From an uncultured Lentisphaerota bacterium (GTDB taxonomy: Bacteria > Verrucomicrobiota > Kiritimatiellia > RFP12 > UBA1067): a stretch of DNA of 64,000 nucleotides. The stretch spans positions 9,087 to 73,086 of the forward strand of contig CAMKJU010000003.1 of the NCBI GenBank assembly GCA_946413265.1, given 5' to 3'. Shown in pieces: positions 1 to 64,000 of the stretch. The translations under genes were made by a program, and so were the position numbers. The notes beneath the pieces are model-generated. The model made no database searches and was not told the DNA's origin. It saw only the letters and a program-made list of their open reading frames with translations. Position 1 is the stretch's first letter. Each line of letters starts with the position of its first letter.

Positions 1-1497
1 GCCGAGGTGAAGAGCATCCCCGGTTCGCACCGGCTCGTCGCCACTGCCACGCCACACCACGGCATCACCGGCGGTTCGCTCTACATCCTCGACCCGCGCA
101 AGGGCGAGGACGGTCTTGCGCCGATCACGCGCCTCACGCCCGAGGTCCCCTTCCCCGAAAGCGAGGGATGGAAACAGCCCGGCACGTACGCAGCTCCCAT
201 GCCCGTCAACGACACGCTGTTTTTCGCGAGCTACTGCGACGATCCAGGGTGGTATCCGCATGGACATCCCCAACATGTCGGCGGCATGGCCGCGTGGCCG
301 GAGCCGCGTTCCAGCGCGATTTGGCTTGTCGATACGCTTGGCGGACGCGAGTTGATCTACAAGGACCCCGCCTACGGCACGTACAACCCAATTCCGGTTG
401 TGAAGCGGAAGAAGCCGCCCGTGCTCGCGTCGTCCCTGCCGCCGAACGCCGGCGACACGGGCGTCTGCTATGTGGAGGACTGCTACGACAGCCGCCACAA
501 CATTCCCAAAAGTTCGATCGCCGCCCTGCGCGTGAACCTCCTACACGGACAGCCAGCAGCCCGCCGCCGGACGACGAACAAGAACAGCGACATCGAACTC
601 TACAAGGAGCCGCTCGGCACGGTGCCGGTGAACCCCGACGGATCCGCGGCGTTCCGCATTCCCGCCGGCGTGCCGCTCCAGCTCCAGGCCATCGACACGA
701 ACGGCATGGCCGTCTTGACCATGCGCAGTTTCATCTACTCGCAGAAGGGCGAAGTGCAGGGCTGCACCGGATGCCACGAGGATAAGCGCTCCAGCCGTTC
801 CGTGACGCGCCACCTGGACGAAATGAAGGTTCACGACATCGCGCCTGAGGTGGATCTGGGCTACAAGGGGTGCATCCGCTACGTGCCGTCGATCCAGCCC
901 ATCTTCGACCGCAAGTGCATCTCCTGCCACGGACTTGGCAAGGCACCCAGCTTCATCGGCGCGGAGGGACACGACCGCCTCGTGCGCGACAAGCAGGTGG
1001 CGTTCATCCCCCGCAACGGCGGGACGACGGTTTCGAGTCCGCGCGAATACTTCGCCGCCGCAAGCCCGCTCACGAAACGGTTGATGTCGGGACATGGTGC
1101 GAAACTCACGCCGGACGAATGGCGCACGCTCGTCCTGTGGATGGACCTCGCCGTGCCGGAGTTCGCGCTCGGCGGCTATGGCTGGAATTTTCCCGAAACG
1201 CGTGAAATCAATCCGGACGGCGAGAAGGCGCTGCGTGCGGCCATCGCGAAGAGGGTCGGCGCGGACGTCGCGGCGCAGCCGTTCGACGCGCTCGTGAACC
1301 GCGCTGACGAAACGAAGAGCCGCGTGCTCTGGCTGTGCAACGCGAAAGACCGCGACGAACTGCTCGCTCTCTGCCGAAAGTCGCTCAAACCGCATCCTGC
1401 CCAGGACATCCAGGGTACGTGCGGACGCGACGGCGCATGCGAATGCAATAGCTGCTGGGTGCGGCGCGGCGGATACAACGTTCCGAAAAGGAGGTAA
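1..1497 (+). CDS. 5'-partial exported protein with two CxxCH haem-c motifs (planctomycete-type cytochrome-c-like C-terminal region)
   Basis: ORF is open to the window edge (track 7..1497). Motifs CTGCH and CISCH are present. IQPIFDRKCISCHG resembles PSCyt1-type domains. Function is inferred from motifs only. Confidence 0.55.
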   Translation, partial: AEVKSIPGSHRLVATATPHHGITGGSLYILDPRKGEDGLAPITRLTPEVPFPESEGWKQPGTYAAPMPVNDTLFFASYCDDPGWYPHGHPQHVGGMAAWPEPRSSAIWLVDTLGGRELIYKDPAYGTYNPIPVVKRKKPPVLASSLPPNAGDTGVCYVEDCYDSRHNIPKSSIAALRVNLLHGQPAARRRTTNKNSDIELYKEPLGTVPVNPDGSAAFRIPAGVPLQLQAIDTNGMAVLTMRSFIYSQKGEVQGCTGCHEDKRSSRSVTRHLDEMKVHDIAPEVDLGYKGCIRYVPSIQPIFDRKCISCHGLGKAPSFIGAEGHDRLVRDKQVAFIPRNGGTTVSSPREYFAAASPLTKRLMSGHGAKLTPDEWRTLVLWMDLAVPEFALGGYGWNFPETREINPDGEKALRAAIAKRVGADVAAQPFDALVNRADETKSRVLWLCNAKDRDELLALCRKSLKPHPAQDIQGTCGRDGACECNSCWVRRGGYNVPKRR

Positions 1498-1503
1498 AGA
1501 CAG

Positions 1504-4500
1504 TTGAAGCGTGGAACAAAATTGTTTTCGATGTTTGCGACGACGATGGGCGTCGCGCTGTCCGCGTTCGGCGCGGGCGTAACCGGCGACGACGCGAAGG
1601 GCGCCGTCACGGGATGGGTGCGGCTGCGTGAGGCGCTGGGCGACGAGATCGACGCCGAGCTGGAGTCGGTCGCGACGTATCCGGGTGCGGACGGCAGGGG
1701 CGAGTTCCACGTGGTGAGCCTGAAGGGCGGCGGCTACGTCATTACTTCGGGCGACACGGAGATCACGCCGATTCTCGGCTACTCGAAGACCGGCACATTC
1801 GACGCAGACGAGAACAGTCCGATGTGGGCGCTCCTGACGGCAGACGTGGCGGCACGGGCCGCGGCGGTGGAGGCAAGCGGTGGGACGACAGCAAGCGTAC
1901 AACAGCAAGGGGTACGGCTTGCGGCGGCGAGCGGGGGGACGACAGCAAGCGTACAACAGCAAGATGGGGGGACAGCAAGCGTACAACAGCAAGAGGGCAA
2001 TGCCGACCAGTGGTCGAGGCTCATGGCGGCGGGCAAGAGCGGCGGGAAGCGGCTTCAGGCGAAGATGTCGTCGCCGCCTGCCGACCTGCGCGTGGCGTCG
2101 TTCGTACGGTCGAAGTGGGGCCAGTCGACGGCGACGTCCGGGAATGGCTACACCCACAACTACTACAACAACTACACGCCGAACAAGTACCCGTGCGGAT
2201 GCGTGGCGACGGCATTTGCGCAGACGATGCGCTATTTCGAGTTTCCGAATACGTCCGTGACCCCGAAGACCTTCACCTGCAAGGTAAGCGGCACTGCCAC
2301 CGACTTGACGATGCAGGGCGGCACGTACGACTGGGCACACATGCCCTACGTTCCGCGCGAGGTGACGTATGACTGGAACAACGTGATCGGCATCGCGAAA
2401 CTGACTTCGGACGCCGGCATTTCCGTCTGCATGAGCTACAAGTCGGGCGGCAGCTCGTCGAGTTCCAGCCGCGTGGGCGACAGCTTCGTGAGCACGTTCG
2501 GCTATTCCAACGCCATCATGGACTACGAGAGCGGTGGCGTCAGGGGCAATACGTTCAAGAAGAACGTCATCCCCAGCCTCGACGCCAAGCTCCCGGTCAT
2601 CCTGGGCATACAGGGCAGGCCGACCGGCAGCGCGACGGCGGATGCCGGACATTCCATCCTGACGGACGGCTACGGCTACTACAACAACCAGCTCTACATC
2701 CATCTGAACATGGGCTGGAGCGGATCGGACGACGCCTGGTACACGCCTGCCGACTCCGACACGGGCGCCATAATCAATTCGAGCGGCTACGACTTCACGA
2801 ACATCACCTGCACGGTGTTCAACATCTTCACGAACGCGACACAGTATTCCGTCATCGCGAGCGGGCGTGTCCTCGACCAGAGCGGCGAGCCGATCTCCGG
2901 CGCGACCGTCACCGCGAAGTACAACAGCACCACATACGCCACCGCGACGAGCGATGCGTACGGCGTGTATGCGCTGATCCTGCCTCCGACCTCGTCGACC
3001 CGCACCTACACGGTGAATGCGACGTGTTTCGGCTACACGAGCACCGGGGCGCGGTCGGTCTCTGCCTCCCGGACGGTAGGCGACGATGTGATCAAGGATG
3101 GAAACAACTATACGGGCTCTTTCTACAACAGGGCGTCCAACAGCAATTCCTACGACAACGATATCACGATGGAGTCGGCCAACCTGCCGCAGGCCGCGAC
3201 GCCGACGAGCGCCACGGCGGCGGAGTTCGGGACGTCCGCAAGCGTGACGCTTACATGTTCGACGGCAGGGGCGTCCATCTACTACACACTCGACGGATCG
3301 ACGCCCACTGTCTCCTCCACGCTCTACACCGGGCCGATCACGCTCACGAAGACGACGACCGTGAAGGCGCTGGCGGCCAAGAGCGGCTACGCTCGCAGCG
3401 ACGTGTTCACGCGCACGTTCGTGAGCGCCGCCGCGATCGACGAGTTCTATTTCCGCCACGACTTCTCAAACGGCACGAGGGTGTTTACGGCGGGCGAGGG
3501 ATCCGGCCTGACGCGAGACCAGACCTCGAGTACCGATTCCAACGCCAAGGCGGTCGAAGGGCCGGACGGCCCCGGAACGGCGCATCACCCCGGAAACGTG
3601 TGGGGACAGTTCGAGGATCCGACCGTCCTGCACGGCGCGTGGTCCGCCGCCATGTCGCTCTGCATGGACGCCACTGAGACCGGCATACTCGTCAGCTTCG
3701 GACGCCTCAACAAGGCTGACCAGAAGGAAGTCGCGCTCCTCTCGTCCTCCACGAAGTCGAACTTCTACTTCAAGGTGATGACGACCGATTCCAACAAGGC
3801 GAAGAGCGTGGAGAACACGTTCACGGTCGTGACCACAAACGACTTGACAGTGGGCTTCCACTCGTTCGTCGTCGCCTACAAGCCCGCGTCGGACGTGCTT
3901 AACGGCATCGGTACGTTCGACATCTACTGCGACGGCGTCCTTGTCCGCACCGTCTCGACCGACACGCCGAAGCTGCTGGGCGCGGACGTGGGCGGAATGC
4001 AGTACTGCATGTTCATGAGCGGCGGGAGCGACCTCACCGCGCTTGGGGCCGTCTCTTCGCAGGCGAACGACGCGGTGGCATTCTACGACTTCCGCTTCTA
4101 CGACCGCGCGTTCACGGCGTCCGAGGCGGCGAAATACGCGGCCGCCTATTATCCGTACGATCCGAACACGCCAGCGCAGTGGACGAACAACGACGGCACG
4201 GGCTCGTTCGACAACGCGGCGAACTGGGCGAACGGCAGAGTCCCGCATTCCGGCGACTTCATCGTCAACATTTCCGGCGATACGGCGATCGCCGTGGCCA
4301 ACACCTACAATCTGGGCGCGATGACCGTGCAGGGGACGGGCAACGTGACGTTCACGGGCGCTGGAAGCATCGGCGCGACGACGCTCGACGTCGCTTCCGG
4401 CCTGACGGTCGATACGTGCGGGAAGCTGACAGTGACCGGTTTCACTGGCGCGGGGAATGTTGTTCTCACGCCTGCCTCCGGCACGCTCGCGATTTCGTCC

Positions 4501-7020
4501 GCCTCGACGCTGACCGGCGATTTGACGATCAAGACCGATAGTTCGGTGGCGTTCAACGTGAACGCGGCAACGAGCGTGAGCAACTTCTTTGTGCGCGCCG
4601 CGACGAACGCGGTCGTCACCATGACAGTCTCCGGTGGATCTTTTGTTTCCACAGAGGCGATCGTCAAGAGCGGCGTCCTGAAGCAGGGCAGTGCAAACGC
4701 GCTCGGCGCGACACCGAAGGTGACGGTCGAGGACGGTGGCACGTTCGACTTCGACGGCAAGGTGATTGGCGACGGCGAGGCTGTTTCCGGGAAGGTTGTG
4801 ACCGAGTTCCACATCGCGGGCGCGGGCGCGGGCGACTGGCCGTGGGCGCTCACGTCTTCCGAGAGCATGACAAGTGGCAAGAATATCTGTATGCTCCACT
4901 TGGATGCCAATGCGACGATTGGCGGCGCAAAAGAGCTGTGGATGGGGGTGCGCAACGGCGCCGGCTGGAGCGCTGCCAACAAAAACCTGAACCTCAACGG
5001 CTTTACGCTCACGAAGACGGGCACGGGGGCGCTGCAGATACGCAGGCCATACTCGAGAGACGAAGGTGCGATAGATGTCCAGGCCGGAACGTTGAGAGTG
5101 AGCGGCTGGAGCAATGCGAATGCGGCGTATGGAGCGAGCTGCGTCAGCAACGTCGCGCTTGTCGTGCATGAAGGTGTAACGGCGGAGAATAGCGTAGGCT
5201 ATCCTCTCTATTTCAAGGCGCTTGACTGTCGCGGGGGAACGCTGACGACCTCCGCAAACGCGTTCGGCATTTGGGAGACGCTGTCCGGGCATGGCACGAC
5301 GGCGAAGCTTTCGTTCGGCGCCGGCGCGACGGCGACGCTTGACGGCAACCTCACGGTGTCCAGCGCAATGACGGCTGCCGGGGCGCTCTCGCTGACGCGG
5401 GCGGCGGGCGTGGAGACGAACGTCACCGTCGCGGCGACGGGGACGCTGACGGCATCTGGCGCGATCACCGTCGGCGCGGGCGTGATATTCAACATTGGCG
5501 CCAATCGTCCGACGGCGACGCTAACGGTCGCGGACGGTGCGACGATAGTCCTACGCAAGAATGATGACCTTGAAGTGAACATCGTTCTCAATGGCACGGC
5601 TAGGCCGCAGAACGTCGTCGTTTACGACACGGACGGCATGACGGTAATTTCAGACCCGACCATCACATACAATTCCGGCGAAGGCACGTTGACCATACGC
5701 GTCGTCTCGCCACATTGGAGGAACAACGACGGCACGGGGTCGCTCGACAGCGCGGCGAACTGGAATGTGATGCCGGAGAGCGGCGACAAAGTCATTCTGG
5801 AACTTTCAGACGACACGTTGATCACTGTAACCAACACGTACAATCTGGGCGTCATGACCGTGACGGGCACGGGCAACGTGACGTTCACGGGCGATGGAAG
5901 CATTGGCGCGACGACGCTCGACGTCGCTTCCGGCCAGACGGTCGATACAAGCGGGAAGCTGACCGTGTCCGGTTTCACAGGCGCGGGAAATGTCGTTCTC
6001 ACGCCCGCCTCCGACACGCTCGCGATTTCGTCCGCCTCGACGCTGACCGGCGACATGACGATCAAGACTGACACCAACACGGCGTTCAGCGTGAACGCCG
6101 CGACGAGCGTCCGCAAGTTCTACGTACACGCCGCGACAAACGCGGTCGTCACCATGACGGTCGGCTCCGGCGGTTCGTTCAAGGCGACCTCTGAGGCGAT
6201 TGTGCAGCACGGCGTTCTGCAGCAGGGTAGTGCAACTGCGCTCGGGACGACGCCCAAGATCAGCGTCGAGGACGGCGGCACGTTTGACATCAATGCAAAG
6301 ACCATCCGGCAGGAGACGCCGATCTACATCGCGGGCGCGGGCGCGGGCGACTGGCCGTGGGCACTCGCCACGTCCTCTGGTGCGATGGCAAGCGGCAACT
6401 ACCTCTATGACCTTTACCTGACGGCGGACGCGACCATCGGAGCCGGGCAGTTCAAGTTGGGGCGCAGCAACAAGAATTCCTTCATCTATCTGAACGGGCA
6501 TACGCTCACCGCGAAATCATGGGTGACGCTCAGGTGCATCAACACAATGGCAGGCACACTCGACCTCCAGGCCGGCGCGACGTTCAACGCCTACAACAAC
6601 CTCAATAAGCAGACCGCATACAGGGGGACGACGATGATTGTCCATCAGGGATTCAACTACAACAACCAGACGGACAGGGAAGTGTACATCTCCTACCTGA
6701 AGATGTACGGTGGTACGATAGGTTACGGCTCCACCGCGAGAGATTTCGGCGTGTGGAACGAGCTTCACGGATACGGCACTGTCAAGAGGCTCGTGATGGG
6801 GTCTGGCGCCAAATACTACCCAGACGGCGCGCACTACCTCGAAGCGTCAGAAAAGCTTTCGGGCACGATGATCATCGACCTGGGCGACATTGACCTGGCC
6901 ACGGTAAAGCGCATCCCGCTCTTCAAGGTCGGAACGGCCGACATGCTGCCTGCGCCGGAGGCGTTGCAGTTCGTCGGTGATTACTATAGAAAGAAATGGC
7001 GGAGGGTTGATGGGGGTTGA
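1504..7020 (+). CDS. giant secreted C10 (streptopain/SpeB-like) cysteine peptidase-adhesin with signal peptide, I69-like propeptide, C10 domain, chitobiase-C-like and LamG-like domains and two PATR-like beta-strand repeat blocks; native 3' end displaced by prophage
   Basis: TTG start with hydrophobic N-terminus. Catalytic Cys context YPCGCVATAFAQTMRYF and His context DAGHSILTDGYG. ASIYYTLDGSTP, FYDFRFYDRAFTASEA and GTGNVTFTG.GSIGATTLDV repeats. The last ~13 codons (DYYRKKWRRVDGG) are prophage-end sequence. Confidence 0.85.
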   Translation: MKRGTKLFSMFATTMGVALSAFGAGVTGDDAKGAVTGWVRLREALGDEIDAELESVATYPGADGRGEFHVVSLKGGGYVITSGDTEITPILGYSKTGTFDADENSPMWALLTADVAARAAAVEASGGTTASVQQQGVRLAAASGGTTASVQQQDGGTASVQQQEGNADQWSRLMAAGKSGGKRLQAKMSSPPADLRVASFVRSKWGQSTATSGNGYTHNYYNNYTPNKYPCGCVATAFAQTMRYFEFPNTSVTPKTFTCKVSGTATDLTMQGGTYDWAHMPYVPREVTYDWNNVIGIAKLTSDAGISVCMSYKSGGSSSSSSRVGDSFVSTFGYSNAIMDYESGGVRGNTFKKNVIPSLDAKLPVILGIQGRPTGSATADAGHSILTDGYGYYNNQLYIHLNMGWSGSDDAWYTPADSDTGAIINSSGYDFTNITCTVFNIFTNATQYSVIASGRVLDQSGEPISGATVTAKYNSTTYATATSDAYGVYALILPPTSSTRTYTVNATCFGYTSTGARSVSASRTVGDDVIKDGNNYTGSFYNRASNSNSYDNDITMESANLPQAATPTSATAAEFGTSASVTLTCSTAGASIYYTLDGSTPTVSSTLYTGPITLTKTTTVKALAAKSGYARSDVFTRTFVSAAAIDEFYFRHDFSNGTRVFTAGEGSGLTRDQTSSTDSNAKAVEGPDGPGTAHHPGNVWGQFEDPTVLHGAWSAAMSLCMDATETGILVSFGRLNKADQKEVALLSSSTKSNFYFKVMTTDSNKAKSVENTFTVVTTNDLTVGFHSFVVAYKPASDVLNGIGTFDIYCDGVLVRTVSTDTPKLLGADVGGMQYCMFMSGGSDLTALGAVSSQANDAVAFYDFRFYDRAFTASEAAKYAAAYYPYDPNTPAQWTNNDGTGSFDNAANWANGRVPHSGDFIVNISGDTAIAVANTYNLGAMTVQGTGNVTFTGAGSIGATTLDVASGLTVDTCGKLTVTGFTGAGNVVLTPASGTLAISSASTLTGDLTIKTDSSVAFNVNAATSVSNFFVRAATNAVVTMTVSGGSFVSTEAIVKSGVLKQGSANALGATPKVTVEDGGTFDFDGKVIGDGEAVSGKVVTEFHIAGAGAGDWPWALTSSESMTSGKNICMLHLDANATIGGAKELWMGVRNGAGWSAANKNLNLNGFTLTKTGTGALQIRRPYSRDEGAIDVQAGTLRVSGWSNANAAYGASCVSNVALVVHEGVTAENSVGYPLYFKALDCRGGTLTTSANAFGIWETLSGHGTTAKLSFGAGATATLDGNLTVSSAMTAAGALSLTRAAGVETNVTVAATGTLTASGAITVGAGVIFNIGANRPTATLTVADGATIVLRKNDDLEVNIVLNGTARPQNVVVYDTDGMTVISDPTITYNSGEGTLTIRVVSPHWRNNDGTGSLDSAANWNVMPESGDKVILELSDDTLITVTNTYNLGVMTVTGTGNVTFTGDGSIGATTLDVASGQTVDTSGKLTVSGFTGAGNVVLTPASDTLAISSASTLTGDMTIKTDTNTAFSVNAATSVRKFYVHAATNAVVTMTVGSGGSFKATSEAIVQHGVLQQGSATALGTTPKISVEDGGTFDINAKTIRQETPIYIAGAGAGDWPWALATSSGAMASGNYLYDLYLTADATIGAGQFKLGRSNKNSFIYLNGHTLTAKSWVTLRCINTMAGTLDLQAGATFNAYNNLNKQTAYRGTTMIVHQGFNYNNQTDREVYISYLKMYGGTIGYGSTARDFGVWNELHGYGTVKRLVMGSGAKYYPDGAHYLEASEKLSGTMIIDLGDIDLATVKRIPLFKVGTADMLPAPEALQFVGDYYRKKWRRVDGG
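1887..1993 (+). repeat. three tandem in-frame copies of the 24-nt motif GACAGCAAGCGTACAACAGCAAGG (starts 1887, 1941, 1971)
   Basis: Exact copies read directly from the sequence. Spacings of 54 and 30 nt are multiples of 3. Each copy is translated as TTASVQQQ in the propeptide-to-catalytic-domain linker. Confidence 0.95.
4170..4850 (+). repeat. intragenic duplication, copy 1 (PATR-like block)
   Basis: Protein segment QWTNNDGTGSFDNAANW...GAGAGDWPWAL recurs at 5707..6365, with long near-identical nucleotide runs (acgggcaacgtgacgttcacgggcg...). Confidence 0.85.
5707..6365 (+). repeat. intragenic duplication, copy 2 (PATR-like block)
   Basis: HWRNNDGTGSLDSAANW...GAGAGDWPWAL is colinear with 4170..4850. 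Confidence 0.85.
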
Positions 7021-7050
7021 AGAGGCTTGATGAGGATTGAAAAGAGTTGA
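7001..7050 (+). repeat. five tandem 10-bp phased repeats nnnGnTTGA at the prophage left end
   Basis: ggagGGTTGA tgggGGTTGA agagGCTTGA tgagGATTGA aaagAGTTGA, with exact 10-nt period, starting ~24 nt inside the junction. Confidence 0.9.
7026..7044 (+). repeat. left-end transposase-site-like inverted repeat (CTTGATGAGGATTGAAAAG)
   Basis: Matches the reverse complement of 40700..40717 (TTTGATTCACGATTGAAG) as TTGAT-n3/4-GATTGAA. Confidence 0.55.
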
Positions 7051-7327
7051 TTTTACTGGGGAAAATGGCGGATGTGGCGGGGAGAGGACTGGATTAGCGC
7101 GGGGAAAGCGCATTAGGGTTGCGCGGAAAGTTTTGGTTTGGGTTGGGGCGTGCTGGGTGTCGCGGTGGTGTGTAGGGCTATTTTGTTTGTCTCGCAGAAC
7201 CTGGTCAAGGCGTTCCAGATGCGATCGTGTGCGGCGCGTTCCATTGGCGCGGCTTCCATCGGTGGATCGCGCCACAGCGTTGCGAAAAGGGTTGTGTTGC
7301 GCTGCTCAAACGCAATCTCGATGCGCA

Positions 7328-7735
7328 TCATTTTGAAGGTGCCTCCAGGCTTTCTGGATCGGTAAGTTCGACGCGGCCGCCGAGTTCGATGAAGAAATGG
7401 GACTCGTCAGGCTCGCCCCATTCTGGGTGCCGACGCTTTGTGGCCGTGGCGTCGACATAGGCATACGGCATTAGACCGCTGGTGGTCTCAATTCCCATGC
7501 ACCAAAAAGCCATGCGCGGAGCATCTTTCGCGTAGCCACGGCGGAACTCTACGATCGGCGTTGTGCTTTCGGTGAACTTGCGGTCCCAGTTGTGAAGCCG
7601 CTTCCGCCAGTAGAGCGTGGGGAGCCGGTATTCCTCGCGCTTCTCGCCGGAGGCGATCATATCGAACCACTTGCCCTTCAGGACGAGCGGAAGGATGGAA
7701 CACTGGCTTCGCGGTAGTTTCAACAATTCAGCCAC
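7328..7735 (-). CDS. ASCH-domain-like protein
   Basis: LPLVLKGKWFDMIASGEKREEYR resembles the ASCH core. Lies in the minus-strand phage operon. Confidence 0.55.
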   Translation of the reverse strand: MAELLKLPRSQCSILPLVLKGKWFDMIASGEKREEYRLPTLYWRKRLHNWDRKFTESTTPIVEFRRGYAKDAPRMAFWCMGIETTSGLMPYAYVDATATKRRHPEWGEPDESHFFIELGGRVELTDPESLEAPSK

Positions 7736-7739
7736 TCTA

Positions 7740-8018
7740 TCATTCTCCGGTTGTATGCTCCAATCCTGTCTCGCGAGCAGAACGCTCTGCCGTCACGCCT
7801 CTTTTTCTTTCTTCGCACACTCTCTGAAAGATGTCCGACAACGCGCTCCATTCGTGGTCCATTCGCCCAGAAGCGTCACAACAGTTCCAGACCCGCGCGA
7901 AATACATCCGCGTCAGACCAGACAGCAGCCCGTAGAACTCGTTTTCGCTTAGTGCTTTGATGCACAGTTCACCGGCGACCATCTTGTTAATCATTGCTTG
8001 TTTCTCTTGGTCTGTCAT
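7740..8018 (-). CDS. hypothetical phage protein
   Basis: ORF sits tightly between the ASCH and portal genes on the same strand. Confidence 0.5.
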   Translation of the reverse strand: MTDQEKQAMINKMVAGELCIKALSENEFYGLLSGLTRMYFARVWNCCDASGRMDHEWSALSDIFQRVCEERKRGVTAERSARETGLEHTTGE

Positions 8019-8081
8019 TACCTATCTGCCTTTCTTGCGAGTTGGAGCTGTTTTTGGGGAAAGGCCGAGCGAGCTCGGCCA

Positions 8082-9665
8082 TCAATGCTTTTTATTGGTT
8101 GCCGATGGGCGGGCGGAGCGGGCGCCGGCCATGGAATAGACATAGAGCGCCTTTTCGATCACGTCGGCGGCGTTGGAGGGGTTGTGCTGGGATATCCATG
8201 CTTCGACGCGGCGGATACAATCCTCCGGCGAGGTGGACGCGGCGATGACGGACTGGAGCGGCGCAAGGTCGGCGGCGAAGGCCCGTGCAAGGTCGTCGGC
8301 GCGGGTGGCGGCCGGGCGGTCTTCAACGGAATCGGCTGCGGAGAGGGGGACGGGCTGGGTGACAGCAAGCGTACGACAGCAAGAGGGAACGGGCTCGGTG
8401 GCCCGTCCATCAGCTGCGGCCACGGAGGGCCGCCACCCCGATAAGGGAGCCGAAAAGGGAAGCATCGGGGATTGGGGGATGGCCGCGCGGCGGATGCCGA
8501 AGCCGATGCGCTCGGAAAGGGTATTGAGGGCGTCATCATCCGGCTCGAGGCCGGCTTCATGGAGCTTGCCGATCACGGTGAGGGTGGCGGTCTGCTCGCG
8601 GGCGGATTCTGAGCCGAAGAGTATCTTCGGCGCGCGGCCCGTGTGGCCGTTGATCGTCAGGAGCTGCTCGAAGAGCTGGCTGCGGAGCGTCGCGGCGAGG
8701 GACTTAGCATCGGCTTTTCTGATGTCATCCCGCACTTCTCCCTGGAGGTTCGCGGTGCCTCCGCCGAGCTCTCCCGTGGGTGAAGCGTTGGAGGACAGGG
8801 TTTGTCCGACAATGAGCTTCGATATCTCCTGGTTGCAGATGGTGATGAAGCGCTCGTGGCTGTTGGATGAGTCGCCGTTCGCGGCCTGGACGATCTCGAC
8901 CTCGGTGTTTTTCGCGACGACGATCGCGCCGAGGCGCACGGCAAGCCGGAACGCGCGCTCGAGCGTGGCCTTGCCCTTATCATCGGAGTACTTGCCCTTC
9001 AGGAACGGGACGCCGAAGCGCTCGAGGAGATCGGCCCACCACTGGCGCGACATCGTGCGCAGCAGCCACCAGAAAAGGATGGAGCGCATCGCGCCGCCCC
9101 AGTTGTCGGGTACGGGCATGAGGTCGCAGCGGTGGACGATGTAGCGTTCCGGCGTGACCTCGTGGGAGGTGTGGAGCGGCGTGCCGGTGTTGTCCACGTC
9201 GAAGATGTGCATCGCGCCCTGCGAGTAATCGAGGAGCTGGTAGTGGACCGGCACGAGCGCCTTGAGCGCGAAACCGCCGCCGGGAAGCGGCGCGAACACC
9301 TTCTCCACGACGGCGACGGGGAAGAGCGTGGCGTTCATCAGCCACGACTGCGCATCCGCGAAGGTGGCGTTGTCGATCACGTCGTCGCAGAGGTCGCTCG
9401 CGGCGACGTCGGCGGGGTCGTTTTTCTTGAACGGGATGACCGTGACCGGATCGCCGAGGACGGCGATCTTGCGCTTCATGAACTCGGAGCGCACCTGGTT
9501 GTCGTTGGAGATGACGTCGCGGTAGAGCGCGAAGAGCTCGCGGGTGTCGCCGTTCTGCGCCTGATCGACGATGCCCATGAGACGGTCTGCGGTGAGGTAG
9601 CGCACGAGGCTCGGCAGCTCGCGGCGGGGATCGAGGACGGTGATCTGGTCGGTGTATTCCTTCAT
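8082..9665 (-). CDS. Mu gp29-like portal protein (DUF935 family)
   Basis: The N-terminal LVRYLTADRLMGIVDQAQNGDTRELFALYRDVISNDNQVRSEFMKRK pattern is typical of DUF935 portals. Lies directly downstream of terminase. Confidence 0.85.
   Translation of the reverse strand: MKEYTDQITVLDPRRELPSLVRYLTADRLMGIVDQAQNGDTRELFALYRDVISNDNQVRSEFMKRKIAVLGDPVTVIPFKKNDPADVAASDLCDDVIDNATFADAQSWLMNATLFPVAVVEKVFAPLPGGGFALKALVPVHYQLLDYSQGAMHIFDVDNTGTPLHTSHEVTPERYIVHRCDLMPVPDNWGGAMRSILFWWLLRTMSRQWWADLLERFGVPFLKGKYSDDKGKATLERAFRLAVRLGAIVVAKNTEVEIVQAANGDSSNSHERFITICNQEISKLIVGQTLSSNASPTGELGGGTANLQGEVRDDIRKADAKSLAATLRSQLFEQLLTINGHTGRAPKILFGSESAREQTATLTVIGKLHEAGLEPDDDALNTLSERIGFGIRRAAIPQSPMLPFSAPLSGWRPSVAAADGRATEPVPSCCRTLAVTQPVPLSAADSVEDRPAATRADDLARAFAADLAPLQSVIAASTSPEDCIRRVEAWISQHNPSNAADVIEKALYVYSMAGARSARPSATNKKH
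8361..8383 (+). repeat. 24-nt motif copy (GACAGCAAGCGTACGACAGCAAG) inside the portal gene, antisense to it
   Basis: Read directly from the sequence. Translated on the minus strand as SCCRTLAVT. Flanked by a 14/16 direct duplication (8346..8361 vs 8385..8400). Confidence 0.95.
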
Positions 9666-9681
9666 GGGGGCCTTTCTTTCT

Positions 9682-9711
9682 GGCCGATCACAGATCGGCC
9701 ATCAAATCTAT
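9682..9711 (-). repeat. hairpin boundary element, copy A (GGCCGATCACAGATCGGCC + ATCAAATCTAT)
   Basis: 8-bp stem GGCCGATC/GATCGGCC with a 3-nt loop. Lies between the TerL stop (9708) and the portal start (9665). Confidence 0.85.
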
Positions 9712-11360
9712 GAGTTGAGGATTGGGGTGGTGGGGCCGTCGTCGGGGGGCGGGAGCATGGTGAGGCGGGAGGTGGCGGCTGAAGCCGCCCGCTCCGATAT
9801 TGACGCAACGCGGGCGCCGATCTGCACCGCGTCGGCCTTGGCCTCCTCGGTGCCTTCGATGATGGCGTGGAGGGAAAGCTTGGTGCCGTCGAAGAGGTCG
9901 CCGTGGCGGCCGGTGGCGGCGTCGAGCGAGTTGTCGAAGCCGCCTTTCATCTTCTTGACGAGCCGGAAGTCGTCTTTTACGTTGAAGTCGTTCGGGACGT
10001 CGATCTGGCTTTCGTCGATCGCGTTGACGAGCAGCTGGCCGAGGTAGGTCTTGTAGAGGACTCGCTCGCCCATGAAGTCGAGCTTTTCGGAGTTCTTGAC
10101 GAGGATGACGTCGCAGACGCCCTCGAGCTCCTCGCGCACCTCGGTGGCCCAGTACACCTCGCTCGTGGCGTCGATGGCGACGGCCTTTGCCTTGAGGCGC
10201 GTCGCCAGCTCGCGGAGGATGGCCTTCGGCTTCTTGGGGTCCTTTGACTTGAAGGAGAGTATCAACTTCGTCGCATAGCGCCCGTCGATGCGCTGGGTTA
10301 CGGCGATGCCAAAGGGGTTGGACTTCTCGCCCTCCGTTGTGGCGGGGTCCGCGCCGATGCCGACGGGGCCTTTCGAGAGGTCGAAGAGGTGCTCCCAGCC
10401 GGGCGGCAGATCATCCTCGGCATAGACGCACCCGGCGCGCTCGCCGCGCTCCATCGCCTCCATGAGCTTGATGAGGCCGACGGCAGCAGATCCGCCGGTG
10501 ATGAAGAGGCAGCCGTAGTTGCGGTCCCAGGCGTCCTTGTCGAACGCGCGGCGGCGCGACTCCTCGGGCGTGACCGGCTGGGCGGTCTTGGTGTCGTAGA
10601 GCGCGACGCCGTCGGCGTAGGCGTCCCAGGCATCGACGCGCAGACAGGTGACGCCCTTGACGGATTCATAGACGTTGCCGGACGGCGAGACGGGGAACTG
10701 CATTCCCGGCGGGGGCGCAAGCTGCTCGAAGGAGTAGTGGGCGTCGTCGGGCGGCGGCGTGGTGAGGAGTAGAATGCGGAACTGCGGGTTCGAGGCGACG
10801 ATCGGCTCGACCGCCTCCCAGACGTCCTTCCAGTTGCCGATGCGGCCCACCTCGTCGCACATGAGGTCGCCGGTCTCGCCGACGGTGTCCGGACGGAGCG
10901 CGACCACCTTGGTGCGGGAGTAGGAGGAACGTGTGTGGTAGTAGCGGAACTCCAGGCGCGAATGCTCGAAGAGGTCGGCGAAGTCGTCGTGCGTGAGGCC
11001 GCTCACGCTGCGGCCGGTCTTGTCGTCGGCGAGCTGCACCTTGCCTTCCTCGAGGCGCGCCATCGCCGCCGAGATCGCCTTCTCGAAGACGGCGGCCTCC
11101 TTGCGCACGATCTCGCGCGAGAGATTGAGCTTGGCGGAGCCGAAGATGACGGTGTGGTCGCGGAGCTTCATCATCTTCTTGAGCGCGACGTTCGCGCAGG
11201 TGGTGGTCTTGCCGTACTGGCGGCGCGCGATGAAGCCGAGGAGGCGGTACTGCTCGACGAGCTGGAACAGGCGGCGCTGGCCCGAGCGCATCTGGATGAC
11301 GGGGGACTGGCCGATCACAGATCGGCCATCAAATCTATTGGCGGTGGCTGGGGATGGCAT
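9708..11360 (-). CDS. terminase large subunit
   Basis: Walker A context FIARRQYGKTT. Positioned between the DUF3486 small subunit and the portal. Start chosen at MPSPATANRF (GAAAGG RBS), with an alternative start at 11291. The 165-aa upstream extension in the ORF track was rejected. Confidence 0.75.
   Translation of the reverse strand: MPSPATANRFDGRSVIGQSPVIQMRSGQRRLFQLVEQYRLLGFIARRQYGKTTTCANVALKKMMKLRDHTVIFGSAKLNLSREIVRKEAAVFEKAISAAMARLEEGKVQLADDKTGRSVSGLTHDDFADLFEHSRLEFRYYHTRSSYSRTKVVALRPDTVGETGDLMCDEVGRIGNWKDVWEAVEPIVASNPQFRILLLTTPPPDDAHYSFEQLAPPPGMQFPVSPSGNVYESVKGVTCLRVDAWDAYADGVALYDTKTAQPVTPEESRRRAFDKDAWDRNYGCLFITGGSAAVGLIKLMEAMERGERAGCVYAEDDLPPGWEHLFDLSKGPVGIGADPATTEGEKSNPFGIAVTQRIDGRYATKLILSFKSKDPKKPKAILRELATRLKAKAVAIDATSEVYWATEVREELEGVCDVILVKNSEKLDFMGERVLYKTYLGQLLVNAIDESQIDVPNDFNVKDDFRLVKKMKGGFDNSLDAATGRHGDLFDGTKLSLHAIIEGTEEAKADAVQIGARVASISERAASAATSRLTMLPPPDDGPTTPILNS
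11309..11338 (-). repeat. hairpin boundary element, copy B
   Basis: Identical 30-mer to copy A. Lies 17 nt upstream of the alternative TerL start (11291), which places it inside the first 17 codons of the longer TerL model. Confidence 0.85.
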
Positions 11361-11373
11361 GGCGGGCGGCCTT

Positions 11374-12015
11374 TCACTTGTCGCTTTCCCAGAGGTCGCC
11401 GAACATGAGACGCCCGAGGCGCTCGGTCTTCTCGTCGGAGCCGAGGCGCTTGTCGGTGGCGATGGAGAGCGCGTCGCGGTTCTGCGCCCACTTGACGAAG
11501 AGGCGCGCGGTGTCGCGCTCGAACTTCGCGCGGGAAAGCTCGAGCTGCTCCTTCTGGATGGCGTTCTTCTCCTCGGCGAGCGCGACCTTCTGCGCGGCGT
11601 TCTCGCCGGAGCGCAGGGCGGCGAGCGCCCGTGTGAGGTCGGCGATCTTGTCCTCGTCGGCGCCTTCGAGCGCGTCCATGATCTTGGCCGTGGCGATGTT
11701 GCAGGCGACGCCCGCCGCGCTGCCGCCGGCGGCGGAGGCGAGGGTGTGCGAGACTTCGGCGAGGCGGCGGAAGCGGTCGGCGTCCGCCTGGTCGTCGAGC
11801 CAGTCCTTGTAGCCGGTCGAGCGCCAGTCGGTGAGGTTCTGGGCGTTGACGGCATCAGATTCCATTTCGCGGAGGATCTTCTTTGTTTCCTTCAGGCCGT
11901 TGAGCCAGTCGAGCAGCTCCGCGCCCTGCGCGCCGTCGCGGATGCGCTCGTTGAGCTCGTTGCGGACCGCGAACGGGAGGCGGCCTATCTTCGAGCGGTA
12001 GCAGCGCGTGTTCAT
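11374..12015 (-). CDS. Mu gp27-like terminase small subunit (DUF3486-like)
   Basis: RSKIGRLPFAVRNELNERI N-terminus and coiled-coil remainder. Immediately upstream of TerL. Confidence 0.65.
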   Translation of the reverse strand: MNTRCYRSKIGRLPFAVRNELNERIRDGAQGAELLDWLNGLKETKKILREMESDAVNAQNLTDWRSTGYKDWLDDQADADRFRRLAEVSHTLASAAGGSAAGVACNIATAKIMDALEGADEDKIADLTRALAALRSGENAAQKVALAEEKNAIQKEQLELSRAKFERDTARLFVKWAQNRDALSIATDKRLGSDEKTERLGRLMFGDLWESDK

Positions 12016-12278
12016 ACGACCGTCACCCTTCCTTCAAGCACCCATTTCTTGATGCCCTCCTCCGTGGCCTGCCAGACGGCGGAGTTGTCCATGGGGTCGA
12101 TCTGGAGATCGACCATCTTCATCTTGTGGAGGGCGCGCAGGGCGTCGGAGACCTCGTCGACGGTGCAGCGCTTGTCGAGCATCTGCGAGGCGTTGAGGCG
12201 CTGCGCGATCGCCGCCTCGGTGTAGGCCGCGGGATAGCGCGGGGAGAGGAACGCGATTATCAGCTGCTTGAGGTTCAT
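12012..12278 (-). CDS. hypothetical phage protein (possible winged-helix)
   Basis: Has 4-nt overlaps with both neighbours, suggesting translational coupling. Confidence 0.5.
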   Translation of the reverse strand: MNLKQLIIAFLSPRYPAAYTEAAIAQRLNASQMLDKRCTVDEVSDALRALHKMKMVDLQIDPMDNSAVWQATEEGIKKWVLEGRVTVV

Positions 12279-12634
12279 TTCTTGTCTACCTTTCCTTCGA
12301 TTCTTCCGATCATGCGCTCGACGCCGCGCTGCCAGTCTCCGATGGAGGAGATGAGGGTGTTGAACCTTTCGGTGTTCTCCGCCGTGAGCGAGCGTATCAG
12401 GTCGAACTGCTTGGCTAGTATCTTGTCGATGCGTTCGCGCTCGGCCTTGACCTCGGCCTTCAGCTCGGAGATCTCGCGCTTCGTGGCGTAGTCCTTCGCC
12501 AGCTCCTCAGGGAGGGGAGGGTCGCGCCGGAGGCCGCGTACGATCGAGACGACGTTGTTGACGATCGCGGCGAGCGCCGCCAGCGCGACGACCGCCGCGC
12601 CGATTATCAGGAGGTATGTGGTGCTTTCGTGCAT
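12275..12634 (-). CDS. single-pass membrane protein with coiled-coil C-terminus
   Basis: N-terminal TM segment YLLIIGAAVVALAALAAIV followed by a charged heptad-like region. First gene of the minus-strand operon. Confidence 0.55.
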   Translation of the reverse strand: MHESTTYLLIIGAAVVALAALAAIVNNVVSIVRGLRRDPPLPEELAKDYATKREISELKAEVKAERERIDKILAKQFDLIRSLTAENTERFNTLISSIGDWQRGVERMIGRIEGKVDKK

Positions 12635-12722
12635 GAGGTAGGATCCTTTTCTGTCCTTGCGGGGGGAATGATACCACGGGAGGGGGCGGGAGCGCCCCGC
12701 GCCGTGCGGATGATGCGGTACT

Positions 12723-12750
12723 GGCCGAACGCAGTTCGGCCATCAAATCT
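12723..12750 (-). repeat. hairpin boundary element, copy C (GGCCGAACGCAGTTCGGCC + ATCAAATCT)
   Basis: Same element as copies A and B, with a compensatory stem change (T:A to A:T). Lies in the divergent intergenic region 12635..12820. Confidence 0.8.
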
Positions 12751-12801
12751 GGCGGACAGGCCGCACAATCCGCACGGCGCGGGGCAGAACGGGCGCGGAT
12801 G

Positions 12802-12810
12802 TGGGATAAT
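12802..12810 (+). promoter_or_regulatory. extended -10-like element TGGGATAAT, 10 nt before the ATG at 12821
   Basis: Read directly from the sequence. There is no room for an SD between the predicted TSS and the ATG. Confidence 0.45.
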
Positions 12811-12820
12811 CCCGCCCGCA

Positions 12821-13306
12821 ATGAGCAAGGCAGTTTTTCCAGAGAAGCCGATCGTGAGGCCGCTTGCGGGCACGGACTACGTGCTCGCGGAGGATTTCTA
12901 CTTTCCGGCCACGGTGGGCGGGTGGGACGTGGTCGTGCACGTGGCGCCCGGCTTCAGGACGGACGGCGCGTCGATACCGCGCCTCCTGTGGCGCGTGCTG
13001 GGCTCGCCGTACGACCCGGACGTGATCGCAGCCGCCATCGCTCACGACGCGCTGTACCGCGGCGAGATCGTGCCGCGCAAGGACGCCGACGCCGCCTTCC
13101 TCGCGCTGATGGAGGCGTGCGGCGTCGCGGAGCGCAAGCGCCGGTGGCTGCTGCGCGGCGTAAGGTGGTTCGGATGGATCACGTGGGCACGGCACACGCC
13201 GGAATCGGTGGCCGAGGCCAGAAGGCACATTTCCCTCGCTTTCGCGGGGGGAGGAAAGACAACGAAACGGGGCTTCGCCCCGAACCCCAAAAGGAAACAT
13301 CAATGA
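12821..13306 (+). CDS. DUF1353-like phage protein
   Basis: The FRTDGASIPRLLWRVLG...AAIAHDALY pattern is typical of DUF1353. Confidence 0.65.
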   Translation: MSKAVFPEKPIVRPLAGTDYVLAEDFYFPATVGGWDVVVHVAPGFRTDGASIPRLLWRVLGSPYDPDVIAAAIAHDALYRGEIVPRKDADAAFLALMEACGVAERKRRWLLRGVRWFGWITWARHTPESVAEARRHISLAFAGGGKTTKRGFAPNPKRKHQ

Positions 13307-13839
13307 AAACACAGACGCTGAAAATCAGCCCGCCGTGGATCGTGTGGCAGAAGCAGGCGAAAGCCCTCTTCGAGAACGACCCGGACATCAGGATCGACGC
13401 CGCGACGGCCGCGGCGGACCCGGAAATCACGCTCTACGTGGCGAAGCCCGCCAAGGCCGCCGCGCTCGCGCGGATGCTGCCTGAGTGCAAGGAGTTCGGC
13501 AACGTGAAGTGCCGCATCAACATCGTGCCGCCGAACGGCGCCCTCGCCATGCCCAAGGCGCCGGAGGGCGGGGCGGAGCTGGCCATGGCCGCGTTCGGCG
13601 AGAACGGGGCCGTCGCCTGCATCCGCCCGGTGTCGAAGGGCCTCTTCCGGGACCTCGCCTACGTGGCCTTCGACCGCGAGGTGGTGCAGTTCCCGGCGGA
13701 CAACATCGCCGACATCAACGGCAACTGGAGCGGCCTCATGGAGGACATCGCCCGCGAGGTGTGCGAGAGGGCCGAGGGGATCTTCTTCTGCACGGCGGGC
13801 GCGGGCGAGCTCACAGCCGGGCTCGGCGTGTGGCCGTGA
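13303..13839 (+). CDS. hypothetical phage protein
   Basis: ATGA overlap with the upstream gene and an AAAGGAAA RBS. Confidence 0.55.
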   Translation: MKTQTLKISPPWIVWQKQAKALFENDPDIRIDAATAAADPEITLYVAKPAKAAALARMLPECKEFGNVKCRINIVPPNGALAMPKAPEGGAELAMAAFGENGAVACIRPVSKGLFRDLAYVAFDREVVQFPADNIADINGNWSGLMEDIAREVCERAEGIFFCTAGAGELTAGLGVWP

Positions 13840-13871
13840 AAGGTTGAAAGGTTGAAAAGTTGAAAGGAAAG
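13836..13871 (+). repeat. tandem octamer array (GTTGAAAG)n in the intergenic gap
   Basis: gtgaaaggttgaaaggttgaaaagttgaaaggaaag spans the stop of 13303..13839 and runs up to the RBS of 13877. Confidence 0.9.
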
Positions 13872-13876
13872 AAAAC

Positions 13877-14404
13877 ATGAAAAAACTGATGATGACTGCG
13901 CTCGCCGCGATCGCGGCGGCGATGACGGGATGCACCTCCACCTCCGCTGAATGGGGCGGGGAGCGCGTGATCACGGGCGCGGACGGGAAGCCGCTCGTCG
14001 CCAATGACGGGACCGTGCAGAAGGCGAAGGAGCCGGTCAGGCTCTCCAGCTGGCGGCACTGGATCGACACCCACGTCGACACGGCGAAGCTGGACGTGGA
14101 GAAGGACAGGATCGAGTTCACGATGAACGGCTACAAGGCGGAGCCGAGCGAGGAGCTGAACAAGCTGGTCGAAACCTCGCTCAAGGGCGCCGCCGAACTC
14201 GCCGCCAAGGTGGGCGCGGCCATCGCGACGAGCGGCGGCAGCGTGGCGGGGGACGCCGCCTACACGGCGCTCCGCAACGCGATCTCGAAGTACATCTCCA
14301 AGGGCGGCGACGCCTCGAAGGCGAAGATCACCTGCGAGAACGGCAACTGCACCATCTCCGACGGCACCGTGACGGAAACGTGCACGGACTGCATCGCAAA
14401 ATGA
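13877..14404 (+). CDS. lipoprotein
   Basis: Signal peptide with lipobox AAMTGC. Confidence 0.65.
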   Translation: MKKLMMTALAAIAAAMTGCTSTSAEWGGERVITGADGKPLVANDGTVQKAKEPVRLSSWRHWIDTHVDTAKLDVEKDRIEFTMNGYKAEPSEELNKLVETSLKGAAELAAKVGAAIATSGGSVAGDAAYTALRNAISKYISKGGDASKAKITCENGNCTISDGTVTETCTDCIAK

Positions 14405-14414
14405 GGAGGCGACC

Positions 14415-14546
14415 ATGCCCCAAGAAGAATACGACAAGCGCCTCGCAGAACTCGAGGCCGAGGCCGACCGGCTCGGATGCTGCGTGATTCCGGCGCATCC
14501 GATCCCGCCTCCGGACGAACCCCGCAAAACAGACGCGGGCAACTGA
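14415..14546 (+). CDS. small hypothetical protein (43 aa)
   Basis: AGGAGG lies 5 nt upstream of the ATG. Not in the ORF track because it is under 60 aa. Confidence 0.4.
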   Translation: MPQEEYDKRLAELEAEADRLGCCVIPAHPIPPPDEPRKTDAGN

Positions 14547-14712
14547 CCTTGGCGCGGCACGGGATCATGCATACGGCGGGCGAACCATCATCCGGCATGT
14601 GGCCGCCTCGCCGGTGCCCGGCGGGCGTGCCGCGGTTCTAACTACACCGCCGGGCTAGACTCCTCGGCTCGCCCGCCGCCCCGGGCCCAATGTCGGACGG
14701 GCGGCAGTTCTA

Positions 14713-14748
14713 GTGAATAGCGAAGAGTGAATAGTGAATAGGTGAAAG
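14713..14748 (+). repeat. tandem heptamer array (GTGAATA/GTGAAAG)
   Basis: gtgaatagcgaagagtgaatagtgaataggtgaaag lies immediately upstream of the ATG at 14750. Confidence 0.85.
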
Positions 14749-14749
14749 A

Positions 14750-14899
14750 ATGAGATCAAATCACTGCTGCTACACGCCGATCACGGTGTCGATGTCCACA
14801 TTCAGCATCCAACTACCGCCATATCCGCGCAGGGTCTCGCAGAAGGAACGCCGCAAGAAGGCACGCTACAGGCGGAGCCAGGGAATCAGGGTGAGGTAG
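14750..14899 (+). CDS. small basic hypothetical protein (49 aa)
   Basis: GGTGAAAG RBS-like sequence upstream. Arg/Lys-rich C-terminus. Confidence 0.3.
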   Translation: MRSNHCCYTPITVSMSTFSIQLPPYPRRVSQKERRKKARYRRSQGIRVR

Positions 14900-14917
14900 G
14901 GAGCAGTTACAACCAGC

Positions 14918-15559
14918 TCACACGTCGAGCTTCTTTTTCAAATCGCACATTGACGGCGGATCGTCGGGCTTCTTACACCGTTTCTTGATTCTGTTCAATT
15001 CTTTTTCTACACTCTTCCGCATCTGCCAGACGCGAAATCTGGCCCACCGTCCACGTATGATTTGCCAGAGGCAAAACAGCGGATAAGGCAGCAACACTGC
15101 CAGCGTGACGTTGTAGTACCACTGAAAAACAATTATCAAGACGCTCGCCAGCGCTGCGCACATCATGACGCGCTTCATGAACATGCCGGAATCCTTGGTG
15201 TCGCCCAGAAACTCGGCGTCCTTATTTTCTATGTATTTCTGGAGCTCGTGAAGCCGCGATCTGAATTCCTTATGTCCTTCTTTGTCCGTCAGACTTTCAG
15301 CATCCTCTATCCACTGAGCGTCCTTGATGCCCTTTTTACAAGCGACAAAGATTGCATGTACGCCTTCGTATACTGACACGCGTGCCTTTTGAATCGTTGC
15401 CGCCCAGGTGTTGATCGTGAATGCGATTGCCCACGCCGCCGAATCGTCTCGGCTCGTCATCAGCCAGGCCCAGAAAGCTTGCAGACAGGAAACGACACAT
15501 CCACATATAGAAATGGCGTCGGGATCCGCTCCCGACGCCACCGCATCCGCCAGAATCAT
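14918..15559 (-). CDS. multi-pass membrane protein (moron gene 2)
   Basis: Hydrophobic segments ISICGCVVSCLQAFWAWLM, AAWAIAFTINTWAATI and VMMCAALASVLIIVFQWYYNVTLAVLLPYPLFCLWQII. AT-richer than its neighbours by eye. 4-nt overlap with the upstream gene. Confidence 0.6.
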   Translation of the reverse strand: MILADAVASGADPDAISICGCVVSCLQAFWAWLMTSRDDSAAWAIAFTINTWAATIQKARVSVYEGVHAIFVACKKGIKDAQWIEDAESLTDKEGHKEFRSRLHELQKYIENKDAEFLGDTKDSGMFMKRVMMCAALASVLIIVFQWYYNVTLAVLLPYPLFCLWQIIRGRWARFRVWQMRKSVEKELNRIKKRCKKPDDPPSMCDLKKKLDV

Positions 15560-16065
15560 ATCGCCGTTCCTGCCTTGTAAAGTGCGTCAAACTTGGCCTG
15601 GGCGAGGCTCGCGAGTTCCGCCTCGTTGACGCAGAACGTGGCTCTGTCGTTTGCCACGTCATACTCAAGACGCACAGCCTTGTCGTCCATGACCGCGAGG
15701 TTGATGCCGATGTTTTCCGGATGCGCCGCCCTGCGGATGTGGCTTCTCAGTTCAGGGTCAATGCCCTCAAGATGGGTAAGCGCTTCGGGGGTGACGACGA
15801 GCAAGGAGACCGCAACGCTCCCTCCCTTAACAGCTTTTGTGAGGGCATCTATGACACACGGACTCCACACCTCCGGATTCATGCGCTGCGCGACAGCGCA
15901 GAACGAATGTTTTGCGTGACCAATCATCTCTTCGATGATGATCGCGGCATGCTTCGGACTCGAGTTCTCGATTCGTCTGAACCCATCGGCTTCAAGCATG
16001 GCACACACTGCCTGACGGTAATCGTCAAGCAAGCGTTCATTTCGTACCCTGTCCTGCTCGTTCAT
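15556..16065 (-). CDS. cytoplasmic protein with degenerate PLD-like fold pattern (moron gene 1)
   Basis: The pattern IIEEMIGHAKHSFCAV...VIDALTKAVKGGSVAVSLLVV...INLAVMDDKAVRL resembles a PLD/Nuc-like domain, but INL replaces the HxK catalytic motif. This is a weak by-eye call. Confidence 0.35.
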   Translation of the reverse strand: MNEQDRVRNERLLDDYRQAVCAMLEADGFRRIENSSPKHAAIIIEEMIGHAKHSFCAVAQRMNPEVWSPCVIDALTKAVKGGSVAVSLLVVTPEALTHLEGIDPELRSHIRRAAHPENIGINLAVMDDKAVRLEYDVANDRATFCVNEAELASLAQAKFDALYKAGTAI

Positions 16066-16172
16066 CTCTGCGTTCTCCTGTTATCCCAAAAAGGGACGCG
16101 GACATTTTACCACAGCGCGGGTGGATTGCAAGCCGGAAATGTTGCGTTTGTTGCGCGCAACTTTCCGCCCCC

Positions 16173-16556
16173 TCACCCCTCACCAATCATCTTGCGCATC
16201 TTGTCCGCGAGCTTGCGGTGCGGGCAGCGGGCGCACTGCGGCAGCTCGCCGGGCACCTGCGGGGATCGGCTCTGACGTGAATCCCTGCAACCGGACGCCG
16301 GCATGACCGCCCCAGATCCCCGCGACTCAGCCCCCACCCTCTCCCTCTCATCAACCGACGACGACGAAACGCCGAGCAGATCGTTGGGGGTGGTGCCAAG
16401 AACTTGTGCGATATGTACAAGTTGGTCTAATGATGGCTCTCGCCGCCCTTTTTCATAATGACAATACACGGCTTGCTTGAGACCCAGACGGGCCGCAAAC
16501 ACACCTTGCGCTTCATTTCCTCGAAGCGCGACCAGTCGCTCAGAAAGGCAGCTCAT
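16173..16556 (-). CDS. XRE-family HTH repressor (Mu c / CI analogue)
   Basis: HTH QGVFAARLGLKQAVYCHYEKGRREPSLDQLVHIAQVLGTTPNDLL. Divergent from the early operon. Confidence 0.8.
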   Translation of the reverse strand: MSCLSERLVALRGNEAQGVFAARLGLKQAVYCHYEKGRREPSLDQLVHIAQVLGTTPNDLLGVSSSSVDERERVGAESRGSGAVMPASGCRDSRQSRSPQVPGELPQCARCPHRKLADKMRKMIGEG

Positions 16557-16676
16557 AAAAAAATAATACGAATTGTAAAAACACCCTTGCGCTCCGCTTA
16601 TACGTTTTGTATAATATCCCGCGTTGCCGCAAGGAGGGCAACGAGAAGTTTATCAAAAACGGTCAGAGGATAGAAG
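16557..16676. promoter_or_regulatory. divergent immunity/early promoter-operator region
   Basis: Minus-strand TATTAT (16568..16563) lies 6 nt before the repressor ATG. Plus-strand TTGCGC-17nt-TGTATAAT lies at 16587..16615. Direct repeats ATACGnnTTGTAWAA (16566..16580 and 16598..16613) overlap both -10 elements. Hairpin CGTTGCC/GGCAACG at 16622..16643. Confidence 0.6.
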
Positions 16677-16853
16677 ATGAAAAAGTTCGATACGATTCTG
16701 AGGCCATGGCGCGAGGCGCCGGTCTCGCAGGTGGCGGCGCGGATCGGGCGCTCGAAGAGCCACATCTGGCGCGTGCTCAAGGGCCAGCGCAAGCCGGGCC
16801 GCGAACTCGCGGCCGTGCTGCGCGACATGGGCTTCAAGGTGGAGGTGGCGTGA
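16677..16853 (+). CDS. Ner/Cro-like small HTH regulator (58 aa)
   Basis: VSQVAARIGRSKSHIWRVLKGQRKPGRELAAVL. First gene of the early operon. Under 60 aa, so absent from the track. Confidence 0.65.
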   Translation: MKKFDTILRPWREAPVSQVAARIGRSKSHIWRVLKGQRKPGRELAAVLRDMGFKVEVA

Positions 16854-16996
16854 TGTGGTGTTCAATGTGCCCGTTCTTCGCGGACTGCGAGGATCCCGCC
16901 AAGCTCGGCGGTGGATGCGATTGCGACGGCACCGACGACTTCGGCGTCGATCCGATCGACGATTTCGATGACGACGAAAAAGTGGAGGTGGAGTGA
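16853..16996 (+). CDS. small acidic Cys-rich protein (47 aa)
   Basis: ATG overlaps the upstream TGA. MWCSMCPFFADCED...DDFDDDEK. Confidence 0.35.
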   Translation: MWCSMCPFFADCEDPAKLGGGCDCDGTDDFGVDPIDDFDDDEKVEVE

Positions 16997-16997
16997 C

Positions 16998-17273
16998 ATG
17001 GAGAAGAAAAGGACGAAGGTGATACCAGGCGAGATCGAGCAGAGGATAGATAATCTGACTTTCTATGTTGAAAGCTATCTCAGGTCTGCAAAGCAAACTC
17101 TCTCATACGCCATTCCGCCGTTTGTCAACGAGATCAATGGATCGGCCACGGCCCTTGGTGGGGCCATTAGGTACATTGAGCGCGTAGAGCGCCTAGCCGA
17201 ACGCCGGATTGACGAGTTGAGATTCATCGCCGCGAAAAAGGCCGAAATCGCCAAGGCAAAGGAGGGAAAGTGA
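16998..17273 (+). CDS. hypothetical early protein (coiled coil)
   Basis: In-frame ATG 2 nt after the upstream stop, and a 4-nt overlap with the next gene. Confidence 0.5.
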   Translation: MEKKRTKVIPGEIEQRIDNLTFYVESYLRSAKQTLSYAIPPFVNEINGSATALGGAIRYIERVERLAERRIDELRFIAAKKAEIAKAKEGK

Positions 17274-17524
17274 TGAAACTGCGCAAGATTGACGTTCTGC
17301 TCGCAGAGCACAAGCCTCTGTCCGTAGAAGAAGGCAATGTCAAGAAGCTTGGCAGATATTACTACGAGGTCGAATGCCCGTTCTGCGGGAAAAAGAACCT
17401 TGTCTTCTTCAGGAACTTCTGGAAAGGCACGAGGTGCAAGAACAAGGACTGCCGCGCCATGTTCGACCGTTGCAACAGTGTGGCCTGGAGAGACATGGTG
17501 CCAGTGAGTGAGGCTAGAGCCTAA
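17270..17524 (+). CDS. zinc-ribbon protein
   Basis: CPFCGKKN...CKNKDC. Confidence 0.5.
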   Translation: MMKLRKIDVLLAEHKPLSVEEGNVKKLGRYYYEVECPFCGKKNLVFFRNFWKGTRCKNKDCRAMFDRCNSVAWRDMVPVSEARA

Positions 17525-17547
17525 ACAACAAGCGGACAACAGCAAGG
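17524..17547 (+). repeat. 24-nt motif copy (variant aACAaCAAGCGGACAACAGCAAGG) starting at the stop codon of 17270..17524
   Basis: Read directly from the sequence. Followed by AAAAGGAACCGAAG and the ATG at 17562. Confidence 0.85.
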
Positions 17548-17561
17548 AAAAGGAACCGAAG

Positions 17562-19058
17562 ATGAAACAGGAAAAGCCGCACAAGTTCTACGTCGGCGAG
17601 GGGTACGGCATCTGGGAGATGGACGGCGAAACCCACCGCCGCTTCCCCGACGTGTTCTACCGCGCGAAGCCCGGCGACTCGGCCGGCAAGTACACGATCG
17701 GCGACATGGCCGTCATGAACCAGCCGACAACCAAGAAGCGGTTCGGCATGTTCGTGATCGCGAACGTGGAGAGCGGCGACTTCGGCGGCACGGGGCTGAA
17801 GTACAAGCTCACGGTGCATCCCTACGGGACTCCGGAGGAGATCAGCGGACCGAAGCCCGCCGCCCCGATACAGCAAGCGGACAACAGCAAGGAAAAGGAA
17901 CCGAAGATGAACACTGCCAGTGGCGGACGGTGCAGATTCACAGATGAAAATGGATTCTGCACGAACGAAAACATGCAGGGCGGCGGATTCCGGTGCTTCG
18001 GCGCAGGGTGCGAATGCAGGGAGCCGATTCGCGGACCGAAGCCCGCCGCCCCGATACAGCAAGCGGACAACAGCAAGAAAGAACCGAAGATGAAAAGACC
18101 TACCTACAAGATGCAGCGCATCAAGCTCGCGGACTGCAAACCACACGCCGACGCGGAGGCCTACTCGGCCTCCACCGAGGACCGCGCCGCACTCGGCAAC
18201 TCAATCGAGGAGACCGGGGTGCTTTCGCCGATCGCCGTGGTGCCGGACGAGGACAGCAAGCGTACAACAGCAAGCAACGACGCCGAACCCCAGAAGTGGT
18301 TCGTGATCGACGGCATCGGGCGCATGAACGCCCTCATCGCCGCCGGCGAGACCGAGACCGACGCCCAGGTTTTCGACCTCGGCGATCTGAGCGTGGCCGA
18401 GTTCGTGGTGTGCAAGAACGCCATGATGCGCAAGGTCACAACCGGCACGCGCGTGATGGCATACCTGAAATGCCATGAACGCGAAGTACTGGCCGCTGCG
18501 GACCCGGAGAAGTACCAGGGCCGTAAAGAAAGCAAGTGGCGCAACAAGGTGGCTGCGGTTTCACGTGAAACCGCAGCCGACGAAAAGGGTTGGGGCGCGA
18601 AGGAGATAGCGGAGCGCATCGGGGTGTCGAAGAACGACGTGCTGGCGGGGATTGAGCTGCTGAAGGAGGTGAGCGGGGAGACAGAAAGCGTACAACAGCA
18701 AGGGAAGTACGTGCAGCTGGACCTCTTCGAGACGATGGACTCGGTGATGCACGGCGAGACGCCGATCAGGCGGTGGAAGGCGGCGGCGAGCGGCAAGGTG
18801 AGCAAGGTGGGCGGCAAGGCGGCCGCCGACTACGTGGGCATCGGCGCGCGCACGATGGTGAGCCTCATCGGGCTGTTCGAGAACTGGCAGACGGTCCCGA
18901 TGGAGAGCCGCGGGCCCATCGTCGAGCGGTTCAAGCTGGCGTTGGAGGCCGCGCCGGAGGATTTCAGGGCGGTGCTGGAGGATGTGGTTGGATCTCACGC
19001 AGAGGCGCAGAGAGGCAGAGAGCGCAGAGGGAAGTTCCGCAAAGGGACGCGGTGGTAG
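17562..19058 (+). CDS. ParB-like nuclease-domain protein with two stop-less N-terminal modules (candidate internal starts at 17907 and 18090)
   Basis: C-terminal part IKLADCKPHADAEAY...LGNSIEETGVLSPIAVVP...WFVIDGIGRMNALIAAG follows a ParB/Srx-like pattern. The modules are joined by the repeated GPKPAAPIQQADNSK(E)KEPKM linker. Confidence 0.65.
   Translation: MKQEKPHKFYVGEGYGIWEMDGETHRRFPDVFYRAKPGDSAGKYTIGDMAVMNQPTTKKRFGMFVIANVESGDFGGTGLKYKLTVHPYGTPEEISGPKPAAPIQQADNSKEKEPKMNTASGGRCRFTDENGFCTNENMQGGGFRCFGAGCECREPIRGPKPAAPIQQADNSKKEPKMKRPTYKMQRIKLADCKPHADAEAYSASTEDRAALGNSIEETGVLSPIAVVPDEDSKRTTASNDAEPQKWFVIDGIGRMNALIAAGETETDAQVFDLGDLSVAEFVVCKNAMMRKVTTGTRVMAYLKCHEREVLAAADPEKYQGRKESKWRNKVAAVSRETAADEKGWGAKEIAERIGVSKNDVLAGIELLKEVSGETESVQQQGKYVQLDLFETMDSVMHGETPIRRWKAAASGKVSKVGGKAAADYVGIGARTMVSLIGLFENWQTVPMESRGPIVERFKLALEAAPEDFRAVLEDVVGSHAEAQRGRERRGKFRKGTRW
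17847..17909 (+). repeat. extended ~60-nt unit (GGACCGAAGCCCGCCGCCCCGATACAGCAAGCGGACAACAGCAAGGAAAAGGAACCGAAGATG), copy 1
   Basis: Contains the 24-nt motif core at 17869..17892 plus an SD-like AAGGAAAAGGAA and an in-frame ATG. Confidence 0.9.
18033..18092 (+). repeat. extended ~60-nt unit, copy 2 (3-nt shorter)
   Basis: Motif core at 18055..18077. Ends in an ATG that starts the ParB-like module. Confidence 0.9.
18252..18274 (+). repeat. 24-nt motif copy, in CDS frame 1 (DSKRTTAS)
   Basis: Exact GACAGCAAGCGTACAACAGCAAG. Confidence 0.95.
18680..18703 (+). repeat. 24-nt motif copy (GACAGaAAGCGTACAACAGCAAGG), in CDS frame 2 (TESVQQQG)
   Basis: One mismatch to the consensus. Confidence 0.9.
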
Positions 19059-19082
19059 GACAGCAAGCGTACAACAGCAAGG
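19059..19082 (+). repeat. 24-nt motif copy forming the entire intergenic gap between the ParB-like stop and the transposase ATG
   Basis: TAG(19056-58)|GACAGCAAGCGTACAACAGCAAGG|ATG(19083). Confidence 0.95.
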
Positions 19083-20816
19083 ATGACCATGGAAAAGGCT
19101 GCGGAGAGATCGGCGAAGGTCGGCGAGGTGCGGCGGCTCGTGGCGGAGGGCGCGACGCTGGACGCCGCGCTGCTGGCGGCGGGGGTGAGCGAGACCACCT
19201 ACCGCCGCTGGGCGGCGAAATTCGACGCGGGCGGCGTTGCGGCGCTCTCGGACGCGCCGAAGAGCGGGCGGCCGCCGGTGGTGAAGCTCGACGAGGACGA
19301 GAAGAAGTGCCTGCGGCGCATCTACCTCCAGTCGAACCGGGCGGAGCGCAGCGGCTCGATGACGATGGCGGCGCGGATCGCGGCGCACGACCCGGCGACG
19401 TGCCTCCGGCCCGAGACGCGGGCGGCGATCCTCGCGGAGCGCTCCTCGAAGCACCACCTTCCGGTGGAGGTGCGCCGGGCGATGCGCGAGGTGTCGCCGG
19501 TGGCGGTGGCGCGTTACCGCGACCCGCGCGAGGGGCAGAACAACGGCATCTACGTGCCGGGGTGGCTGCGGCGCGACGAGGAGACGGGGCGGTTGCTGCT
19601 GCCGGGCGAGCGGCAGGTGTGGGACGACGCGAGCGTGAACGTGGCGGTGGCGGTGCCGTGGGCGGGGCGCGGGGACAAGGCGGGCGACCGCTGGGGATGG
19701 CGCGCGGCGCGCTACCAGCTGCTCGCCGGGATCGACTGCGCGACGGACTTCTTCTGCGGGTTCGGCTACGTGATGCGCACGAGCGACGGGTACCGGGCGT
19801 GCGACGTCGCGAACGTGATGCACGAGGTGTGGCGTCAGCAGGGGTACATGCCGAAGAAGGTGGTGCTGGAGGGCGGCAGCTGGCAGGCGAAGCCGACGAT
19901 GGACTTCCTGCGCACGGCGGGCGTGGGGGTGGTGGACGCCAAGGGCCGGCCGAACCAGAAGCTGGTGGAGAACTACTTCAACCGCCTCTGGACGGCGCTC
20001 TCGATCTTCCTTCCGGGCTACGGGCAGATCGGGCGGTACCGTGGCGAGATGCGCAAGGAGAACCTGAACTGGATGAAGGTGCTGAGCGGGAGCGCGGATC
20101 CGAGGAAATACTTCCCGACGCTGAAGACGTTTCTGGAGGCGCTGAACAAGGCCGTCGCCTACCTCAGGTGGGAGAAGGTGGAGAGCCGGATCTACGGGAC
20201 GTGGAGTCCGGAGGAGCTGTACCAGGGCGCGGCGGCGAACGGTCTGCCGCTCGTGGAGGGTCTGGAGCGGTACGCGATGCCGGTGGCGGCGCGCCGGACG
20301 CTGCGTCGCGGCGGGATGGTGTTCGTGACGGCGGAGACGCAGCTGGAGGGACTCAGGCACGAGTACGCCTTCGCGACGCGGGACGGCTGGAAGTACGACG
20401 GCGCGCCGGTGGTGGTGCGCTTCGACCCGGTGACGGCGGCGGCGCGGGGGGCGTCGATCGAGCTTGCCCAGGCGTGGCGCGACTTCCGCGCGGGGACGGT
20501 GATCGACGGCGCGGCGCCGTGCGTGAGCGCGCCTCCGGACTTCGTGAACGACGCGGGGCTTTGGGACCTGCGCGGCGCGGGCCGCCACGAGCAGCGGGCG
20601 AACCGCGCGGCGGTGCGCACGGTGGTGACGGCCTACGACACGCGCGGGCCGGTGCGGACGAGGTTCGAGGACGGCGAGGAGAAGGGCTGGGGGCTGCGCG
20701 GCGGCGTGCCCGCGGCGGCGGAGGCGCCGGAAGCGGCGGAGGAATGCGACAGCAAGCGTACGACAGCAAGGCTTGCGGCCCTGGAGGCGGAGGAGCGGAT
20801 GCTGGCCTACGCGTGA
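19083..20816 (+). CDS. Mu-like DDE transposase (MuA analogue)
   Basis: N-terminal HTH (GVSETTYRRWAAKFDAGGVAALSD). Candidate DDE residues in VWDDASVNV, LAGIDCATDFF and VVLEGGSWQ. Positioned upstream of the MuB-like ATPase. Confidence 0.8.
   Translation: MTMEKAAERSAKVGEVRRLVAEGATLDAALLAAGVSETTYRRWAAKFDAGGVAALSDAPKSGRPPVVKLDEDEKKCLRRIYLQSNRAERSGSMTMAARIAAHDPATCLRPETRAAILAERSSKHHLPVEVRRAMREVSPVAVARYRDPREGQNNGIYVPGWLRRDEETGRLLLPGERQVWDDASVNVAVAVPWAGRGDKAGDRWGWRAARYQLLAGIDCATDFFCGFGYVMRTSDGYRACDVANVMHEVWRQQGYMPKKVVLEGGSWQAKPTMDFLRTAGVGVVDAKGRPNQKLVENYFNRLWTALSIFLPGYGQIGRYRGEMRKENLNWMKVLSGSADPRKYFPTLKTFLEALNKAVAYLRWEKVESRIYGTWSPEELYQGAAANGLPLVEGLERYAMPVAARRTLRRGGMVFVTAETQLEGLRHEYAFATRDGWKYDGAPVVVRFDPVTAAARGASIELAQAWRDFRAGTVIDGAAPCVSAPPDFVNDAGLWDLRGAGRHEQRANRAAVRTVVTAYDTRGPVRTRFEDGEEKGWGLRGGVPAAAEAPEAAEECDSKRTTARLAALEAEERMLAYA
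20748..20771 (+). repeat. 24-nt motif copy in the transposase 3' region (CDSKRTTAR)
   Basis: GACAGCAAGCGTACGACAGCAAGG. Confidence 0.95.
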
Positions 20817-20890
20817 CCATTTCCCCGCGCGGAGAGGCTAGGACGCTCCGCGCGGGGGATTCAACAACCAACAAACCAAAGGAGCACAAG

Positions 20891-21070
20891 ATGCACACAG
20901 CAAGCAGAGAATGGGCGGACCGGGTGGCCGCCCGGAACGCGGTGGAGACCGCGAAGGCGCGCGCCGACGAGGCGCGAAAAAACGAGGCGCTTGCCGCGCA
21001 GGGCTTTCTGCCCCTCACCTACGGGGAGCAGCTGATCCCGCTGAGCGCAGCCGGGAAGGAGGCGGAGTGA
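20891..21070 (+). CDS. small hypothetical protein (59 aa)
   Basis: AAAGGAG RBS with an A/C-rich leader. Stop overlaps the next start. Confidence 0.45.
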   Translation: MHTASREWADRVAARNAVETAKARADEARKNEALAAQGFLPLTYGEQLIPLSAAGKEAE

Positions 21071-21408
21071 TGAAGAGAACGAAAGATGACGGTAACCGCC
21101 TTTCACAGTTGCTCGGTTCAATCAAGCGAGCCAGGACAACCGTGTTGGGCAGTACGGCCCAAATAGTCAAACTAGGTGAATGCGAGGATTCCCAGGCCAT
21201 TACTGCATTGAACAGAGCCGCCGTAAAATGCCTGCATCAGTCATGCTACTGGCTTGATCAGGCCGTGGATACACTTGAGCATTCGATCAAGAGAGTCAGA
21301 GAGACGGAAGATGCGGACAGCAAGCGTACTACAGCAAGGGTGCAGCCGCTTTCGCCGGAGGCGGAGCTTGCGGCCACGGTGGCGCGGCAGAAGGGAGAGA
21401 ATGCATGA
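21070..21408 (+). CDS. hypothetical early protein
   Basis: ATG overlaps the upstream TGA. Contains a motif copy read as DSKRTTAR. Confidence 0.5.
   Translation: MKRTKDDGNRLSQLLGSIKRARTTVLGSTAQIVKLGECEDSQAITALNRAAVKCLHQSCYWLDQAVDTLEHSIKRVRETEDADSKRTTARVQPLSPEAELAATVARQKGENA
21316..21339 (+). repeat. 24-nt motif copy (GACAGCAAGCGTACTACAGCAAGG)
   Basis: Read directly from the sequence. Confidence 0.9.
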
Positions 21409-21491
21409 GCGGGGACGAGATCATATTCTTCGTGTGGCTGGCCACGTGGCTGCCGTTCGCGATCGCCTACTTCATCAGCGAGGCGAAGTGA
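21405..21491 (+). CDS. tiny membrane peptide (28 aa)
   Basis: IIFFVWLATWLPFAIAYFI. Overlaps the upstream stop. Confidence 0.3.
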   Translation: MSGDEIIFFVWLATWLPFAIAYFISEAK

Positions 21492-21512
21492 CAGCAAGAA
21501 GAAGGAGCAAGC
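21490..21512 (+). repeat. decayed motif copy (GACAGCAAGaagaaggAGCAAGc) filling the gap before the MuB-like ATG
   Basis: Both outer ACAGCAAG/AGCAAG halves are retained. The upstream stop TGA overlaps the first bases, as at 27789. Confidence 0.6.
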
Positions 21513-22463
21513 ATGAAGAACCAAGTGGAAAACGAACTGGTGGAGACAGCCGCGAAGATCGCGGCGTGGGGCGAGTCGCACGGCATGAGCCGCGCGCAGC
21601 TCGTGCGCAACTTCACCGACCTCGGCAGCGAGAAGAGCTTCCGCGACATCTCGGCCGGGAACCTGGAGGGCTACAACGCGGAGAACCAGCTCACGAAGTA
21701 CCGGGCGGTGTACGCCACGATGGAGGAGCTGGCGAACCAGGGCGGCGAGGAGCGCATCTACGACGACCTCGGCACCGTGGTGAAGATCCGCAGGGCGTTC
21801 CTGGGCGTGGTGAAGGCCACGGGCACGAATCGCGTGCTGATCGTGCAGGGCGAAAGCGGCGTGGGGAAGACCACCGCCGTGGGCCTCCTGCGCGGCAAGT
21901 ACGGCACGGGGCGCATCAGCTACGTGGAGGCGAGCGACGTGTGGGCGGACTCGCCCAACGCCTTCCTCGGCGCGATCCTGCGCGCGCTCGGCGTCACGGA
22001 GCTGCCGGCTGGGCGCGTGCAGCGTCTGGAGGAGGTGCAGGCGCGGCTTGCGATCTCGCGGCGGTGTCTCGTGATCGACGAGGCGCACCACCTCGGCCCG
22101 CACTGCCTCAACACGGTGAAGACGCTGGTGAACACGACGCCGGGGGAGTTCATCCTGGTGGCGATCCCGACCTTGTGGAACAAGCTGCAGGCGCACGCCT
22201 ACCAGGAGGCGAAGCAGATCGCGACGAACCGTCTCTCGGAGCGCGTGAAGCTCACGCTCGACGAGGCGGACATCCGCACGTACCTCTCGAAGCGGTTCAA
22301 GGACGCCCAGCCGGCGGAGCTTAAGGTTGCGGCGAAGATCATCCGCCCCAACGCGCTCCTCGCGGGCAACTACGCCTTCGTGCGCGACGTGGCGCGCGAG
22401 CTCGCCTCGCTCGAGGCCGACGCGGTGAGCCGCGCGGTGACGGCGGTGACGGGGAGAAGGTAG
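21513..22463 (+). CDS. MuB-like AAA+ DNA transposition ATPase
   Basis: Walker A GESGVGKTT and Walker B LVIDEAHHL. Downstream of the transposase. Confidence 0.8.
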   Translation: MKNQVENELVETAAKIAAWGESHGMSRAQLVRNFTDLGSEKSFRDISAGNLEGYNAENQLTKYRAVYATMEELANQGGEERIYDDLGTVVKIRRAFLGVVKATGTNRVLIVQGESGVGKTTAVGLLRGKYGTGRISYVEASDVWADSPNAFLGAILRALGVTELPAGRVQRLEEVQARLAISRRCLVIDEAHHLGPHCLNTVKTLVNTTPGEFILVAIPTLWNKLQAHAYQEAKQIATNRLSERVKLTLDEADIRTYLSKRFKDAQPAELKVAAKIIRPNALLAGNYAFVRDVARELASLEADAVSRAVTAVTGRR

Positions 22464-22503
22464 TGGAGTGTAAAATGTAAAGTGTAAAGTGTAAAGTGAA
22501 AGG
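22463..22503 (+). repeat. tandem heptamer array (GTGTAAA)n
   Basis: gtggagtgtaaaatgtaaagtgtaaagtgtaaagtgaaagg lies between the MuB-like stop and the DUF3164 RBS. Confidence 0.9.
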
Positions 22504-22512
22504 ACAAACACA

Positions 22513-23199
22513 ATGGCAAAGCAAGTGACGACGATGCGCGACTCGAACGGGAACGACGTCCCGCTCAAGTACGTGAGCAAGTACGACAAGGCGAAGGACA
22601 AGGCCGTGCGCAAGGTGCTGGCCCGGTTCCTCCGCGCGCGGGAGCTGCTGGAGGGCGTGGTCGCCGAGACCATCGCCGAGCTGGAAGCGCTCGCGGACAC
22701 GAAGGAGAAGCTTGGCGCGAAGGGAAACTTCTCGGCGCGCAGCTTCGACGGCCTCATCCAGGTGAGCATCCGGCAGCAGTACAACATCTTCCTCGACGAG
22801 CGCGTGGTGAAGGCGCGCGAGCTGATGCTCGGCTACGTGGAGAAGGTGCTGGCGAAGGTGGGCGGCAACGACGCGCAGGCGCTGCGGCTCATCGTGGCGG
22901 AGGCGTTCAAGGCGAACGCGCAGGGCTTCCTCTCGACGGGGAAGATCATGTCGCTGCTCCGGATGGAGATCGACAACGCCGACTGGCGCGAGGCGAAGAG
23001 GATCCTCCAGGATTCGATCAAGCCGCAGAAGGGAAAGCGGTATCTCGTGTGCGAGCGGCGCGCGAGCACGCAGGCGGAGTTCCGCCCGGTGCGGCTGGAC
23101 ATCGCGGATTGCTGGCCGGAGGAGGATGAGAGTGTAAAGTGTAAAATGGAAAGTGTAAAATGCGAAGAGCAGAAAGGAGGTGATCAAGATGCCGGTTAA
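22513..23199 (+). CDS. DUF3164-like Mu-family protein
   Basis: MRDSNGNDVP...GAKGNFSARSFDGLIQVSIRQQYNIFLDERV is colinear with the DUF3164 pattern. Confidence 0.65.
   Translation: MAKQVTTMRDSNGNDVPLKYVSKYDKAKDKAVRKVLARFLRARELLEGVVAETIAELEALADTKEKLGAKGNFSARSFDGLIQVSIRQQYNIFLDERVVKARELMLGYVEKVLAKVGGNDAQALRLIVAEAFKANAQGFLSTGKIMSLLRMEIDNADWREAKRILQDSIKPQKGKRYLVCERRASTQAEFRPVRLDIADCWPEEDESVKCKMESVKCEEQKGGDQDAG
23132..23162 (+). repeat. second (GTGTAAA)n array, inside the 3' end of the DUF3164-like CDS
   Basis: gtgtaaagtgtaaaatggaaagtgtaaaatg is translated as SVKCKMESVKC. Confidence 0.85.
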
Positions 23200-23386
23200 G
23201 TGGACAAGGCCGAAGAAGGCCGAAGACAGCAAGCGCACGACAGCAAGTGCGCCGAAGCCCGAGAAGCCGAAGGGCGACAAGCCCCAGGCCGAAGAGCTGA
23301 AGCCCGAGAAGCCGAAGGGCGGCAAGCCGAAAGGCGGCAAGCCGAAAGGCGACGATAAGCCCAATGGCAAGAAGGAGGCCAAGTGA
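23189..23386 (+). CDS. small lysine-rich protein with KPKG repeats
   Basis: AAAGGAGG lies 8 nt upstream. PEKPKGDKP...PEKPKGGKPKGGKPKGDDKP. Confidence 0.5.
   Translation: MPVKWTRPKKAEDSKRTTASAPKPEKPKGDKPQAEELKPEKPKGGKPKGGKPKGDDKPNGKKEAK
23225..23247 (+). repeat. 24-nt motif copy (GACAGCAAGCGCACGACAGCAAG)
   Basis: Two mismatches to the consensus. Read as DSKRTTAS. Confidence 0.85.
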
Positions 23387-23985
23387 TGGCGAACGCCGTT
23401 GACAGGGCCGTGCGCGCGCAGGGCGGGGCCGTGGTCAAGCCGCACCAGGTGAAGGCCATGGTCCTCGCCGCGCGCCGCGCGTACAAGGTGCAGTCGGACG
23501 CCGGCCTCGTCGATGACGGGGTCGACTTCGACAGCTGGCGGCGGGCGACGCTCCACGACGTGGTGGGTGCCGCCGCGCCGGATTCCTTCCGGGCCGTGAC
23601 GCAGCGCGACTACGCCGCCGTGCTCGGCTACTTCAGCGAGCTCGCCGGAAATTCCGGAAAATCCGGAGATTCCGGAAAATCCGGGATCGCCGACGAACAG
23701 CGGCGGGCGCAGTGGTCGCTGGGACTTGTGGAGAGAGAAACGGCGGATGCCTTCGGCGGGCGCGAGGGGGCGCGGCGGTACGCCGACGCGCTCTTCGCGC
23801 GGATCCACAAGACCGACCGATACGCCGCCACGGCGAAGCAGACATGGGCGGTCATTTTCACCCTGCGGAACCGTGCCGCGAAAATCCGCTCAAAAACGGC
23901 CCTAGAAGCGCGGGGCGAGGCGGGGGTACACTCGCCGCTCCCCGCCGCTTCCAAGCGTTTTCCCGCGTTTTCCCGCGGCTTCTAG
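23383..23985 (+). CDS. GemA (Mu gp16)-like protein
   Basis: Called from position in the Mu order and the pattern ...DFDSWRRATLHDVVG...SFRAVTQRDYAAVLGYF. Contains an in-frame 9-nt x4 repeat (GNSGKSGDSGKSG). Confidence 0.4.
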   Translation: MMANAVDRAVRAQGGAVVKPHQVKAMVLAARRAYKVQSDAGLVDDGVDFDSWRRATLHDVVGAAAPDSFRAVTQRDYAAVLGYFSELAGNSGKSGDSGKSGIADEQRRAQWSLGLVERETADAFGGREGARRYADALFARIHKTDRYAATAKQTWAVIFTLRNRAAKIRSKTALEARGEAGVHSPLPAASKRFPAFSRGF

Positions 23986-24013
23986 GCGATTCCACGGTTG
24001 GAGGCGTGCGGCT

Positions 24014-24556
24014 ATGGTCGAAAACATGGTGCAGATGGACCTTTTCGGGGGTGAAAGGCCGGGCAAGCCCGGCCATCCGGACAACCTGGCGGGGTCGCAG
24101 ATTCCGCCGCCGCTTGCCGTGGAGCCGGAGCCGAACATGGTGCGCGTGGCGCCGGGGCGGCACGCCTGGGTGCCGAAGGACGCGGCGACGCCGCCGGACG
24201 CCTACGTGATGTGCCGGTGGTCGAAGCAGGAGGACGGCACCTACGCGCCGGTGCCGGTGGCGGGGCGGTACGTGCGGCTTGATTCCAGGACGGCCGCCCT
24301 TCTCGGCTTCCCGGCGCGCGCCGGCGAGGACGGCAACGAGCGCTGCCGCTACGACACGATCCTCCGCCTCGGGCGAGCGGGGTTCGTGGACGTGGTGCGC
24401 GTGGCGCCGAACACGATCCTCCTCGACCTCGACAGCTGGTACCGCCACCTCGCCGACTGCATGGACAACCCCGACCGCTGGAACGAGGGCGGAGAGGACC
24501 GCGAGACGTACCTTCAGGCAAACGGCCTCGGCGGGTGGAGGCGGTATGTCGAATGA
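24014..24556 (+). CDS. hypothetical phage protein
   Basis: Long ORF with normal composition in the operon. Confidence 0.5.
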   Translation: MVENMVQMDLFGGERPGKPGHPDNLAGSQIPPPLAVEPEPNMVRVAPGRHAWVPKDAATPPDAYVMCRWSKQEDGTYAPVPVAGRYVRLDSRTAALLGFPARAGEDGNERCRYDTILRLGRAGFVDVVRVAPNTILLDLDSWYRHLADCMDNPDRWNEGGEDRETYLQANGLGGWRRYVE

Positions 24557-24723
24557 ATTGCAATTGGCGGCCTGGGCCATGGAAAATCAGGAAATGGGGA
24601 AGCCGAGGGCGTGCGCACGCCGCAGGCCGTGAATCCGTGGCGCAAGCGGGGACGCGCTCGAATACTACCAGCAAACCGTGGCGCTCCGGAAAGACGGAGA
24701 ATTTGCTATACTAGGAGACACCG

Positions 24724-25980
24724 ATGACAGCGAACCTGACAATAGAGACATTCCCGAACGAGGCGGCCGCGGACTACATCCACGGCAAGGCCGTCGCGGA
24801 TCCAACGCACTTCGGCAACCTTCCGCCGCAGCTGAAGCAGCGCGCGTTCACGGTGGCGGGCATCGAGCAGCTGGACGCGCTGCAGCGCATCCGCGACGCG
24901 GTGGCGAAGCTTCCGGAGGGCGCGAGCTGGGACGAGGCGAAGAAGGAGATCGCCGCCGAGATCTCGCCGTTCGTGGGCGGCGACGACAAGGCGGCGAAGG
25001 CCCGGGCGAACTTCATGCTTCGCACGCACGGCTTCCAGGCGTATGCGGTTGCGCGGCACCAGCAGCAGATGGAGGACATCGAGATTTTTCCGTACTGGAA
25101 GTACGAGACGGTGGGCGATTCGCGGGTGCGTCCCGGACACGCCGCGCTCGACGGGAAGATACTAAGGGCCGACGATGACTGGTGGAAGACCCACTACCCG
25201 CCATGGGACTGGGGATGCCGGTGCATCGTGATCGAACTGACCGAACTGGACGCGAAGAAGCAGGGCATTACGCCTCCAGAGGAAATGCCCACGCCGGGAC
25301 GGAGCGAGAGCTTTGCGTTCGATCCAACGAACGCGGCGATCGACCTCGACAGATACCGCAAGGACCCAAGGTTTGAGGACGACGCAGACTGGCGGCTCAA
25401 ATTCGTGACGCCCGCGAAGAACGTGACCGTGCAGACCGACGACGGCGGCACCATGTCGATGTGGGATCTCTGCCTGAAGACGCAGACGGCCCGCGTTTCC
25501 AGTAACATCGCAGGAATGAGCCGGACGGACTCGGTCGAATACTTCTCGGTAATATCCCGCAAGACCGGCGTGACAGAGGCGACGATCCAGGGCACGGCGG
25601 AGGAGGTGAATTTCAACGTTGACAAGCTCAAGTACGGTGACTACATCACAATACACACGCACCTTAAGGGCGGCAATATCCCTTCAGCTGCCGACATGGC
25701 GACATATCGGACGCGGTTCGACGGCGAAGACGCGAACACGCCCTCATGGGACTACGTCGTGGCCGTTCCAAAGGCAGCAGGTATTGTGCCGCGCGCCAGG
25801 CTCATCGTGACGAAGGGGCGCATCCCAGACACAGACATGAAGGTACTCGAGCAGATCAACCGGCGTCTTGCGGCGGCCAGGGAGAGCGATCGGATGGCGA
25901 TACTCAAAGAATACACCGACAAGCTCGACGAGCTTGAAAGCAAGGGGCTCATCGAATACAAGGAAACGAAAGGAGTGTGA
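24724..25980 (+). CDS. MuF-like minor head protein fused to a C-terminal JAB/JAMM metalloprotease-like domain
   Basis: MuF/SPP1-gp7 core at aa 95-175 (YETVGDSRVRPGHAALDGKIL...WDWGCRC). C-terminal IHTHLKGGNIPSAAD matches HxHx7Sx2D exactly (nt 25654..25695), with an upstream Glu in SVEYF. Confidence 0.75.
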   Translation: MTANLTIETFPNEAAADYIHGKAVADPTHFGNLPPQLKQRAFTVAGIEQLDALQRIRDAVAKLPEGASWDEAKKEIAAEISPFVGGDDKAAKARANFMLRTHGFQAYAVARHQQQMEDIEIFPYWKYETVGDSRVRPGHAALDGKILRADDDWWKTHYPPWDWGCRCIVIELTELDAKKQGITPPEEMPTPGRSESFAFDPTNAAIDLDRYRKDPRFEDDADWRLKFVTPAKNVTVQTDDGGTMSMWDLCLKTQTARVSSNIAGMSRTDSVEYFSVISRKTGVTEATIQGTAEEVNFNVDKLKYGDYITIHTHLKGGNIPSAADMATYRTRFDGEDANTPSWDYVVAVPKAAGIVPRARLIVTKGRIPDTDMKVLEQINRRLAAARESDRMAILKEYTDKLDELESKGLIEYKETKGV

Positions 25981-25982
25981 CC

Positions 25983-26183
25983 ATGACAAGGGAAGAGGCC
26001 AAAGAACAGCTGGTGGGGCTTATGGCGTACAACTACGACATGACTGGCTCCGAGCCCGACTATGCGACGGTGTGGAACCGCATACAGGATCTGACGGACT
26101 TCATCTGGTACCATCAGCCGGATCCCGGCGAATGGGAGTTGCCGGAAGGGTACAAGGCGTTTTTGGAGAGGGCCAGGGCATGA
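25983..26183 (+). CDS. hypothetical head-module protein
   Basis: AAAGGAG RBS. Tightly packed between the MuF and gpG-like genes. Confidence 0.5.
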   Translation: MTREEAKEQLVGLMAYNYDMTGSEPDYATVWNRIQDLTDFIWYHQPDPGEWELPEGYKAFLERARA

Positions 26184-26632
26184 TCACGGTCACGATAGAC
26201 ACCTCGAACCTTACGTGGAAGCTCGCGGACTTCCCGGAAGCGCTTGCACGGGCGCAGCGGAACGCGCTGAAGGTCATCGGCAACGTCGTAAAGAACCACA
26301 CGACGGAGGCATTCAGGGATCCCAACTACAGGCCGTCGCCGTGGGCTCCGCGCAAGGACAAAAAGGCGACGCATCAGCTGCTGATCAAGAGCGGAGACCT
26401 TCGGCGAAACTTCCGATCCGTGGTGACGGGGCCGGACACCGTGGTGGTGGGCACGAAGGTGAAGTATGCAGGCTACCACCAGTTCGGCACGAAGCACATG
26501 CCGGCGCGGCCTTTCTTCCCGATCGATGAACACGGGCAGCTCACGCCGACGGTGATGCGCGACATAAAAGACAATGTCGAGGCAATCTACAAAAAGGAGA
26601 TCGACAAGGTATTCGGGAACGGGGGCGGCTGA
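26180..26632 (+). CDS. Mu gpG-like virion morphogenesis protein
   Basis: LLIKSGDLRRNF...VVGTKVKYAGYHQFGTKHMPARPFF is typical of this family. Confidence 0.75.
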   Translation: MITVTIDTSNLTWKLADFPEALARAQRNALKVIGNVVKNHTTEAFRDPNYRPSPWAPRKDKKATHQLLIKSGDLRRNFRSVVTGPDTVVVGTKVKYAGYHQFGTKHMPARPFFPIDEHGQLTPTVMRDIKDNVEAIYKKEIDKVFGNGGG

Positions 26633-26634
26633 GA

Positions 26635-26658
26635 GACAGCAAGCGTACGACAGCAAGG
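26635..26658 (+). repeat. 24-nt motif copy 2 nt after the gpG-like stop
   Basis: GACAGCAAGCGTACGACAGCAAGG. Confidence 0.95.
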
Positions 26659-26701
26659 CTAACTGATGATATAAACACTTCCTTTTTCAGTGCCGCACAG
26701 T

Positions 26702-26733
26702 CCGCACGGGCGCAAGCCCGCGCGGCGTTTTTT
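26702..26733 (+). terminator. rho-independent terminator
   Basis: CCGCACGGGC-GCAA-GCCCGCGCGG (10-bp stem, 1 mismatch) followed by CGTTTTTTAT. Confidence 0.7.
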
Positions 26734-26752
26734 ATATAAACTGTGCGCCGTT

Positions 26753-27790
26753 ATGGGCAAGCCAGACAAAGTGATACTTCTTCGCACAACCGGCGTCGCC
26801 GTGAGCCTTTCGGCTGACGCGGCGAAGCTGCCGCGCCGGATCAAGGTGCTGAACTGGGGCGACAACCCGAACTGCCACGGGAAGCGCGTGAACGTGGGCG
26901 CGCTCTTCGTGAAGTGCCTGAACGCCGACACCTATCCCTACCGCAAGGTGGCGCTCGACTTCGAGCACAACACCTTCCCCGGCACGGCGGCGTACAAGGA
27001 GTCGAAGGAGCCGCGTCCCGTCGCGGGCTTCGGCACGATCGAGGCCGTCGAGGGCGACGGCGTGTACATCACGATGTCGAGCTGGACTCCGGACGGCGAG
27101 AAGATGGCGGCGAACTACGCCGACGTCTCGGCCGGGGCCGTGACCGACAAGGAAGGCAACCTCGTGGCCGTGGCGAGCGTGGCGCTGTGCCGCGCCGGCG
27201 CGGTGGACGGCATGGATTTCGTGGAGGCGCCGCTGAGTGGCGGTATCTCTTCCGCGCTGAGCGGAATCATCAACAACCAGGAAGGCGGGCTGAAGCCCGC
27301 CGCTCCGATACAGAAAGGAAATGCAATGGACTACAAGGCATTGCTATTGAAGCTGCTGGGGCTTGGCGAGGACGCCACGGACGAGGCCATTCAGGCCGCG
27401 CTCGATGCGGCCGGCAAGAAGCCCACGCAGGAGGAACAGGACGCGGCACTATCGGCTGCGGTGAAGACTGCTGTCGCGGAGGCCGTGAAGCCGATCGAGG
27501 AGAAGGTGGCCGCGCTTTCGGCGGCAGCCGTCGCCCACGAGAAGGCCGACCTCATCGCCGAGGCCGCCCGCGAGGGCAAGGTGATCGCGCTCGGCGCGGA
27601 CGCCATCGGGAAGATCACGGTCGAAGACCTGAAAGCCACGATCGCGAAGACGCCCGTGACGGTGCCGCTCAACGCGAAGACGCCGACGAACATGAAGGAG
27701 AATGCCGCCGAGGGCGATGTGCCCGAGGAGCTGCGCCAGATCGCGCTCAACTGCGGGGTGAGCCCGGATATCTTCAAAGCGGGGAAGTGA
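26753..27790 (+). CDS. Mu gpI-like head protease with nested scaffold (internal start at 27326)
   Basis: The RIKVLNWGDNPN...VALDFEHN pattern matches the Mu-like prophage I protein. The C-terminal Ala/Glu-rich helical part begins at MDYKALLLKLLGL, after an SD-like AAAGGAAA. Confidence 0.8.
   Translation: MGKPDKVILLRTTGVAVSLSADAAKLPRRIKVLNWGDNPNCHGKRVNVGALFVKCLNADTYPYRKVALDFEHNTFPGTAAYKESKEPRPVAGFGTIEAVEGDGVYITMSSWTPDGEKMAANYADVSAGAVTDKEGNLVAVASVALCRAGAVDGMDFVEAPLSGGISSALSGIINNQEGGLKPAAPIQKGNAMDYKALLLKLLGLGEDATDEAIQAALDAAGKKPTQEEQDAALSAAVKTAVAEAVKPIEEKVAALSAAAVAHEKADLIAEAAREGKVIALGADAIGKITVEDLKATIAKTPVTVPLNAKTPTNMKENAAEGDVPEELRQIALNCGVSPDIFKAGK
27292..27313 (+). repeat. copy of the 5' half of the extended unit (GAAGCCCGCCGCTCCGATACAG) before the nested scaffold start
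   Basis: Matches 17852..17873 and 18038..18059. Translated as KPAAPIQ. Confidence 0.8.
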
Positions 27791-27812
27791 CAGCAAGCGT
27801 ACAACAGCAAGG
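27789..27812 (+). repeat. 24-nt motif copy overlapping the protease stop, followed by AAAGGCAAAACATG
   Basis: tGACAGCAAGCGTACAACAGCAAGGaaaggcaaaacATG(27824). Confidence 0.95.
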
Positions 27813-27823
27813 AAAGGCAAAAC

Positions 27824-28264
27824 ATGAAAAAACTGATTGCAATGGCCGCGATGGCGGCAATGGCGCTCGCGGCATTCGCGGGCGAGCACGACACGCCGCA
27901 GGTGAGCGGCGACTACGCCCAGCTCGCGGCGGGCGAGGCGGTCTACGCCGGCAACATCGCAGCCGTGGGCACGAACGGCTGCGCCTACGCGGTGAACACC
28001 TCCGCCGTTGGCGGCACGCTCACCGTGTGCGGGGTGTTCCTGCACAACGCGGCGAAAGGCGAGAACGTGACGGTGAAGCGCGGGGGATTCATCCTCGAGA
28101 ACGCGACCGGCGCCGGCGCGATCGCGAAGAAGGACATCGGCGCGACGGCCTACTCCGTGGCGACGAACCCCTGGACCGTGACCAAGACGAGCGGCACGAA
28201 GACCGTCGGCAAGGTGGCCGACGTGCGCGACGACGGCAAGGTCGTGGTGGTGGTTGGCCGGTAG
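27824..28264 (+). CDS. DUF2190-like head protein (decoration or auxiliary) with signal-peptide-like N-terminus
   Basis: Lies between the scaffold and the major capsid. Gly/Ala/Val-rich beta pattern. N-terminus MKKLIAMAAMAAMALAAFAG. Confidence 0.5.
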   Translation: MKKLIAMAAMAAMALAAFAGEHDTPQVSGDYAQLAAGEAVYAGNIAAVGTNGCAYAVNTSAVGGTLTVCGVFLHNAAKGENVTVKRGGFILENATGAGAIAKKDIGATAYSVATNPWTVTKTSGTKTVGKVADVRDDGKVVVVVGR

Positions 28265-28273
28265 CGGCGAGGA

Positions 28274-28297
28274 AACAGCAAGCGTACAACAGCAAGG
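28274..28297 (+). repeat. 24-nt motif copy in the major-capsid leader
   Basis: aACAGCAAGCGTACAACAGCAAGGaaaggcaaagacATG(28310). Confidence 0.95.
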
Positions 28298-28309
28298 AAA
28301 GGCAAAGAC

Positions 28310-29248
28310 ATGAACATCACTGCAGCAACCCTGGACGCGCTCTTCAAGACGTTCCAGACCAAATTCACCGAGGCGCAGAAGGCCGCGCAGACGCGCGTGA
28401 CGCCGAACGACCTCCTTCCCGAGGACATCGCCCTCGCCTTCACCGGCGCGGGCTCCGCCACGCAGCACAGCTGGCTCGAGCAGCTGCACGGCATCCACGA
28501 GTGGGTGGGCGAGCGCGTCTTGAACAACGCGAAGCTCGGCAAGCTCACGGTCGTGAACCGCGACTTCGAGAACACGATCAAGGTCTCGCGCAACGAGATC
28601 GAGGACGACCAGTACGGCGTCTACGCGCCGCTGGTGGGCATGATGGGCGCGGACGCCGAGAACCTGTGGAAGAAGCTCGCGATCGAAGCGCTCCTCGGGA
28701 ACGGCGAGTGGGCGGACGGCAACCCGTTCTTCTGCTCGGGCCGCGTGCTCGGGGAGAGCACGTTCACGAACGCGGTGACGACCTCCTTCAGCAAGGCCGC
28801 CGTCGAGGCCGCCATCGCGGCGATGCGCGGCTGGAAGCTCTACGGCGGCGAGCCGGGCGAGATCCGCCCGGACGTGCTCCTCGTGGGCCCGTCGCTCGAG
28901 GCGGCGGCCAAACTGATCTGCGAAGCCGACCTCGTGGCGGACAGCGGCACGACGGTGAGCAACGTGAGCCCGGCGAAGGCGCTGAAGGTGCGCGTGTCGC
29001 AGTCGCTCGTGGGAGACCACGCGAACGAGTGGTACGTGCTCGGCGACAAGAACGGCGTGAAGGCCGTGGGCATCCAGAAGCGCAAGCTGCCGGTGCTGAC
29101 GCGCAAGGACCGCGACGAGGACACGAACGTGTTCATGACGAACGACTTCCTCTACGGCGTCCACGCGCGCGGCGAGGGCTTCCTGACTCTTCCGTTCCTC
29201 GCCTACAAGGGCGGCGCGGCGGCCGTGGCAGCCTGGGAGGAGAAGTAA
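28310..29248 (+). CDS. Mu gpT-like major capsid protein
   Basis: HSWLEQLHGIHEWVGERV...VVNRDFENTIKVSRNEIEDDQYGVY is characteristic of the gpT family. Confidence 0.9.
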   Translation: MNITAATLDALFKTFQTKFTEAQKAAQTRVTPNDLLPEDIALAFTGAGSATQHSWLEQLHGIHEWVGERVLNNAKLGKLTVVNRDFENTIKVSRNEIEDDQYGVYAPLVGMMGADAENLWKKLAIEALLGNGEWADGNPFFCSGRVLGESTFTNAVTTSFSKAAVEAAIAAMRGWKLYGGEPGEIRPDVLLVGPSLEAAAKLICEADLVADSGTTVSNVSPAKALKVRVSQSLVGDHANEWYVLGDKNGVKAVGIQKRKLPVLTRKDRDEDTNVFMTNDFLYGVHARGEGFLTLPFLAYKGGAAAVAAWEEK

Positions 29249-29254
29249 GGCTCC

Positions 29255-29650
29255 ATGACGAGGCTGACGATAGACGACCTGACCGGCGACATGCCGGAGC
29301 AGAAGCTTATCGAGGCACTCGACGACGACCAGGACGGCTTCGCCGACGAGAAGGCCTTCGCCGCGGCGCTCGCATCCGCGAACGCCCGCGCCGAGGCCAT
29401 CTTCGGCGGGGCCGTGCCGGTCCAGTACTCATCGTCGGCGGACTACGCCGTGAGGGTGTTCCTGCTGGACATCCTCTACCGACGTCGCGGCGTGGCCGAC
29501 GACTCAAACCCGTGGGCGAAGCTGGCGGATGAGCAGGAGGCGCGCCTTCGGGCGCTCGCCTCCGGCACCGAGGCCATCGACGCCACCACGGACGGCGTGA
29601 TCATCTCGAAGCCCGCGAAGATCTACAACTCGCTGGGGGTGCTGTCGTGA
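29255..29650 (+). CDS. Mu gp36-like head-tail connector protein (DUF1320-like)
   Basis: Called from position after the capsid gene and the N-terminal pattern LTIDDL...LIEALDDD. Confidence 0.55.
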   Translation: MTRLTIDDLTGDMPEQKLIEALDDDQDGFADEKAFAAALASANARAEAIFGGAVPVQYSSSADYAVRVFLLDILYRRRGVADDSNPWAKLADEQEARLRALASGTEAIDATTDGVIISKPAKIYNSLGVLS

Positions 29651-30120
29651 TCGCGGCCGAGCTGGAGAAAAAAATCTGCGCGGCGCTGGTGGATGCGCTC
29701 GGCGCGGTGGGGGCGGCGCGGCGGCCGGTGATCCGCGGACGCTGGCGCGACGCCTCCGAAGGGAGGTCCGGCCCCGAGCTGCAGCCGGTTGGGACGCTCG
29801 TCGAGGTCTCCGTGGGCCTGCCGGCTTACGAACGGTTCATGCTCAACAAGGCGACGCTGGCCGTGCGCGTGACGACGTGGTTCAGGAGCGCGTCGGCAGG
29901 AGCGGCGGCGACGACGGTGATTCCGATGACCGAGGCGCTCTGCGGCCTTGTGGGCGAGTGGCAGATGGACGCCGAACGCCTTGAAGCCGATCTCGGCTTC
30001 GGGAAATTCCGGCCCTTCGCGCTGCGCGCCGCCGGCGGCAATGCGCCGACGGAGACGGCAGATGGCATGAGCATCACGCACGATTTCACCGTCACGGGCC
30101 TTACGGGCCGTGGCGAATAA
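29647..30120 (+). CDS. head-tail joining protein (hypothetical)
   Basis: 4-nt overlap with the upstream gene. Called from operon context. Confidence 0.5.
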   Translation: MIAAELEKKICAALVDALGAVGAARRPVIRGRWRDASEGRSGPELQPVGTLVEVSVGLPAYERFMLNKATLAVRVTTWFRSASAGAAATTVIPMTEALCGLVGEWQMDAERLEADLGFGKFRPFALRAAGGNAPTETADGMSITHDFTVTGLTGRGE

Positions 30121-30148
30121 ACAGGCAAGCAAGAAAGGAAACTGTAAA

Positions 30149-30523
30149 ATGTCAGCAATGGAACACAAACTGGGGACGCAGCTCGCGACCGGCGCGACCG
30201 CTAGCCCCGTGCCCAAGACCCACTCGCAGACGGCGCGGCGAGCTGCTGGCGGCGAGCTGCGGATCATCCACGACGAGACGGGCGCGGACCTCGCGGTGTA
30301 CGTGACGGATCCGCACAGCGAACAGTCGTTCGAGGCGGTGATGGAGGCGGACGCGGAAGACAAGGAGATCGGAGACCCTGTTACCGTAAACAATACGAAG
30401 TACGTCGTCACGCAGTGGGAAGTGAATGAAGTGAACGATGACGTCAAGCGCGTGAGCATCGGCCTGCGGACCGTTGACGCCACGCTCACCGTCCCGGGGG
30501 CCAGCACCAATACGAACACCTAA
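30149..30523 (+). CDS. putative major tail subunit
   Basis: Called from position before the chaperone-like gene and the tape measure. AAGAAAGGAAA RBS. Confidence 0.45.
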   Translation: MSAMEHKLGTQLATGATASPVPKTHSQTARRAAGGELRIIHDETGADLAVYVTDPHSEQSFEAVMEADAEDKEIGDPVTVNNTKYVVTQWEVNEVNDDVKRVSIGLRTVDATLTVPGASTNTNT

Positions 30524-30529
30524 GGCGCC

Positions 30530-31090
30530 GTGGAGATCCCGCACGAGAACTACCTTGCCGCGTTCCCGCAGCCGAGGGCTGCTGGGAACGTGACGCTGAA
30601 GCCGCTGACGCTGGCCGGGGCCATCCGGCTCGGCGAGCGCGGCGTGTCGCTCGTGCGGCGCGTCCCGCGCGGCCAGCTGGTGGAGGCGGCGTTCGTGCTT
30701 TCCGGCGAATCCGACCTCGAGCAGTTCTGCCGACGCGCGAAGTTCGGTCTTTCGGCGCTCTCGCGGGCGGTGGAGGCCGTCTTGAACGACGCCTTCGCCA
30801 CTTACGTGCGCCCTGCCGCGCCGAAGAACGCACGCCGCCACCTCACGCCTCACGGGCTCGGCTGGCCGCTGGAACTGGCGGAATGGCTGTGCGCGGAGTA
30901 CGGCTGGAGCTGGCGCGAGGCGCTGGAGACGCCCGTGGTGACCGTCCACGCGCTTGCGGCGGCGAGCCGTCAGCGGCGCGGCGTGCGCAACGCCGGGATG
31001 GACTACCTCGAGCGGCGGTACGTGGCCGACGCGAAGGCCGGGCGCGTGAAATGGTTCACCCTTGACAGCGGAAAGGAGGAGGCGGTATAA
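30530..31090 (+). CDS. putative tail assembly chaperone
   Basis: GTG start. Called from position between the tube and the tape measure. Confidence 0.4.
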   Translation: MEIPHENYLAAFPQPRAAGNVTLKPLTLAGAIRLGERGVSLVRRVPRGQLVEAAFVLSGESDLEQFCRRAKFGLSALSRAVEAVLNDAFATYVRPAAPKNARRHLTPHGLGWPLELAEWLCAEYGWSWREALETPVVTVHALAAASRQRRGVRNAGMDYLERRYVADAKAGRVKWFTLDSGKEEAV

Positions 31091-31212
31091 TGGCAGGCGT
31101 GAAAGACGACAAAGACTTTTTCGACGAGCTGTTCGACGTTGACGGAAAATGCATCTGCATTGTCCTCGCGGTCGTCGCCGTCGTTTTCGTCGTCTGCCTT
31201 GCGCTCGCCTAG
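31090..31212 (+). CDS. tiny membrane peptide (40 aa)
   Basis: CICIVLAVVAVVFVVCLALA. ATG overlaps the upstream TAA. Confidence 0.3.
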   Translation: MAGVKDDKDFFDELFDVDGKCICIVLAVVAVVFVVCLALA

Positions 31213-31227
31213 CGTGCCGCCGCCGAC

Positions 31228-32652
31228 ATGGCGGACGGGGACGGATCAGATGTGAAGATCAGGGTCTCGGCCGACACAAGACAGGCCGAAGGCGCAGTGA
31301 AGCGCCTGCAGGGCGTGTTCGCCACGGCTGCGCGCGGCATCGGCGCGTTCACGAAGGCGATGGGCGTGGTGGGCTTCGCGATCAGCGGGATACAGGCCGT
31401 CGTGGGCGCGTTCAAGTCGCTCCACGAATGGGTCACGAAGGGAGGCGAGGCCGCGAAGCAAATGCGCCGCGAGCTGGAGCAGACGCGGTACGAGCGAGGC
31501 GTGGAGAACGCCGCGAAGGCCTACAAGGAACTCAACGCCGAGATTGAGCGCACGATCCGCCTTGAGAAGGAGCGCGCCGCGATAAAGGCCCGGCAGACCT
31601 CGAACCGGCGCGACGCGGAGGACGCAAGGCTGGAGCTGGCGAAGCAGAAGGAGATCGCCGCGCTGGACCCGGCGTCCGAGGACTACGGCAGGCGCAAGCG
31701 CGAGATCGAGGACAAATACGCGGCCAAGGCCGCGAACACTGCGGCTGCGCGGACGAAGGAGGACCGTGGCGCGGAGGCGGAGGGACTGCGGAAGGAGCTC
31801 GCCGAGAAGGAGCGCCAGATTGCCGGGCAGAAGGCGAGCCGCGACGCCGACATCAAGGAGGCCGACGCCGCGAAGCGCGAAATCGAGCAGCGGAAGAAGG
31901 GCCGCGCATGGCTCGACGCCATGGGACCGCTTGGAGGCGACAAGCGCGAGGAGAACGAGGAGCGGATAAAGACGCTCGAAAAGCGGGAGAAGGCGGCGCG
32001 GAACCGCGCGGAAAGCAAGGCGGAGGCGATCCAGGCGGCGGAGGACGCCGCCGCGATCCTGCGCGAGAAGATCGAAGTCGTCTTCGGCGATGTCGAGGGC
32101 GCGAAGACGCGCGCCGAGGCGACAAGGCAGTCCATCGCCCAGGGCGCGCGGGAGCGTGCGGCGGAAGAAGCGCGGAGCAAGAAGGCGAAGGAGGAAGCCG
32201 ACGCGAAGAAGGCCGCGTCCGAGGCGAAAGAGGCGGAGTCCAATCGGCTGGAGCTGGCGAAGCAGGAGAAAATCAGGGCGTTGGACATTTACGACCCCGA
32301 CTACGAGAAGAAACGGAAGCAAATCGAGCGCGACCATGCTTATGAGGCTGCGGGCCTTGCGGACACCGAAGAGGAGAGGGAGTCCCAACGGCTGGCGGTC
32401 GTGAACGAGATCGCCGCCGAGGAGTCCGCCAAACACCGGCAGAACCGCGAGTCCTTCGCCGAACGGATGGCGGCGACGGAGGGAGTGAGCCAGAACAGGC
32501 TCACCGCGCTGGGGCTCGGCAGCGGCGTGGAGGGCCGTTCCGGAATAGCGGGCGACGTGAAGAAGATCGTGGACCTTCTGAAGGAGGAGATCGCCGCCGT
32601 GAAGGACAACAAGCCGGAACGCACGGACGGCGTGGCGATAGTTGGCGAGTGA
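31228..32652 (+). CDS. tail tape measure protein
   Basis: N-terminal membrane-like GIGAFTKAMGVVGFAISGIQAVVGAF, then a long Ala/Glu/Lys/Arg coiled coil. Confidence 0.75.
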   Translation: MADGDGSDVKIRVSADTRQAEGAVKRLQGVFATAARGIGAFTKAMGVVGFAISGIQAVVGAFKSLHEWVTKGGEAAKQMRRELEQTRYERGVENAAKAYKELNAEIERTIRLEKERAAIKARQTSNRRDAEDARLELAKQKEIAALDPASEDYGRRKREIEDKYAAKAANTAAARTKEDRGAEAEGLRKELAEKERQIAGQKASRDADIKEADAAKREIEQRKKGRAWLDAMGPLGGDKREENEERIKTLEKREKAARNRAESKAEAIQAAEDAAAILREKIEVVFGDVEGAKTRAEATRQSIAQGARERAAEEARSKKAKEEADAKKAASEAKEAESNRLELAKQEKIRALDIYDPDYEKKRKQIERDHAYEAAGLADTEEERESQRLAVVNEIAAEESAKHRQNRESFAERMAATEGVSQNRLTALGLGSGVEGRSGIAGDVKKIVDLLKEEIAAVKDNKPERTDGVAIVGE

Positions 32653-32664
32653 GGAGTATAGACC

Positions 32665-33498
32665 ATGGCAGCACCAGTGAAAAAACTTGGAACAGGCGGC
32701 GGCGTCAAGACAGGCGTTACCACGGAGATCGCCGACAAGAACGGCAAGACCTTCACGTTTGAGGGCACCATCGCCGAACTTGAGCAGATGTCCCTAGCCG
32801 GCAAGATTCCAGATGACTTCGTGCCCGTGCGGTCCGTGCTGGCCCCGACTGGCGGCGGGATGGGCATTCTGACGGTGAGCTGCGTCAAGTACGAGGCGGG
32901 CACCCTAGATGACTGGGATGCGGAGCGGACGGTCATCGAGATAGAGATGGAGGAGGTCACTTACGACCTCGTCGACCATCCCCATCTGGCTACCGTCCGC
33001 GAAACGTGCAGGAAGTGGCTGGCGACCGACGAGGCGAAGCGGACCGCCGTCGTCGGGCAGGACACGAAGTACTACTACACCGACGAGACGGGGACGGAGG
33101 TGGAGGTCGAAAACGCCACGGCGCTCAAGTTCTGCAAGGCGTACATGGCCGGGATAAAGAGTTTCGTGCGCTACTTCCCCGTAATCTTGAGGAACTCCAT
33201 CTACAAGAACCCGCCGGGGCTCACGCGCAACGAGCGCAGCTTCACAGGCGGCTCCCCAAAGTTCTCCACCGATTGCGGGCGATTCTCCACCCCGCCGGTC
33301 TCGCTCAGCGGCTACGCGTCCACCAACTGGTTCAAGGGCGGCGACCGCTGGAGGGAGCGCGGCGACACCACTTGGGAGCTGCAGGAGAAGTGGACGTACA
33401 CCCCGGACGGCTCCACCGGCCCCCATGCGTGGATATACACGGCGCCGACAAGCCAAAACGGCAACCAACAGGCCAACCAGCAGGGAGACGGATCCTGA
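32665..33498 (+). CDS. tail protein (hypothetical)
   Basis: Directly downstream of the tape measure. Confidence 0.5.
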   Translation: MAAPVKKLGTGGGVKTGVTTEIADKNGKTFTFEGTIAELEQMSLAGKIPDDFVPVRSVLAPTGGGMGILTVSCVKYEAGTLDDWDAERTVIEIEMEEVTYDLVDHPHLATVRETCRKWLATDEAKRTAVVGQDTKYYYTDETGTEVEVENATALKFCKAYMAGIKSFVRYFPVILRNSIYKNPPGLTRNERSFTGGSPKFSTDCGRFSTPPVSLSGYASTNWFKGGDRWRERGDTTWELQEKWTYTPDGSTGPHAWIYTAPTSQNGNQQANQQGDGS

Positions 33499-33578
33499 AC
33501 GAGCTGCCACATCCCCTCGGCCCCGGCGACAAGCTCACAGGCACGTGGATCAGCAATCTTCTGCGTGCGGTCCGCCGC

Positions 33579-34598
33579 ATGAAGCCGCTACAAGGCCCCG
33601 GCATCTCGACGCGTGTCACGCCGGACGGCACGGTGATCTCGGCAGCGGTCGCGGCACCACGTGCGGCCGCACCCCTCGCCCCCTTCGCCGTCCGCCTCCA
33701 CAAGACCGAGAACGACTCCGTCGGGCTGTGGGAAATATACCTTCCGACCGGCTGCTGCAACGTCGGCGGCGCCTGCGAGCCGCTCAACCCGCCCGCAAGC
33801 GAAACATCCGGCCACGAGGACGACGACCCCGCATGGCGCTCCCTCGGCAGAATCAACCTCGGCGCGTTTGCTTCGGGCGGAGCCTCATCCGACTCGAACG
33901 AGATCCATGCAATCGTGGAGGTCCACGTCAAGCCGTCGGTCAAGGTGTTCGGCGTGGACAGCCTCGAAAACACCGCCGTGCGGCGCGTCATTTGGGCAAG
34001 CGTGCGCGACCAGATATTGGACGACTACGATAGGGAACGTCCGAACTACTGGCTGGTCGAAAGGCACCACCGCGACAAGGCGGGGGACGTGTTCGAGGCC
34101 GACGTGGCGGACATAACCGCCACGAGCAGACTTGAAGACGGAGAATGGAGCGAATGGAGTATATCCATATCGCCCCGCCGCACAACGCCGATCGACGCGG
34201 CAGTCCCGCAGGGAACGGGCGTTTCCGGGTTCGACCTCATGTGGGTGCTCGCGACGGAACAGAGGACCGGCTCCCTCCCGTCCGGACTGGCGCTTGTCGT
34301 GAAGAAACTGCTCTGCATCCGCCAACTTGCGGCCGCAGCCGGAATCAGCATCACCGGCGACACCATGACCGACGTGGCTAGCGACGTCAGATACCGCACC
34401 GTGAAGATATACGCCCGCATCAACGTCACCGACCTCACGGGCGGCAACGGTATCGTCGAGGTGCTGAAGGATCCCGAAGGGGTCGGCATCTCGTCGCCCT
34501 ACGTCGTCTGGCTCCCGCTGTACGAGACGATGTTCAACGCGGTGGTCTCCGACTACCGCCCCCAGTCCCTCACCAACCTCCAGCTCTTCCACGCATGA
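33579..34598 (+). CDS. tail protein (hypothetical); true start may lie upstream at a non-ATG codon near 33494
   Basis: The frame is open from 33499. The first ATG is at 33579. Confidence 0.5.
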   Translation: MKPLQGPGISTRVTPDGTVISAAVAAPRAAAPLAPFAVRLHKTENDSVGLWEIYLPTGCCNVGGACEPLNPPASETSGHEDDDPAWRSLGRINLGAFASGGASSDSNEIHAIVEVHVKPSVKVFGVDSLENTAVRRVIWASVRDQILDDYDRERPNYWLVERHHRDKAGDVFEADVADITATSRLEDGEWSEWSISISPRRTTPIDAAVPQGTGVSGFDLMWVLATEQRTGSLPSGLALVVKKLLCIRQLAAAAGISITGDTMTDVASDVRYRTVKIYARINVTDLTGGNGIVEVLKDPEGVGISSPYVVWLPLYETMFNAVVSDYRPQSLTNLQLFHA

Positions 34599-36172
34599 TG
34601 AAACGGAATCTCATACTTCCCGTCGTAAGCCTACTTTCCGCCACGTTCCCCGTCGGCGCCGCATCCGTCTTCCCCGCCGCCGCAACAAACTACATCTTCA
34701 CCACTCCGTACCGTCCCGCCCACATACGCGGCACGGTAATGGGCAGCCCGCCAGCCTACTACATTCCGCGCAGCGAGGACTTGGACTGGCTCAACGAGGC
34801 CGTCTGGGAACGGCTCGCCCTAAGTGGGAGCGAATTCGCAGCCCCGTACAACTTCTTCACTAATACCGTCCTCCGCCCCGAGTTCGGCAGGTGGGACCTG
34901 TCGGAGACAAATCGCTTCTACAGATGGGTCACGGCAACAGACGCGGCCGGTGTCACCAACGTCGTGATTGGCTACAACCTCGTCACCAACACCCCGACTT
35001 CCACAGGCTCGCCATGGCAGTACTATGTACCCGGTCAGGGAACGGATCCGCCTAGCATAGTCCCTGGTAAAGGCCGTTCGGGTATCTGGCCTGAAGCAGC
35101 TGGTTATTTCTATAATCCCGCCGCCAGCCACGACTACCATTGGGGTTACTTGGACCCCGGAGCGACGCTCATCACCGCCGCCCGCGCATTCGAGACACCG
35201 ACTCCCGCGTACACCAACATCTACAAGGTCGCCTACTACACGGCACAGGACCCGGATACGGTGACAAACGGATTCTCCACAATCGAGATGCCGATGACGA
35301 ACGGCACCGTGAGCGTCCACACCAACAAATGGTCGGCGTACAAGAACGAGCTGCGCTATCACACGGTGACGGCAGTGGTAGAGCTCGCGGCCCTTGACTA
35401 CTGCCACTTGGGCGGCGGCGCGTTTCCCGGATTCACCAACGCGCCCCCGCTGCCATCATCATCCTATTCGTTTCCGGTCGCGCTGTCCAATTCCTATGTC
35501 GCGCTGCGCGGCGCGACGCGCCTTGCCGACTGGGGTAATCACATATATCCGACCAACAGCTCCGCCTTCGTCGAAGAAGGTTACTACATGGGCGCGCTCT
35601 ATTTTTCCCACACAAGCAGCAACTCCTACTACAGAGGCCGATACGAGATCGGCGGAAGTAACGAAAAGGAACTCTCGGACTACGACGAAAACCATAATCC
35701 CGTATACGAGTGGGTATACAGAACCAGCGAGACTCGCAGCATACCGAGATATCAGGAAGTCGCGGCGCCAACGCGCTTCCATTCCGATCTCGTCACGACC
35801 GGCGGCGTGCGGCGCGTCACCGTGGAGGCGGCGTTCGCCATAGTTGATTTTTCGTATACCCGCGATGCAATTAGCGACGACGGGACAACCCGCGTCGCGG
35901 ACATTAGCAAAGACGTCGTGGTGCCGGTGTTCTCACCACGCAACCTCGTGACAAAAGTCGGGAAACCCGCGTACTGGGAAAGTTTTGTCGAGCCCCGCGA
36001 ACTACTGGACAAAGCAGCAGCAGCAGCAGGCGCACCCGCCCCCCCACAGAACGCGGCGTCCTTTGTTCCAGCCCAAGGGTCTAGGGCATACTGGCAAGCC
36101 GAATGGTCAAATTTCATCCTCATCTACCGCACCCACCCGACCTCTAAATTCGCCGACTGGGAATCTCAATAG
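34595..36172 (+). CDS. tail-module protein with signal-peptide-like N-terminus
   Basis: MMKRNLILPVVSLLSATFPVGAAS. ATGA overlap with the upstream gene. Confidence 0.55.
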   Translation: MMKRNLILPVVSLLSATFPVGAASVFPAAATNYIFTTPYRPAHIRGTVMGSPPAYYIPRSEDLDWLNEAVWERLALSGSEFAAPYNFFTNTVLRPEFGRWDLSETNRFYRWVTATDAAGVTNVVIGYNLVTNTPTSTGSPWQYYVPGQGTDPPSIVPGKGRSGIWPEAAGYFYNPAASHDYHWGYLDPGATLITAARAFETPTPAYTNIYKVAYYTAQDPDTVTNGFSTIEMPMTNGTVSVHTNKWSAYKNELRYHTVTAVVELAALDYCHLGGGAFPGFTNAPPLPSSSYSFPVALSNSYVALRGATRLADWGNHIYPTNSSAFVEEGYYMGALYFSHTSSNSYYRGRYEIGGSNEKELSDYDENHNPVYEWVYRTSETRSIPRYQEVAAPTRFHSDLVTTGGVRRVTVEAAFAIVDFSYTRDAISDDGTTRVADISKDVVVPVFSPRNLVTKVGKPAYWESFVEPRELLDKAAAAAGAPAPPQNAASFVPAQGSRAYWQAEWSNFILIYRTHPTSKFADWESQ

Positions 36173-36183
36173 AAAGGCCCATC

Positions 36184-38307
36184 ATGAAACCACATCTCAA
36201 ACTCCCTTGCACGATCCTTGCAACCTCCCTTGCAGCCGCCCTGCAACTCGCCGCCATCGCCGCCGTCCCCGCCGCGTGGACCAACTCGCCGGGAATGCCG
36301 CCGTACCCGATCAAGCCCGTGCCGCACGGTTCGACGGTCGATCTCGCCGTCACGCTCAAGGGCTACACCACGCCGCCGATCGCGGACGGCGCGGACGTGC
36401 GCCTCTGGTACCAGACGAACGGCATGGGCTCCGCGTGGTGGAGCGCGCCGGCGACGTTCGACGGCAGCACCATCACGGCCACGTTCGGCCCTGCGCAGGA
36501 TTGCGGCGCGGACCGCGTGAGCCTGTTCTTCGGCGCACCGAGCAACGTCTTCGCATCGGCAGTCCTCCGCCTTACCCACGCGCCCGGCTTCTCGCCCTCT
36601 TCCCTACCGCTTCCCGTGCCCGCCCTCGACTTCGCGGCCGTTGAGCTGCGCAACCTCTCCGCGCTGACCAACGGCTGGAGCTTCGGCAGCACAATTGGCA
36701 ACTACGAGGTTGTGAGCAACGCGGCCACGAGCGCCGCGCCAGCTGTCGTGATTAAAAACTACGACTACTGGGAGTATCTCGACCCCAACGTTGGCGAGAA
36801 GGCTAGACTACTGCTAATGCCGGTGGGGGGATGGGGTAATGAGAGGTTCCATCTGCACTACGTTAAGATGGCAGCGGAGGAATCGTATTATATTTACTTT
36901 CTGACGCTTCCTGCTGGTGCCGAAATTGACTCCGTAACTACAAACACGAGGCCACAGTCCATCACCATCGGCGGCATGACGTTCACACATTACGAGGGAA
37001 CGGAAACAAATAAGGTACTGTATTCAGACGCTACAAACGGCATCCCGAGCGCTGTATCAAATATCGTAACGAAGTCCTACGTCGAAGACCTCGGCATATC
37101 CTCCGAAGTAGAGGAAAACGACCCCGTGTGGTCTGAGGAGAAGTCAAAATACGCCAAGCACGAAGACGTGCCGGAGTGGCCCGTGCAGCTAATTACGACA
37201 AACACGCCGCTCATCTTCGCGGACGGGCAGGACACGAACGTGACCTCGATCGCGCTTCAGGCACAGCCTACAAATTACACGTCGCTTTCGTTCCTCCACC
37301 CGGTAAGCTACTATCTGCCAAACCGTTTTTCGCTGTTAGAGCTGGGAAACGACTACCAGATAGTAGGATCGCAGTGGTTCCAGGTCGGGCGGTATCTCTA
37401 CGCGCAGAACCCGGAAAACATCGTTTTCGTCGGTAGCGGACGCCATCGAAGCCTTCAGGACTACCTCGACGCCTGCGCGCCGGAGACGCTGGCCGACCTG
37501 CTCTCGTGCTACGTCCCGACGAACGGAGGCGGCCGCATCCACGGAGACCTTGAGATCGACGGGCGCCTCACGGCGGGCGAGCTGATCACGATCACCAATA
37601 GCGACATCCATGCCAAGGGATTTCAGGTCGTGAACAAGGTACTGACCGCCGATGGGCTTACAGCGTCTAACGGCATGGTACGCCTCAACTGCGCGAGGTT
37701 CGTTCTTGGATTCGGCACCCCGCGCATCCATTTGGAAACGAATACGCTTTCGGCAATTACCTATGGTGGGACGTGGGAGCATCCAGTGGGGACGATGCAG
37801 GGAATGCTGCAGTCGGCATGCCAAGATTTACTTGATGGCAACATAAGTTATCAGAGCATTGAGGATCGTGACCCGTATGTCAGGTACAACGATGTCAAAA
37901 AAAGTTTTTTTGACTGGGATTTGAAAAGCCTCCCGGTCAACGCCGGGCCGCTAAAGCACTTCGACCTTCAAACGGGCAAGACGCATTACTTCACGGACGC
38001 AGACGTTGGCAGAGAGGGGATCGAGCTTAGGATTTACACTAATACGCACGTACGGGTTGTGTACGACTTCGAGACGGCGCCGCCGTCGAGCGTATACGTG
38101 CGCTGTAATGATTCTGCCGACGGAAGAGCGACGATTCTCTCAAACGGTTCGGAGCTCCTCTACCCAACCGCAGGACAGAGGACGTTATTCGAGATCGAGC
38201 CTCTGTCTAACGGAACGTTCATGGTGAAGGAGACGGCGCTTACTTTTATGGATAACGTCGGGAGCTGGGAAGAAGCGAATCATGGTGCACAAGAGGAGGA
38301 GCCGTGA
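36184..38307 (+). CDS. putative tail fibre / receptor-binding protein with signal-peptide-like N-terminus
   Basis: Called from size and position. The distal two-thirds is AT-richer by eye, suggesting an exchanged module. Confidence 0.5.
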   Translation: MKPHLKLPCTILATSLAAALQLAAIAAVPAAWTNSPGMPPYPIKPVPHGSTVDLAVTLKGYTTPPIADGADVRLWYQTNGMGSAWWSAPATFDGSTITATFGPAQDCGADRVSLFFGAPSNVFASAVLRLTHAPGFSPSSLPLPVPALDFAAVELRNLSALTNGWSFGSTIGNYEVVSNAATSAAPAVVIKNYDYWEYLDPNVGEKARLLLMPVGGWGNERFHLHYVKMAAEESYYIYFLTLPAGAEIDSVTTNTRPQSITIGGMTFTHYEGTETNKVLYSDATNGIPSAVSNIVTKSYVEDLGISSEVEENDPVWSEEKSKYAKHEDVPEWPVQLITTNTPLIFADGQDTNVTSIALQAQPTNYTSLSFLHPVSYYLPNRFSLLELGNDYQIVGSQWFQVGRYLYAQNPENIVFVGSGRHRSLQDYLDACAPETLADLLSCYVPTNGGGRIHGDLEIDGRLTAGELITITNSDIHAKGFQVVNKVLTADGLTASNGMVRLNCARFVLGFGTPRIHLETNTLSAITYGGTWEHPVGTMQGMLQSACQDLLDGNISYQSIEDRDPYVRYNDVKKSFFDWDLKSLPVNAGPLKHFDLQTGKTHYFTDADVGREGIELRIYTNTHVRVVYDFETAPPSSVYVRCNDSADGRATILSNGSELLYPTAGQRTLFEIEPLSNGTFMVKETALTFMDNVGSWEEANHGAQEEEP

Positions 38308-39374
38308 AGAAACCAACTGTTACGCTTCTCGCAGTCATGGCGTGGACGTCGTGTGTAATGGCGCTGCCAGCGCCCCACGACCAGATATCGGCATACATCT
38401 GGGGGCTGGGAGCCGGCAGGCCGGGACACGTCGGGGTCGGCTTTGGCTACAAGCAGCGCGATCACGGCATAGTACTGGACGAGTTTCCGACGGAGCAAGA
38501 CAGGTACTTCTCGTACAACAAGGAAGTGTTGCAGTTCAGGTTGAACGTTGAGAACAGAGGTGCGTCAAACGAAAGGCCTGTCTACGCAAATCCGCAGAAT
38601 GTACAAGATACCGGAAAAGGCGAGAGGCAGGACATCACCGTCGAGCGGATCCTTGAGAGGTGCTACGGCGAAAAGTACGAGGAACAGATGATCCGCGCTC
38701 TGTCCGCCCGCGCGCTCCAGTTCGGCGGGGCGATGAACGAAATCGCGATGCTGGCGAAGGTGAACCCGGTGAACATACCCGTGCTCCGACCGGGAACGCC
38801 GCGCATACCGTACAAGGTGTTCGCGGCGCGATACAAGATAATCAAGGATCTCTTTCCGGTGCGGGGTGACATGCTGTACATTTCCGGGAGACAGCAATAC
38901 TGCGAGACAAATGCTTTCGACGACCTCGTGATCCGCTACAAGACTGCATACGGAGTAACGCCGACGTTCCAGTCATGGGTGGAGGGGGCGTGCAGGTCGA
39001 ACGACATGAACCGGGTTTCGTACGCGCTCATGCCGCTGGGAATCGTCGTACACAGGGCGGAGGACTACACGGAGGAGTTCGCGCACTTCGTCAACGTGGG
39101 CGACCCGTACGGGGGCCGCGACTTCGAGGAGTTCAAGGCCGCCTACCACGGCGCGAAGGTTGACGCGTGGAAGATGGGAATCGATCTTGGGGTGTCTGGC
39201 GGGTGGGCGCAATATATATCCGCGCTCACTGCTGACGAGGACTGGGCCGCCGCCTCGGCCCTGCGCCTGCCCGCCAACACCCTTCTATTTCTCCAGCTCT
39301 ACGTGTCGGGAGGGGGCAGCGCGGAGTTCCGTTCTTGGTGCGAGTCGGACGCGATGGGGAGGATGATACTATGA
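38304..39374 (+). CDS. hypothetical protein with signal peptide
   Basis: MKKPTVTLLAVMAWTSCVMALPAP. 4-nt overlap with the upstream gene. Confidence 0.5.
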   Translation: MKKPTVTLLAVMAWTSCVMALPAPHDQISAYIWGLGAGRPGHVGVGFGYKQRDHGIVLDEFPTEQDRYFSYNKEVLQFRLNVENRGASNERPVYANPQNVQDTGKGERQDITVERILERCYGEKYEEQMIRALSARALQFGGAMNEIAMLAKVNPVNIPVLRPGTPRIPYKVFAARYKIIKDLFPVRGDMLYISGRQQYCETNAFDDLVIRYKTAYGVTPTFQSWVEGACRSNDMNRVSYALMPLGIVVHRAEDYTEEFAHFVNVGDPYGGRDFEEFKAAYHGAKVDAWKMGIDLGVSGGWAQYISALTADEDWAAASALRLPANTLLFLQLYVSGGGSAEFRSWCESDAMGRMIL

Positions 39375-40444
39375 GCGAGACGGTTGAATGCAGGAATGCG
39401 AGCCCCAGCAAATATCGCGCAAGGAGGTCACGGGCCTGGGGCGCGGCATTCGCGACGGCTACACCAGAAAGGCAGCCGTCAAATGTCATGAGTTCAGTGT
39501 TGAAAGGAATTATGAAGAAATATCCGTTGCTTACGGCGGAAGAAGAATCAGAAATGATTGCGAGGGAGCCGGTGACGTGGCGTGAGTTCCTAGTGCTTCA
39601 CAACGCAAGCCTGGTGTTGGAAAAGGCAAAGAAATGGTCTGGCTTATACAGATATCAGGACGTAGACGACATGATCCAATGCGGCCTTATGGGTTTGTGG
39701 AAGGCTGCGAAAAAATTTGAGCCGACGCGCGGTCTAAGGTTCAGTACGTACGCTGGGTATTGGGCAGAACATGAGATGAAAGAGCGAGCTTGCCGAGTAT
39801 CGATTGAAGTAGACGCAAAAAGTGATTCGCTGAACAGAAAGACAGAAATGGACGACGAAGAAGGCGGGGAAATGCTCGACTACATCCAGCCGGTGATAGA
39901 AGCGGGATCAAAAGAGAAAAGCCTCGAGGAGTGGCTGGAGTTACGTGACGAAGTGGAGGTGGTGCGAGAAATCATCTCCAGGTTGCAGTTCCGCAACGAG
40001 AGGCATAGGGCTTGCTACATTAGACTTCGGCAGTTTGGACAAGAACCGGAAGCGCAAAAGGTTGTCGCAAGGGATTGCGGCTTGAGCCGTCAGCGAGTTA
40101 ATTTTATAGTGGGTCGAATAGACGGCATTGTCAGAAGCGAGGTGAGACGGCTGGACCGAATGCCAAAAATACAGACGACGAACTGGGACAGGATGACCAG
40201 TGTGAAGAGAAGTAGTGCAAGAATGCAGACGACATACGACCGCAACCTAGCCATGTTGATTGCGTACGAGCGCTACAAGCTGGGCATAAGAAAATTGGCT
40301 CCACTGATGGTACGGGAGGAGCGGGGACCAGAAGTGAAAAGCGAGGGCTTTAAGGTGAAAAGGCTCGTCGTGAAAGGAGAAAAGTTTGTCTTCAAGGGCG
40401 GAAAATGGGTTCCTGCGCCCAAAGAGGAGGATTACGGATACTAG
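39371..40444 (+). CDS. phage-encoded sigma-70-family factor with ~110-aa basic C-terminal extension
   Basis: Region 2: LLTAEEESEMI...DDMIQCGLMGLWKAAKKFEPTRGLRFSTYAGYWAEHEM. Region 4: QKVVARDCGLSRQRVNFIVGRI. Alternative starts at 39491 and 39518. Confidence 0.75.
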   Translation: MSETVECRNASPSKYRARRSRAWGAAFATATPERQPSNVMSSVLKGIMKKYPLLTAEEESEMIAREPVTWREFLVLHNASLVLEKAKKWSGLYRYQDVDDMIQCGLMGLWKAAKKFEPTRGLRFSTYAGYWAEHEMKERACRVSIEVDAKSDSLNRKTEMDDEEGGEMLDYIQPVIEAGSKEKSLEEWLELRDEVEVVREIISRLQFRNERHRACYIRLRQFGQEPEAQKVVARDCGLSRQRVNFIVGRIDGIVRSEVRRLDRMPKIQTTNWDRMTSVKRSSARMQTTYDRNLAMLIAYERYKLGIRKLAPLMVREERGPEVKSEGFKVKRLVVKGEKFVFKGGKWVPAPKEEDYGY

Positions 40445-40454
40445 GAGGTTGTAA

Positions 40455-40547
40455 ATGTGTGAATGGATTCTAGGCCTCAATAACATCAACGATTGCGCCA
40501 TTACAACAGCACTTCGGCCGATTTCGGCTGAGTGGCTGCGGTTGTGA
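40455..40547 (+). CDS. small ORF (30 aa) at the prophage right end
   Basis: Strong AGGAGG 6 nt upstream of the ATG. No recognisable similarity. Confidence 0.3.
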   Translation: MCEWILGLNNINDCAITTALRPISAEWLRL

Positions 40548-40699
40548 TATTTTTCACTCTTCCCGCCAGGACCTCCACGTACCCCCCCAAGGTTCTCTTG
40601 AAAGGCGAACCGTGACAGGCACAGTGGGAATCTTTTTCTTGCGGGATTCCCTCGTGAATCCCTTGCGAATCCCAAGCGATTCATCCCTTATCACATATT

Positions 40700-40717
40700 C
40701 TTCAATCGTGAATCAAA
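40700..40717 (-). repeat. right-end transposase-site-like inverted repeat (rc TTTGATTCACGATTGAAG)
   Basis: Inverted relative to 7026..7044. TTGATTCAC...TTGAAG also resembles the Mu attL L1 site as I recall it. Confidence 0.5.
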
Positions 40718-40741
40718 CCCCAACCATTACATTTGCGCCGT

Positions 40742-40840
40742 TACATCGGCGGCATACCTAAGGGCTGGGAGCTTAGGACGTTGAAGGAAGGCTACGGCTA
40801 CGCCCTTGTGCGCCGGCAATTCATGGTTATCGTCAAGTAG
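40742..40840 (+). pseudogene. displaced 3' remnant of the C10 peptidase-adhesin gene (…GGIPKGWELRTLKEGYGYALVRRQFMVIVK*)
   Basis: In the same codon phase as 1504..6977 across either candidate junction. The tail aligns with the C-terminus of 44563..49368 (…GLYLDRRGFILIVR*). Confidence 0.8.
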
Positions 40841-40863
40841 CGAGTCATGGTGGCTGTGAAGTG

Positions 40864-42906
40864 ATGGAAATGAACAGGCGCAGATTTATTCAAGGCGCGG
40901 GGGCGCTGTTCGGATGGGGCGCGCTCCGTAGCGGCGGACGCGCGTTCGCCGCGCCGTCGGGTCTGTTCTCGCAGGGAACGCCCAACCTGACGTTCGGCAT
41001 CCTCACCGACATCCACCTGAAACAGAGTGGCGAGTCGTTCAACGGACAGGCGATGTTCCGCAAGGCGCTCGAATGGTTCCGCGACCAGGGGGTGGACGCG
41101 GTGGCGGTGTGCGGCGACATGGCAGACGGCGGAATGCTCGCGGAGCTGCAGGCCGTGGCGCAGACGTGGTCCGCCGTGTTCCCGAACGACGCGGCGCCCG
41201 ACGGCCGCCACGTGGAGCGGCTTTTCATCTACGGCAACCACGACTATGGCGGCACCAGCGCCGGTTCCATCCGGGGGTTGGGGCTTGCCGAGGCGTGGCA
41301 GCAGACGTTCGGCGAGACGTACACGCCCGTCTGGCGCAAGGAGGTGTGCGGCTACACGTTCGTCGGGGCGCACTGGACGACGGGCGGCTGCAAGGGCTAC
41401 GACGAGGTCGGCATTCCGGAGGGCGCGACGTGGATCACGCAGAACGGCGCGACCATCGATCCCGCCAAGCCGTTCTTCTACCTGCAGCACGCGCCGCCGA
41501 AGAACACGTGCCTCGGGCCGTGGCACTGGGGACGCGACGACGGACGCATCACGACGGCGCTTTCGTCCTTCCCCAACGCCATCGCGATCACGGGACACTC
41601 CCATGCGTCGATCAGCGACGACCGTTCCATCTGGCAGGGCGCGTTCACCGCGATCAACGCGGGGTCGCTCAAGTACACTGGCCTCGAATACGGCGACCTC
41701 CTTCCGGCCGTGCGCGAGAACGACGGGACCATCGCGAACAACTCCGGACGCATCATGTCGAAGATTGCGCGGGACGACGGACACCAGGGCCTGATCGCCC
41801 GCGTGTATGACGACCGCATCGTGTTCGAGCGGCGCGACTTCGAGGATCTCGGCCTGCTCGGGCCCGACTGGGTGATGCCGCTTCCGATGACGGAGCCCGT
41901 CCCGCTTGCCTTCGCCCCGCGCGCGGAGGCGAGCGTCCCGCCGGAGTTCCCGTCGGGCGCGGCGCTTTCGGCGCGCGTGGGGGACGTCCTTGAAGTCGAG
42001 ATTCCCGCCGCGAACCGAGAGGGCTGTCCGCGCGTATTTGACTACAAGCTGGAGATCGAGGGATCGGAAGGCGGTAGCGACGAGCGGTTCGTCTTCGCCG
42101 AGGGATTCCACCGCTCGTCTGGAAGCGTGCGCGCGAATGCGTCCATGACATGCCAGGTTTCGGCGGCGACTCTCACGGCGACGGGCGGGCTGAACGTCAA
42201 GGTGTTTCCGCGCAACAGCTTCGGCAAGGCGGGCGCGGCAATTTCGACGACCGCGGTCCCGTCCGCCACGGTGCAGGCCGGCCTGCCCGACGCGTTCGTC
42301 GAGTGGGTGGAATCGAATGGCACGCAGTACATCGACACCGGCATCAAGGGCCGCTGCAACACGAGCGCGGACATGAAGATACGGTGGATGCTCCTCAATG
42401 CCGACGCCTCTTTCCTCAGCTCGCGCATCGACGGCGGCAATACGCGCTTCATCCTCTGTTCCAACAGCCGGAAGAACAAGTACTACGTGTGCCACAAGAC
42501 GTGGAACGAAAGCGTCAACGCGGGCACGTCGTCGTACAATACGACTGGTCCCGACCACGTGGAGAGCAGCATCACGCACGACGGCACGGACGTGACCTTC
42601 ACGTTGCGCGTGAACGGAAATCTGGAGGTGAACCGGACGGAGACGACATCCGCGATCGACACGAACCTCAACATGTACCTCTTCGCCCAAAATAAAGGAG
42701 GCGCGGCAGATCTCAAATCCTCCGTCCGCTGCTATGGCGTGAAGATCTGGCAGGACGGAGAGCTCGTGCGCGACTTCAGGCCGTGCGTGAAGGATGGCAA
42801 CGTGATGTTCTACGACGCTGTGTCGAAGACGATGTTCAAGCCGTTTCCTGCGATTCCCGCCGAAGGAAATGTCAACAAGGACGGCTTGACCATTGTGGTG
42901 AGGTGA
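40864..42906 (+). CDS. TAT-exported metallophosphoesterase with C-terminal ~190-aa jelly-roll-like module and IVVR tail
   Basis: NRRRFIQGAGAL twin-arginine signal. GILTDIHL, VCGDMADGG and GNHD motifs. C-terminal FVEWVESNGTQYIDTG module shared with 44563..49368. Confidence 0.8.
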   Translation: MEMNRRRFIQGAGALFGWGALRSGGRAFAAPSGLFSQGTPNLTFGILTDIHLKQSGESFNGQAMFRKALEWFRDQGVDAVAVCGDMADGGMLAELQAVAQTWSAVFPNDAAPDGRHVERLFIYGNHDYGGTSAGSIRGLGLAEAWQQTFGETYTPVWRKEVCGYTFVGAHWTTGGCKGYDEVGIPEGATWITQNGATIDPAKPFFYLQHAPPKNTCLGPWHWGRDDGRITTALSSFPNAIAITGHSHASISDDRSIWQGAFTAINAGSLKYTGLEYGDLLPAVRENDGTIANNSGRIMSKIARDDGHQGLIARVYDDRIVFERRDFEDLGLLGPDWVMPLPMTEPVPLAFAPRAEASVPPEFPSGAALSARVGDVLEVEIPAANREGCPRVFDYKLEIEGSEGGSDERFVFAEGFHRSSGSVRANASMTCQVSAATLTATGGLNVKVFPRNSFGKAGAAISTTAVPSATVQAGLPDAFVEWVESNGTQYIDTGIKGRCNTSADMKIRWMLLNADASFLSSRIDGGNTRFILCSNSRKNKYYVCHKTWNESVNAGTSSYNTTGPDHVESSITHDGTDVTFTLRVNGNLEVNRTETTSAIDTNLNMYLFAQNKGGAADLKSSVRCYGVKIWQDGELVRDFRPCVKDGNVMFYDAVSKTMFKPFPAIPAEGNVNKDGLTIVVR

Positions 42907-42945
42907 ATTCGCGTTTCTCTTTTCTCCGCACGCCAATGAGAATTT

Positions 42946-42954
42946 TGGTATAAT
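42946..42954 (+). promoter_or_regulatory. extended -10 TGGTATAAT, 7 nt before the ATG (leaderless)
   Basis: Read directly from the sequence. The upstream ACGCCAATGAGAATTTTGGTATAAT is conserved at 52313..52337. Confidence 0.65.
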
Positions 42955-42961
42955 TTCGACC

Positions 42962-44530
42962 ATGGAAAAGTTTTTCAACATCGCAGGGCCGTGCAATCCG
43001 GCGAAACACTACATGCTTCCGGCAACGGCGAGGCTTCCCGAAGTCATGCGTCTCGTGGCGCGTGAGCAGTATTTTGCCATACACGCCGCGAGGCAATCCG
43101 GCAAGACGACGCTGTTGAAGGGGCTCGTGCGTGACATCAACGCATCAGGGGAGCGCATCGCGCTCTACTTCACCGTGGAGAGCGTACAGGCGTATCCCGA
43201 CCCGCACGATGGGATATTCAAGATCGTGGAGTGCATGAGGTCTGATTTGCTTTCTCACCCCCTTTTCGGGGAACTTGTCCGTGATCCGTCATCGCCTGTC
43301 CCTAAACTACTGCCACAGCCTCCTGACCTCGGCGTAAAACTTTTCCTGACAATGCTTGCCCAAAAGGCCGACAAGCCGCTCGTCATCTTCTTTGACGAAG
43401 TGGACGGCCTCACCGAGGGGACTGCGGTTACGTTCCTGCGCGAGCTTCGCAATGGCTACGTCACGCGCGATGACATACCGTTTCCTTCGTCCGTGGCCAT
43501 TGTCGGCATGATGGACATCCGCGACATGAAGGCGAAGGTTCGCCCGCATTCCGAGACGCTTGGCAGCAAGAGTCCGTTCAACGTCATAACGGAGGACTTC
43601 ACGCTCCGTAACTTCAACGAGGATGAAGTGCGGGAACTCTATGCCCAACACACCGCGGCGACGGGACAGGTGTTCGAGCCGGACGTGTTCGATTCCGTTA
43701 TGGAGTGGAGCGGCGGGCAGCCGTGGCTCGTGAATGCGCTGGCGCGCGAATGCGTCGAAAAAATACATGATTTCCGCTACGACGAGCCGATCACCGTGGC
43801 GGACATCGAGACGGCTAAGGAGACGATTATCCGCCGCCGCGACACGCACATCGACAGTCTGATGGACCGACTGCGCGATCCGCGCGTCCGCCGCGTGATG
43901 GAGCCGATCATCCTCGGCAACCAGCTTGTGGAACTGTCGGTGAACGACGAAGACTACCGCTATGTCCAGGACCTCGGCCTCCTCAAGGAAGTGAACGGCG
44001 CGCTCGTGCCGTCCAACAGGATGTACGCGGAGATCATCGGGCGCTACCTCTCACGTGACGAGCAGTTTCGCATGATGCAGTCGATTCCCCATCCGCCGTG
44101 GGCGACCGAGGACGGAATCGACATGCCCGGCCTGATGGTGGCGTTCCAGGCGTTCTGGCGCGAGAACAGCGGCGCGGACCGCCGTGCCTACGAGTACGGC
44201 GAGGCGACGCCGCACCTTGTCCTCATGGCGTTCCTCCAGCGCGTCACGAACGGAAACGGACACATCCTCCGCGAGATGGCGCTCGGCAGCGGACGACTCG
44301 ACCTCTGCGTGGAATACAAGAATCATCGCTACGCAGTGGAGGTGAAGACCGCGAAAAACTTTGCCGGCGAGAAATCGTACGAACAGCTTGCCGGCTATCT
44401 CGACAAACTCCGCCTCACAGAAGGCTGGATGCCGATCTTCGACGAAGACAAGTCAAAGTCTTGGGAGGAGAAGCTCTACAACCGCGACGTCGTTTTCAAT
44501 GGCAAGACGATCCACGTCGTGGGACTGTAG
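42962..44530 (+). CDS. AAA-type ATPase with C-terminal PD-(D/E)XK-like nuclease region
   Basis: Walker A ARQSGKTTLL and Walker B VIFFDEVD. C-terminal GRLDLCVEYKNHRYAVEVK. Confidence 0.7.
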   Translation: MEKFFNIAGPCNPAKHYMLPATARLPEVMRLVAREQYFAIHAARQSGKTTLLKGLVRDINASGERIALYFTVESVQAYPDPHDGIFKIVECMRSDLLSHPLFGELVRDPSSPVPKLLPQPPDLGVKLFLTMLAQKADKPLVIFFDEVDGLTEGTAVTFLRELRNGYVTRDDIPFPSSVAIVGMMDIRDMKAKVRPHSETLGSKSPFNVITEDFTLRNFNEDEVRELYAQHTAATGQVFEPDVFDSVMEWSGGQPWLVNALARECVEKIHDFRYDEPITVADIETAKETIIRRRDTHIDSLMDRLRDPRVRRVMEPIILGNQLVELSVNDEDYRYVQDLGLLKEVNGALVPSNRMYAEIIGRYLSRDEQFRMMQSIPHPPWATEDGIDMPGLMVAFQAFWRENSGADRRAYEYGEATPHLVLMAFLQRVTNGNGHILREMALGSGRLDLCVEYKNHRYAVEVKTAKNFAGEKSYEQLAGYLDKLRLTEGWMPIFDEDKSKSWEEKLYNRDVVFNGKTIHVVGL

Positions 44531-44562
44531 GATTTCCAAAACACAAACAAGGGAGAAACATA

Positions 44563-47500
44563 ATGAGCAAAGTAGTGAAGATAAGCGAGAAGGGTGCAAC
44601 GACTTGCTGTCGTACGCTTGCTGTCACGGTTACGCTGTTCTGTTCGGCGGTGTCGGCGTTCGCCGACACATACGCCTACAAGGTGCAGTACCTGCAGTCG
44701 TCCGGCGTGCAGCACATCGACACGGGCGTCGTGCCAGACCGGAACACGATGTTCAGGGGTTCCTACGAATACCTCGGCACCGCCGGCGCCAAGGCGAACT
44801 ACGACATGATCGCAGCCTGCGCTCAGCCAAGGTACTATCCCGTTTCGTTGAATAACGCCTCCGATACGCATGCCCGCCACGAACGGTACGTCTCGAACAG
44901 CGACACGCCCAACCAGACGCATCCCTACCTCACGCGCCACACGATCGTGTTCAACGACGCGCTGCATCGCGTGTTCGTGGACAACAAGTACATCAACACG
45001 TTGACGTCCGCCTTTACTGGTGCCTCACATACATGTTACCTCTTTGCCTCAAATAACAACAACAATAAGGCGGCCTACCATGCCAAGGCCCGCATCTACT
45101 GGTGCGAATTCACCGACACCGCCACCGGCGAGGTCCTGCGCCGCTTCATCCCCGTCGTCGATGAAAACGGCAAGCCCGCGATGTTCGACGAAATCAACGA
45201 GAAGCTCTACTACAACCTTGGTACGGGCGCGGACTTCACCGCCGGACCGCGCAAGGAGGAGCCTTGGTATTTCGTGGAATACCTCGAGTCCACCGGTACG
45301 CAGTGGATCGACACCGAGACGCTCGCTTTCGCGGAAACGCGTACGGACGTGGGCTATATGTACACGCAGACTTCGCAAAGCAGATATGCCATGATCGGCG
45401 GCGTGAACAGTCCCAACCGTTATTATCCGGTTTCGCTGCCAGGTACCGACGGACGCAAAGAACGTTACGACCGCGGCAATACCACAGGATCTGAATTCAC
45501 GTTCACCCACCCGACCCTGGCAGATCACGAGGTCGTCTTCAACGACGACAGGCGCTGCGTGTACGTGGACGGGGTGGAGATCGCCACGTTCACCGCCGCC
45601 TATACCGACAGCGCAAAATCGGCGTATATGTTTGCGGCGCGTAACGTAGGCGAAAACAAGGCCGACTGGTTTGCGAGGGCGCGGATCTACCACTACGACA
45701 TATACCACACGAACGGCACGCTGTGCGCGGCGTTCCGCCCCGCCGTCGATGCCAATGGCAAGGGCGTCATGTACAACGGCTACACCGGCAAGATCCACGA
45801 GAACGGCGGTACGGGCGATTTCACGCTCGGGCGCATCGTCTCGCCGAAGGTTCCGCTCGACCTGTCGTCCCGCAGCGACCTCGCCGTGGGGCTGAAGGTG
45901 ATGGAATTCGCCGAGCGTCCCTCGTGGGGCACGGTGTTCGAGCTGGACGCGGCGACCGCCGCTTCGTACGACGCCGAGGTGCGTTCAGACGGCGTCTATC
46001 TCGCGGCGAAGGGCGCGGCGGCGGCGTCCGTCGTGACGGTGACGGGCGACACGGCGGCGAACTTCGCCGTCGGCGCGATGCCGACGTGCTCCTCGATCGT
46101 CCTCTCCGGCACCGTGCGCCTCACGGCGAACTGCGACTGGCGCGGTCTCGGCAAGATCGTGATTCCCGACGGCGTGACGATCGACCTCAACGGACACGAC
46201 CTCCAGACCGTCGGCTTCACGACGTTGCCCGACACATTGGCCATTATCACCGACACCTCGGCGGCCAGTTCAGGCGGCCGCCTGCGCGTGGAGGTGGCGG
46301 CGAACGAACTCTTCGCGAACGACCGCGTGCCGCTCCTGGGTTCGCTGCGCCTTGTCAAGGAGGGCGCGGGACTCTACCTCGCGGAACTCGGGAAGCAGCA
46401 GTACTCCGGCGGGACGGAGGTCGTCGGCGGAACGCTGCGCATGAAGTACACGGCAGCCGCGTTCGACAACCAGGTTCCGGCGAACTCGGACGTCCTCGTC
46501 GGCGCGGACGGCACATTCGACGTGAACGGCAACAGCTGGGGCTATCACGCCTATACGCTCGACGGCGGCATCCTTACGAGCTCGCGCCGCGCGCGTTCGG
46601 ATTCCGGGACGGTGGAAAGCCCGTTCACGCTCACCTCCGACTCGGTGGTGAGCAACAAGAACTTCGGCCTCATCTGTCGGTCTTGGGGTGAGGTCAAGGT
46701 ACGCCTGAACGGATACACCCTGCGTTACGACGGCCTTCCCGGGAGCGGAAACGCGTTCTTCTTCGCCCATGCGACGTTCGAGGGCGAGGGGAAACTTGAA
46801 ATCGGCTCTTCCTGGATTTGCGCGACGAACAAGAACCATGCGAACATCGGACGAAACCTGACGCTTGAGCAAGCCCGTCGGACAAGCGGCGGACTCTGGC
46901 TCGATGCGCCGTTCACCGTGTCGAACTGCGTGATGCGCGGTTCCGCGTACAAGGGCGGCGAGACGCTGACGGTCCTTGACCGGTTCGCGCCGCTTGAGGA
47001 AAGCACCAACTACTTCCCCAACGTCGCTCTTGCGGACGGTTCCACACTTGACCTTTCCGATTGCACAGGCATTGCGTTCAACGTCCTCGCGAAAAACGGC
47101 AACCGCGTGACGTTCCCCGCCGGTGGCACGGTGACGCTCGACCTCTCTGAAAGGTCCGATCTTGCGGACGGACTTCTTGTCGTCGCGTGGGGCGCGATAC
47201 CCTCGACGACCACCTTCGCGCTCGACGACGTCACGGCGGTGGATTGGCGCGCGGTCGCCGGCGCGGAGGGCGTGACGCTCGTCGCGAAGAGCGTGCGCGA
47301 CATCGAGTTCGCCGAATGGACCGGCGCGGCAGGGAACGGTCTTGCGACCGATCCGGACAACTGGACTTGCTACGACTTCGACGGCGCGGAAGTGGAAGGG
47401 GCTCTGCCCGGCGTCGCTACCACGATCCGCGTGACGGGCACGACCACGCTTCCGTATCCGACGGGCGTCGCGTGGGGACGGCTGATGCTCTCCGGCGACG

Positions 47501-49368
47501 TCACGCTCGGCGCAAACTGCGACTGGCGCGAGTTCGGCACCGTCGACATTCCAACCGGAGTGACGGTGAACCTCAACGGACACGAGCTGAAGGTCTCATC
47601 GTTCTGCGGCGCAGGAACGGTGAACGGCGCAAGCGGCACGCTTCACGTTGACGTGGCGGAAGGGGATACGCTGACGAACAGTTCGTTGCTGCTGTCCGGC
47701 GGCATCTCGCTCGTCAAGGACGGCGCTGGTACGTTCGTGCCGGACAAGGCCGGCCAGCAGTATGCCGGCGGCACGACAGTCTCGGCCGGTTCGCTGAAGA
47801 TGAGCCGGAAGGGCGTGAACCTCACGCTCGGCGCGGAAGGCTCCACATTCACCGTGAACGACGGCGCGACGTTCGACTTCAACGGACAGTACGACTACAA
47901 CTATTACGCGTGCGTCCTCGCCGGCGGAACGCTCGCCAACAGGAGCGGCACGAACATGGGCGGCGGCAACGCGCGCTGGTACGGCTCGCTTTCGAACATC
48001 GTCCTAACTGCGGATTCCAGCATCGACATCACCGGGTCGATGCTTCTGGGCGGCGGTGCGATCGGCTCGGCATTTGCGAGTGTAATCGACCTTGGTGGGC
48101 ATACGCTCACAGCGACGATCAGAAAGGAGGAAGCGCAGCTGTACCTCAACGGCGTGACGGTGACGAACGGCACGCTCGCGGTGTGCAGGATCGATGGAAT
48201 AGGCGTGGCATGGCTTCACATCTTCAACGGTACGCAGGCTCCCGCGGCGACGCTGGACCTGGACACGTGCATCGCGCTCTACAACACCATTACCGTCGAC
48301 GGCCTCGTGAACAGGTATTCGGGCCAAAAGACGACAGGCCCGGGATACGTCAGGGTGAAGGGCACGTTCAAGCCCGTCAGCAACTCACATCCGGAGGTGG
48401 TGATGCTCGACGGCTCCAGAATCGACCTCACGGAGTACGCAGGTACGTTCTCCGCCCGCAGCATGCTTGGAGACGTGGCGCCGCGTTTCCTTGGCGCCGA
48501 AGGCGGCGCCCAGGTGTTGATCGACATCACGGGACGTAACGACCTTCGCAACGGCGACCGCGTGATCGAATGGGAGGCGCCTCCTGAAATCGTACACAGG
48601 TGGAGCTTCAACGGCGACTGGACCGACTCCGTCGGCGGCGCGACGGCGGAGGCGGTAGGCGCGGCCACGCTCGGCTCGACGACCGTGACCACGCCGGGTT
48701 CCGAGGTCGGGCACGTGTCGCTAGGCTCTTGGCTCATTCCCACGAACGCCGGTCCCGTGACGGTGGAGCTTTGGGCGGCGCAGAACGAAAAACGGGGGTA
48801 TGCCAAGATTTTCACGTGCGGGGACGACAGCGGCGACCACGGCTTCTGTCTGATGAATAACCATGATGCGTCGTTGTACCAAGGATGGCTGAGCCTCAAG
48901 TCCGGTTCGTCGATAGACGACAGCTCATGGAGTTCATGCGGGGTGCCGGTGCCTGGCCGGATGGAGCACTTCGCCATTATGATGGACAACGCGCCCGCGC
49001 CGATCGGCAGCACTGGCATGCTGATGAGGCGGCATACGCTCGACGGCGGTTACGTGGGCGGACTGCAGCCCAGCCTTGCTGCCTGGACGCTTCCCAAGCT
49101 TGTCCAGACTGCGACATACGTCGGCGGGTGCGGATGGAAGAACAACACCGACGCCGCGGCCACATTCGACGAGGTTCGCATCTGGAAGGGCGCGCTCACG
49201 GCGGCGGACCTCGAGGCAAACGCGGCGACTTCCTGCGACACGGTGCTGAAGTCATACCGCGAGACGGCGAAGTTCAAGTTCATCCAGAATGGCAATCTCT
49301 GGGGGGCTAAGTCCCTCGCCGACGGCCTCTACCTCGATCGTCGTGGATTCATTCTCATCGTGAGGTAG
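44563..49368 (+). CDS. giant surface protein with two N-terminal jelly-roll-like modules, PATR-like repeat blocks, a LamG-like domain and an ILIVR tail
   Basis: Signal-like N-terminus. YKVQYLQSSGVQHIDTG and YFVEYLESTGTQWIDTE modules. FDEVRIWKGALTAADLEANA (LamG-type). Start at the first ATG with a GGGAGAAA RBS. Confidence 0.8.
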   Translation: MSKVVKISEKGATTCCRTLAVTVTLFCSAVSAFADTYAYKVQYLQSSGVQHIDTGVVPDRNTMFRGSYEYLGTAGAKANYDMIAACAQPRYYPVSLNNASDTHARHERYVSNSDTPNQTHPYLTRHTIVFNDALHRVFVDNKYINTLTSAFTGASHTCYLFASNNNNNKAAYHAKARIYWCEFTDTATGEVLRRFIPVVDENGKPAMFDEINEKLYYNLGTGADFTAGPRKEEPWYFVEYLESTGTQWIDTETLAFAETRTDVGYMYTQTSQSRYAMIGGVNSPNRYYPVSLPGTDGRKERYDRGNTTGSEFTFTHPTLADHEVVFNDDRRCVYVDGVEIATFTAAYTDSAKSAYMFAARNVGENKADWFARARIYHYDIYHTNGTLCAAFRPAVDANGKGVMYNGYTGKIHENGGTGDFTLGRIVSPKVPLDLSSRSDLAVGLKVMEFAERPSWGTVFELDAATAASYDAEVRSDGVYLAAKGAAAASVVTVTGDTAANFAVGAMPTCSSIVLSGTVRLTANCDWRGLGKIVIPDGVTIDLNGHDLQTVGFTTLPDTLAIITDTSAASSGGRLRVEVAANELFANDRVPLLGSLRLVKEGAGLYLAELGKQQYSGGTEVVGGTLRMKYTAAAFDNQVPANSDVLVGADGTFDVNGNSWGYHAYTLDGGILTSSRRARSDSGTVESPFTLTSDSVVSNKNFGLICRSWGEVKVRLNGYTLRYDGLPGSGNAFFFAHATFEGEGKLEIGSSWICATNKNHANIGRNLTLEQARRTSGGLWLDAPFTVSNCVMRGSAYKGGETLTVLDRFAPLEESTNYFPNVALADGSTLDLSDCTGIAFNVLAKNGNRVTFPAGGTVTLDLSERSDLADGLLVVAWGAIPSTTTFALDDVTAVDWRAVAGAEGVTLVAKSVRDIEFAEWTGAAGNGLATDPDNWTCYDFDGAEVEGALPGVATTIRVTGTTTLPYPTGVAWGRLMLSGDVTLGANCDWREFGTVDIPTGVTVNLNGHELKVSSFCGAGTVNGASGTLHVDVAEGDTLTNSSLLLSGGISLVKDGAGTFVPDKAGQQYAGGTTVSAGSLKMSRKGVNLTLGAEGSTFTVNDGATFDFNGQYDYNYYACVLAGGTLANRSGTNMGGGNARWYGSLSNIVLTADSSIDITGSMLLGGGAIGSAFASVIDLGGHTLTATIRKEEAQLYLNGVTVTNGTLAVCRIDGIGVAWLHIFNGTQAPAATLDLDTCIALYNTITVDGLVNRYSGQKTTGPGYVRVKGTFKPVSNSHPEVVMLDGSRIDLTEYAGTFSARSMLGDVAPRFLGAEGGAQVLIDITGRNDLRNGDRVIEWEAPPEIVHRWSFNGDWTDSVGGATAEAVGAATLGSTTVTTPGSEVGHVSLGSWLIPTNAGPVTVELWAAQNEKRGYAKIFTCGDDSGDHGFCLMNNHDASLYQGWLSLKSGSSIDDSSWSSCGVPVPGRMEHFAIMMDNAPAPIGSTGMLMRRHTLDGGYVGGLQPSLAAWTLPKLVQTATYVGGCGWKNNTDAAATFDEVRIWKGALTAADLEANAATSCDTVLKSYRETAKFKFIQNGNLWGAKSLADGLYLDRRGFILIVR
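44603..44625 (-). repeat. 24-nt motif copy in inverted orientation within the N-terminal/signal region
   Basis: cttgctgtcgtacgcttgctgtc is the reverse complement of GACAGCAAGCGTACGACAGCAAG. Translated as CCRTLAV. Confidence 0.95.
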
Positions 49369-49382
49369 GATTATTCGTCGAA

Positions 49383-50453
49383 ATGAATGAGGTGATGAAG
49401 GTGCAGCCGTTGGAGGTCAACAGGAGAGGGTTTGTCTCTGGAATCGCCACGGCGGCGGCTGGCGCGGCGGTTGGCGCGCCTTTGGGCGGAGACGCCGGCG
49501 CGTCCTCCGCGCGTTCGTTCAAGGTCTGCGTGTTCTCGGACATCCACTTCGACGACTTCTGGACAAACAGCGACGACACGTCTTTCCTCGACGGGATCAT
49601 GGCGCGCGCCGAGCGTGAAACGTGCGATATGATGATCCACCTCGGCGACTTCATGCATGGCGTCGAGAAGCCCCGCCAACGGATGTTCGTCGAGAGGTAC
49701 AACGCATCACGCATCCCGGCGTACCATGTCCTCGGCAATCACGACCAGGACCAATGTGACGTACAGGCGACCCTGGATGCCTATCGCATGAAGGGGACCG
49801 GGTATTACTCCTTCGACCGGGGCGGGTTCCGGTTCGTCGTTGCAGACGCCAACTACTTCTGCCTCGAGCCCGGGAAGTTCGTCCATTACGGGAAAGGCGG
49901 CCATGCCTTCATCAAGGGGCGGCACAGCTATTCGGTGCCGCCGGAGCAGCTGGAGTGGCTGCGGTCGGTGATCGTGGGCTCGCCTTATCCGTGCGTTGTC
50001 ATGGCGCACGAAAGCTTCGAACGAGCCAACTACATGCCGGTGCGGAACGCATCCGAGGTGCGCCGGATATTCGCCGAGGCCAACGCAAAGAGGCCGGGAA
50101 CCGTCCGCCTCGTGATGAACGGACACAACCACAACGACAACCTCCGCATACTCGACGGGATTCCGTACTGGGATGTCAACAGCGCGAACTACCAGTGGTT
50201 TGGGAAGCGTCACGACAAGTATCCGCCCGAATACGTGAAGCGCCATCCGGGGTCTGTCCACATCCTCGGTTGGACGAAACCACTTTCGGCGATTCTCTCC
50301 CTCTGGCCCGACGGGCGGGTGCGGATTGAGGGAAACGAGGCGGATTGGCTCTTCGGCGTCACGGCAAAGGCCGCCGGATTCCCGGTATGCGACGCAGACG
50401 GGCGCGAGACCCACCCGAAGATCCTTTCCGCCGACTTTCGTCTTTTTGCGTAA
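49383..50453 (+). CDS. TAT-exported metallophosphoesterase
   Basis: NRRGFVSGIATAAAGAAVG, VFSDIHFDD, HLGDFMHG, GNHD and GHNHND. Confidence 0.8.
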   Translation: MNEVMKVQPLEVNRRGFVSGIATAAAGAAVGAPLGGDAGASSARSFKVCVFSDIHFDDFWTNSDDTSFLDGIMARAERETCDMMIHLGDFMHGVEKPRQRMFVERYNASRIPAYHVLGNHDQDQCDVQATLDAYRMKGTGYYSFDRGGFRFVVADANYFCLEPGKFVHYGKGGHAFIKGRHSYSVPPEQLEWLRSVIVGSPYPCVVMAHESFERANYMPVRNASEVRRIFAEANAKRPGTVRLVMNGHNHNDNLRILDGIPYWDVNSANYQWFGKRHDKYPPEYVKRHPGSVHILGWTKPLSAILSLWPDGRVRIEGNEADWLFGVTAKAAGFPVCDADGRETHPKILSADFRLFA

Positions 50454-50736
50454 GGCACTTCTGGGCGCATCTGCGTAATTTACCGCCGAGCCTTCTGATG
50501 TTTGGAAACAACTATTTGAAACAACTTGCCTTTGGCGCACGGGCTAACTCGCCCGTGCCCATTTGCCGATCCTCAAACTATCACGATTCTGAATGTTCAA
50601 GGTGCGCCCGCAGGATAATGTTGTTCTTGAAAGTTGTCATGGTTGTTTCCAATCTCAAAACGCATGGGTGAAAAACGCAGATGCCCCCGACACCTCTTGG
50701 AAACTTTCAGAGCCCTTGGTGAATGTAGGGTGTTTA

Positions 50737-50745
50737 TGGTATAAT
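50737..50745 (+). promoter_or_regulatory. extended -10 TGGTATAAT followed 8 nt later by an ATG (36-codon ORF MENEEH...)
   Basis: TGGTATAATGTGCGCCGATGGAA is nearly identical to 52329..52349. Lies in an AT-rich spacer upstream of the esterase gene. Confidence 0.5.
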
Positions 50746-50887
50746 GTGCGCCGATGGAAAACGAAGAGCATAGAATCAAGGTCCCCACAACAGGGGGACA
50801 AGACAACATCCGACCACAAACCCGTGTTCGTGTCGGTGACGGTCGCGCCGTCCTCCCAAGGTGAAAATCTTCAGAAAGGAAAATAAA

Positions 50888-52285
50888 ATGAGCTCAAAAA
50901 CAATCATCTTCGCGGTCGCGTCAGTTGTCGCAGCGGCGGCGGGTGCGGCGGCAATTCCGGCGGCGCCGTTCGCCGACAACATGGTGCTGCAGCGCGGAAT
51001 GCGCGTGCCGGTGTGGGGAACGGCCCAGCCGGGCGAGAACGTGACCGTCTCGTTTGCCGGACAGACCAAGTGCGGCACCGCCGGTACGGACGGACGCTGG
51101 CGCGTCGACCTCGACCCGATGGCGGCGAGCAAGGAGCCGCGCACGCTCGTGATCGGCGAGCGGAAGATCGCGAATGTGCTGGTGGGCGAGGTGTGGCTTG
51201 CCTCGGGGCAGAGCAACATGGAGGATCCCATCCTCAGCGGCAACTCGCGCTACCGCGACGGCTGGGGGCAGACCATGACGGCTCTCGCCCGCCGGAGCGA
51301 CATCCGCTTCTACACGGCGCCGCAGTGCAAGATGAAGAAGCCGAACCTGAACCAGAAGATCGTCTGGCGCGACTTCTCCGCCAAGACGTTCAAGGACCCC
51401 GACGCGCGCGTGCCGATCTGCCTCTGGACGAAGGGGCTTGTCTCCGCCGTCGGCTTCTACTACGCCCTTGCCATCCACGACGCCATCGACGTGCCGGTGG
51501 GGCTCGTGGACGTCAGCTGGGGCGGATCGCGTCTCGAGCCGTGGATCGCACCCGGCGGCGAGATGTGGAACGGCATGGTGGCGGCGTTCGCGCCGATGGC
51601 CTGCCGGGGATTCATCTGGTACCAGGGCTGCTCCAACTCGAAGGACGGAGCAGCCTACACCGGGAAGATGCACACGCTCTACAAAAGCTGGGCGAAGGCG
51701 TTCTGCAACCCCGACCTGAAGATGTACTTCGTGCAGCTGGCACCTTTCAACAGGAGCTGGTACGACGTGCAGCTCGCGCAGGCGCGTTTCGCCGCCGAGG
51801 AGAAGAACGCCGGCATGGCCGTCACCTGCGACCTTGGCAACCCCTACGACATCCATCCCAACGCCAAGGAACCCGTCGCCCGCCGTCTCGCCCTCCACGC
51901 GCTGAAGGACATCTACGGCTTCGACGACGTGATCGCCGACTCGCCCACGCTCAAGTCGTCGCATGTCGATGAGCACGGGCGCTTCGTGCTTGAATTCAAC
52001 GACGCGACGTCGTGGTACGGCTACACGCCGAACAACGTCGCGCCGGACGGGTTTGAGATTGCCGGAGAGGATGGCGTGTTCCATCCCGCGCGCGTCGCGA
52101 ACCAACTTGTCGAGAAGGGGCGGAAGGGCAAGATGTACGAGGGACGCGAACTGATTGTGGCGAGCGACAAGGTGAAGGCCCCGAAGCGTCTGCGCTACCT
52201 CTACAGCAAGCCGTGGGTGGGTTCGCTCTATGCCGGCGACTCCGGTCTGCCGCTGGGACCGTTTGAAGTAACCGCCGCGAAGTGA
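50888..52285 (+). CDS. sialate O-acetylesterase (SASA/DUF303 family)
   Basis: FADNMVLQRGMRVPVWGTAQPGENVTV...VLVGEVWLASGQSNME is a classic N-terminal signature. A signal peptide is present. Confidence 0.85.
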   Translation: MSSKTIIFAVASVVAAAAGAAAIPAAPFADNMVLQRGMRVPVWGTAQPGENVTVSFAGQTKCGTAGTDGRWRVDLDPMAASKEPRTLVIGERKIANVLVGEVWLASGQSNMEDPILSGNSRYRDGWGQTMTALARRSDIRFYTAPQCKMKKPNLNQKIVWRDFSAKTFKDPDARVPICLWTKGLVSAVGFYYALAIHDAIDVPVGLVDVSWGGSRLEPWIAPGGEMWNGMVAAFAPMACRGFIWYQGCSNSKDGAAYTGKMHTLYKSWAKAFCNPDLKMYFVQLAPFNRSWYDVQLAQARFAAEEKNAGMAVTCDLGNPYDIHPNAKEPVARRLALHALKDIYGFDDVIADSPTLKSSHVDEHGRFVLEFNDATSWYGYTPNNVAPDGFEIAGEDGVFHPARVANQLVEKGRKGKMYEGRELIVASDKVKAPKRLRYLYSKPWVGSLYAGDSGLPLGPFEVTAAK

Positions 52286-52328
52286 AATTAAGCTGCGTTC
52301 AGTTTTTCCCCTACGCCAACGGGAATTT

Positions 52329-52337
52329 TGGTATAAT
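52329..52337 (+). promoter_or_regulatory. extended -10 TGGTATAAT, 8 nt before the ATG (leaderless)
   Basis: Read directly from the sequence. Confidence 0.65.
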
Positions 52338-52345
52338 GTGCGGCA

Positions 52346-53938
52346 ATGAAACCGATAGCCACAGATACGCACGACTTCCCGTCCATACGAAGGGACGGAA
52401 AGATCTACGTCGATAAGACGGAATTCATCTACCGTCTGATTGCGCACAACGACACGAAGCTGTTCTTCATTTCGCGTCCGCGAAGGTTTGGTAAGTCATT
52501 GACGGTCTCCGCCCTGAAGGCGCTCTTCTCCGGACGGCGCGAACTGTTCAAGGGGCTCTACATTGACGGGACTGACTGGAAGTGGGAGAAATACCCCATC
52601 ATCCACTTCGAGTTCAACGACCTCACCACGACGAGCCTCGAAGAGTTTGAGAAGGATCTCGTGCACCATGTGGAAGACCGATTGACGGAGGCTGGATACA
52701 CATACGACAGTTCTAGGTCCGCGCATGAGAACTTCGGCAAGGCGATAACGGAGCTTGCCGTCCGGAAAGACGAGAACGGAAACGACGTCCACAAGGGCGT
52801 CGTGATCCTTGTGGACGAGTACGACGCGCCGGTGGGGCACGCGCTGGGCGACCTCGACTTCGCGGAGAAGGTACGGGACCGGCTTTCCGCCGTCTATTCG
52901 CAGATGAAGAACCGCACGGGCGACATCAAGTTCCTGTTCATGACGGGCGTCAGCAAGTTCACGCGGCTTTCCGTGTTCTCCGCGTTGAGCAACATCGTCG
53001 ATGTGTCGCAGAGAAAAGAGTACGCGACGATGTTCGGCTACACGGAGGATGAACTTTCGGCGAACTTCGAGGAGCATCTGCGCGAACACGCGCGGATCAT
53101 AGGCAAGTCATACGATGAGTACCGCGCCGAGATGAAGTGGTGGTTCAACGGTTTCCGTTTCGCGCCTGATGTCGAAACGACCGTGTACAACCCGATTTCC
53201 GTTGCGTTGACGCTTGACGAGAAATCGGCGAGCGGATTCAAGGCGACGTGGGCGACGACCGGGCGTCCGTCGATGTTGATGAACTTCCTGAAGCGCGAGG
53301 AACTTCTTGCCATCGACTACGAAGGCGTAGAGGCGACGGAGGCCGAATTCGACGTTGCCGAGCTGCGCAGGCTCCGTCCGACCGCCATGCTCTACCAATC
53401 GGGGTACCTCACGGTGAAGGACTACGATGACGGGCTTTACACCCTCGGCGTTCCCGACGAGGAGGTGCGTCGCGACCTTGCGACGCTCATCGCGGGCGCG
53501 GCGGCGGACGAGGACATGCAGTGGGCGTCTTCGCTCGGCGTGAAGCTCCTCACGGCGCAGTGGCCGATGTTCTTCGTCGGACTCAAGTCGCTCTATGCGC
53601 ACATGCCATACGGCGCGCTGGAGGGCACGATTCACGAACATTCATACGAGCGCATCCTCTGCACGCTTCTCGCCGCGCAGGGCGTGACGAGCCATGCCGA
53701 GGACGAGCAGTCGAACGGGCGCGCCGACGTCGTCGCGAAGCACAAGCGTGGTATCTACATTTTCGAGCTGAAGGTGGACGAGCCCGTTGACAAGGCGTTC
53801 GCGAAGATACGCAAGAAGGGATATGCCGAGCCCTACCTCGCCGACGGACGCCCCATCTGGCTGATCGGGCTCTCGTTCGACTCCAAGACGCGCCGACTCG
53901 TCGATTGCGTGGCGGAACGATTTGACGGAAGCAATTAA
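52346..53938 (+). CDS. predicted AAA-ATPase (PF09820-like) with PD-(D/E)XK C-terminal domain
   Basis: FPSIRRDGKIYVDKTEFIYRLI...FFISRPRRFGKSLTVSAL is a signature N-terminus. C-terminal GRADVVAKHKRGIYIFELK. Confidence 0.8.
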   Translation: MKPIATDTHDFPSIRRDGKIYVDKTEFIYRLIAHNDTKLFFISRPRRFGKSLTVSALKALFSGRRELFKGLYIDGTDWKWEKYPIIHFEFNDLTTTSLEEFEKDLVHHVEDRLTEAGYTYDSSRSAHENFGKAITELAVRKDENGNDVHKGVVILVDEYDAPVGHALGDLDFAEKVRDRLSAVYSQMKNRTGDIKFLFMTGVSKFTRLSVFSALSNIVDVSQRKEYATMFGYTEDELSANFEEHLREHARIIGKSYDEYRAEMKWWFNGFRFAPDVETTVYNPISVALTLDEKSASGFKATWATTGRPSMLMNFLKREELLAIDYEGVEATEAEFDVAELRRLRPTAMLYQSGYLTVKDYDDGLYTLGVPDEEVRRDLATLIAGAAADEDMQWASSLGVKLLTAQWPMFFVGLKSLYAHMPYGALEGTIHEHSYERILCTLLAAQGVTSHAEDEQSNGRADVVAKHKRGIYIFELKVDEPVDKAFAKIRKKGYAEPYLADGRPIWLIGLSFDSKTRRLVDCVAERFDGSN

Positions 53939-53941
53939 ACC

Positions 53942-54115
53942 ATGGAGAACGTGAAGAGATTCAACACGACTGGCCCGTGCTTCCCTGACGAGCACTATAT
54001 GCTGCCGGCGCTGGACCGGTTGCCGGGCATCCGTGAACTCGTCGCGGGCGGCAGCTACTTCGTCGTACACGCGCCGCGCCAGACGGGCAAGACCATCCAT
54101 GTCCTCGGCTTGTGA
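53942..54115 (+). pseudogene. internal-deletion remnant of an AAA-ATPase paralog (57 codons)
   Basis: MENVKRFNTTGPCFPDEHYMLPALDRLPGIRELVAGGSYFVVHAPRQTGKT matches the N-terminus of 42962..44530. It then jumps directly to IHVLGL*, which corresponds to that protein's C-terminal IHVVGL*. Confidence 0.75.
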
Positions 54116-54130
54116 ATTTAAGAAGGAGAG

Positions 54131-55105
54131 ATGCAAATGAGACTTGCCGCACCTCACATTGTGCAATACCAAGGGTCGAAGCGGATTCTCGCTCCGCAGA
54201 TATTGCGCTATATGCCCAAACGGTTCAACCGCATGGTTGAGCCGTTTGCTGGAAGCGCCGCAATGACGATTGCGGCGGCGTCGGAGATGCGGGCAGGTGC
54301 GTATCTTGTGAACGACCTCAACGGGCCGCTTGTGGGGTTAATTGAAGCGGTGGTGGCAAACCCCGACGGATTTTTGCGGGACTATGCCGCTGTGTGGGAA
54401 GGGCAGTTCTCGTTCCCCGACGGACATCTGGCGCATTTCTACAAGATACGCGATGAATTTAACGCAGGTGACACAAGACCGGCAAATATGTACTACCTTC
54501 TCGCTCGGTGCGTGAAGGGATCTGTCAGGTACGGAAGAAACGGAAATTTCAACCAGTCTCCAGATAAGCGCCGACATGGCACGTCGCCTTCAAAGTTGGC
54601 GAAAAACGTGAAATGCGTTTCCGCCTTGCTGAGAGGGATTGCGCAGTTTTCCGCCATTGACTACAGGGAGGTGTTTGATCGAACGGCCCCTGGCGACGTG
54701 GTGTACATGGATCCACCGTACCAGGGTGTGTCGGACGTGCGCGACTGTAGATATTTGTCGGGGGTATCCTTCAACGAATTTGCCGATTCGCTGGAGGTGT
54801 TGAACCGTAAGGGGGTTGATTTCCTGATAAGTTACGATGGCGCGTGCGGCGGACGCGAATACGGGCAAGATCTTCCAGAGGGACTTGGCTGCCGAAAGGT
54901 GATGCTCAAGGCGGGGCTTTCAAGCCAAGCGTTACTCCTCGGTCGGAAGTCAGTCACGTATGAGGCGCTTTACGTGAGCAAGGGACTGATCTCGGGCGAG
55001 GCGGGTGCGCAAACGACAATCAAGCGCATCTTGCATGATAAATTCAAGGATGTCGCTCGACAGACGAAAAGAACAGCCAAGAAAACGGAGGACGAAAATG
55101 AATGA
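54131..55105 (+). CDS. Dam-type (D12 class) N6-adenine DNA methyltransferase
   Basis: YQGSKRILAPQI, EPFAGSAAM (motif I) and YMDPPYQG (motif IV). AAGGAGAG RBS. Confidence 0.85.
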   Translation: MQMRLAAPHIVQYQGSKRILAPQILRYMPKRFNRMVEPFAGSAAMTIAAASEMRAGAYLVNDLNGPLVGLIEAVVANPDGFLRDYAAVWEGQFSFPDGHLAHFYKIRDEFNAGDTRPANMYYLLARCVKGSVRYGRNGNFNQSPDKRRHGTSPSKLAKNVKCVSALLRGIAQFSAIDYREVFDRTAPGDVVYMDPPYQGVSDVRDCRYLSGVSFNEFADSLEVLNRKGVDFLISYDGACGGREYGQDLPEGLGCRKVMLKAGLSSQALLLGRKSVTYEALYVSKGLISGEAGAQTTIKRILHDKFKDVARQTKRTAKKTEDENE

Positions 55106-55226
55106 AGTGCATAAAACAATGCGTGGAGCGGCTTGTCGTTCCGCCGGACGTAACGTCGCGATGCCCATGTCGTCCAACGGTGAAGTCAAGTATGCCCAGA
55201 ATGGAATCGTGATCACCGTGAAATGA
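55098..55226 (+). CDS. small ORF (42 aa) overlapping the methylase stop
   Basis: GGAGGA RBS. No recognisable similarity. Confidence 0.3.
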   Translation: MNEVHKTMRGAACRSAGRNVAMPMSSNGEVKYAQNGIVITVK

Positions 55227-55236
55227 GCGTCAAAGT

Positions 55237-55269
55237 CCCCAAATCTCCGCTTTCTATCGAGATTTGGGG
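55237..55269 (+). promoter_or_regulatory. perfect 11-bp-stem hairpin CCCCAAATCTC-n11-GAGATTTGGGG
   Basis: Read directly from the sequence. No U-tract follows. The CCCCAAATC box recurs at 55299..55307. Confidence 0.6.
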
Positions 55270-55300
55270 CGCTATCGTCGAAAAATCATGGTCAAACTCC

Positions 55301-55326
55301 CCAAATCGGCATGGATTTGGTATAAT
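55301..55326 (+). promoter_or_regulatory. CCAAATC-n6-GATTTGG hairpin overlapping the extended -10 TGGTATAAT (55318..55326)
   Basis: Read directly from the sequence. Lies ~70 nt upstream of the ATG at 55395. Confidence 0.5.
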
Positions 55327-55394
55327 ATCCGCGTCTTGAATGCACGAAATGACTTAAATGGAATCGTTGCCTGAATTTGCCGAGGAGACTCAAA

Positions 55395-57293
55395 ATGATA
55401 ACGTCAAAATTCATGCGTTTCGCATATGCGGCGGTTGCGCTGTGTGCGGCTGTGGGCGTGAAGGTGTGCGCAGGCGCGGAGGTCCAGCAGGTCGCCGGGA
55501 CAACTCCCGTCGGCATGGAACAGCGCTTCTATCCGGTTTCTGATGGTTTTCCAGGCCAGTTATGCGGAGCGGCAGAGGACATCGGCGAAGCCTCAAACGA
55601 TTTCCATGCTTGTTTCAGAACCGTCTTGGGTCTTTTCGACGTTGAATGGCCAAATGGTTCGTTATCCGTGAATGTCAAGGCGTTGGGCGGCGTTCGCGTC
55701 CTCAACACGCCGCAGAACCACGCGAAGATTGAAGCGGCGCTCAATGTGCTGGATGCAAAACCGCATACGGTTGAACTGGACTGCCGTTTCGTTGAGGCGG
55801 GGCGGGAAGCGCTGGCTGCAGCGGGTTACTTCGCCACGAACCGCGTCGATGGCGCGACGTTGCTTTCCCGCCTGATGGCGCACGACGGCGTGAAGGTGCT
55901 CGCCGCGCCGCGCATGATCGGACGCAATGGAGAGGAGATAATTTCAAAGCATGTCAAAAGGATTCGTTATCCGCAAGACTATGACGTGCTTATTGACGAA
56001 GGAACGTCGAACACAGTCCGGAGGACGAGTGCAGTGGCGGTGGAACCTCAGAACTTTGAGGAGAGGGAAGTCGGCGTAACGGTCGTGGCGACGCCTACAA
56101 TACTTGAAGATGGTAACGTGCGTGTCCATCTCGAGGCAAAGCTCGTCGACGAACCGGAATGGAAGGACTTCGGCGTCAAGGCCGCATGGGAAGGCGCCGC
56201 AAGCTACGACCTCGTAATGGAACAGCCGATGTTCCCGGAGCGGTTGTCGTTGGATGCGTACTTGTCCTTGAATTTAGGGGAAACTGTCGTTATCGGCGGA
56301 GTGACGGACTCGCGGGAAAAGAACGAAGGACGGTTCGTGTTCCTTTTCGTGACTGCGCACGTGACGAATGGCGAAGGAACGGACATGACGCCGAAGATGG
56401 GAAAATGGCGTTCATGTGCGAAGGATGGTATGGAGGCGCGCACGTATGTCGTTTTGCCACCGATCTTAGGATGCTCATTGAGGGCCGACGATGAGCATGT
56501 TGAGCAGAAGACGCCTGAGGAGATTGTCGAAGAAGCCGCAATGCGAACCAGAGAGTGGAAGGAGTTCTTGACAGAAGTGGCGCATGTCGAATGGCCGTCG
56601 GGCTCAGATGTTCACTATTTGCGTTCTTTTAACCTACTTTGGGTGAAGACCACCCCCTTGAACTTTGACAAGCTGGAAAACGGGTTTCTTGTTGATGGTG
56701 TTGGCAGTCTCGTCGAGATGGATTTCCGCATTTTGGAAGCGGGGCGCGAAGCGCTTGATGCGACGGGCTACTTCGCCACGAACCGCGTCGACGGCGCGAC
56801 GTTGCTTTCCCGCCTGATGGCGCGCGACGACGTGAAGCTGCTGGAAGCCCCGCGCGTGGCAGTAACCGATAACAGTGAAGTTACGATGAAGGGCTTGATG
56901 CTCTACAGATATCCGCAGGATTTCGACGTGATGATCGGTACGGGCGCCGAGCCACAGAACTTTAAAGAACAAGAGGTCGGCACCATTCTAACGGTGACTC
57001 CAACTCTCATCAGGACTTCGGAAAAGTTTTTTGATCTCGCCGTTAATTTTCGACTCGATGGCACGCCTGAGTGGAAAAACTATGGCGCAGACGCCAAATG
57101 GAAAAAGGCGAAGGCGTATGACCTGAAGATGGAACAGCCTTTTTTCCGCGAGCGCGTGAATATCGACAGTCACGTCACAGTCAAACCCGGCACGACGGTC
57201 CTCCTTGGTGGAGGGGCGGACGCGCCGGACGGCCGCAGTAAGGCCGTGCTCGTGTTCGTAACGCCGAGGCTGGCTGGCAAATTACAGCCTTAG
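55395..57293 (+). CDS. exported protein with two tandem secretin-like (GspD C-terminal-like) domains
   Basis: Signal peptide. Two colinear halves: VELDCRFVEAGREAL...GETVVIGGV...FVFLFVTAHV and VEMDFRILEAGREAL...GTTVLLGGG...VLVFVTPRL. The secretin assignment is by eye only. Confidence 0.45.
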   Translation: MITSKFMRFAYAAVALCAAVGVKVCAGAEVQQVAGTTPVGMEQRFYPVSDGFPGQLCGAAEDIGEASNDFHACFRTVLGLFDVEWPNGSLSVNVKALGGVRVLNTPQNHAKIEAALNVLDAKPHTVELDCRFVEAGREALAAAGYFATNRVDGATLLSRLMAHDGVKVLAAPRMIGRNGEEIISKHVKRIRYPQDYDVLIDEGTSNTVRRTSAVAVEPQNFEEREVGVTVVATPTILEDGNVRVHLEAKLVDEPEWKDFGVKAAWEGAASYDLVMEQPMFPERLSLDAYLSLNLGETVVIGGVTDSREKNEGRFVFLFVTAHVTNGEGTDMTPKMGKWRSCAKDGMEARTYVVLPPILGCSLRADDEHVEQKTPEEIVEEAAMRTREWKEFLTEVAHVEWPSGSDVHYLRSFNLLWVKTTPLNFDKLENGFLVDGVGSLVEMDFRILEAGREALDATGYFATNRVDGATLLSRLMARDDVKLLEAPRVAVTDNSEVTMKGLMLYRYPQDFDVMIGTGAEPQNFKEQEVGTILTVTPTLIRTSEKFFDLAVNFRLDGTPEWKNYGADAKWKKAKAYDLKMEQPFFRERVNIDSHVTVKPGTTVLLGGGADAPDGRSKAVLVFVTPRLAGKLQP

Positions 57294-57353
57294 TTAACGA
57301 GAATCTTGGACCGCAAGAAAGTAAAGCTTCGTCAGAAAGGTTTGGTACTGAAT

Positions 57354-59189
57354 ATGGCCCTTAGAAAACTCCTAGCAACAGTTGGTGCGATGGCGGTTGC
57401 CCTCTGTGGATCGGCGGCTGCCGCCGAGGCGCGCGACCTCTTTGCGGACACCTGGGACGCGATGGACGATCTCGGCCGGTGCGTCGCCTCCGCTGGACTC
57501 CCCGCGCCGCGCGCGAAGAAGGTGGGCATCTTCTACTGGACATGGCACCAGGGGCGCAAAGGCCCGGTACTCGACAACTCGAAGCTCCTCGCGGAGGATC
57601 CCACCCTGCCGCAGCGTCCGCAGGATCCCAAATGGGGCCTTCGCAAGACCCACTACTGGGGCGAACCCGCGTTCGGCTACTATGCCACTACCGACGCCTG
57701 GGTACTGCGCCGGCATGCGCAGCTGCTGAGCGCGGCCGGGGTGGACGTGGTCGTGTTCGACGCGACGAACGGCACGCTCACGTGGATGGACTCCCTCCGC
57801 ACGCTCATGCGCACATGGGGCGACATGCGCGCGAAGGGCGAGAACACGCCGCAGTTCACGTACATGCTGCCGTTCTGGCCGGGAACGAACCAGGCCGTCA
57901 GCATCCTGCAGCTCTACCGCGACGTGTACAAGCCGGGCGTCCACAAGGAGCTCTGGTTCCACTGGGAGGGAAAACCGCTCATCCATGCGACGCCCGATCT
58001 CGTGAGGAAGATGGCGAATGATCCAAAGGTCCCGGAAAATGACCGGCGCGACTATGCGGAGATCGCGAAGTTCTTCACGTTCCGTCCGCTCCAGCCCGCC
58101 TACGCCGAGGGGCCCAAGCGTCCGGACCACTGGTGCTGGCTGGAGGCGTATCCGCAGCACGAATACGGCAAGCGCGCAGACGGCACCGTGGAGATGTGCG
58201 CGGCGGGCGTGGCGCAGAACCACTCGTGGCGCAGGCTGGACGGCGGAAGGGGACTTGCCGCGATGAACGACACGAATGTGTTCGGGCGCGCGTACATGGG
58301 GCCGGACGCGAAGGACCTCCGTCCCGGCGAGACGCTGCGCTTCGCGCCCGACCGCAACCCGCGTCGCGGCGAGCCGAACCGCTTCCTCTGGGGCGACAAC
58401 TTCGCGCAGCAGCTCGAACGCGCGCGCAAGGTCGATCCCGACTATCTTTTCGTCACCGGCTGGAACGAGTTCATCGCCGGGAACTTCGACGTGTGGCAGG
58501 GCAAGCAAGGCGCGTTCCCCGACCAGTACTCGCCCGAGTTCAGCCGCGACATCGAACCGTCGAACGGAATTCTGCAGGATCACTTCTACTGCCAGTTCGT
58601 CGATGGCGTGAGGAGGTTCAAGGGGGTGCGTCCGCAGCGTTCCGCCGCGCAGAGACCCGTGTTCCGCGACGCGGCAGGCGACGTGGACCACCGCGACGCG
58701 CAGGGCTACGGCGACACGCGCTACGTGGACAAGACGGGCCGCAACGACATCGTTGAATGCTTCGTCTCGCACGATGCGCAGTTCATCACGTTCAAGGCTG
58801 TCTGCGCATCGCCGGTCACGCCGTGTACCGATCCCGCGTGGATGCGGCTCTTCATCTCGCTGCGGCTCGCCGCGGACGATCCCGCGCCGCATTGGCACCA
58901 TCTGCATTTCGTCGTCAACCGCGTTGCGCCGCCCAACGACGGCACGGCTGTGCTGGAGCGCAGCCTCGGCGGATGGTCGTGGCAGGAGACCGCGCGCGTG
59001 CCGATGAAGGTCGAGGGGAACTCGCTCTCGATCACCCTCCCGCGTACGGCGATCGGTCAGACGGATCGCGTGGACGTGCGCTTCAAGTGGGCGGACAACA
59101 CGCCCGGCGATTCGGGTGACATTCTCGACTTCTACCGCCATGGCGACGCCGCCCCGGATGGACGTTTCCTTTACCACTATTGGCAATGA
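57354..59189 (+). CDS. secreted putative glycoside hydrolase (TIM-barrel-like; family not assignable)
   Basis: Signal peptide. GIFYWTWH, YWGEPAFGYYATTDAWVLRRHAQLLSAAGVDVVVFDATNG and FVTGWNEFIAG motifs. Confidence 0.45.
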   Translation: MALRKLLATVGAMAVALCGSAAAAEARDLFADTWDAMDDLGRCVASAGLPAPRAKKVGIFYWTWHQGRKGPVLDNSKLLAEDPTLPQRPQDPKWGLRKTHYWGEPAFGYYATTDAWVLRRHAQLLSAAGVDVVVFDATNGTLTWMDSLRTLMRTWGDMRAKGENTPQFTYMLPFWPGTNQAVSILQLYRDVYKPGVHKELWFHWEGKPLIHATPDLVRKMANDPKVPENDRRDYAEIAKFFTFRPLQPAYAEGPKRPDHWCWLEAYPQHEYGKRADGTVEMCAAGVAQNHSWRRLDGGRGLAAMNDTNVFGRAYMGPDAKDLRPGETLRFAPDRNPRRGEPNRFLWGDNFAQQLERARKVDPDYLFVTGWNEFIAGNFDVWQGKQGAFPDQYSPEFSRDIEPSNGILQDHFYCQFVDGVRRFKGVRPQRSAAQRPVFRDAAGDVDHRDAQGYGDTRYVDKTGRNDIVECFVSHDAQFITFKAVCASPVTPCTDPAWMRLFISLRLAADDPAPHWHHLHFVVNRVAPPNDGTAVLERSLGGWSWQETARVPMKVEGNSLSITLPRTAIGQTDRVDVRFKWADNTPGDSGDILDFYRHGDAAPDGRFLYHYWQ

Positions 59190-59210
59190 AAAATATTTTG
59201 ATTTTTTCAT

Positions 59211-59238
59211 TTGCATTCGCGCCGATTCTGTGTATAAT
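59211..59238 (+). promoter_or_regulatory. sigma-70-type promoter TTGCAT-16nt-TATAAT
   Basis: Lies in an AT-rich spacer ~70 nt upstream of the ATG at 59308. Confidence 0.55.
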
Positions 59239-59255
59239 TGCACTTGTTTCTTAGG

Positions 59256-59271
59256 GGAAGTGTACACTTCC
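59256..59271. promoter_or_regulatory. perfect 16-bp palindrome GGAAGTGTACACTTCC in the 5' UTR
   Basis: Read directly from the sequence. Lies between the -10 and the start codon of the C10 peptidase gene. Confidence 0.6.
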
Positions 59272-59307
59272 TCCGTAGGATTATGTCTGAATAGGACGGT
59301 GAGCCTT

Positions 59308-62300
59308 ATGAAAAAGAGCATTTTATTGGCGTTTTTCGCCTGTTTTTCCGCGTGCGTCGCGCGCGCGGAAGTGGTCACGCCCACCATGGCGATGGCCGCT
59401 GCCGACGCTTGGGCTGAGCGCAACGCGCAGTTTGATACCGGTAACAATGCGACGAACGTGATCACGGTTTGCGACACCAATGCCGCGCAAACAGTCCTGT
59501 GGCATCAGGTGTCGATGGCCGGCGGCGGCTGCCTAATCATCGCGCCGGTCACGGAAATCGAGCCTGTCGTCATGGCACTTGAACGCGACCCCGGCGAACT
59601 GCCTGCGGCGCATCCGCTGCACGCCATACTGACTCTCGACATGCGCGGCCGTCTCCGTTTCCTGAACCTCTACCCGGAAAACGCATCGTCCTCCGGCGGC
59701 AGGCTGCGCCTCGCGGCATCGTCATCGAGTGAGCCCGAGGATGAAGAAAAGGCTACACAAAGGGAGGCGGTGCGTCAGGAATGGGCTGCACAGCAGCAGT
59801 CGAAATGGAACAGGCTCCGTGCGCCCCGCAAGAGCGTCAAGTCGCGTCTCGGCGTGGGTATTACGCAACAGGCGGACGATAGCCAGATGAAGTACAAGGT
59901 CGTTTTGCCGGGCTTTGAGTCGGGGGGCAAGCTCACGCACTGGAACCAGGACGGGGACTACGCAACGTACACGCCGGGCCACGTTGTGTGCGGGTGCGTG
60001 GCCACGGCGGCGGCGGCAATCATGCAGTACTTCAGGGCTGGTGAAAAGGATGGACGGGAAATCAAATCCGGGCAGCAGGATGCTGGCACCACCTACAAGG
60101 GTAGCGCATACCCGTCGTCGACAAAAGGCGGCAAGTACGACTGGGCAAATCCAACTGGCGAGCTTTATGGCCGTGTGACGTACGACGCGGGCGTTGCCGT
60201 CGGCATGGGTTGGAACGATGGCGGATCCGGGGCATCGGAGATGGCCACAGCCAGGGCGCTTGTGGAGTATTTTGGTTTCGCGGAAGCCCGCTACGTGGAC
60301 AATCCCAGGCCAGACCAGTACGAAAAACTCATCTACGCCCAATGTCGCTCTGGTGCGCCGGTCGGCATGGGCATTGGTAAAAGCAAGGGTGGCTCAGGGC
60401 ACTCCGTCGTTGCGGTCGGCTATGGCATTGACGACGACGACGTGGAGCGCGTTCGCGTGTTCCTAGGCTGGGGCGGATCGGGCGACGGCTGGTACGCGCT
60501 CCCGTACATCAACACCAAGAGCACGCTCTACGGCGAAGAAGACCTCTACGACATTCTGGACGGCATCATCACGATGATCGGTTACGAGAACGACAACGTC
60601 GTGCCTGTTTTCGGACGGCTTCTGCCCTACATCAACCCGCCCATGACAATCGGCGGCATCGAGTACAGCCATGAAAAAGACGGCGACTACTTCGACAACA
60701 TCTTCATCGACGGCTTCTTCGGCGCGCGCGTTTCCGCAGCCGGAACGGCGAACAAACAGGTTGAACTTATCTGTGCGGGCAAATCGGGCAGCGTGACCAT
60801 CGGCCCGGCCGCAAGCAAGACCGAAAGATCCTACATCAGCGACGGCGACGCCATCTGCAAGTGGGTGCCCGACCCGATCTTCTTCCCGCTCCTCAATTCC
60901 GAGGTGGCGCTGAGCTTCGCGGATGCGCGGGAGAAGTGCATTGCGTCGTTTGAGACGACCACGAACAAGCCTGTCTTCGCCTTCAGCGGAACCTGGGGTG
61001 AACCGGCCACCGACGCCGCATGGAACTACCTGTACTGGCTGGATACGGAAGCAGACGACGCGACGAAGGAGGCCTTCACCAACAAGTACATCGTCCTGTG
61101 CGTTCCGTACAGCCTCGGCCTCTCCTCGGAGTCCGACGGCAAGCCGTCCCTCGGCATATTCGACGGACGCGCCATTTCCGCGGACGAGAACAAGATGTGG
61201 TCCTTCTACAACGGGCGTCTTTCGTACTGGACGATCGGCAGCGCGACGTACACGAACGACGTGGACGAAGCGGGCTTCCCCTACACGAACGTGGTCGAGA
61301 CCGTCGACGGCCAGTTCATCACCTACGCCTACACGAACGTGATTGACGGCGTCAGCGGCGAGGGCATTGACTACGTCACGGGCGAGCTGATCACGAACGC
61401 GTTGATCCGCGTGATGGAGACGGGACTCACGAACTTCCTCGAAAGGGCGTCCGGCATCTCCCTGGCGGTGGAGGCGGCCGGCTTTACGATCTCCGTCGAG
61501 AACCCGCCCGACATCGTATTGACCTCGACATACGGCGGCTCAGACATTCCTGGTCACGCGGAACCCGACTACGGACTTTACGAAAACAAATACACCAACG
61601 GAACGACCATCGCGATATCCGCGCCCGCGTTCGCCACGAACGCCGCCGGGAACGTCGAGCTTGCGTGCCGAGGATACCTACTTTCATCGACCAACACCGT
61701 CGAGGTCCAGACCAACATGAACGTCACGACTGCGGAGTTCCTTCCCGTCCGCAACGGCGCCTACACGATCACGTGGCTGTGGGAAACCAACGCCGTGAAG
61801 ATTGTGCGGGAGGTCGTCTCCGACCGCGGGGTAGGCACCATCACGTCCGACAAGGGCGACGGCGACTGGTACAATGTCGGAGAGATCGTCACCTTCACCG
61901 CAACCGGAGGGAAGTTCACGACGACCAGCTACGATTTCAACGGCTGGGGTCTGGAAGGAAAGATTGACGGCGGAAGAGTCATAGAGAGAGGGTTTACGGC
62001 GGACGACGAGTATTCCGAGTCCGGGAACATGTTTGTGGTCAAGGTGACGCACCCCGCGTTGATAAAGGCCACGTTCTCGAAAAGAACCGGCGGCGGAGGC
62101 ACCTTCAACCTGACGGTGAAGAACTACGGGATCAATGACGGTGACCCCATGCCGAAAACGTTCGTCGGCGGCGCCGAGCTTCCATACGACACGGTCACGA
62201 ACCTCAGCTTTGTATCTACGGACGTCAGGCTTGAAACGAACATCGACGGCACTGGACGGTCGTGCCTTGGATGGCAGCTTGTCGATGACGGCGGCAACGC

Positions 62301-63162
62301 GCTCTGCGCCATGTACAACCTCGGCGTGGTTGTCGTGCCGACCAATTACGTCGGCGATGCCAGCGGGGACAATACGGTCATCCGGCAGGGCAACGGCGGC
62401 GGGCTTGTCGTCAACGGCAACGACGTCGTCGATCCGATGACGGGCAAGGTCGTCGCGGAGGAGGCGGGGTACAGGATCTACTACGTAGGCGACACAAGCC
62501 CCCTGTCGTGGGTCGGCGTGAATCCGAACATCTACGGCATCACGAACGGGGCGTCGGTCACGCTCACGTGGCTGTGGGACATTCCAATGGAGCCGGATGA
62601 CGACACCACTTTTGACATCGTATGGAACGAGACGCTGGACAATCTCCACATCGGCTATGTGACAAACCTTCTTACCCAGGCGGAAATGGAGGAATTGGGT
62701 GTAGAGCTGGACGACCTCATCGTTAACGCGCCGGTAGGTTGGATCGCCACGAAGTCGCTGGACGCCGACGGCAACGCCATTGCCACGCTCTCGCGCGACG
62801 ACGCGGCACTCTCTGCCGCGATGGACACCTGCACGCTCACAATCTTCCTCAACGGCGATGGTTCCGGCACGTACACCGTCAAGGCCGATATTACGGATGC
62901 GCTGCGCGGGTTCTGGTACGTGTTGTATGGAGCCAACGATCTTAACGCCGCCCCGGACTCCGCAGATAGCTGGAAGGTCATCACGTCTGGCCACGAGAGC
63001 GGCACGTCTGCCGCGCAGGGGCAAGGCACGGCGGAGAATCCCTATTCCGAGGTCAACCTTTCAATCATCGTCACGCCCGGCGACACGGCCGCCGGTGCCA
63101 AGCGTTTCTATAAGGTCGTTAACGGAGCAACGCAAGAGCCCCTTACGGAAATAAGCCCATGA
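59308..63162 (+). CDS. second giant secreted C10 (SpeB-like) cysteine peptidase with large C-terminal beta-rich region
   Basis: Signal peptide MKKSILLAFFACFSACVARA. Catalytic Cys context GHVVCGCVATAAAAIMQYF and His context GSGHSVVAVGYG. Confidence 0.8.
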   Translation: MKKSILLAFFACFSACVARAEVVTPTMAMAAADAWAERNAQFDTGNNATNVITVCDTNAAQTVLWHQVSMAGGGCLIIAPVTEIEPVVMALERDPGELPAAHPLHAILTLDMRGRLRFLNLYPENASSSGGRLRLAASSSSEPEDEEKATQREAVRQEWAAQQQSKWNRLRAPRKSVKSRLGVGITQQADDSQMKYKVVLPGFESGGKLTHWNQDGDYATYTPGHVVCGCVATAAAAIMQYFRAGEKDGREIKSGQQDAGTTYKGSAYPSSTKGGKYDWANPTGELYGRVTYDAGVAVGMGWNDGGSGASEMATARALVEYFGFAEARYVDNPRPDQYEKLIYAQCRSGAPVGMGIGKSKGGSGHSVVAVGYGIDDDDVERVRVFLGWGGSGDGWYALPYINTKSTLYGEEDLYDILDGIITMIGYENDNVVPVFGRLLPYINPPMTIGGIEYSHEKDGDYFDNIFIDGFFGARVSAAGTANKQVELICAGKSGSVTIGPAASKTERSYISDGDAICKWVPDPIFFPLLNSEVALSFADAREKCIASFETTTNKPVFAFSGTWGEPATDAAWNYLYWLDTEADDATKEAFTNKYIVLCVPYSLGLSSESDGKPSLGIFDGRAISADENKMWSFYNGRLSYWTIGSATYTNDVDEAGFPYTNVVETVDGQFITYAYTNVIDGVSGEGIDYVTGELITNALIRVMETGLTNFLERASGISLAVEAAGFTISVENPPDIVLTSTYGGSDIPGHAEPDYGLYENKYTNGTTIAISAPAFATNAAGNVELACRGYLLSSTNTVEVQTNMNVTTAEFLPVRNGAYTITWLWETNAVKIVREVVSDRGVGTITSDKGDGDWYNVGEIVTFTATGGKFTTTSYDFNGWGLEGKIDGGRVIERGFTADDEYSESGNMFVVKVTHPALIKATFSKRTGGGGTFNLTVKNYGINDGDPMPKTFVGGAELPYDTVTNLSFVSTDVRLETNIDGTGRSCLGWQLVDDGGNALCAMYNLGVVVVPTNYVGDASGDNTVIRQGNGGGLVVNGNDVVDPMTGKVVAEEAGYRIYYVGDTSPLSWVGVNPNIYGITNGASVTLTWLWDIPMEPDDDTTFDIVWNETLDNLHIGYVTNLLTQAEMEELGVELDDLIVNAPVGWIATKSLDADGNAIATLSRDDAALSAAMDTCTLTIFLNGDGSGTYTVKADITDALRGFWYVLYGANDLNAAPDSADSWKVITSGHESGTSAAQGQGTAENPYSEVNLSIIVTPGDTAAGAKRFYKVVNGATQEPLTEISP

Positions 63163-63170
63163 GGTGAACC

Positions 63171-64000
63171 ATGATGTTTCGTTCCTCAATATTAGCGTTT
63201 ATGGCGGCCGCGATGACCTTCGCGGCCGGAGGGGTGAACATTACGGTCAACGCGACGGTGGATTCAAGGATTGGTTCGGTTGAGCTGAAAGCCGGTAGCC
63301 AAACGCTTGGACCCATCGCCAAGAATGGCTCTGCCAGTTGGACTGCGTGGGGAGTAGGCACGGCCTACACTCCGACTTTCTCGGGTGTCGCTCCGGGATA
63401 TGAAGGGCGCTGGACGGTTACAATGAGCGACCAGGCAACGTTGTCGGGTGGAGAGGAAAATACCATAACCATCCCGTCTTCCTCATATACGGGTTGCACG
63501 TTGAGCTTCATCGGTCAGGCGAAGACGTACACGGTCACGTTGGACCGACAGTCCGGCAGCGGCGGATCGTCAAGCGTGACGGCGACGTTCGACGCGGCGA
63601 TGCCGACGGCGACCATGCCTACGCGCGAGGGCTATTCGTTCGGCGGGTACTACACGGAGGCGGACGGTGGCGGGACGCAGTACTACAATGCGGACGGGAC
63701 CAGCGCGAGGAACTGGGGCGAGACGAGCAACACGACCCTCTACGCGAAGTGGACGGCCGCCACGTACACGGTAGCGCTTGACTGGCAGTCGGGGAGCGGA
63801 GGCACGGATTCCGTTACTGTGGCATACGGCAGCGCGATGCCTACGCCGATTACAATTCCCACGCGCACCGGCTACACGTTTGACGGGTACTACACGCACA
63901 CGTACGGCGACGGCACGCAGTACTACACGGCCTCAGGCGCAAGTGCGAAGAACTGGAACGAGACCTCGGTGACGAAGCTGTATGCGAACTGGAAGGCGAA
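63171..64000 (+). CDS. 3'-partial secreted protein with Listeria-Bacteroides (Flg_new-type) repeats
   Basis: Frame is open to the window end, so it is absent from the track. Signal peptide. Repeats TREGYSFGGYYTEADGGGTQYYNADG...LYAKW and TRTGYTFDGYYTHTYGDGTQYY...LYANW. Confidence 0.75.
   Translation, partial: MMFRSSILAFMAAAMTFAAGGVNITVNATVDSRIGSVELKAGSQTLGPIAKNGSASWTAWGVGTAYTPTFSGVAPGYEGRWTVTMSDQATLSGGEENTITIPSSSYTGCTLSFIGQAKTYTVTLDRQSGSGGSSSVTATFDAAMPTATMPTREGYSFGGYYTEADGGGTQYYNADGTSARNWGETSNTTLYAKWTAATYTVALDWQSGSGGTDSVTVAYGSAMPTPITIPTRTGYTFDGYYTHTYGDGTQYYTASGASAKNWNETSVTKLYANWKA

Follow-up and report, generated by a model that had tools for sequence, protein, structure and literature searches.

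A 22-nucleotide interspersed repeat of Kiritimatiellae and its association with a RAYT-like HUH-Y1 gene

The motif in a Mu-like prophage and adjoining host genes

The window, i.e. the whole stretch of 64 kb that was analysed, comprises a Mu-like prophage and host genes for large surface proteins, and both carry copies of a short motif. A scan with GACAGCAAGCGKACRACAGCAAGG at ≤3 mismatches yielded 17 matches, 16 of them on the plus strand, at exactly the starts listed in the initial annotation, and one on the minus strand (44602-44625), which exists as annotated but starts at 44602 and not at 44603. All 17 have ≤2 mismatches to the 22-nt core, against a chance expectation of 0. When the window was shuffled 100 times with its dinucleotides preserved, no match arose at all, and the motif is strongly non-random. 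No copies with 3-6 mismatches to the core were found in the window and there is therefore no decay tail; the decayed copies formerly placed at 21490 and ~30125 are not credible, since at least 10 of 24 positions differ, and 21491 is a lone 8-mer.

The motif had been described as 23-24 nt long. It is real, but the conserved unit is a sharp-edged 22-mer, ACAGCAAGCGTACAACAGCAAG, with R at -1. The direct repeat of ACAGCAAG with a 14-nt period inside it was confirmed, and 30 of the 33 plus-strand occurrences of this 8-mer in the window lie within motif copies. Stop codons are indeed absent from all six frames, as inspected by eye, yet about 15% of random 22-mers are estimated to be equally stop-free, and this property is thus permissive rather than remarkable. 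A single 24-mer is unstructured (-0.5 kcal/mol, z -0.46), and all 17 window copies are single arms, from which the hairpin needed by a Y1 enzyme cannot form.

Three plus-strand copies (1887..1910, in frame as TASVQQQ; 1941..1964, in frame, 54 nt past the first; 1971..1994, in frame, 30 nt past the second) lie in the linker between Inhibitor_I69 (aa 19-99) and Peptidase_C10 (aa 210-404) of a host surface protein of 1829 aa. The plus-strand copy at 8361..8384 runs antisense to the Mu-type portal gene, which occupies 8082-9665 on the minus strand, and reads SCCRTLAV in the C-terminal tail of the protein, past the Portal_Mu domain. Twelve co-oriented copies follow within 10.8 kb of the prophage, at a density of ~1/kb and with a ~16-fold enrichment in the 17.5-28.3 kb region. 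As first noted, all prophage copies share one DNA orientation; the minus-strand copy at 44602..44625 is found just outside the prophage, where it falls into the signal-peptide part (MSKVVKISEKGATTCCRTLAVTVTLF...) of a plus-strand gene for a host surface protein of 1601 aa, and such signal-peptide use, as TCC(C/R)TLAV, recurs in other metagenome-assembled genomes (MAGs).

The first of the twelve (all on the plus strand), a variant AACAACAAGCGGAC... at 17524..17547, is intercistronic: it begins at the stop TAA of the gene 17273-17524, and its 3' edge lies 14 nt ahead of the ATG at 17562; a 47-nt repeat, which takes in an SD-like GGAAAAGGAA and the ATG, has its first member here. The copy at 17869..17892 belongs to a 61-nt repeated linker (GPKPAAPIQQADNSKEKEPKM) which fuses two small ORFs in frame, with no intervening stop, and the second copy of this linker, with the motif at 18055..18078, joins a small ORF to the ParB-like gene (ATG 18090). 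Two copies are in frame in the ParB-like protein: one in a loop (18252..18275, DSKRTTAS), which is kept in the related prophage L079 and corresponds to another repeat module (GACGGCTCGCC x2) in L023, and one with 1 mismatch (18680..18703, TESVQQQ), which is kept in both. The copy at 19059..19082 fills the whole gap from the stop TAG (19056-19058) to the ATG at 19083 of the MuA-like transposase gene, the C-terminus of which contains a further one in frame (20748..20771, DSKRTTAR, aa 555-562 of 577). A small early ORF ending at 21408 also reads the motif as DSKRTTAR (21316..21339); at the orthologous site of L079 the motif is in another frame and the upstream part is unrelated, which marks the site as a mosaic junction. 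A 68-aa Lys/Pro-rich ORF contains DSKRTTAS (23225..23248), which is present in L015 and missing from L023.

The last three are located between genes. That at 26635..26658 follows the stop TGA (26630-26632) by 2 nt; downstream of it come a conserved terminator-like hairpin and the gene for the Mu protease (I), and the 94%-identical prophage L047 has 22 unrelated nt in its place. The copy at 27789..27812 overlaps the stop TGA with which the protease gene ends, and the ATG at 27824 comes 11 nt later; L015 has an unrelated cassette at this site. The copy at 28274..28297 lies 9 nt past the stop TAG and 12 nt ahead of the gene for the gpT major head protein, whose ATG is at 28310, and a hairpin plus ATCAAATCTAAG cassette takes its place in L015.

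Distribution among MAGs and linkage to an enzyme gene

The exact 22-mer occurs in >103 stretches from at least ~25 Kiritimatiellae/PVC MAG species (rumen), also on contigs without phage genes, and is thus not phage-specific; its presence in host genes of many Kiritimatiellae MAGs agrees with a genome-wide signal, one of the options first listed. Once orthologous sites were merged, 135 distinct sites remained, 72 and 10 of them within CDS (sense and antisense, respectively) and ~50 intergenic, the last with 20 copies co-oriented with and 16 opposed to the neighbouring genes. The settings include in-frame loops, linkers and signal peptides, spaces between cistrons, 22-bp hairpin doublets after genes and 13/14-nt arrays. 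The doublets, formed outside the window by the 22-mer and an inverted copy after stop codons, overturn the earlier argument that the motif has no hairpin and hence is not REP or MITE, whereas we agree that it is neither CRISPR nor DGR.

All translations given initially (DSKRTTA, TASVQQQ and QQA(Y/D)NSK in sense, CCRTLAV in antisense) were recovered, and the conclusion drawn from them stands: use in three sense frames and in antisense, rare A-ending codons in a genome of 62% GC, and 22/22 identity at orthologous sites with flanks only 60-85% identical all indicate conservation at the nucleotide and not at the peptide level.

The sites are also polymorphic, with insertion-like behaviour. In GH106 one loop measures 5-7 aa in most homologues, whereas in a subset it contains TASVQQQ..., in others a module with a GTAG hairpin (GRACRPATA) or further kinds of repeat; the Mu-F gene of L015 has a net gain of 15 nt relative to the window and L023; and the copies at 18252, 23225, 26635, 27789 and 28274 are each missing or replaced in at least one prophage of 81-95% identity. 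Among the polymorphic sites no clean empty/filled pair with a defined target was found, and they resemble swaps of a few codons more than simple insertions. For the copies examined, a replication-strand bias was not separable from gene orientation.

Outside the window, the copies crowd around one gene, of which no copy is present within the 64 kb. Its family (291 clusters, 371-497 aa) is single-locus and syntenic, in the order EIIC-GAT -> enzyme gene -> (DUF4861) -> KduI. The family has no Pfam match, Y1_Tnp included, and one relative (P0265) passes Pfam Y1_Tnp. The sole NCBIfam match of P0150, and likewise of five relatives, is NF047646 'REP-associated tyrosine transposase' (E 2e-4, and down to 9e-15 in the relatives), with scores far under the equivalog cutoff (21 vs 80 bits). 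An N-terminal HUH-Y1 domain, with invariant PDHFHG and invariant Tyr128 in QINYVLSNAKRRWI, is followed by a C-terminal DprA/SLOG-like domain (Foldseek 3uqz, probability 0.98). The best 18 Foldseek matches in the PDB, obtained with a model of poor quality (mean pLDDT 48.7), are all IS200/IS605 TnpA or RAYT proteins (2xm3, 2f4f, 2ec2, 4er8, 2vic and others; probability 1.00, target TM 0.44-0.64), and hhalign against E. coli RayT places HUH onto HUH and Tyr onto Tyr, at a probability of only 1.5% with this single RayT sequence. The enzyme is a single-copy, vertically inherited relative of HUH-Y1 single-strand-DNA transposases, RAYT-like and domesticated.

In 18 metagenome loci, 105 copies of the motif fall within the enzyme gene ±300 nt (29.4 kb, 3.6/kb) and 4 within the remaining 55.4 kb (0.07/kb). 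A reverse copy lies exactly 7 nt ahead of the enzyme ATG in 11 of 15 loci, motif-encoded peptides occupy three fixed places in most of the 120 enzyme homologues, and in the 21-kb locus L107 all five copies are within ~1.6 kb, at or beside the enzyme gene; the gene-free junction (L018, L067) has one 22-mer only. Three hairpin sets of the 22-mer and its inverted copy surround the gene: one closely precedes the start codon, another sits in the linker between the two domains and the third at the 3' end. This arrangement is the defining REP/REPIN context. These hairpins are imperfect, the forward 22-mers pairing with an inverted copy CTTGTTGTNGTACGCTTGYTGT, and the mismatches are G·T on one strand only, implying one active strand. 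Distant relatives of the enzyme (including L112) are flanked by their own, different repeats. The tie between gene and repeat is a tight physical association, and a positional one.

Origin of the repeat

We consider it probable that the motif is the cognate, REP/REPIN-like short interspersed repeat of this RAYT-like enzyme. According to published criteria (PMC5581495), RAYT genes are single-copy, descend vertically and are flanked by abundant 16-mers; the synteny of the enzyme and the relatives' own flanking repeats match this, and REPs inside genes are already on record (PMC3733652). By analogy with IS200/IS605 TnpA and the E. coli RAYT, the enzyme would bind the repeat hairpins in single-stranded DNA, cut and rejoin at their edges, and thereby seed further copies across the chromosome, resident prophages included. 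The unit is unstructured and would insert as ~24 nt, or 8 codons. All three sense frames encode hydrophilic peptides and the antisense a hydrophobic CCCTLAV in signal peptides. The lack of stops in every frame, together with the hydrophilic sense peptides, would explain why copies survive in frame in surface loops and linkers, with most of them inside protein genes, those of this Mu-like prophage included; others persist antisense in signal peptides and between genes. We infer mobilisation by the enzyme, and the same applies to the reaction chemistry, to the reason why single arms outnumber hairpins and to any benefit to host or phage. Against the RAYT-like model count the positional nature of the link, the poor structural model with the low family scores, and the polymorphic sites that resemble swaps of codons; further the ~16-fold enrichment at 17.5-28.3 kb of the prophage, which it does not predict, and the non-palindromic unit without terminal GTAG or CGTC tag, most copies of which are single arms without a Y1-type hairpin.

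The five intercistronic phage copies (17524, 19059, 26635, 27789, 28274) would fit a role in translation, as suggested initially. An unstructured, A/C-rich 22-mer between stop and SD/ATG could keep the RBS accessible, or bring about translational coupling, in a polycistronic mRNA rich in GC, and the copies in coding sequence would be by-products. Four of the five end 0-14 nt ahead of the following start codon, in most cases with GGAAA(A)GG after them, no structure is predicted for the 24-mer, and the host junction EIIC-GAT/DUF4861 has the same stop-motif-SD layout; at these junctions the related phage L015 repeatedly has another cassette (hairpin plus ATCAAATCTRAG), suggesting interchangeable functional modules. 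However, 82 of the 135 merged sites are in CDS, including antisense ones in signal peptides and the portal gene, intergenic copies oppose both neighbours as often as they co-orient, and the clustering at the RAYT-like gene is left without explanation, as is the family as a whole. As a general account this is unlikely, and at best a secondary use of some copies.

Similarly, the proposed recombination boundary fits some mosaic breakpoints and does not explain the family. Identical 22-24-nt patches at the edges of genes or modules could allow phage or host recombinases to shuffle modules, and the prophage would be rich in the motif for this reason. Homology to L023/L079 starts at 18086-18089, directly past the copy at 18055-18078, a block of L023 homology restarts at 21312, adjoining the copy at 21316, at the L015 Mu-F copy the left flank is 98.7% identical and the right flank only 86%, and two small ORFs at 17562-18089 are each bounded, cassette-like, by the same 47-61-nt motif-containing repeat. 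These junctions are few, and many copies (18680, 19059, 20748) lie within unbroken 94-95% homology and host copies occur in conserved enzymes away from module edges. Neither the origin of the repeat nor its link to the Y1 gene would follow. We regard patch-driven shuffling as distinctly improbable as the source of the motif and more likely a consequence than a cause of dispersed identical repeats.

We give still less credence to a DUS/USS-like signal, maintained genome-wide by biased DNA uptake or processing in natural transformation and read by the DprA-like domain (3uqz, probability 0.98). The motif is indeed clade-wide and genome-wide, occurs in CDS at tolerant sites and in several frames, is kept at orthologous sites, forms inverted pairs right past stop codons as the Neisseria DUS does, and is near balance in intergenic orientation (20 vs 16). 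But known cores are ~9-12 nt and arise by substitution, while here a sharp-edged 22-nt unit takes part in length-changing replacements, and its density (~0.07-0.3/kb) is far under that of DUS/USS, which is roughly 1/kb. DUS are depleted in recently acquired DNA and the motif is enriched in the prophage; no uptake model predicts the crowding at one gene (3.6/kb vs 0.07/kb elsewhere), and relatives of that gene have unrelated flanking repeats.

Finally, the idea that the copies form an array bound by the neighbouring ParB-like protein, or by some other factor of the phage such as its repressor, a sigma factor or MuA, is hardly credible. In its favour are the 12 co-oriented copies in 10.8 kb with the ParB-like gene, and the tandem half-sites (RNR-ACAGCAAG twice, 14 nt apart) would suit a direct-repeat binder, but the same 22-mer, tied neither to prophage nor to ParB-like gene, is found in MAG host genes and on contigs without phage genes, related prophages share the ParB-like and MuA-like genes yet miss several copies, the prophage ends show no accumulation of copies, and parS and Mu end sites have other architectures.

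Comparison with known systems

Like DUS (Neisseria) and USS (Pasteurellaceae), the motif is clade-wide, coding and non-coding, with terminator-like inverted pairs and a placement in proteins filtered by peptide tolerance; its unit is however twice as long, its density 10-fold lower, it creates length polymorphism and it clusters around one gene. MIRUs, minisatellites of 40-100 bp confined to intergenic sites, are intercistronic, of one orientation and able to fuse reading frames, and motif copies between stop and next start of co-transcribed genes resemble them in orientation and frame fusion, but the motif also occupies coding loops and is linked to a transposase gene.

Rickettsia palindromic elements (RPEs), as described in the background of PMC3733652, are likewise selfish-looking repeats in frame in functional genes; their translation adds peptides at the surface, which proteins of unrelated kinds tolerate. 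The motif differs from these palindromic elements of 100-150 bp in its non-palindromic unit of 22-24 nt and its tie to a Y1 enzyme gene. No dedicated enzyme is known for RPEs.

With the TnpA of IS200/IS605 elements (IS608, ISDra2; single-strand 'peel and paste') the enzyme shares the fold (best Foldseek matches 2xm3, 2f4f, 2ec2, 2vic), the HUH ~55 residues ahead of the catalytic Tyr, and imperfect hairpins as recognition elements. Its gene, however, does not occur in multiple copies and lacks IS ends of its own; neither a conserved target tetranucleotide nor a TnpB partner was found.

The REP/REPIN and RAYT systems (E. coli RayT/YafM, PDB 4er8; Pseudomonas REPINs), to which we assign the motif, agree best: a repeat of ~22 nt that is abundant, clade-specific and chromosomally inherited, inverted doublets forming hairpins near gene 3' ends, copies on either side of, and even within, a syntenic HUH-Y1 gene that is single-copy and has RAYT as its best family match, and relatives of this gene with their own cognate repeats. 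As with GTAG/CGTC REPs, a copy can provide a stop codon or adjoin one, and some are located within ORFs (PMC3733652). The enzyme departs from RAYTs in its length of 371-497 aa with an extra conserved region and the DprA/SLOG-like C-terminal domain, in the repeat hairpin embedded in its own inter-domain linker, and in its score (21 vs 80 bits at the equivalog cutoff, Pfam Y1_Tnp missing the protein). The repeat lacks a terminal GTAG or CGTC tag, single arms are commoner than hairpins, and ~60% of the distinct sites are in coding sequence, in frame. New with respect to known REP/REPINs is thus a unit that is non-palindromic, stop-free and mostly intragenic.

The repeat and its copies in the window

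A search of the window with GACAGCAAGCGKACRACAGCAAGG, allowing up to 3 mismatches, returned 17 matches, 16 on the plus strand and one on the minus strand (44602-44625), and none of 100 dinucleotide-preserving shuffles gave a match at the same threshold. The motif is commoner than the composition-matched expectation, and all 16 plus-strand starts listed in the initial annotation were recovered at the same positions. A position table of 222 copies from the window and related loci defines the conserved unit as the 22-nt core ACAGCAAGCGTACAACAGCAAG, which has sharp edges: R is preferred at -1 and -3, conservation is nil further out, and the variable positions within the core are few and specific (G4A, T11G, A14G and G18A). 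All window copies show at most 2 mismatches to this core and none shows 3-6, so that the family is either intact or absent, without a tail of decay. Two sites that had been taken for decayed copies (21490 and ~30125) differ at 10 or more of the 24 positions and are not copies, 21491 being a lone 8-mer. This 8-mer, ACAGCAAG, occurs 33 times on the plus strand of the window, 30 times within the motif; a signal of the Chi or KOPS type was rejected because the 8-mer is nearly confined to the 22-mer there.

The motif is indeed free of stop codons in every frame of both strands. A single 24-mer is unfolded (-0.5 kcal/mol, z -0.46), and terminal GTAG or CGTC is absent. The earlier statement that there is no hairpin holds for this single unit, which has no secondary structure, but not for loci outside the window, where an inverted copy (CTTGTTGTNGTACGCTTGYTGT) often follows 1-28 nt past the 22-mer, directly behind stop codons, the pair forming a 22-bp hairpin (about -15 kcal/mol as DNA, z about -4.5). 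The mismatches in these hairpins are G·T, on the strand bearing the canonical arm, and the palindrome is formed only by two inverted 22-mers, not by the single unit.

Twelve of the 17 window copies lie in coding sequence, ten of them in sense and in frame (1887, 1941, 1971, 17869, 18055, 18252, 18680, 20748, 21316 and 23225) and two in antisense (8361, portal tail; 44602, signal peptide). The other five (17524, 19059, 26635, 27789 and 28274) are intercistronic; each starts at a stop codon or 1-9 nt past one, and four of them end 0-14 nt ahead of the next ATG. Spacing between copies is irregular and ranges from 30 nt to more than 16 kb.

The window has a GC content of 55-68% and contains no tRNA or tmRNA genes. 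A Mu-like transposable prophage occupies roughly 7.3-44.5 kb of it (about 7300-44540), flanked by host genes for a Peptidase_C10 surface protein (1531-7020) and a 1601-aa surface protein (44563-49368). Its genes include Portal_Mu (8082-9665, minus strand), TerL and TerS (9708-12015, minus strand), a ParB-like gene (18090-19058, plus strand), a MuA-like HTH transposase (19083-20816, plus strand), a MuB/TniB-like AAA protein (21513-22463), a sigma-70-type gene near 39.4-40.4 kb and, in addition, DUF3164, Mu F, Mu protease I and the gpT major head protein. Megablast of the 17-41 kb region against 50,697 phage records gave no match, and relatives of the MuA-like protein are absent from IMG/VR. At gathering thresholds, no Rfam match was obtained in the window or in 18 loci with hairpins or arrays.

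The prophage layout is unusual. Both terminase subunits and the portal are encoded on the minus strand (8.1-12 kb), a long distance from the plus-strand genes for Mu F, protease I and gpT (24.7-29.2 kb); in the related prophage L015, early genes run straight into Mu F and the portal gene does not lie in between. An uninterrupted ORF of 516 codons (17508-19058), which might yield one fusion protein or three proteins, comprises two small ORFs (ATG 17562 and ATG 17907) and the ParB-like gene (ATG 18090), and its joints are a repeated 47-61-nt linker, GPKPAAPIQQADNSKEKEPKM, which holds the motif, an SD-like GGAAAAGGAA and ATG. Two further related prophages, L023 and L079, have normal stop codons and other upstream genes at this site. 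At 26690-26745, ahead of the protease I gene, GCCGCACAGTCCGCACGGGCGCAAGCCCGCGCGGCGTTTTTT is a GC-rich hairpin with a run of T; it is kept in the related prophages L047, L082 and L015 and resembles an intrinsic terminator or else a regulatory hairpin at the boundary of the head genes.

Distribution, placement and turnover of copies

The exact 22-mer was found in more than 103 stretches from at least about 25 species-level MAGs of rumen and gut Kiritimatiellae, some of which are labelled Lentisphaerae or Verrucomicrobia, and among the matches listed it is scattered over many contigs within the same MAGs. In IMG/VR it occurs on only 7 contigs. The motif is not a phage feature.

Using our own codon-bias gene calls, 230 copies in 0.78 Mb were reduced to 135 distinct (orthologous) sites, 82 of them in coding sequence (72 sense, 10 antisense) and the rest intergenic, including 20 co-oriented with both neighbouring genes and 16 opposed to both. 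Sense copies use three frames (TASVQQQ, DSKRTTA and QQAYNSK) within Pro/Ala/Lys-rich linkers or loops, and antisense copies form the hydrophobic cores of signal peptides (MK..K-TCCCTLAV-TLC...). One family of secreted proteins shares the signal peptide MK(T)MKI(V/A)K-TCCCTLAV-TLC.., with the reverse complement of the motif as hydrophobic core; its members were seen in the window (44602) and on contigs of other MAGs or metagenomes (L037:3153, L056:837, L073:1755, L076:7494, L071:3865 and L094:2591). This sharing may reflect common descent of the signal peptides or repeated insertion.

Conservation at the nucleotide rather than the peptide level, as originally proposed, is borne out by the use of three sense frames plus antisense, by the codons of the motif (ACA, GCA, GTA and CAA), which are of a rare type at this GC content, and by orthologous sites in the GH106 rhamnosidase loop. 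At these sites the motif is 22/22 identical in four species and the flanks about 75-85%. A conservation statistic over orthologous sites is biased, both copies having been found via the motif, and is used qualitatively only, beside an unbiased set of GH106 homologues. In the unbiased set this surface loop mostly comprises 5-7 residues (PGSDTLD, GKDAID), and a subset carries TASVQQQ(x)n, GRACRPATA (from a GTAG module), both, or other repeats. In this clade the loop, located between W.PPFR.DITDA.. and LEI.VTN in the GH106 homologues P0001-P0120, is a hot spot at which several short repeats of unrelated sequence occur (TASVQQQ, GRACRPATA, GNGERG, NGQDARCPS and TGTTGVSPV). We read the placement of the motif as a probable result of filtering by peptide tolerance, not of peptide function.

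Motif orientation follows the gene strand. Of 87 sites, 67 have the forward motif on the G-rich strand, a proportion equal to that of the gene bases located there (77%), and antisense and opposed copies split 5:7 between the strands; a polarity set by replication was rejected on both grounds.

Gain and loss were compared among prophages 81-95% identical to the window. At the site of copy 18252, L023 has a different direct-repeat module; copy 23225 is missing in L023, copy 26635 is missing in L047, L082 and L015, and at the sites of both 27789 and 28274 L015 has another recurring cassette. The Mu F gene of L015 carries a copy, with a net gain of 15 nt, that is not present in the window or in L023. 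Since presence and absence vary among prophages of such similarity, copy turnover is recent relative to phage divergence. The polymorphic sites look like the replacement of a few codons, and a flank-pair search for a clean target-site duplication or an empty site yielded replacement-type polymorphisms only. The replacing cassette is intercistronic and consists of a short GC hairpin (e.g. GGCCGAACACAGTTCGGCC), then ATCAAATCT(A/G)AG, then SD, and was seen at L015:4379-4411 and 4876-4898, at L015:1-60 and in L023 (minus strand) near 2100.

Other repeat modules accompany the motif. The 8-mer forms arrays with a 13/14-nt period in the loci L007, L087 and L098, and arrays of the motif, where present, have constant 5-6-nt spacers. 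A GTAG-tagged hairpin, GGTAGGGCGGTCGCCCCGCGACCGCC, lies directly 3' of the 22-mer, even in coding sequence, its translation there being GRAVAPRPP or GRACRPATA, and represents a second repeat family of classical REP shape (L016:6183, L022:4654, L077:4221, L045:2097 and L008:7438). In L074, L090 and L026 the 22-mer is the loop of a larger hairpin with GC-rich 27-nt arms. These inverted arms, GGTGGGGCGAGGCGTCCCGCCGAGCCG / CGGCTCGCCGGGACGGCTCGCCCCACC, are a third module, which lies downstream of genes ending in ...IIVR* (L074:3180-3330, L090:1150-1290, L026:1900-2060, L103:6840-6990 and the L023 site matching window 18252); in the ParB-like loop of L023 one arm alone stands in place of the 22-mer. 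Neither of these two modules, the GTAG hairpin and the GC-rich 27-nt arms, occurs in the window.

A RAYT-like gene flanked by the repeat

In 18 independent metagenome loci, 105 copies fall within one gene and its 300 nt on either side (29.4 kb), compared with 4 in the other 55.4 kb. As this gene encodes a RAYT-like protein of the HUH-Y1 type and is directly flanked by the motif, the initial exclusion of REP elements no longer stands. Locus L107 (21 kb) has five copies, all of them within about 1.6 kb at and beside the gene and none in the adjacent ribosomal-protein region. Most of 120 homologues carry motif-encoded peptides at three fixed places, namely just before the start (MTASVQQQ...CCSTLAV), in the hypervariable inter-domain linker (QQAYDSK one to four times, then CCSTLAV) and at the C-terminus (TASVRQQ). 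Linker copies occur in 17 of 17 loci, a reverse copy ends exactly 7 nt ahead of the ATG in 11 of 15, and a folding energy of -41.6 kcal/mol (z -9) was obtained for the upstream element.

In L087 and L098 the gene (378-423 aa) has a PTS EIIC-GAT gene on one side and a DUF4861 gene on the other; the same junction in L018 and L067 has no gene, and a single 22-mer separates the stop codon from the following SD. The order EIIC-GAT, gene, (DUF4861), KduI is kept in L087, L098, L107-110, L114-117 and L125, and synteny is preserved in every locus long enough to show gene order. The window holds no RAYT-like gene. A UBA1727 contig (L050:3650-4300) has only a remnant of the C-terminal domain, with an internal deletion and N-masked stretches, flanked by 22-mers, and the enzyme may be in decay in this lineage.

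The enzyme has no match in Pfam and no sequence match in the PDB; its link to HUH-Y1 proteins was found via motif inspection, Foldseek, NCBIfam and its relatives. The signature comprises YMITLVTEPR, PDHFHGIV and QINYVLSNAKRRWI, of which PDHFHG, as well as Y128, is invariant in 40 aligned homologues. A Foldseek search of the PDB with an AlphaFold model, which is poor (mean pLDDT 48.7), returned IS200/IS605 TnpA or RAYT structures in all of the top 18 places; 2xm3, 2f4f, 2ec2, 4er8, 2vic and 2a6m were matched at probability 1.00 with a target TM of 0.44-0.64. The C-terminal half of the model matches DprA (3uqz, probability 0.98) and LOG/SLOG proteins. An hhalign comparison with E. coli RayT places HUH on HUH and Tyr helix on Tyr helix, at low probability, and NCBIfam yields a single match, NF047646 ('REP-associated tyrosine transposase'), for the family member P0150 as well as for five relatives, at E 2e-4 to 9e-15 and below the equivalog cutoff.

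At 90% identity the family forms 291 clusters, none of them named and most of them on short contigs, and a full-library profile search found 5848 relatives at E ≤ 0.001, many of them with two domains; one, P0265, passes Pfam Y1_Tnp (PF01797). Distant two-domain relatives have their own unrelated flanking repeats (L136, L143/144, L156, L157 and L163). Short-repeat arrays of their own flank the genes of L136, L143, L144, L156, L157, L163, L164 and L112 (23-45% identity), for example GCATCACACTAAAGTGCG x7, CCGAGAACTGAACGAAG and ACGAAGACTTAAGTCTTCGTCC x6; a 15-nt array containing CAACAAG is recorded for P0265, upstream of its gene on a 1.2-kb contig, and for L112. The number of relatives and the flanking repeats of several of them suggest that rumen metagenomes contain a large branch of RAYT-like systems that has yet to be described. 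In published work RAYTs are distinguished by a single-copy gene of vertical descent with abundant flanking repeats (PMC5581495).

In the prophage, 12 copies lie at 17.5-28.3 kb of the window, or about 1.1/kb, compared with about 0.07/kb on other contigs away from the enzyme gene. Possible reasons are a long residence of the transposable prophage, the abundant ssDNA of replicative transposition, a secondary use of intercistronic copies in expression, or a part played by the copies in mosaic recombination.

Candidate classes and comparison with known systems

The best reading of the motif is that of a REP/REPIN-like repeat belonging to the RAYT-like Y1 enzyme. From the position and homology of the enzyme, we infer that it would be the factor mobilising the motif. 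An uptake signal, an RNA cassette, a boundary sequence or a ParB array would each explain part of the picture at most. DNA uptake sequences have a core of about 9-12 nt, occur evenly at about 1 per kb and arise by substitution; a 22-nt unit at 0.07-0.3/kb that clusters at one gene and changes length does not fit this class, which was rejected. Mu ends or MuA-binding sites, which are of about 22 bp and form inverted clusters at both prophage ends, were rejected because the copies are internal and direct in the prophage and also occur in host genes of other MAGs. A CRISPR array has regularly spaced repeats, unique spacers and nearby cas genes, and its earlier exclusion is upheld by the irregular spacing, the copies in frame within genes and the arrays with constant spacers. 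A promoter for the phage sigma factor or sigma-54 was rejected by inspection, as the ATG is too near, the 14-nt spacing of the 8-mers is unfit and copies lie mostly in coding sequence. The motif string does not occur in a collection of 8 million papers, and no paper on Kiritimatiellae repeats was found.

It is conceivable, if doubtful, that a domesticated Y1 transposase with a DprA-like ssDNA-binding domain writes a 24-nt stop-free, non-palindromic cassette into ssDNA, giving rise to 8-residue insertions in loops, linkers and signal peptides of hundreds of coding genes and in resident prophages of rumen Kiritimatiellae, the cassette serving the same enzyme or the host as a genome-wide handle, e.g. 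for repair, recombination or self-DNA marking. If so, this would be a REP-like system housed chiefly in the proteome instead of intergenic space and kept up across the divergence of many species (at least about 25 species-level MAGs). The motif offers a natural case of recurrent 8-residue insertions into enzymes, surface proteins and signal peptides, accounts for many short contigs and fused ORFs of rumen MAGs, and is a simple marker for assigning prophages to Kiritimatiellae hosts; should its accumulation in resident prophages be confirmed, it could also date how long they have been resident.

Few features of bacterial genomes have gone unexplained for as long as REP/REPIN-RAYT systems. To our knowledge, nearly all work on them concerns Proteobacteria, whose repeats are palindromic and extragenic. 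A REP unit is a short imperfect palindrome of 20-40 nt, usually tagged with GTAG or CGTC, and one criterion of these systems is a RAYT that binds its cognate repeat as ssDNA and cuts it. A partnership of this type in an uncultured PVC lineage would broaden the definition of RAYT-associated repeats, as its form is very different: a non-palindromic, stop-free unit of 22-24 nt, mostly in-frame intragenic sites and a Pfam-invisible enzyme with a DprA/SLOG-like domain. The likeness lies in an HUH-Y1 protein whose HUH motif precedes a single catalytic Tyr, and in a gene directly flanked by a repeat that is dispersed elsewhere in the same MAGs. The unit differs in not being a palindrome, in having no terminal GTAG/CGTC and in being mostly intragenic (82/135 distinct sites; 12/17 in the window) instead of extragenic. 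Because of these differences, and because the enzyme is a divergent fusion protein, the motif is not filed as a plain REP member. REPs in ORFs and 'REPtrons' have been described, intragenic REPs being a minority (PMC3733652), and the modular mosaic that the 22-mer forms with the other repeat modules resembles BIMEs.

Follow-up and report, generated by a model that had tools for sequence, protein, structure and literature searches.

Y1 HUH transposases of REP/BIME elements are known as RAYTs; DNA uptake sequences occur in the Neisseriaceae (DUS) and in the Pasteurellaceae (USS); and cluster A mycobacteriophages carry stoperators, the sites of L5 gp71, which are asymmetric, lie in one orientation and often stand at gene boundaries. 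To our knowledge, selfish DNA inserted in frame into proteins is textbook material for Rickettsia only. The Rickettsia palindromic elements (RPEs), reported by Ogata et al. in 2000 and 2002 and described here as far as the summary in PMC10969869 goes, are in-frame repeats found in many copies at permissive places of unrelated functional genes; they are about 100–150 bp long, palindromic, and encode one conserved peptide. Correia MITEs and intragenic ERIC and BOX are small non-autonomous repeats that lie in, or are fused to, ORFs and vary between strains (PMC10969869). Uptake sequences number 765–1,892 copies per genome (PMC2817400). The stretch analysed here (the window) comprises 64,000 nucleotides from an uncultured Lentisphaerota bacterium and contains a shorter, non-palindromic repeat that does the same as the Rickettsia elements, in a free-living gut clade.

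The repeat and its distribution

The repeat unit is ACAGCAAGCGTACAACAGCAAG, non-palindromic and 22 bases long, with a family consensus of about 23 nt, (R-N-G)ACARCAAGCG[T/G/C]AC[A/G/T]ACARCAAG, in which the R-N-G in brackets precedes the motif core. The motif has no terminal inverted repeats and is free of stop codons in all six reading frames. Since the half-sites ACAGCAAG and ACAACAAG are not over-represented singly, the unit is the whole 22-mer. In a folding test, the 23-mer did not fold (−0.5 kcal/mol, z = −0.41), compared with −12.5 kcal/mol and z = −3.9 for the co-resident GGTAGGG unit. In 24% of copies, an RTG triplet follows the motif; since this triplet is usually out of frame and belongs to a G-rich 3′ extension, its reading as a start codon was rejected. 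Target-site duplications were tested in two ways, and flank matches were no better than in shuffled pairings except at the copy at 8362, the only one with a clear flanking duplication (8346–8361 versus 8385–8400). Rfam searches of the window and the leader loci gave no match above threshold, only spurious miRNA-hairpin matches, and no tRNAs were found in the window.

Allowing up to three mismatches, 17 copies were counted in the window, whereas 100 shuffles gave an expectation of 0.00. In the genome (4.7 Mb) there are 140 copies, or one every 34 kb, while the reversed pattern gave 0; exact matches to the degenerate consensus number 124, and 1, 2 and 3 mismatches add 10, 5 and 5 copies, respectively (reversed control: 0, 1 and 17). 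The original prediction that the motif extends beyond the prophage is borne out by 123 copies outside the window, which are spread over more than 70 other contigs and sit in genes for housekeeping functions and glycosidases. Outside the prophage there are 127 copies, and the chromosomal share is about 90%. This abundance of chromosomal copies runs against the purely phage-derived local origin that had been considered alongside. A few viral contigs carry 1–4 copies, in every case on a single strand per contig. In the sister species G020 and G022, 92 and 111 copies are present, respectively; the remaining genus members checked have 0–15 copies each, and zero copies were found in 16 genomes from other families of the order. 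Only one genus has the motif, with a strong expansion in a single clade of rumen Kiritimatiellae. The comparison genomes are MAGs, and a 3.7-kb G021 contig with an identical triple may be mis-binned. A CRISPR-like regular spacing at C124 turned out to be a 66-nt coding tandem repeat, and GC skew, tried for separating replication bias from transcription bias, was confounded by gene orientation.

According to genome-wide gene calls from a crude codon-usage caller, about 79 of the 140 copies lie within predicted genes. Sense copies in genes number 70 and internal antisense copies about 7 (p = 3.5e-14); apart from the sense copies and the antisense copies in signal peptides, most of the others lie in gene gaps. 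The host genes encode real enzymes with intact domains (UxaA, Tex, SbcC, GH2, GH5, GH28, GH31, GH106 and GH127), and the hydrophilic linkers that hold the sense copies (about 70) belong to glycosidases, Tex, UxaA and C10 proteases. Three sense frames of the 22-mer are used, as are antisense frames, and the motif is also present in non-coding DNA; its sense-frame peptides, TASVQQQ, QQAYNSK and SKRTTA, are hydrophilic linkers. Mean hydropathy is −0.9 to −2.1 in the sense frames and +2.1 to +2.4 in the antisense frames, in agreement with the earlier proposal that the copies occupy disorder-tolerant positions. Many copies lie at gene 3′ ends or shortly upstream of starts. Seven secreted-protein genes are preceded by a conserved promoter-plus-leader module in which inverted motif copies pair into a perfect 22-bp hairpin. 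Intergenic copies are biased to the direction of transcription; this co-directional bias, which includes the 12 copies in the phage plus-strand arm, is not explained by a filter on the encoded peptide.

Orthologous copies show 10 differences in 484 positions (2%), versus 451 in 5160 (8.7%) in their flanks (p = 5.6e-9), and the mismatch distribution in the genome has no tail of decayed copies; therefore, the DNA sequence itself is maintained. The frame-0 codons ACA, GCA, GTA and CAA are rare, each accounting for 5–10% of its synonymous family, and the nucleotide sequence of the motif is kept against this codon bias, far better than the surrounding coding DNA. Such strong orthologous conservation is unexpected for purely selfish DNA and could mean a cellular function of each copy.

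The motif is gained and lost between close relatives. At C45:1304, a copy forms a clean in-frame insertion of 51 nt relative to orthologues; at C18:32393, C52:1065 and C42:20434, sister species have an empty site or a REP-like hairpin; and the copy in the Tex tail is missing in 80 of 80 species representatives, even those that are 93–95% identical. Net length differences from orthologues are 18–63 nt, every one a multiple of 3, while some replacements are length-neutral and inserted stretches have variable unique flanks, a pattern that fits gene conversion as well as transposition. Some sites are also shared by the motif and REP-like hairpin repeats, or hold one in place of the other; in mosaic clusters, the 22-mer directly abuts GGTAGGG or GGGAGGG hairpins (e.g., C34:3041, C43:5394, C111:6193 and C15:11835).

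Protease linker, signal peptides and prophage

As shown in Table 1, copies in the window fall in a chromosomal protease gene, in a signal peptide and in a Mu-like prophage.

Table 1. Coordinates of the motif copies and of the features that carry them in the window
Feature	Position	Strand	Remarks
I69-C10 multidomain protease gene	1504..7020	+	Chromosomal; last ~30 codons replaced on Mu-like prophage insertion
Inhibitor_I69 (Spi) propeptide domain	1585..1827	+	Pfam, aa 28–108
Low-complexity linker, I69 propeptide to C10 catalytic domain	1828..2157	+	aa 109–218
Motif copy 1	1888..1909	+	Exact; in frame, TASVQQQ; immediately 5′ of conserved linker G-x-R-L core
Motif copy 2	1942..1963	+	Exact; in frame, TASVQQQ; 3′ of G-x-R-L core
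Motif copy 3	1972..1993	+	Exact; in frame; 30-nt tandem unit with copy 2
Peptidase_C10 catalytic domain	2158..2742	+	Pfam, aa 219–413
Mu-like prophage, TG...CA termini	6979..40745	.	Absent at syntenic G022 locus; splits protease from its own 3′ end
Motif copy in phage Mu-type portal gene	8362..8383	+	Antisense to portal gene
Twelve phage motif copies	17525, 17870, 18056, 18253, 18681, 19060, 20749, 21317, 23226, 26636, 27790, 28275 (span 17525..28296)	all +	From the census
Displaced protease 3′ remnant	40747..40839	+	GGIPKGWELRTLKEGYGYALVRRQFMVIVK and stop; collinear with intact G022 gene
Signal peptide of surface protein 44563..49368	44563..44664	+	Classical type; reads MSKVVKISEKGATTCCRTLAVTVTLFCSAVSAFA followed by D
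Inverted motif copy	44603..44624	-	1 mismatch; read CCRTLAV; start of signal-peptide h-region
Signal-peptide cassette			MKIAKTCCCTLAVTLC; putative export signal

All three protease copies are in frame 0 of the ORF, where the protein reads ASGGTTASVQQQGVRLAAASGGTTASVQQQDGGTASVQQQEGNADQW, and they lie at aa 129–163, in the interdomain linker, because the I69 and C10 domains end before and begin after this stretch. The original prediction of three in-frame copies between I69 and C10 thus held, but its reading of GGTTASVQQQ three times was slightly loose: only units 1 and 2 read so, and the third is GGTASVQQQ. The tandem copy number, 0 to 3, constitutes linker-length alleles of this protease, and the variation in copy number foreseen for the linker was found as 0, 1, 2 or 3 copies across related contigs and genomes. 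In the orthologues of G020, G022 and G024, the linker is 63 nt shorter and has none of the three copies; the metagenome contig L072 (95% identity) has 2 copies, with exactly one 30-nt unit missing; L067 has 1 linker copy, and L057, L058 and L059 have 0. Whole in-frame units therefore differ between close relatives, as in a VNTR. Of 29 I69-C10 paralogues, 11 have 1–3 copies, and these sit at the same two places in the linker, with differences between sister genes. The motif creates linker-length alleles in secreted C10 proteases.

Antisense copies encode the hydrophobic CCCTLAV as part of signal peptides. Signal peptides contain at least 13 of the antisense copies. The pattern K-x-A-K-T-CCCTLAV-T-L-C, built on the antisense motif, is common to at least 13 secreted proteins, among them the surface protein 44563..49368; for the majority, homology is limited to this N-terminal stretch, and the motif supplies part of the shared signal peptide. 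The inverted copy foreseen in the signal-like N-terminus of the surface protein was recovered there. Prophage-free orthologues had been expected to lack the copies if these were phage-derived local events; this is the case for the protease, whose orthologue has no triple, and not for the surface protein, whose prophage-free G022 orthologue retains the inverted copy with 2 changes.

The motif is about 14-fold enriched in the prophage, where the twelve co-oriented copies lie in gene gaps as well as in frame in ParB-like and transposase genes. G022 carries its 111 copies without this prophage and without its transposase; G015 has a degraded phage relative (84% identity) with zero motif copies, and two homologous phage sites there are empty or carry a different mini-repeat; G020 has the phage elsewhere, and its protease is without the triple. 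The presence of the phage transposase was rejected as the driver of copy number, as no correlation was found (G022 and G015). The element belongs to the host genome and is not a phage signal, and the resident Mu-like prophage was colonised by it; of the two alternatives first offered, the copies outside the window, the restriction to one genus and the G022 and G015 results support a host genome-wide element acquired by the phage. The repeat accounts for the 'signal' shared by phage and host in the window and should not be taken for a regulatory motif of the phage.

Origin of the copies and rival explanations

The preferred reading, to which a probability of about 0.6 is given, is a host-wide, BIME/RPE-like, non-palindromic mini-repeat with a putative mobiliser or binding factor. 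New copies would be made from a template without creating a target duplication. The process could be patch gene conversion from one linker to another; alternatively, a trans-acting enzyme, perhaps the same enzyme that mobilises the co-resident REP-like elements, could insert the motif at G-rich R-N-G sites. The tandem number would then be altered by slippage between neighbouring copies, and selection on frame and peptide hydropathy would filter the site and orientation of the surviving copies. Strict conservation may mean that the sequence is recognised specifically by a putative factor, which would be the mobilising enzyme itself or a protein that binds DNA or RNA. A profile search for Y1_Tnp in the genus genomes found neither a mobilising enzyme nor a RAYT gene flanked by repeats; weak PF01797 (Y1_Tnp) matches (E about 1e-7) occur in G000 and in 15 of 24 other genus genomes, unrelated to copy number. 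Two Y1_Tnp-like ORFs, at C41:28189–28461 and C89:1742–1921, are candidate proteins. Since the 22-mer has no fold, a hairpin-dependent HUH mechanism would need another recognition mode. An accessory single-chain RNA polymerase was rejected as a link; it is present in the three high-copy genomes and also in G024, G006 and G002 (2–9 copies). Should such a dedicated enzyme or binding factor exist, this would be a new mechanism of protein-linker evolution and a possible tool for site-directed short insertions.

An unlikely rival is a functional cis-element, i.e., a high-affinity DNA or sense-RNA site for a host factor (a nucleoid protein, an elongation/antitermination factor, or an RNA-processing or stabilising factor), with each copy selected and the prophage exploiting the same factor. 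Orthologous copies that are about 4–8 times better conserved than coding flanks, the missing decay tail, the retained rare codons, the co-direction of intergenic and phage copies with transcription, the many copies near gene 3′ ends or just before starts, and the perfect hairpins upstream of seven secreted-protein genes are all in its favour; however, 124 near-identical 22-mers are unlike the degenerate sites of regulons, close relatives differ by gains and losses of copies, unrelated REP-like hairpins can take the place of copies at the same site, no Rfam match was obtained for the window and leader loci, and no binding protein is known. In addition, the equally good preservation of antisense copies in signal peptides speaks against a role in sense RNA alone. 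A further reading, rather doubtful and offered as speculation, would make the motif an actively maintained, sequence-specifically recognised 'joint' that a putative machinery writes into domain boundaries and 5′ ends, where the motif would supply linkers and signal-peptide cores. Identical DNA handles at module borders would at the same time help non-homologous genes to swap propeptides, signal peptides and domains, a bacterial counterpart of exon shuffling that would include the prophages of the clade.

The other rivals are improbable. A self tag of the DNA-uptake type, spread by biased uptake and recombination (molecular drive) as for DUS/USS, would suit a genus-specific motif that lies in coding regions, in all frames and at poorly conserved positions, with conserved orthologous copies, and uptake sequences in coding regions behave similarly (PMC2817400); however, the motif is 22 nt long, occurs once per 34 kb versus about once per kb for DUS/USS, and arrives with length changes rather than by point substitution. 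It also uses rare codons and is enriched in the prophage, whereas uptake sequences correlate with preferred codons and are absent from genes that have no homologue in related genomes (PMC2817400). A phage-derived motif, leaked into the chromosome near and beyond the integration site as an operator, a 'stoperator'-like site or some other signal of the Mu-like phage, is already largely refuted: although about 20 kb of phage DNA hold 13 copies, 12 of them in the plus-strand arm and co-oriented with transcription, although the triple-bearing protease is the very gene into which the prophage inserted, and although viral contigs carry their few copies on one strand each, the high count in phage-free G022, the motif-free phage remnant of G015, the G020 protease without the triple and the copies on other contigs all speak against it. 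Least probable of all is selection at the protein level, with TASVQQQ serving, for example, as a spacer or autoprocessing site between I69 and C10 and amplified as an ordinary coding tandem repeat; the recurrence at the same two linker positions in 11 of 29 paralogues and a composition like that of the native S/T/A-rich linker fit it, but the 22-mer is found in three sense frames, in antisense and in non-coding DNA, its synonymous sites are invariant with rare codons used, and zero-copy orthologues exist.

Comparison with known systems

Like stoperators, the phage copies of the motif are many asymmetric sites in a single orientation relative to transcription, often at gene boundaries, but stoperators are confined to phage, whereas the motif is mostly chromosomal and abounds in a prophage-free sister species. 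With DUS/USS, it shares lineage specificity, tolerance at poorly conserved coding positions and conservation at orthologous sites; it differs in being about 30-fold rarer, twice as long, inserted or replaced, written in rare codons and prophage-enriched (PMC2817400). The likeness to Correia MITEs and to intragenic ERIC/BOX lies in small non-autonomous, strain-variable repeats within or fused to ORFs (PMC10969869), but the motif has neither terminal inverted repeats nor target-site duplication and is an order of magnitude shorter than MITEs. REP/BIME elements are likewise high-copy short repeats without target duplications, and bona fide REP-like 'GGTAGGG + hairpin' units of this genome occur in mosaics with the motif; in contrast to them, it has no hairpin or GTAG head, and most of its copies are intragenic whereas REPs are extragenic. 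Weak Y1_Tnp matches are present in the genus genomes, without correlation to copy number, and no repeat-flanked RAYT was found there. As with RPEs, many copies of a short in-frame repeat sit at permissive places of unrelated functional genes, although RPEs, as summarised in PMC10969869, are long, palindromic and encode one peptide, whereas the motif has 22–23 nt and no fold. Unlike RPEs, it is used in several frames and in both orientations, forms signal-peptide cores, and is far more strongly conserved than its flanks.

Copies in the window and in the protease linker

At up to 3 mismatches, the window holds 17 copies of the 22-nt motif against 0.00 expected. The motif is built of two ACARCAAG 8-mers 14 nt apart; the 8-mer by itself is not over-represented, and the 23-mer motif has no fold. 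The three in-frame copies predicted between the I69 propeptide and the C10 domain of the protease gene 1504..7020 are exact matches to ACAGCAAGCGTACAACAGCAAG, translated there as ...ASGGTTASVQQQGVRLAAASGGTTASVQQQDGGTASVQQQEGNADQW...; since Pfam places Inhibitor_I69 at aa 28–108 and Peptidase_C10 at aa 219–413, the copies (aa 129–163) lie in the interdomain linker. The inverted copy predicted in the N-terminus of the surface protein 44563..49368 was likewise recovered, with one mismatch, and translates as CCRTLAV within the signal peptide MSKVVKISEKGATTCCRTLAVTVTLFCSAVSAFA|D.

Location of motif copies and motif-bearing modules (window positions for the single copies; contig:position in G000, the window's own assembly, for the rest)
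Feature	Location	Strand	Method
ACAGCAAGCGTACAACAGCAAG, exact copies	1888, 1942, 1972 (within 1887..1993)	+	sequence search
Reverse-complement motif copy, 1 mismatch	44603-44624	-	sequence search
Antisense-then-sense arrays	C19:50478-50571; C47:22638-22770; C34:22788-22882, 24168-24247; C82:12935-13047; C166:7144-8650		
5' cassette	C26: 3682, 11174, 12017, 13329, 22331, 27262; C7:72133; C12:24470; C55:8594; C78:16472; C180:2937		
~200-nt module	C24: 29154, 29702, 33211, 43288; C39:606-662; C164:1572-1628		

Protease orthologues in the relatives G022 and G020 (88–89% identity) and G024 (76%) carry zero copies and have a linker 63 nt shorter (ASASSGAGLRLGATPRPTDEDASSAW), while metagenome contig L072 (95% identity) has two copies and lacks exactly one 30-nt unit, with a 1-nt indel upstream; tandem copy number does change linker length, as had been proposed. 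A single copy with the same right flank occurs in metagenome contig L067 (68% identity), and three others (L057, L058, L059) have zero linker copies. The conserved G-x-R-L core of the linker is retained in 1504..7020 between copies 1 and 2. An identical triple is found on a 3.7-kb contig of the relative G021 (G021:C349, locus L002), which is 98% identical. This contig and another short one bearing the phage transposase (G021:C272) are 97–98% identical to G000, against only about 75–80% elsewhere in G021, and mis-binning is therefore suspected; G021:C349 may be mis-binned, and together with G021:C272 it probably derives from a G000-like strain. Among the I69-C10 paralogues of G000, G020 and G022, 11 of 29 bear 1–3 sense copies. 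These occupy only two positions, singly or together, on the flanks of the G-x-R-L core, and sister paralogues disagree (two copies in G020_C231, none in G022_C195, by length-neutral replacement). The I69-C10 linker is thus a recurrent motif site.

Distribution in the host clade and in the prophage

The genome-wide census of the G000 assembly (4.70 Mb, 275 contigs, 61.5% G+C) found 140 copies where the reversed control gave none, confirming that the motif extends beyond the prophage. Scored against ACARCAAGCGBACDACARCAAG, a degenerate consensus, 124 copies have no mismatch and 10, 5 and 5 have 1, 2 and 3 mismatches, for which the reversed control itself gave 0, 1 and 17, so there is almost no tail of decayed copies. 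Across 40 relatives, every genome used, G000 included, being a MAG, the motif occurs only within the genus, with 92 copies in G020, 111 in G022 and 0–15 in the remaining members; no copies were found in the 16 genomes that represent further families of the order. The clade consists of ruminant-gut Kiritimatiellae MAGs, as named via orthologues of one housekeeping gene.

Synteny with G022 delimits a Mu-like prophage at 6979..40745, bounded by TG...CA and carrying genes for a transposase, a MuB-like ATPase and the Mu portal, F, I and T proteins. Its insertion point lies within the 3' end of 1504..7020, the gene carrying the triple, and the displaced last 30 codons of the protease survive at 40747..40839. 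The insertion swapped the last ~30 residues of the protease (GGIPKGWELRTLKEGYGYALVRRQFMVIVK in G022) for DYYRKKWRRVDGG (region 6948–7020), which may have cost the protease a C-terminal sorting tail. The linker triple and the 44603 copy both lie outside the prophage and are therefore chromosomal. The original prediction had weighed spread between phage and host against a host element taken up by the phage. G022 is rich in copies without the prophage or its transposase, and G015, where a decayed phage relative persists at 84% identity, has zero motif copies in its genome; its sites homologous to 18253 and 18681 are, respectively, 33 nt shorter and occupied by a GGGAGGG-type REP hairpin in place of the motif. 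The motif is accordingly a property of the host clade acquired by the phage, and a phage origin is largely refuted. The expectation that prophage-free orthologues might lack the copies held for the G022 protease, which is without the triple, but failed for the G022 surface-protein orthologue, which has the corresponding signal-peptide copy. In the phage, a ParB-like ORF (window 17508-19058) is stop-free for 516 codons across three modules joined by ~60-nt repeats (GPKPAAP-IQQADNSKEKEPK-M), each with the motif; its G015 homologue has no motif copy in the ParB loop.

Genic context, gain and loss, and REP-like neighbours

With gene calls outside the window from our own codon-usage caller (3,184 genes, 86% coding), 70 copies are sense within genes, 42 reading TASVQQQ (frame 0) and 28 QQAYNSK or SKRTTA. 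About 7 internal copies are antisense, mostly inverted partners of sense copies, and at least 13 antisense copies lie at signal-peptide codons about 6–12; the remainder lie between genes, mostly oriented like the genes on either side and often shortly past a stop or ahead of a start. Copies lie in the genes for UxaA, Tex, an SbcC-like ATPase and GH2, GH5, GH28, GH31, GH106, GH127 and NAGLU-type enzymes, among others. On the Kyte-Doolittle scale, sense peptides average −0.9 to −2.1 (hydrophilic) and antisense peptides +2.1 to +2.4 (hydrophobic), which explains the use of one orientation in linkers and the other in signal-peptide cores, in line with the disorder-tolerant positions claimed earlier. 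Some intragenic copies form a hairpin plus tandem array, one antisense copy followed by 2–4 sense copies; two such arrays directly follow a DUF5703_N domain, and C166 has 14 copies within 1.5 kb at the contig end.

The signal-peptide class, to which the 44603 copy belongs in diverged form, has the common sequence MKIAKTCCCTLAVTLC. Its three largest proteins and the window surface protein also have C-terminal repeat regions in common, and the others are alike only over the first ~15–25 residues. MKIAKTCCCTLAVTLC is encoded by a 5' cassette near-identical as DNA (RBS region, ATGAAGATTGCAAAAA, antisense motif, CACGCTCTGCG), which looks like a portable signal peptide. In addition, a conserved ~200-nt module (loci L079-L083) precedes signal-peptide protein genes and comprises a sigma-70-like promoter (TTGACG ... 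TGCTAACAT), a leader whose hairpin is closed by a GAAA tetraloop, and an inverted motif pair that forms a further, perfect hairpin of 22 bp; it has no Rfam match and is a candidate new cis-regulatory leader.

For gain and loss, 24 motif loci were joined into one query and orthologous sites were recovered in relatives. Where a G022 orthologue was recovered, about two-thirds of the sites are common to G022, and the rest differ by 18–63 nt, always in multiples of three; C45:1304 is a clean 51-nt insertion. In sister species, C18:32393, C52:1065 and C42:20434 are empty or hold another mini-repeat (GGTAGGG or CTGGGACAA hairpins), and at C111:6193 the 22-mer is added immediately 5' of a REP unit already in G021 and G024. 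The copy in the Tex C-terminal tail is absent from all 80 species representatives, even those 93–95% identical, so gains are both recent and old. Target-site duplication was found at no copy except the portal-gene copy at 8362, and no mobilising or binding protein for the motif was identified. A k-mer census shows several hairpin mini-repeat families in G000, the main one being REP-like (GGTAGGG plus stem-loop, 420 copies), with 58% of units inside predicted genes in either orientation (e.g., C34:3041, C52:1065, C111:6193); in-frame REPs within genes are unusual. Three smaller families, headed GGGAGGG, TCGGGGAAG and CTGGGACAA, behave in the same way.

Conservation, explanations and known elements

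In 22 orthologous copy pairs, the motif has 10/484 differences (2.1%) against 451/5,160 (8.7%) in the flanks (Fisher p = 5.6e-9); 6 of the 10 fall at four known variable positions, and the 18 invariant positions have a rate of 1.0% (p = 1e-10). The commonest frame uses rare codons (ACA, GCA, GTA and CAA, each 5–10% of its synonymous family). It is the DNA sequence, rather than the peptide, that is kept. As a general account of the motif, selection on the peptide is refuted. The motif is a host, genus-restricted, non-folding mini-repeat open in six frames. Its copies come and go between relatives, return to the same permissive sites and vary in tandem number; it mixes with REP-like units, has colonised the prophage and keeps its nucleotide sequence. 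It would spread by duplication-free templated copying, either as patch conversion between linkers or as enzyme-mediated insertion beside G-rich R-N-G sites; slippage would alter tandem number, peptide and frame filtering would decide which copies survive, and a putative sequence-specific factor recognising the motif would account for its conservation.

In a rival explanation, the motif is a genuine cis-acting site recognised by a DNA- or RNA-binding factor of the host. This reading fits its conservation, the co-directional orientation of copies in the phage and between genes, and the 22-bp hairpin of the promoter-leader module, but fits poorly with the swapping between the motif and unrelated repeats and with the near-identity among copies. 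The density and length of the motif, the indel origin of its copies, their rare codons and their enrichment in phage speak against an uptake-sequence-like tag.

No account of such an element was found in the Kiritimatiellae literature; the orthologue tests, copy-number alleles, paralogue hot spot, signal-peptide class and conservation statistics are contributions of this analysis. The motif lacks the hairpin and extragenic location that define REPs, the palindrome and about 100–150 bp of RPEs, the terminal inverted repeats and target duplication of MITEs, and the density and substitutional origin that mark DUS/USS (PMC2817400). In behaviour, it is closest to the BIME mosaics of REP elements and to the Rickettsia RPEs, which are in-frame selfish DNA (PMC10969869).

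Follow-up and report, generated by a model that had tools for sequence, protein, structure and literature searches.

Phages of the Mu type, including Mu itself and Mushu of Faecalibacterium, are temperate phages of 33–39 kb that insert at many sites by DDE transposition and have 5'-TG...CA-3' ends. B3/D3112-type phages, which include transposable prophages of Leptospira, have Tn552-related transposases and early DUF3164 and ParB-like genes, and a short duplication is likewise the scar of their transposition. The TnsB-TnsC and TniA-TniB modules belong to Tn7/CAST and Tn5053 elements, which are transposons without virion genes and make 5-bp duplications. To our knowledge, all described transposable phages have a 5- or 6-bp stagger. 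The duplication is 5 bp for Mu and 6 bp for B3-type phages (PMC8705779), and 5 bp for Mushu (PMC5883640).

The locus described here lies in a stretch of 64,000 nt (the window) from an uncultured Lentisphaerota bacterium, and the host is classed here as a rumen-type member of the Kiritimatiellota. With a probability of about 0.93, a Mu-like phage of 33,768 bp was inserted by DDE transposition in the last 90 nt of a secreted C10 protease gene of ~1854 codons. The event is an ordinary insertional gene disruption, and its only oddity is a duplication of 4 bp rather than 5 or 6 bp.

Insertion in the protease gene

The junctions comprise the following features:
1504..6977 (+), 5' portion (1824 codons and 2 nt) of the host gene for the giant secreted protease (translation, Pfam, collinear with the intact allele L002)
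6974..6977 (no strand), left copy of the target-site duplication, TCGG; single copy in the empty site (L002 9883-9886), blastn overlap exactly 4 nt
6978..40745 (+), Mu-like transposable prophage of 33,768 bp; absent from L002, ends fixed by three independent contigs (L026, L029, L027), gene content
6979..7020 (+), phage-derived codons fused to the truncated host ORF: 13 codons (6979..7017), DYYRKKWRRVDGG, stop at 7018..7020
40746..40749 (no strand), right copy of the duplication, TCGG (sequence and comparison with L002)
40748..40840 (+), orphaned 3' end of the protease gene, GGIPKGWELRTLKEGYGYALVRRQFMVIVK* (30 codons and a stop); differs by a single amino acid from the L002 ORF end

The truncated ORF (1504..7020, +) encodes host sequence up to ...PAPEALQFVG, followed by 13 phage-derived residues (D-Y-Y-R-K-K-W-R-R-V-D-G-G); the earlier note had placed every one of these elements correctly. 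It had also read the frame at 40742..40840, which translates to YIGGIPKGWELRTLKEGYGYALVRRQFMVIVK*, as the missing end of the gene. Both the coordinates and the reading hold, but the first codon (Y) is the end of the phage, and the second (I) combines the last phage base with the TCGG copy. The part that belongs to the host runs from 40746 to 40840, and the first Gly codon of the orphan 3' end is shared with the duplication. The target TCGG falls within the codons GTC-GGC (Val-Gly). Excising the phage, 5'-TGATTAC...GTTACA-3', together with one TCGG gives an in-frame gene with an end almost identical to that of the intact orthologue; ...GTTCGTCGG would then have been joined to CGGCAT... before the insertion.

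The search for an uninterrupted allele, which the earlier note had proposed, was successful. In the related MAG RUG14821 (CADCOC010000017.1; locus L002, ~94% nucleotide identity), a continuous ORF of 2313 aa (3036-9977) ends in ...PEALQFVGGIPKGWELRTLKEGYGYALVRQQFMVIVK*. By blastn, L002 9757-9886 aligns with window 6848-6977 (95.4%) and L002 9883-11929 with window 40746-42792 (94.2%); the two alignments share the 4 nt TCGG and connect window 6977 with window 40746. The tail has 91% nucleotide identity to the end of the intact orthologue, seven of the eight differing codons being synonymous, a match far beyond chance. The tail also aligns with the C-termini of homologues P0001-P0010. All eight C-terminally complete homologues align through the junction, the closest two (L002 and P0009) without gaps; P0009 reads ...EVQFVGGIPGGWHL... 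across it, and other homologues concur. The observation of a split gene with its tail downstream is confirmed, and the earlier reading that a Mu-like prophage split the protease gene is supported. The insertion is recent: both copies of the duplication have stayed intact, nothing else interrupts the truncated ORF, and almost all changes in the tail are synonymous.

The disrupted protease and the downstream gene

The protease has an I69 inhibitor-like prodomain (PF13734), a Peptidase_C10 domain (PF01640; residues 219-413, 128.3 bits, cut-off 26), a CarboxypepD_reg domain (PF13620), and CHB_HEX_C_1/Fn3_assoc domains (PF13290). The translation contains the Cys-His dyad of the family in ...YPCGCVATAFAQ... 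and ...DAGHSILTDGYG...NMGWSG; its motifs GCVATA and GHS...NMGWSG would correspond to the catalytic Cys and His regions of SpeB. The PF01640 domain with an N-terminal PF13734 I69 domain is common to peptidase family C10, i.e., streptopain (SpeB) and the Bacteroidota C10 proteases with Spi/I69 prodomains. However, compared with classical C10 proteases, the protein is large (~1850 aa, and 2313 aa in L002), has two or three beta-rich modules of ~460 aa (two in the product of 1504..6977), and has a family-specific C-terminal domain of ~95 aa that the classical proteases lack. The earlier label of a C10 peptidase-adhesin gene is borne out for the peptidase (128 bits to PF01640) but not for the adhesin. 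Type V autotransporter adhesins have a C-terminal beta-barrel translocator and a beta-helical passenger. No autotransporter barrel was found in the protease by Pfam; its C-terminus is the ~95-aa domain instead. For the final 257 aa, AF2 predicts a beta-rich, solenoid-like fold followed by a free tail. The predicted structure had no significant match in the PDB (best E 0.9), and the proteins listed were mostly beta-helix proteins.

The ~95-residue domain is cut by the insertion. Among representative proteins, 97 match this domain, nearly all at the extreme C-terminus. The conserved terminal tag that the host protein has lost (...F-x-[IV]-x-[IV]-[RK]) is present also on neighbouring secreted proteins, and a clade-specific form, G/x-[FLV]-x-[IVFM]-x-[IV]-[RK]-COOH, is common to several unrelated secreted proteins. 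A surface protein that had been called a paralogue shares this tag, but otherwise the two have only distant repeat modules in common (32% identity over 251 aa). With its last 29 residues and the tag lost and 13 phage residues gained, the host protein, judged by its sequence, keeps the protease domain and repeat modules but is probably mis-sorted or unstable.

One further host gene is probably affected:
40864..42906 (+), metallophosphoesterase with a Tat signal, downstream host gene; ends in the tag ...LTIVVR

It starts 23 nt past the protease stop, an operon-like spacing, and the spacer in L002 is similarly short. Judging from the sequence, the phage would separate this gene from the upstream promoter.

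Phage termini and alternative explanations

The empty site and three independent contigs fix the ends of the phage. On the left, a related phage at another site (L026) departs from the window right after ...TAGTCA, and a contig from an independent assembly (L029; sample ERZ12289769) stops exactly at the left end, ...TAATCA; together they set the terminus at 6978 (5'-TG). On the right, a near-identical phage at another site (L027; sigma gene 99% identical) departs right after ...GTTACA, setting the terminus at 40745 (CA-3'). Virion DNA of transposable phages has variable host DNA at its two ends, and the break of L029 at the left terminus may be an indirect sign of this here. T6978 and A40745 are conserved at these other insertions and are therefore both phage bases, and with the termini at 6978 and 40745 the duplication is exactly 4 bp. 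The TCGG junction proposed in the earlier note agrees with the 4-nt blastn overlap in L002 and with these independently determined termini. The imperfect 5-bp duplication that the same note had considered gives way to a perfect 4-bp one.

A canonical 5-bp Mu-type duplication, one copy of which later mutated, would have been either TCGGY (phage from G6979) or RTCGG (phage to C40744). In either register four of the five positions match, and 5 bp is the size known for Mu and Mushu (PMC8705779, PMC5883640). This would nevertheless require that one phage end be non-canonical and that a point mutation have struck precisely at the junction. Moreover, T6978 is the last base before divergence in L026 and the last base of L029, and A40745 is kept in the near-identical phage L027 at another site. 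We regard this explanation as very unlikely. The other junction that had been entertained, a TTAC duplication (copies at 6981-6984 and 40741-40744), also joins in frame, with the host gene running to 6984 and resuming at 40745. However, L002 refutes it, having no GATTACA between GTCGG and CGG; the four additional residues (DYIG) are absent from the L002 orthologue and from P0009, which reads FVGGIP; and TGATTAC and GTTACA are common to phages at other sites. Its probability is next to nil.

Two explanations without transposition were also weighed. The source is apparently a metagenome-assembled contig, the left host/phage junction is seen in the window only, and the contig from another sample (L029) breaks at the phage end, all of which could fit a misjoining of phage and host contigs with no real insertion. 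Against such a chimera, two further assemblies, L001 and L019, contain the right host junction; an ENA assembly reproduces it with 99.99% identity, and a Logan assembly has it too. The two junctions also fit each other, with the same duplication on both sides and the two parts of a single gene in matching codon phase, and a chimera would not give rise to a frame-restoring 4-bp duplication. We consider a chimera very unlikely. Some temperate phages enter the 3' ends of genes and supply codons that replace those lost, and an integrase acting at an attachment site within the protease gene could be envisaged on this pattern. However, the 13 phage codons are unlike the lost C-terminus, and the common core is just 4 bp. 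Furthermore, the phage proteins that were scanned include a transposase and a MuB-like ATPase but no integrase, and related phages occupy unrelated sites: the flanks of the window phage, L020 (which adjoins a HisKA_3 gene), L026, and L027 all differ. Site-specific integration can be all but dismissed. The 4-bp duplication remains a single observation for the lineage because both junctions are available for the window event only.

Transposition module and phage genes

The predicted transposition genes and end repeats are:
19083..20816 (+), transposase with HTH N-terminus, MuA/TnsB-type catalytic core, and beta-barrel (phrog_310, E 2.5e-12; AF2 and Foldseek)
21513..22463 (+), MuB/TniB-like AAA+ transposition ATPase (phrog_296 'DNA transposition protein', E 1.8e-19; PF13401, PF05621)
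6994..7072 (+), left-end repeats, candidate transposase-binding sites; AAATGGCGGA at 6994 and 7063
40494..40743 (−), right-end repeats, TAATGGCGCA (40494-40503) and TAACGGCGCA (40734-40743), in the opposite orientation to those at the left end

The putative transposase is assigned by its PHROG match and predicted structure. In Foldseek, the AF2 model (pLDDT 79) has among its best matches TnsB strand-transfer complexes of Tn7/CAST (8aa5, 7svw) and the MuA transpososome (4fcy), all with E of about 1e-13, and it superposes on the MuA core (1bcm) with a TM-score of 0.70. Unlike MuA, it is not matched by the Pfam rve model, and by motif analogy Glu263, not Asp, seems to occupy its second catalytic position; about 33 residues separate the last two catalytic positions, a spacing in common with the Tn7/CAST and Tn5053 modules. 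A tblastn search gave no match to the transposase among GenBank phages, including those of the B3/D3112 type. The ATPase matches AAA_22 above the Pfam cut-off and, as in the TniA-TniB pair of Tn5053, the TniB model, though weakly (E 7e-4, below the cut-off). Unlike in Tn7/CAST and Tn5053, the module is within a complete tailed-phage genome.

Repeats near the two ends may bind the transposase. The motif WAAYGGCGSA has eight matches against 1.4 expected, and half of these are within ~250 bp of the two phage ends in inverted orientation. The left end also contains a GGNTTGAWG array with a 10-bp period (7002-7041). In the proposed mechanism, the MuA/TnsB-fold transposase (19083-20816) would bind the inverted repeats near the ends and free the terminal CA-3' hydroxyls, target DNA would be brought by the MuB-like ATPase (21513-22463), strand transfer would occur with a 4-nt stagger, and gap filling by host repair would produce the duplication.

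Other phage genes are:
8082..9665 (−), Mu-type portal, gp29-like (PF06074, E 1.9e-60; phrog_113)
9708..11315 (−), terminase large subunit (phrog_2, E 6.5e-15, residues 181-665)
17508..19058 (+), ParB-like protein, early region (phrog_4715, E 3.4e-12)
22513..23199 (+), DUF3164 protein (PF11363, E 2.8e-29; phrog_846)
24724..25980 (+), Mu F-like minor head protein (PF04233, E 9e-23; phrog_220)
26690..29248 (+), head genes: maturation protease (26690-27790), small head protein, major head protein (28310-29248) (phrog_328, phrog_1731, phrog_371)
39371..40444 (+), sigma-70-family factor, last phage gene (PF04542; TIGR02937 above cut-off)

The true start of the terminase is near 11300, where GC3 switches frame; by the same measure, the 715-aa ORF is noncoding upstream of this point. 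A tape-measure-like protein is also among the PHROG matches, and a terminator-like hairpin (40525-40555) lies 3' of the sigma-70-family gene. The earlier description as Mu-like is sound with regard to gene content and transposase fold. As in Mu, a transposase with an AAA+ partner accompanies a gp29-type portal and a gp30 (F)-type head protein, and these head genes with a length of 33,768 bp fit transposable phages of ~33-39 kb. The early DUF3164 and ParB-like genes are those of B3/D3112-type phages. Several features differ from Mu: the terminase-portal block is inverted at the left end, the transposase is 12 kb from the end (the order is the same in L020), and the last gene encodes a sigma-70-like factor. 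GemA and Mor, listed as conserved in the proposed Saltoviridae (PMC7761591), had no Pfam match in the early and middle ORFs scanned, those other than the small ORFs at 14.4-17.5 kb.

The phage lineage is only modestly new, and its 4-bp duplication comes from one insertion. It is possible, at somewhat less than even odds, that these phages constitute a distinct undescribed Kiritimatiellia lineage defined by an invariant Glu where the second catalytic Asp would be expected, a 4-bp stagger, and the inverted left terminase-portal block, and that the clade-specific tag lost from the host protein may act as a sorting signal that has yet to be described. The nearest cultured relatives of the portal are Pseudomonas Mu-like phages (24-29% identity), and at least 184 relatives of the transposase are present in metagenomes.

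Insertion site and uninterrupted allele

The Mu-like prophage interrupts the gene for a giant secreted C10 protease. The ORF at 1504..7020 (+) reads ...LPAPEALQFVG, continues with D-Y-Y-R-K-K-W-R-R-V-D-G-G and stops at TGA 7018-7020, and the frame at 40742..40840 translates as YIGGIPKGWELRTLKEGYGYALVRRQFMVIVK*. The earlier note had described this split into a truncated ORF and an in-phase tail, and all coordinates are as described on re-reading. Two pairs of direct repeats are candidates for the junction: TCGG (6974-6977 and 40746-40749) and TTAC (6981-6984 and 40741-40744). The segment separating the TCGG copies is 33,768 bp long, with the form 5'-TGATTAC...GTTACA-3', and joining 6977 to 40750 gives a single open frame of 1854 codons that ends ...EALQFVGGIPKGWELRTLKEGYGYALVRRQFMVIVK*.

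An uninterrupted allele, which the note had proposed to look for, was found in a scan in which each GTDB species was represented by one genome and the downstream metallophosphoesterase served as query. The resulting locus, L002 (CADCOC010000017.1, MAG RUG14821), encodes a metallophosphoesterase 94% identical to the window protein. In blastn alignments, L002 9757-9886 corresponds to window 6848-6977 (95.4%) and L002 9883-11929 to window 40746-42792 (94.2%). The two alignments share exactly four bases, TCGG, and thus join 6977 to 40746 with this overlap; window 6978..40745 has no match anywhere in L002. The allele is one 2313-aa ORF (L002 3036..9977) ending ...PEALQFVGGIPKGWELRTLKEGYGYALVRQQFMVIVK*.

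Sequences at the empty site and at the two phage-host junctions (repeat in capitals)
Empty site (L002): gcagttcg TCGG cggaatcc
Left junction (window): gcagttcg TCGG tgattact
Right junction (window): gccgttaca TCGG cggcatac

Among the 93 nt of the orphan tail are eight mismatches to L002: seven are synonymous (including a TAG/TAA stop change) and one is an R to Q replacement. Since these differences are nearly all synonymous, the divergence accumulated under selection, before the gene was split. The TTAC junction would add the residues DYIG. Homologues from metagenomes continue straight across the junction (e.g., P0009, ...EVQFVGGIPGGWHLEPSREGFGYDLVHSGFLIFFR), and the TTAC model is rejected because both the L002 orthologue and P0009 lack this insert. 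The TCGG junction is borne out by the empty site in L002 and by phage termini from three independent contigs.

Phage termini and length of the duplication

The earlier note had left room for an imperfect 5-bp duplication matching at four of five positions, for which T6978 or A40745 would have to come from the host. Three independent contigs show otherwise. L026, with a related phage at another site (portal 91% identical), matches the window to ...CTATAGTA(G/A)TCA and diverges at the next base, and L029, a contig from ENA sample ERZ12289769, ends exactly at ...CTATAGTAATCA. L027, a JGI contig with a phage at another site whose sigma gene is 99% identical, matches to ...GCGCCGTTACA and then reads ACGCC..., where the window has TCGGC.... 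Both disputed bases therefore belong to the phage, and the element spans 6978..40745, has the canonical TG/CA ends and is flanked by a perfect 4-bp repeat. The right junction also occurs in two more assemblies (L001 and L019), and L001 is 99.99% identical to the window along its full length, which argues against an assembly artefact.

In Mu and Mushu the duplication is 5 bp and in B3-type phages 6 bp, and a "5/6-bp scar" has been used as a search criterion (PMC8705779, PMC5883640), whereas the insertion described here has 4 bp. A literature search found no 4-bp duplications in Mu-like phages. The window provides the sole insertion with both junctions in hand. A homology query of concatenated portal and sigma sequences, aimed at the right-end genes of relatives, returned portal matches only. 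The 4-bp value rests on this single insertion. If other insertions confirm it, a search rule based on 5/6-bp scars would miss such prophages. In JGI metagenomes, a scan with sigma yielded L027 as a useful locus and a second, distant one, scans of IMG/VR with the portal and with the sigma factor found no relatives, and exact-sequence look-ups of the window portal and of the truncated ORF returned nothing on record.

The left-end contig L029 (ena:ERZ12289769:NODE_22294) stops at the terminus with its last base, and the right junction of that sample continues into assembled host DNA (L001). Left flanks that vary within the sample, as produced by active transposition, packaging or mixed strains, would fit this break. 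In another related prophage, L020 (ena:ERZ28018966:k141_97327), the portal-side phage end reads ...GTGTCA followed by GTCTGCGC (L020 12294/12295). The called ORF of the neighbouring HisKA_3 gene extends about 50 nt into this end (L020 12242-12300), and this may be a second host gene that lost its 3' end to a phage of this group.

Phage gene content and transposase

Phage genes were assigned by family scans.

Phage genes of the element (window positions)
8082-9665 (-), Mu-type portal
9708-~11300 (-), large terminase
17508-19058 (+), ParB-like protein
19083-20816 (+), transposase
21513-22463 (+), MuB/TniB-like ATPase
22513-23199 (+), DUF3164 protein
24724-25980 (+), Mu F-like protein
26690-27790 (+), head protease
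28310-29248 (+), major head protein
31228-32652 (+), tape-measure-like protein
39371-40444 (+), sigma-70-family factor, last gene

By its gene content, ends and transposase fold, the element belongs with the transposable Mu-like phages, as the earlier reading had it. GemA and Mor are given as conserved (PMC7761591), and a Pfam scan of early or middle phage ORFs detected no homologue of either. The sigma-70-family gene points at the host flank and, as the ORFs scanned include no detected Mor-type regulator, its product may be the late-gene activator. Beside the left end (6978-12640) lies the terminase-portal block in inverted orientation, away from the genes for Mu F, protease and capsid (cf. 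24556-24724), and the distance from the transposase to the nearest phage end is 12 kb. The related prophage L020 (1-12294) has an identical gene order next to its end; the unusual order is thus a lineage trait, and an inversion after insertion is rejected as the cause of the terminase-portal position.

The motif WAAYGGCGSA occurs in two copies near each phage end, in inverted orientation, with eight matches in the window against 1.4 expected, and these repeats are candidate transposase sites. Three large genes at 34595-39374 encode products of 525, 707, and 356 aa with N-termini that resemble signal peptides, and their GC3 of 0.71-0.77 is below the 0.85-0.95 of the head genes. They have no family match in Pfam, PHROGs or NCBIfam, and could be receptor-binding or accessory (moron) genes.

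The transposase is too diverged to match Pfam rve, PDB sequences by phmmer, or 50,697 GenBank phages by tblastn. Its relatives in metagenomes number at least 184, and those with a name are labelled Kiritimatiellia. Only fold comparison linked it to PDB structures: an AlphaFold model built from an alignment of 30 metagenome relatives (pLDDT 79) matches TnsB strand-transfer complexes and the MuA transpososome 4fcy (Foldseek, E about 1e-13), with a TM of 0.70 to the MuA core 1bcm. The usual DDE transposase motifs are W..D.T, hh-D-N-G and E, the second catalytic Asp lying in hh-D-N-G after beta-4. Invariant in the alignment of the 30 homologues are W-D-D-A-S, V-x-E-G-G-[SA]-W-Q and N-Q-K-L-[VI]-E. 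Motif analogy and predicted secondary structure suggest a triad D182-E263-E296, with Glu at the second position and a 33-residue spacing to the last Glu.

Almost no phages of the phylum Kiritimatiellota are known, and transposable phages are now documented in it with exactly mapped ends. At its core this is a prophage causing ordinary insertional mutagenesis, and it overturns no current understanding. The added interest is modest, and lies in a possibly new phage lineage of a little-studied phylum, the 4-bp length of the duplication, a transposase that may be of D-E-E type and the C-terminal tag common to several proteins.

Consequences for the protease gene

The phage ends, the duplication, the empty site and multiple insertion sites in the lineage are directly observed. 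The transposase and the MuB-like ATPase would have carried out strand transfer at TCGG with a 4-nt stagger, and host repair would then have produced the duplication. The truncated protein would consist of 1824 host residues and 13 phage-encoded residues, keeping the protease but with the C-terminal domain incomplete and the tag lost. In this host the giant secreted protease has in effect been cleanly knocked out or truncated by a natural event, and the intact allele in a sister genome permits direct comparison. The metallophosphoesterase gene starts 23 nt past the old protease stop codon; with 33.8 kb of phage and a terminator-like hairpin now in front of it, a polar effect on this gene is likely.

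The C10 peptidase assignment stands (Peptidase_C10, 128 bits). The domain order is a signal-peptide-like N-terminus, a Spi/I69 prodomain, Peptidase_C10, CarboxypepD_reg, CHB_HEX_C_1/Fn3_assoc and two ~460-aa beta-rich modules. The stretch that links the I69 prodomain to the C10 domain contains a short imperfect tandem repeat (GGTTASVQQQ, three copies; window 1880-1990, residues ~125-165). The L002 orthologue is ~460 residues longer mid-protein (2313 aa vs. 1854 aa reconstructed in the window), and this difference (window 4230-5690 vs. L002 5627-8598) is about the size of one repeat module. Identity between the two proteins is 87% over the N-terminal 909 aa and 70% over the last 458 aa, and the last ~70 residues are almost identical. 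Sequence comparison thus suggests mosaic evolution or repeat-number variation in the gene.

Judged from sequence profiles, the last ~98 residues are a dedicated C-terminal domain, which the phage cut about two thirds along. A profile of this region matches only 97 representative proteins among 1.84 billion; almost all matches stop at the very last residue, and most of the long proteins matched have 800-3100 aa. For the lost part, AlphaFold predicts two strands and an unstructured eight-residue tail, in a model that covers the last 257 residues (pLDDT 82.5); Foldseek of this module against PDB gave no significant match. The tail follows the pattern G/x-[FLV]-x-[IVFM]-x-[IV]-[RK]-COOH, as do the ends of all close homologues. 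The same tag ends the downstream metallophosphoesterase (...LTIVVR) and the large LamG protein at 44536-49368 (...GFILIVR), the window positions being 40813-40837 for the protease tail and 42886-42903 and 49345-49365 for these two proteins, as well as secreted proteins in related Kiritimatiellae and Verrucomicrobia MAGs (L002, L009-L012, L014, L016, and L017). Pfam and NCBIfam have no model for the domain or the tag, and no paper on a C-terminal sorting signal in Kiritimatiellota turned up in a literature search. The terminal heptapeptide may be a clade-specific sorting or anchoring tag and, being common to several unrelated secreted proteins, is a testable lead on protein sorting in Kiritimatiellota.

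Neighbouring host genes

The earlier note had regarded the protease as an adhesin with a paralogous surface protein. Apart from the terminal tag, the neighbouring large protein shares only distant repeat similarity with it (32% over 251 aa). The adhesin label is not established by the sequence. Further strain indels adjoin the insertion site. A 522-aa ORF (42962-44530, within 42913-44547) is present in the window and absent from L002, and the L002 metallophosphoesterase gene is ~1.2 kb larger inside (L002 11929-13153; 1097 vs. 680 aa). The gene upstream of the protease (window 7-1497) combines a middle domain resembling hydrazine synthase alpha (PF18582, E 5e-19) with a weakly matching cytochrome c domain.
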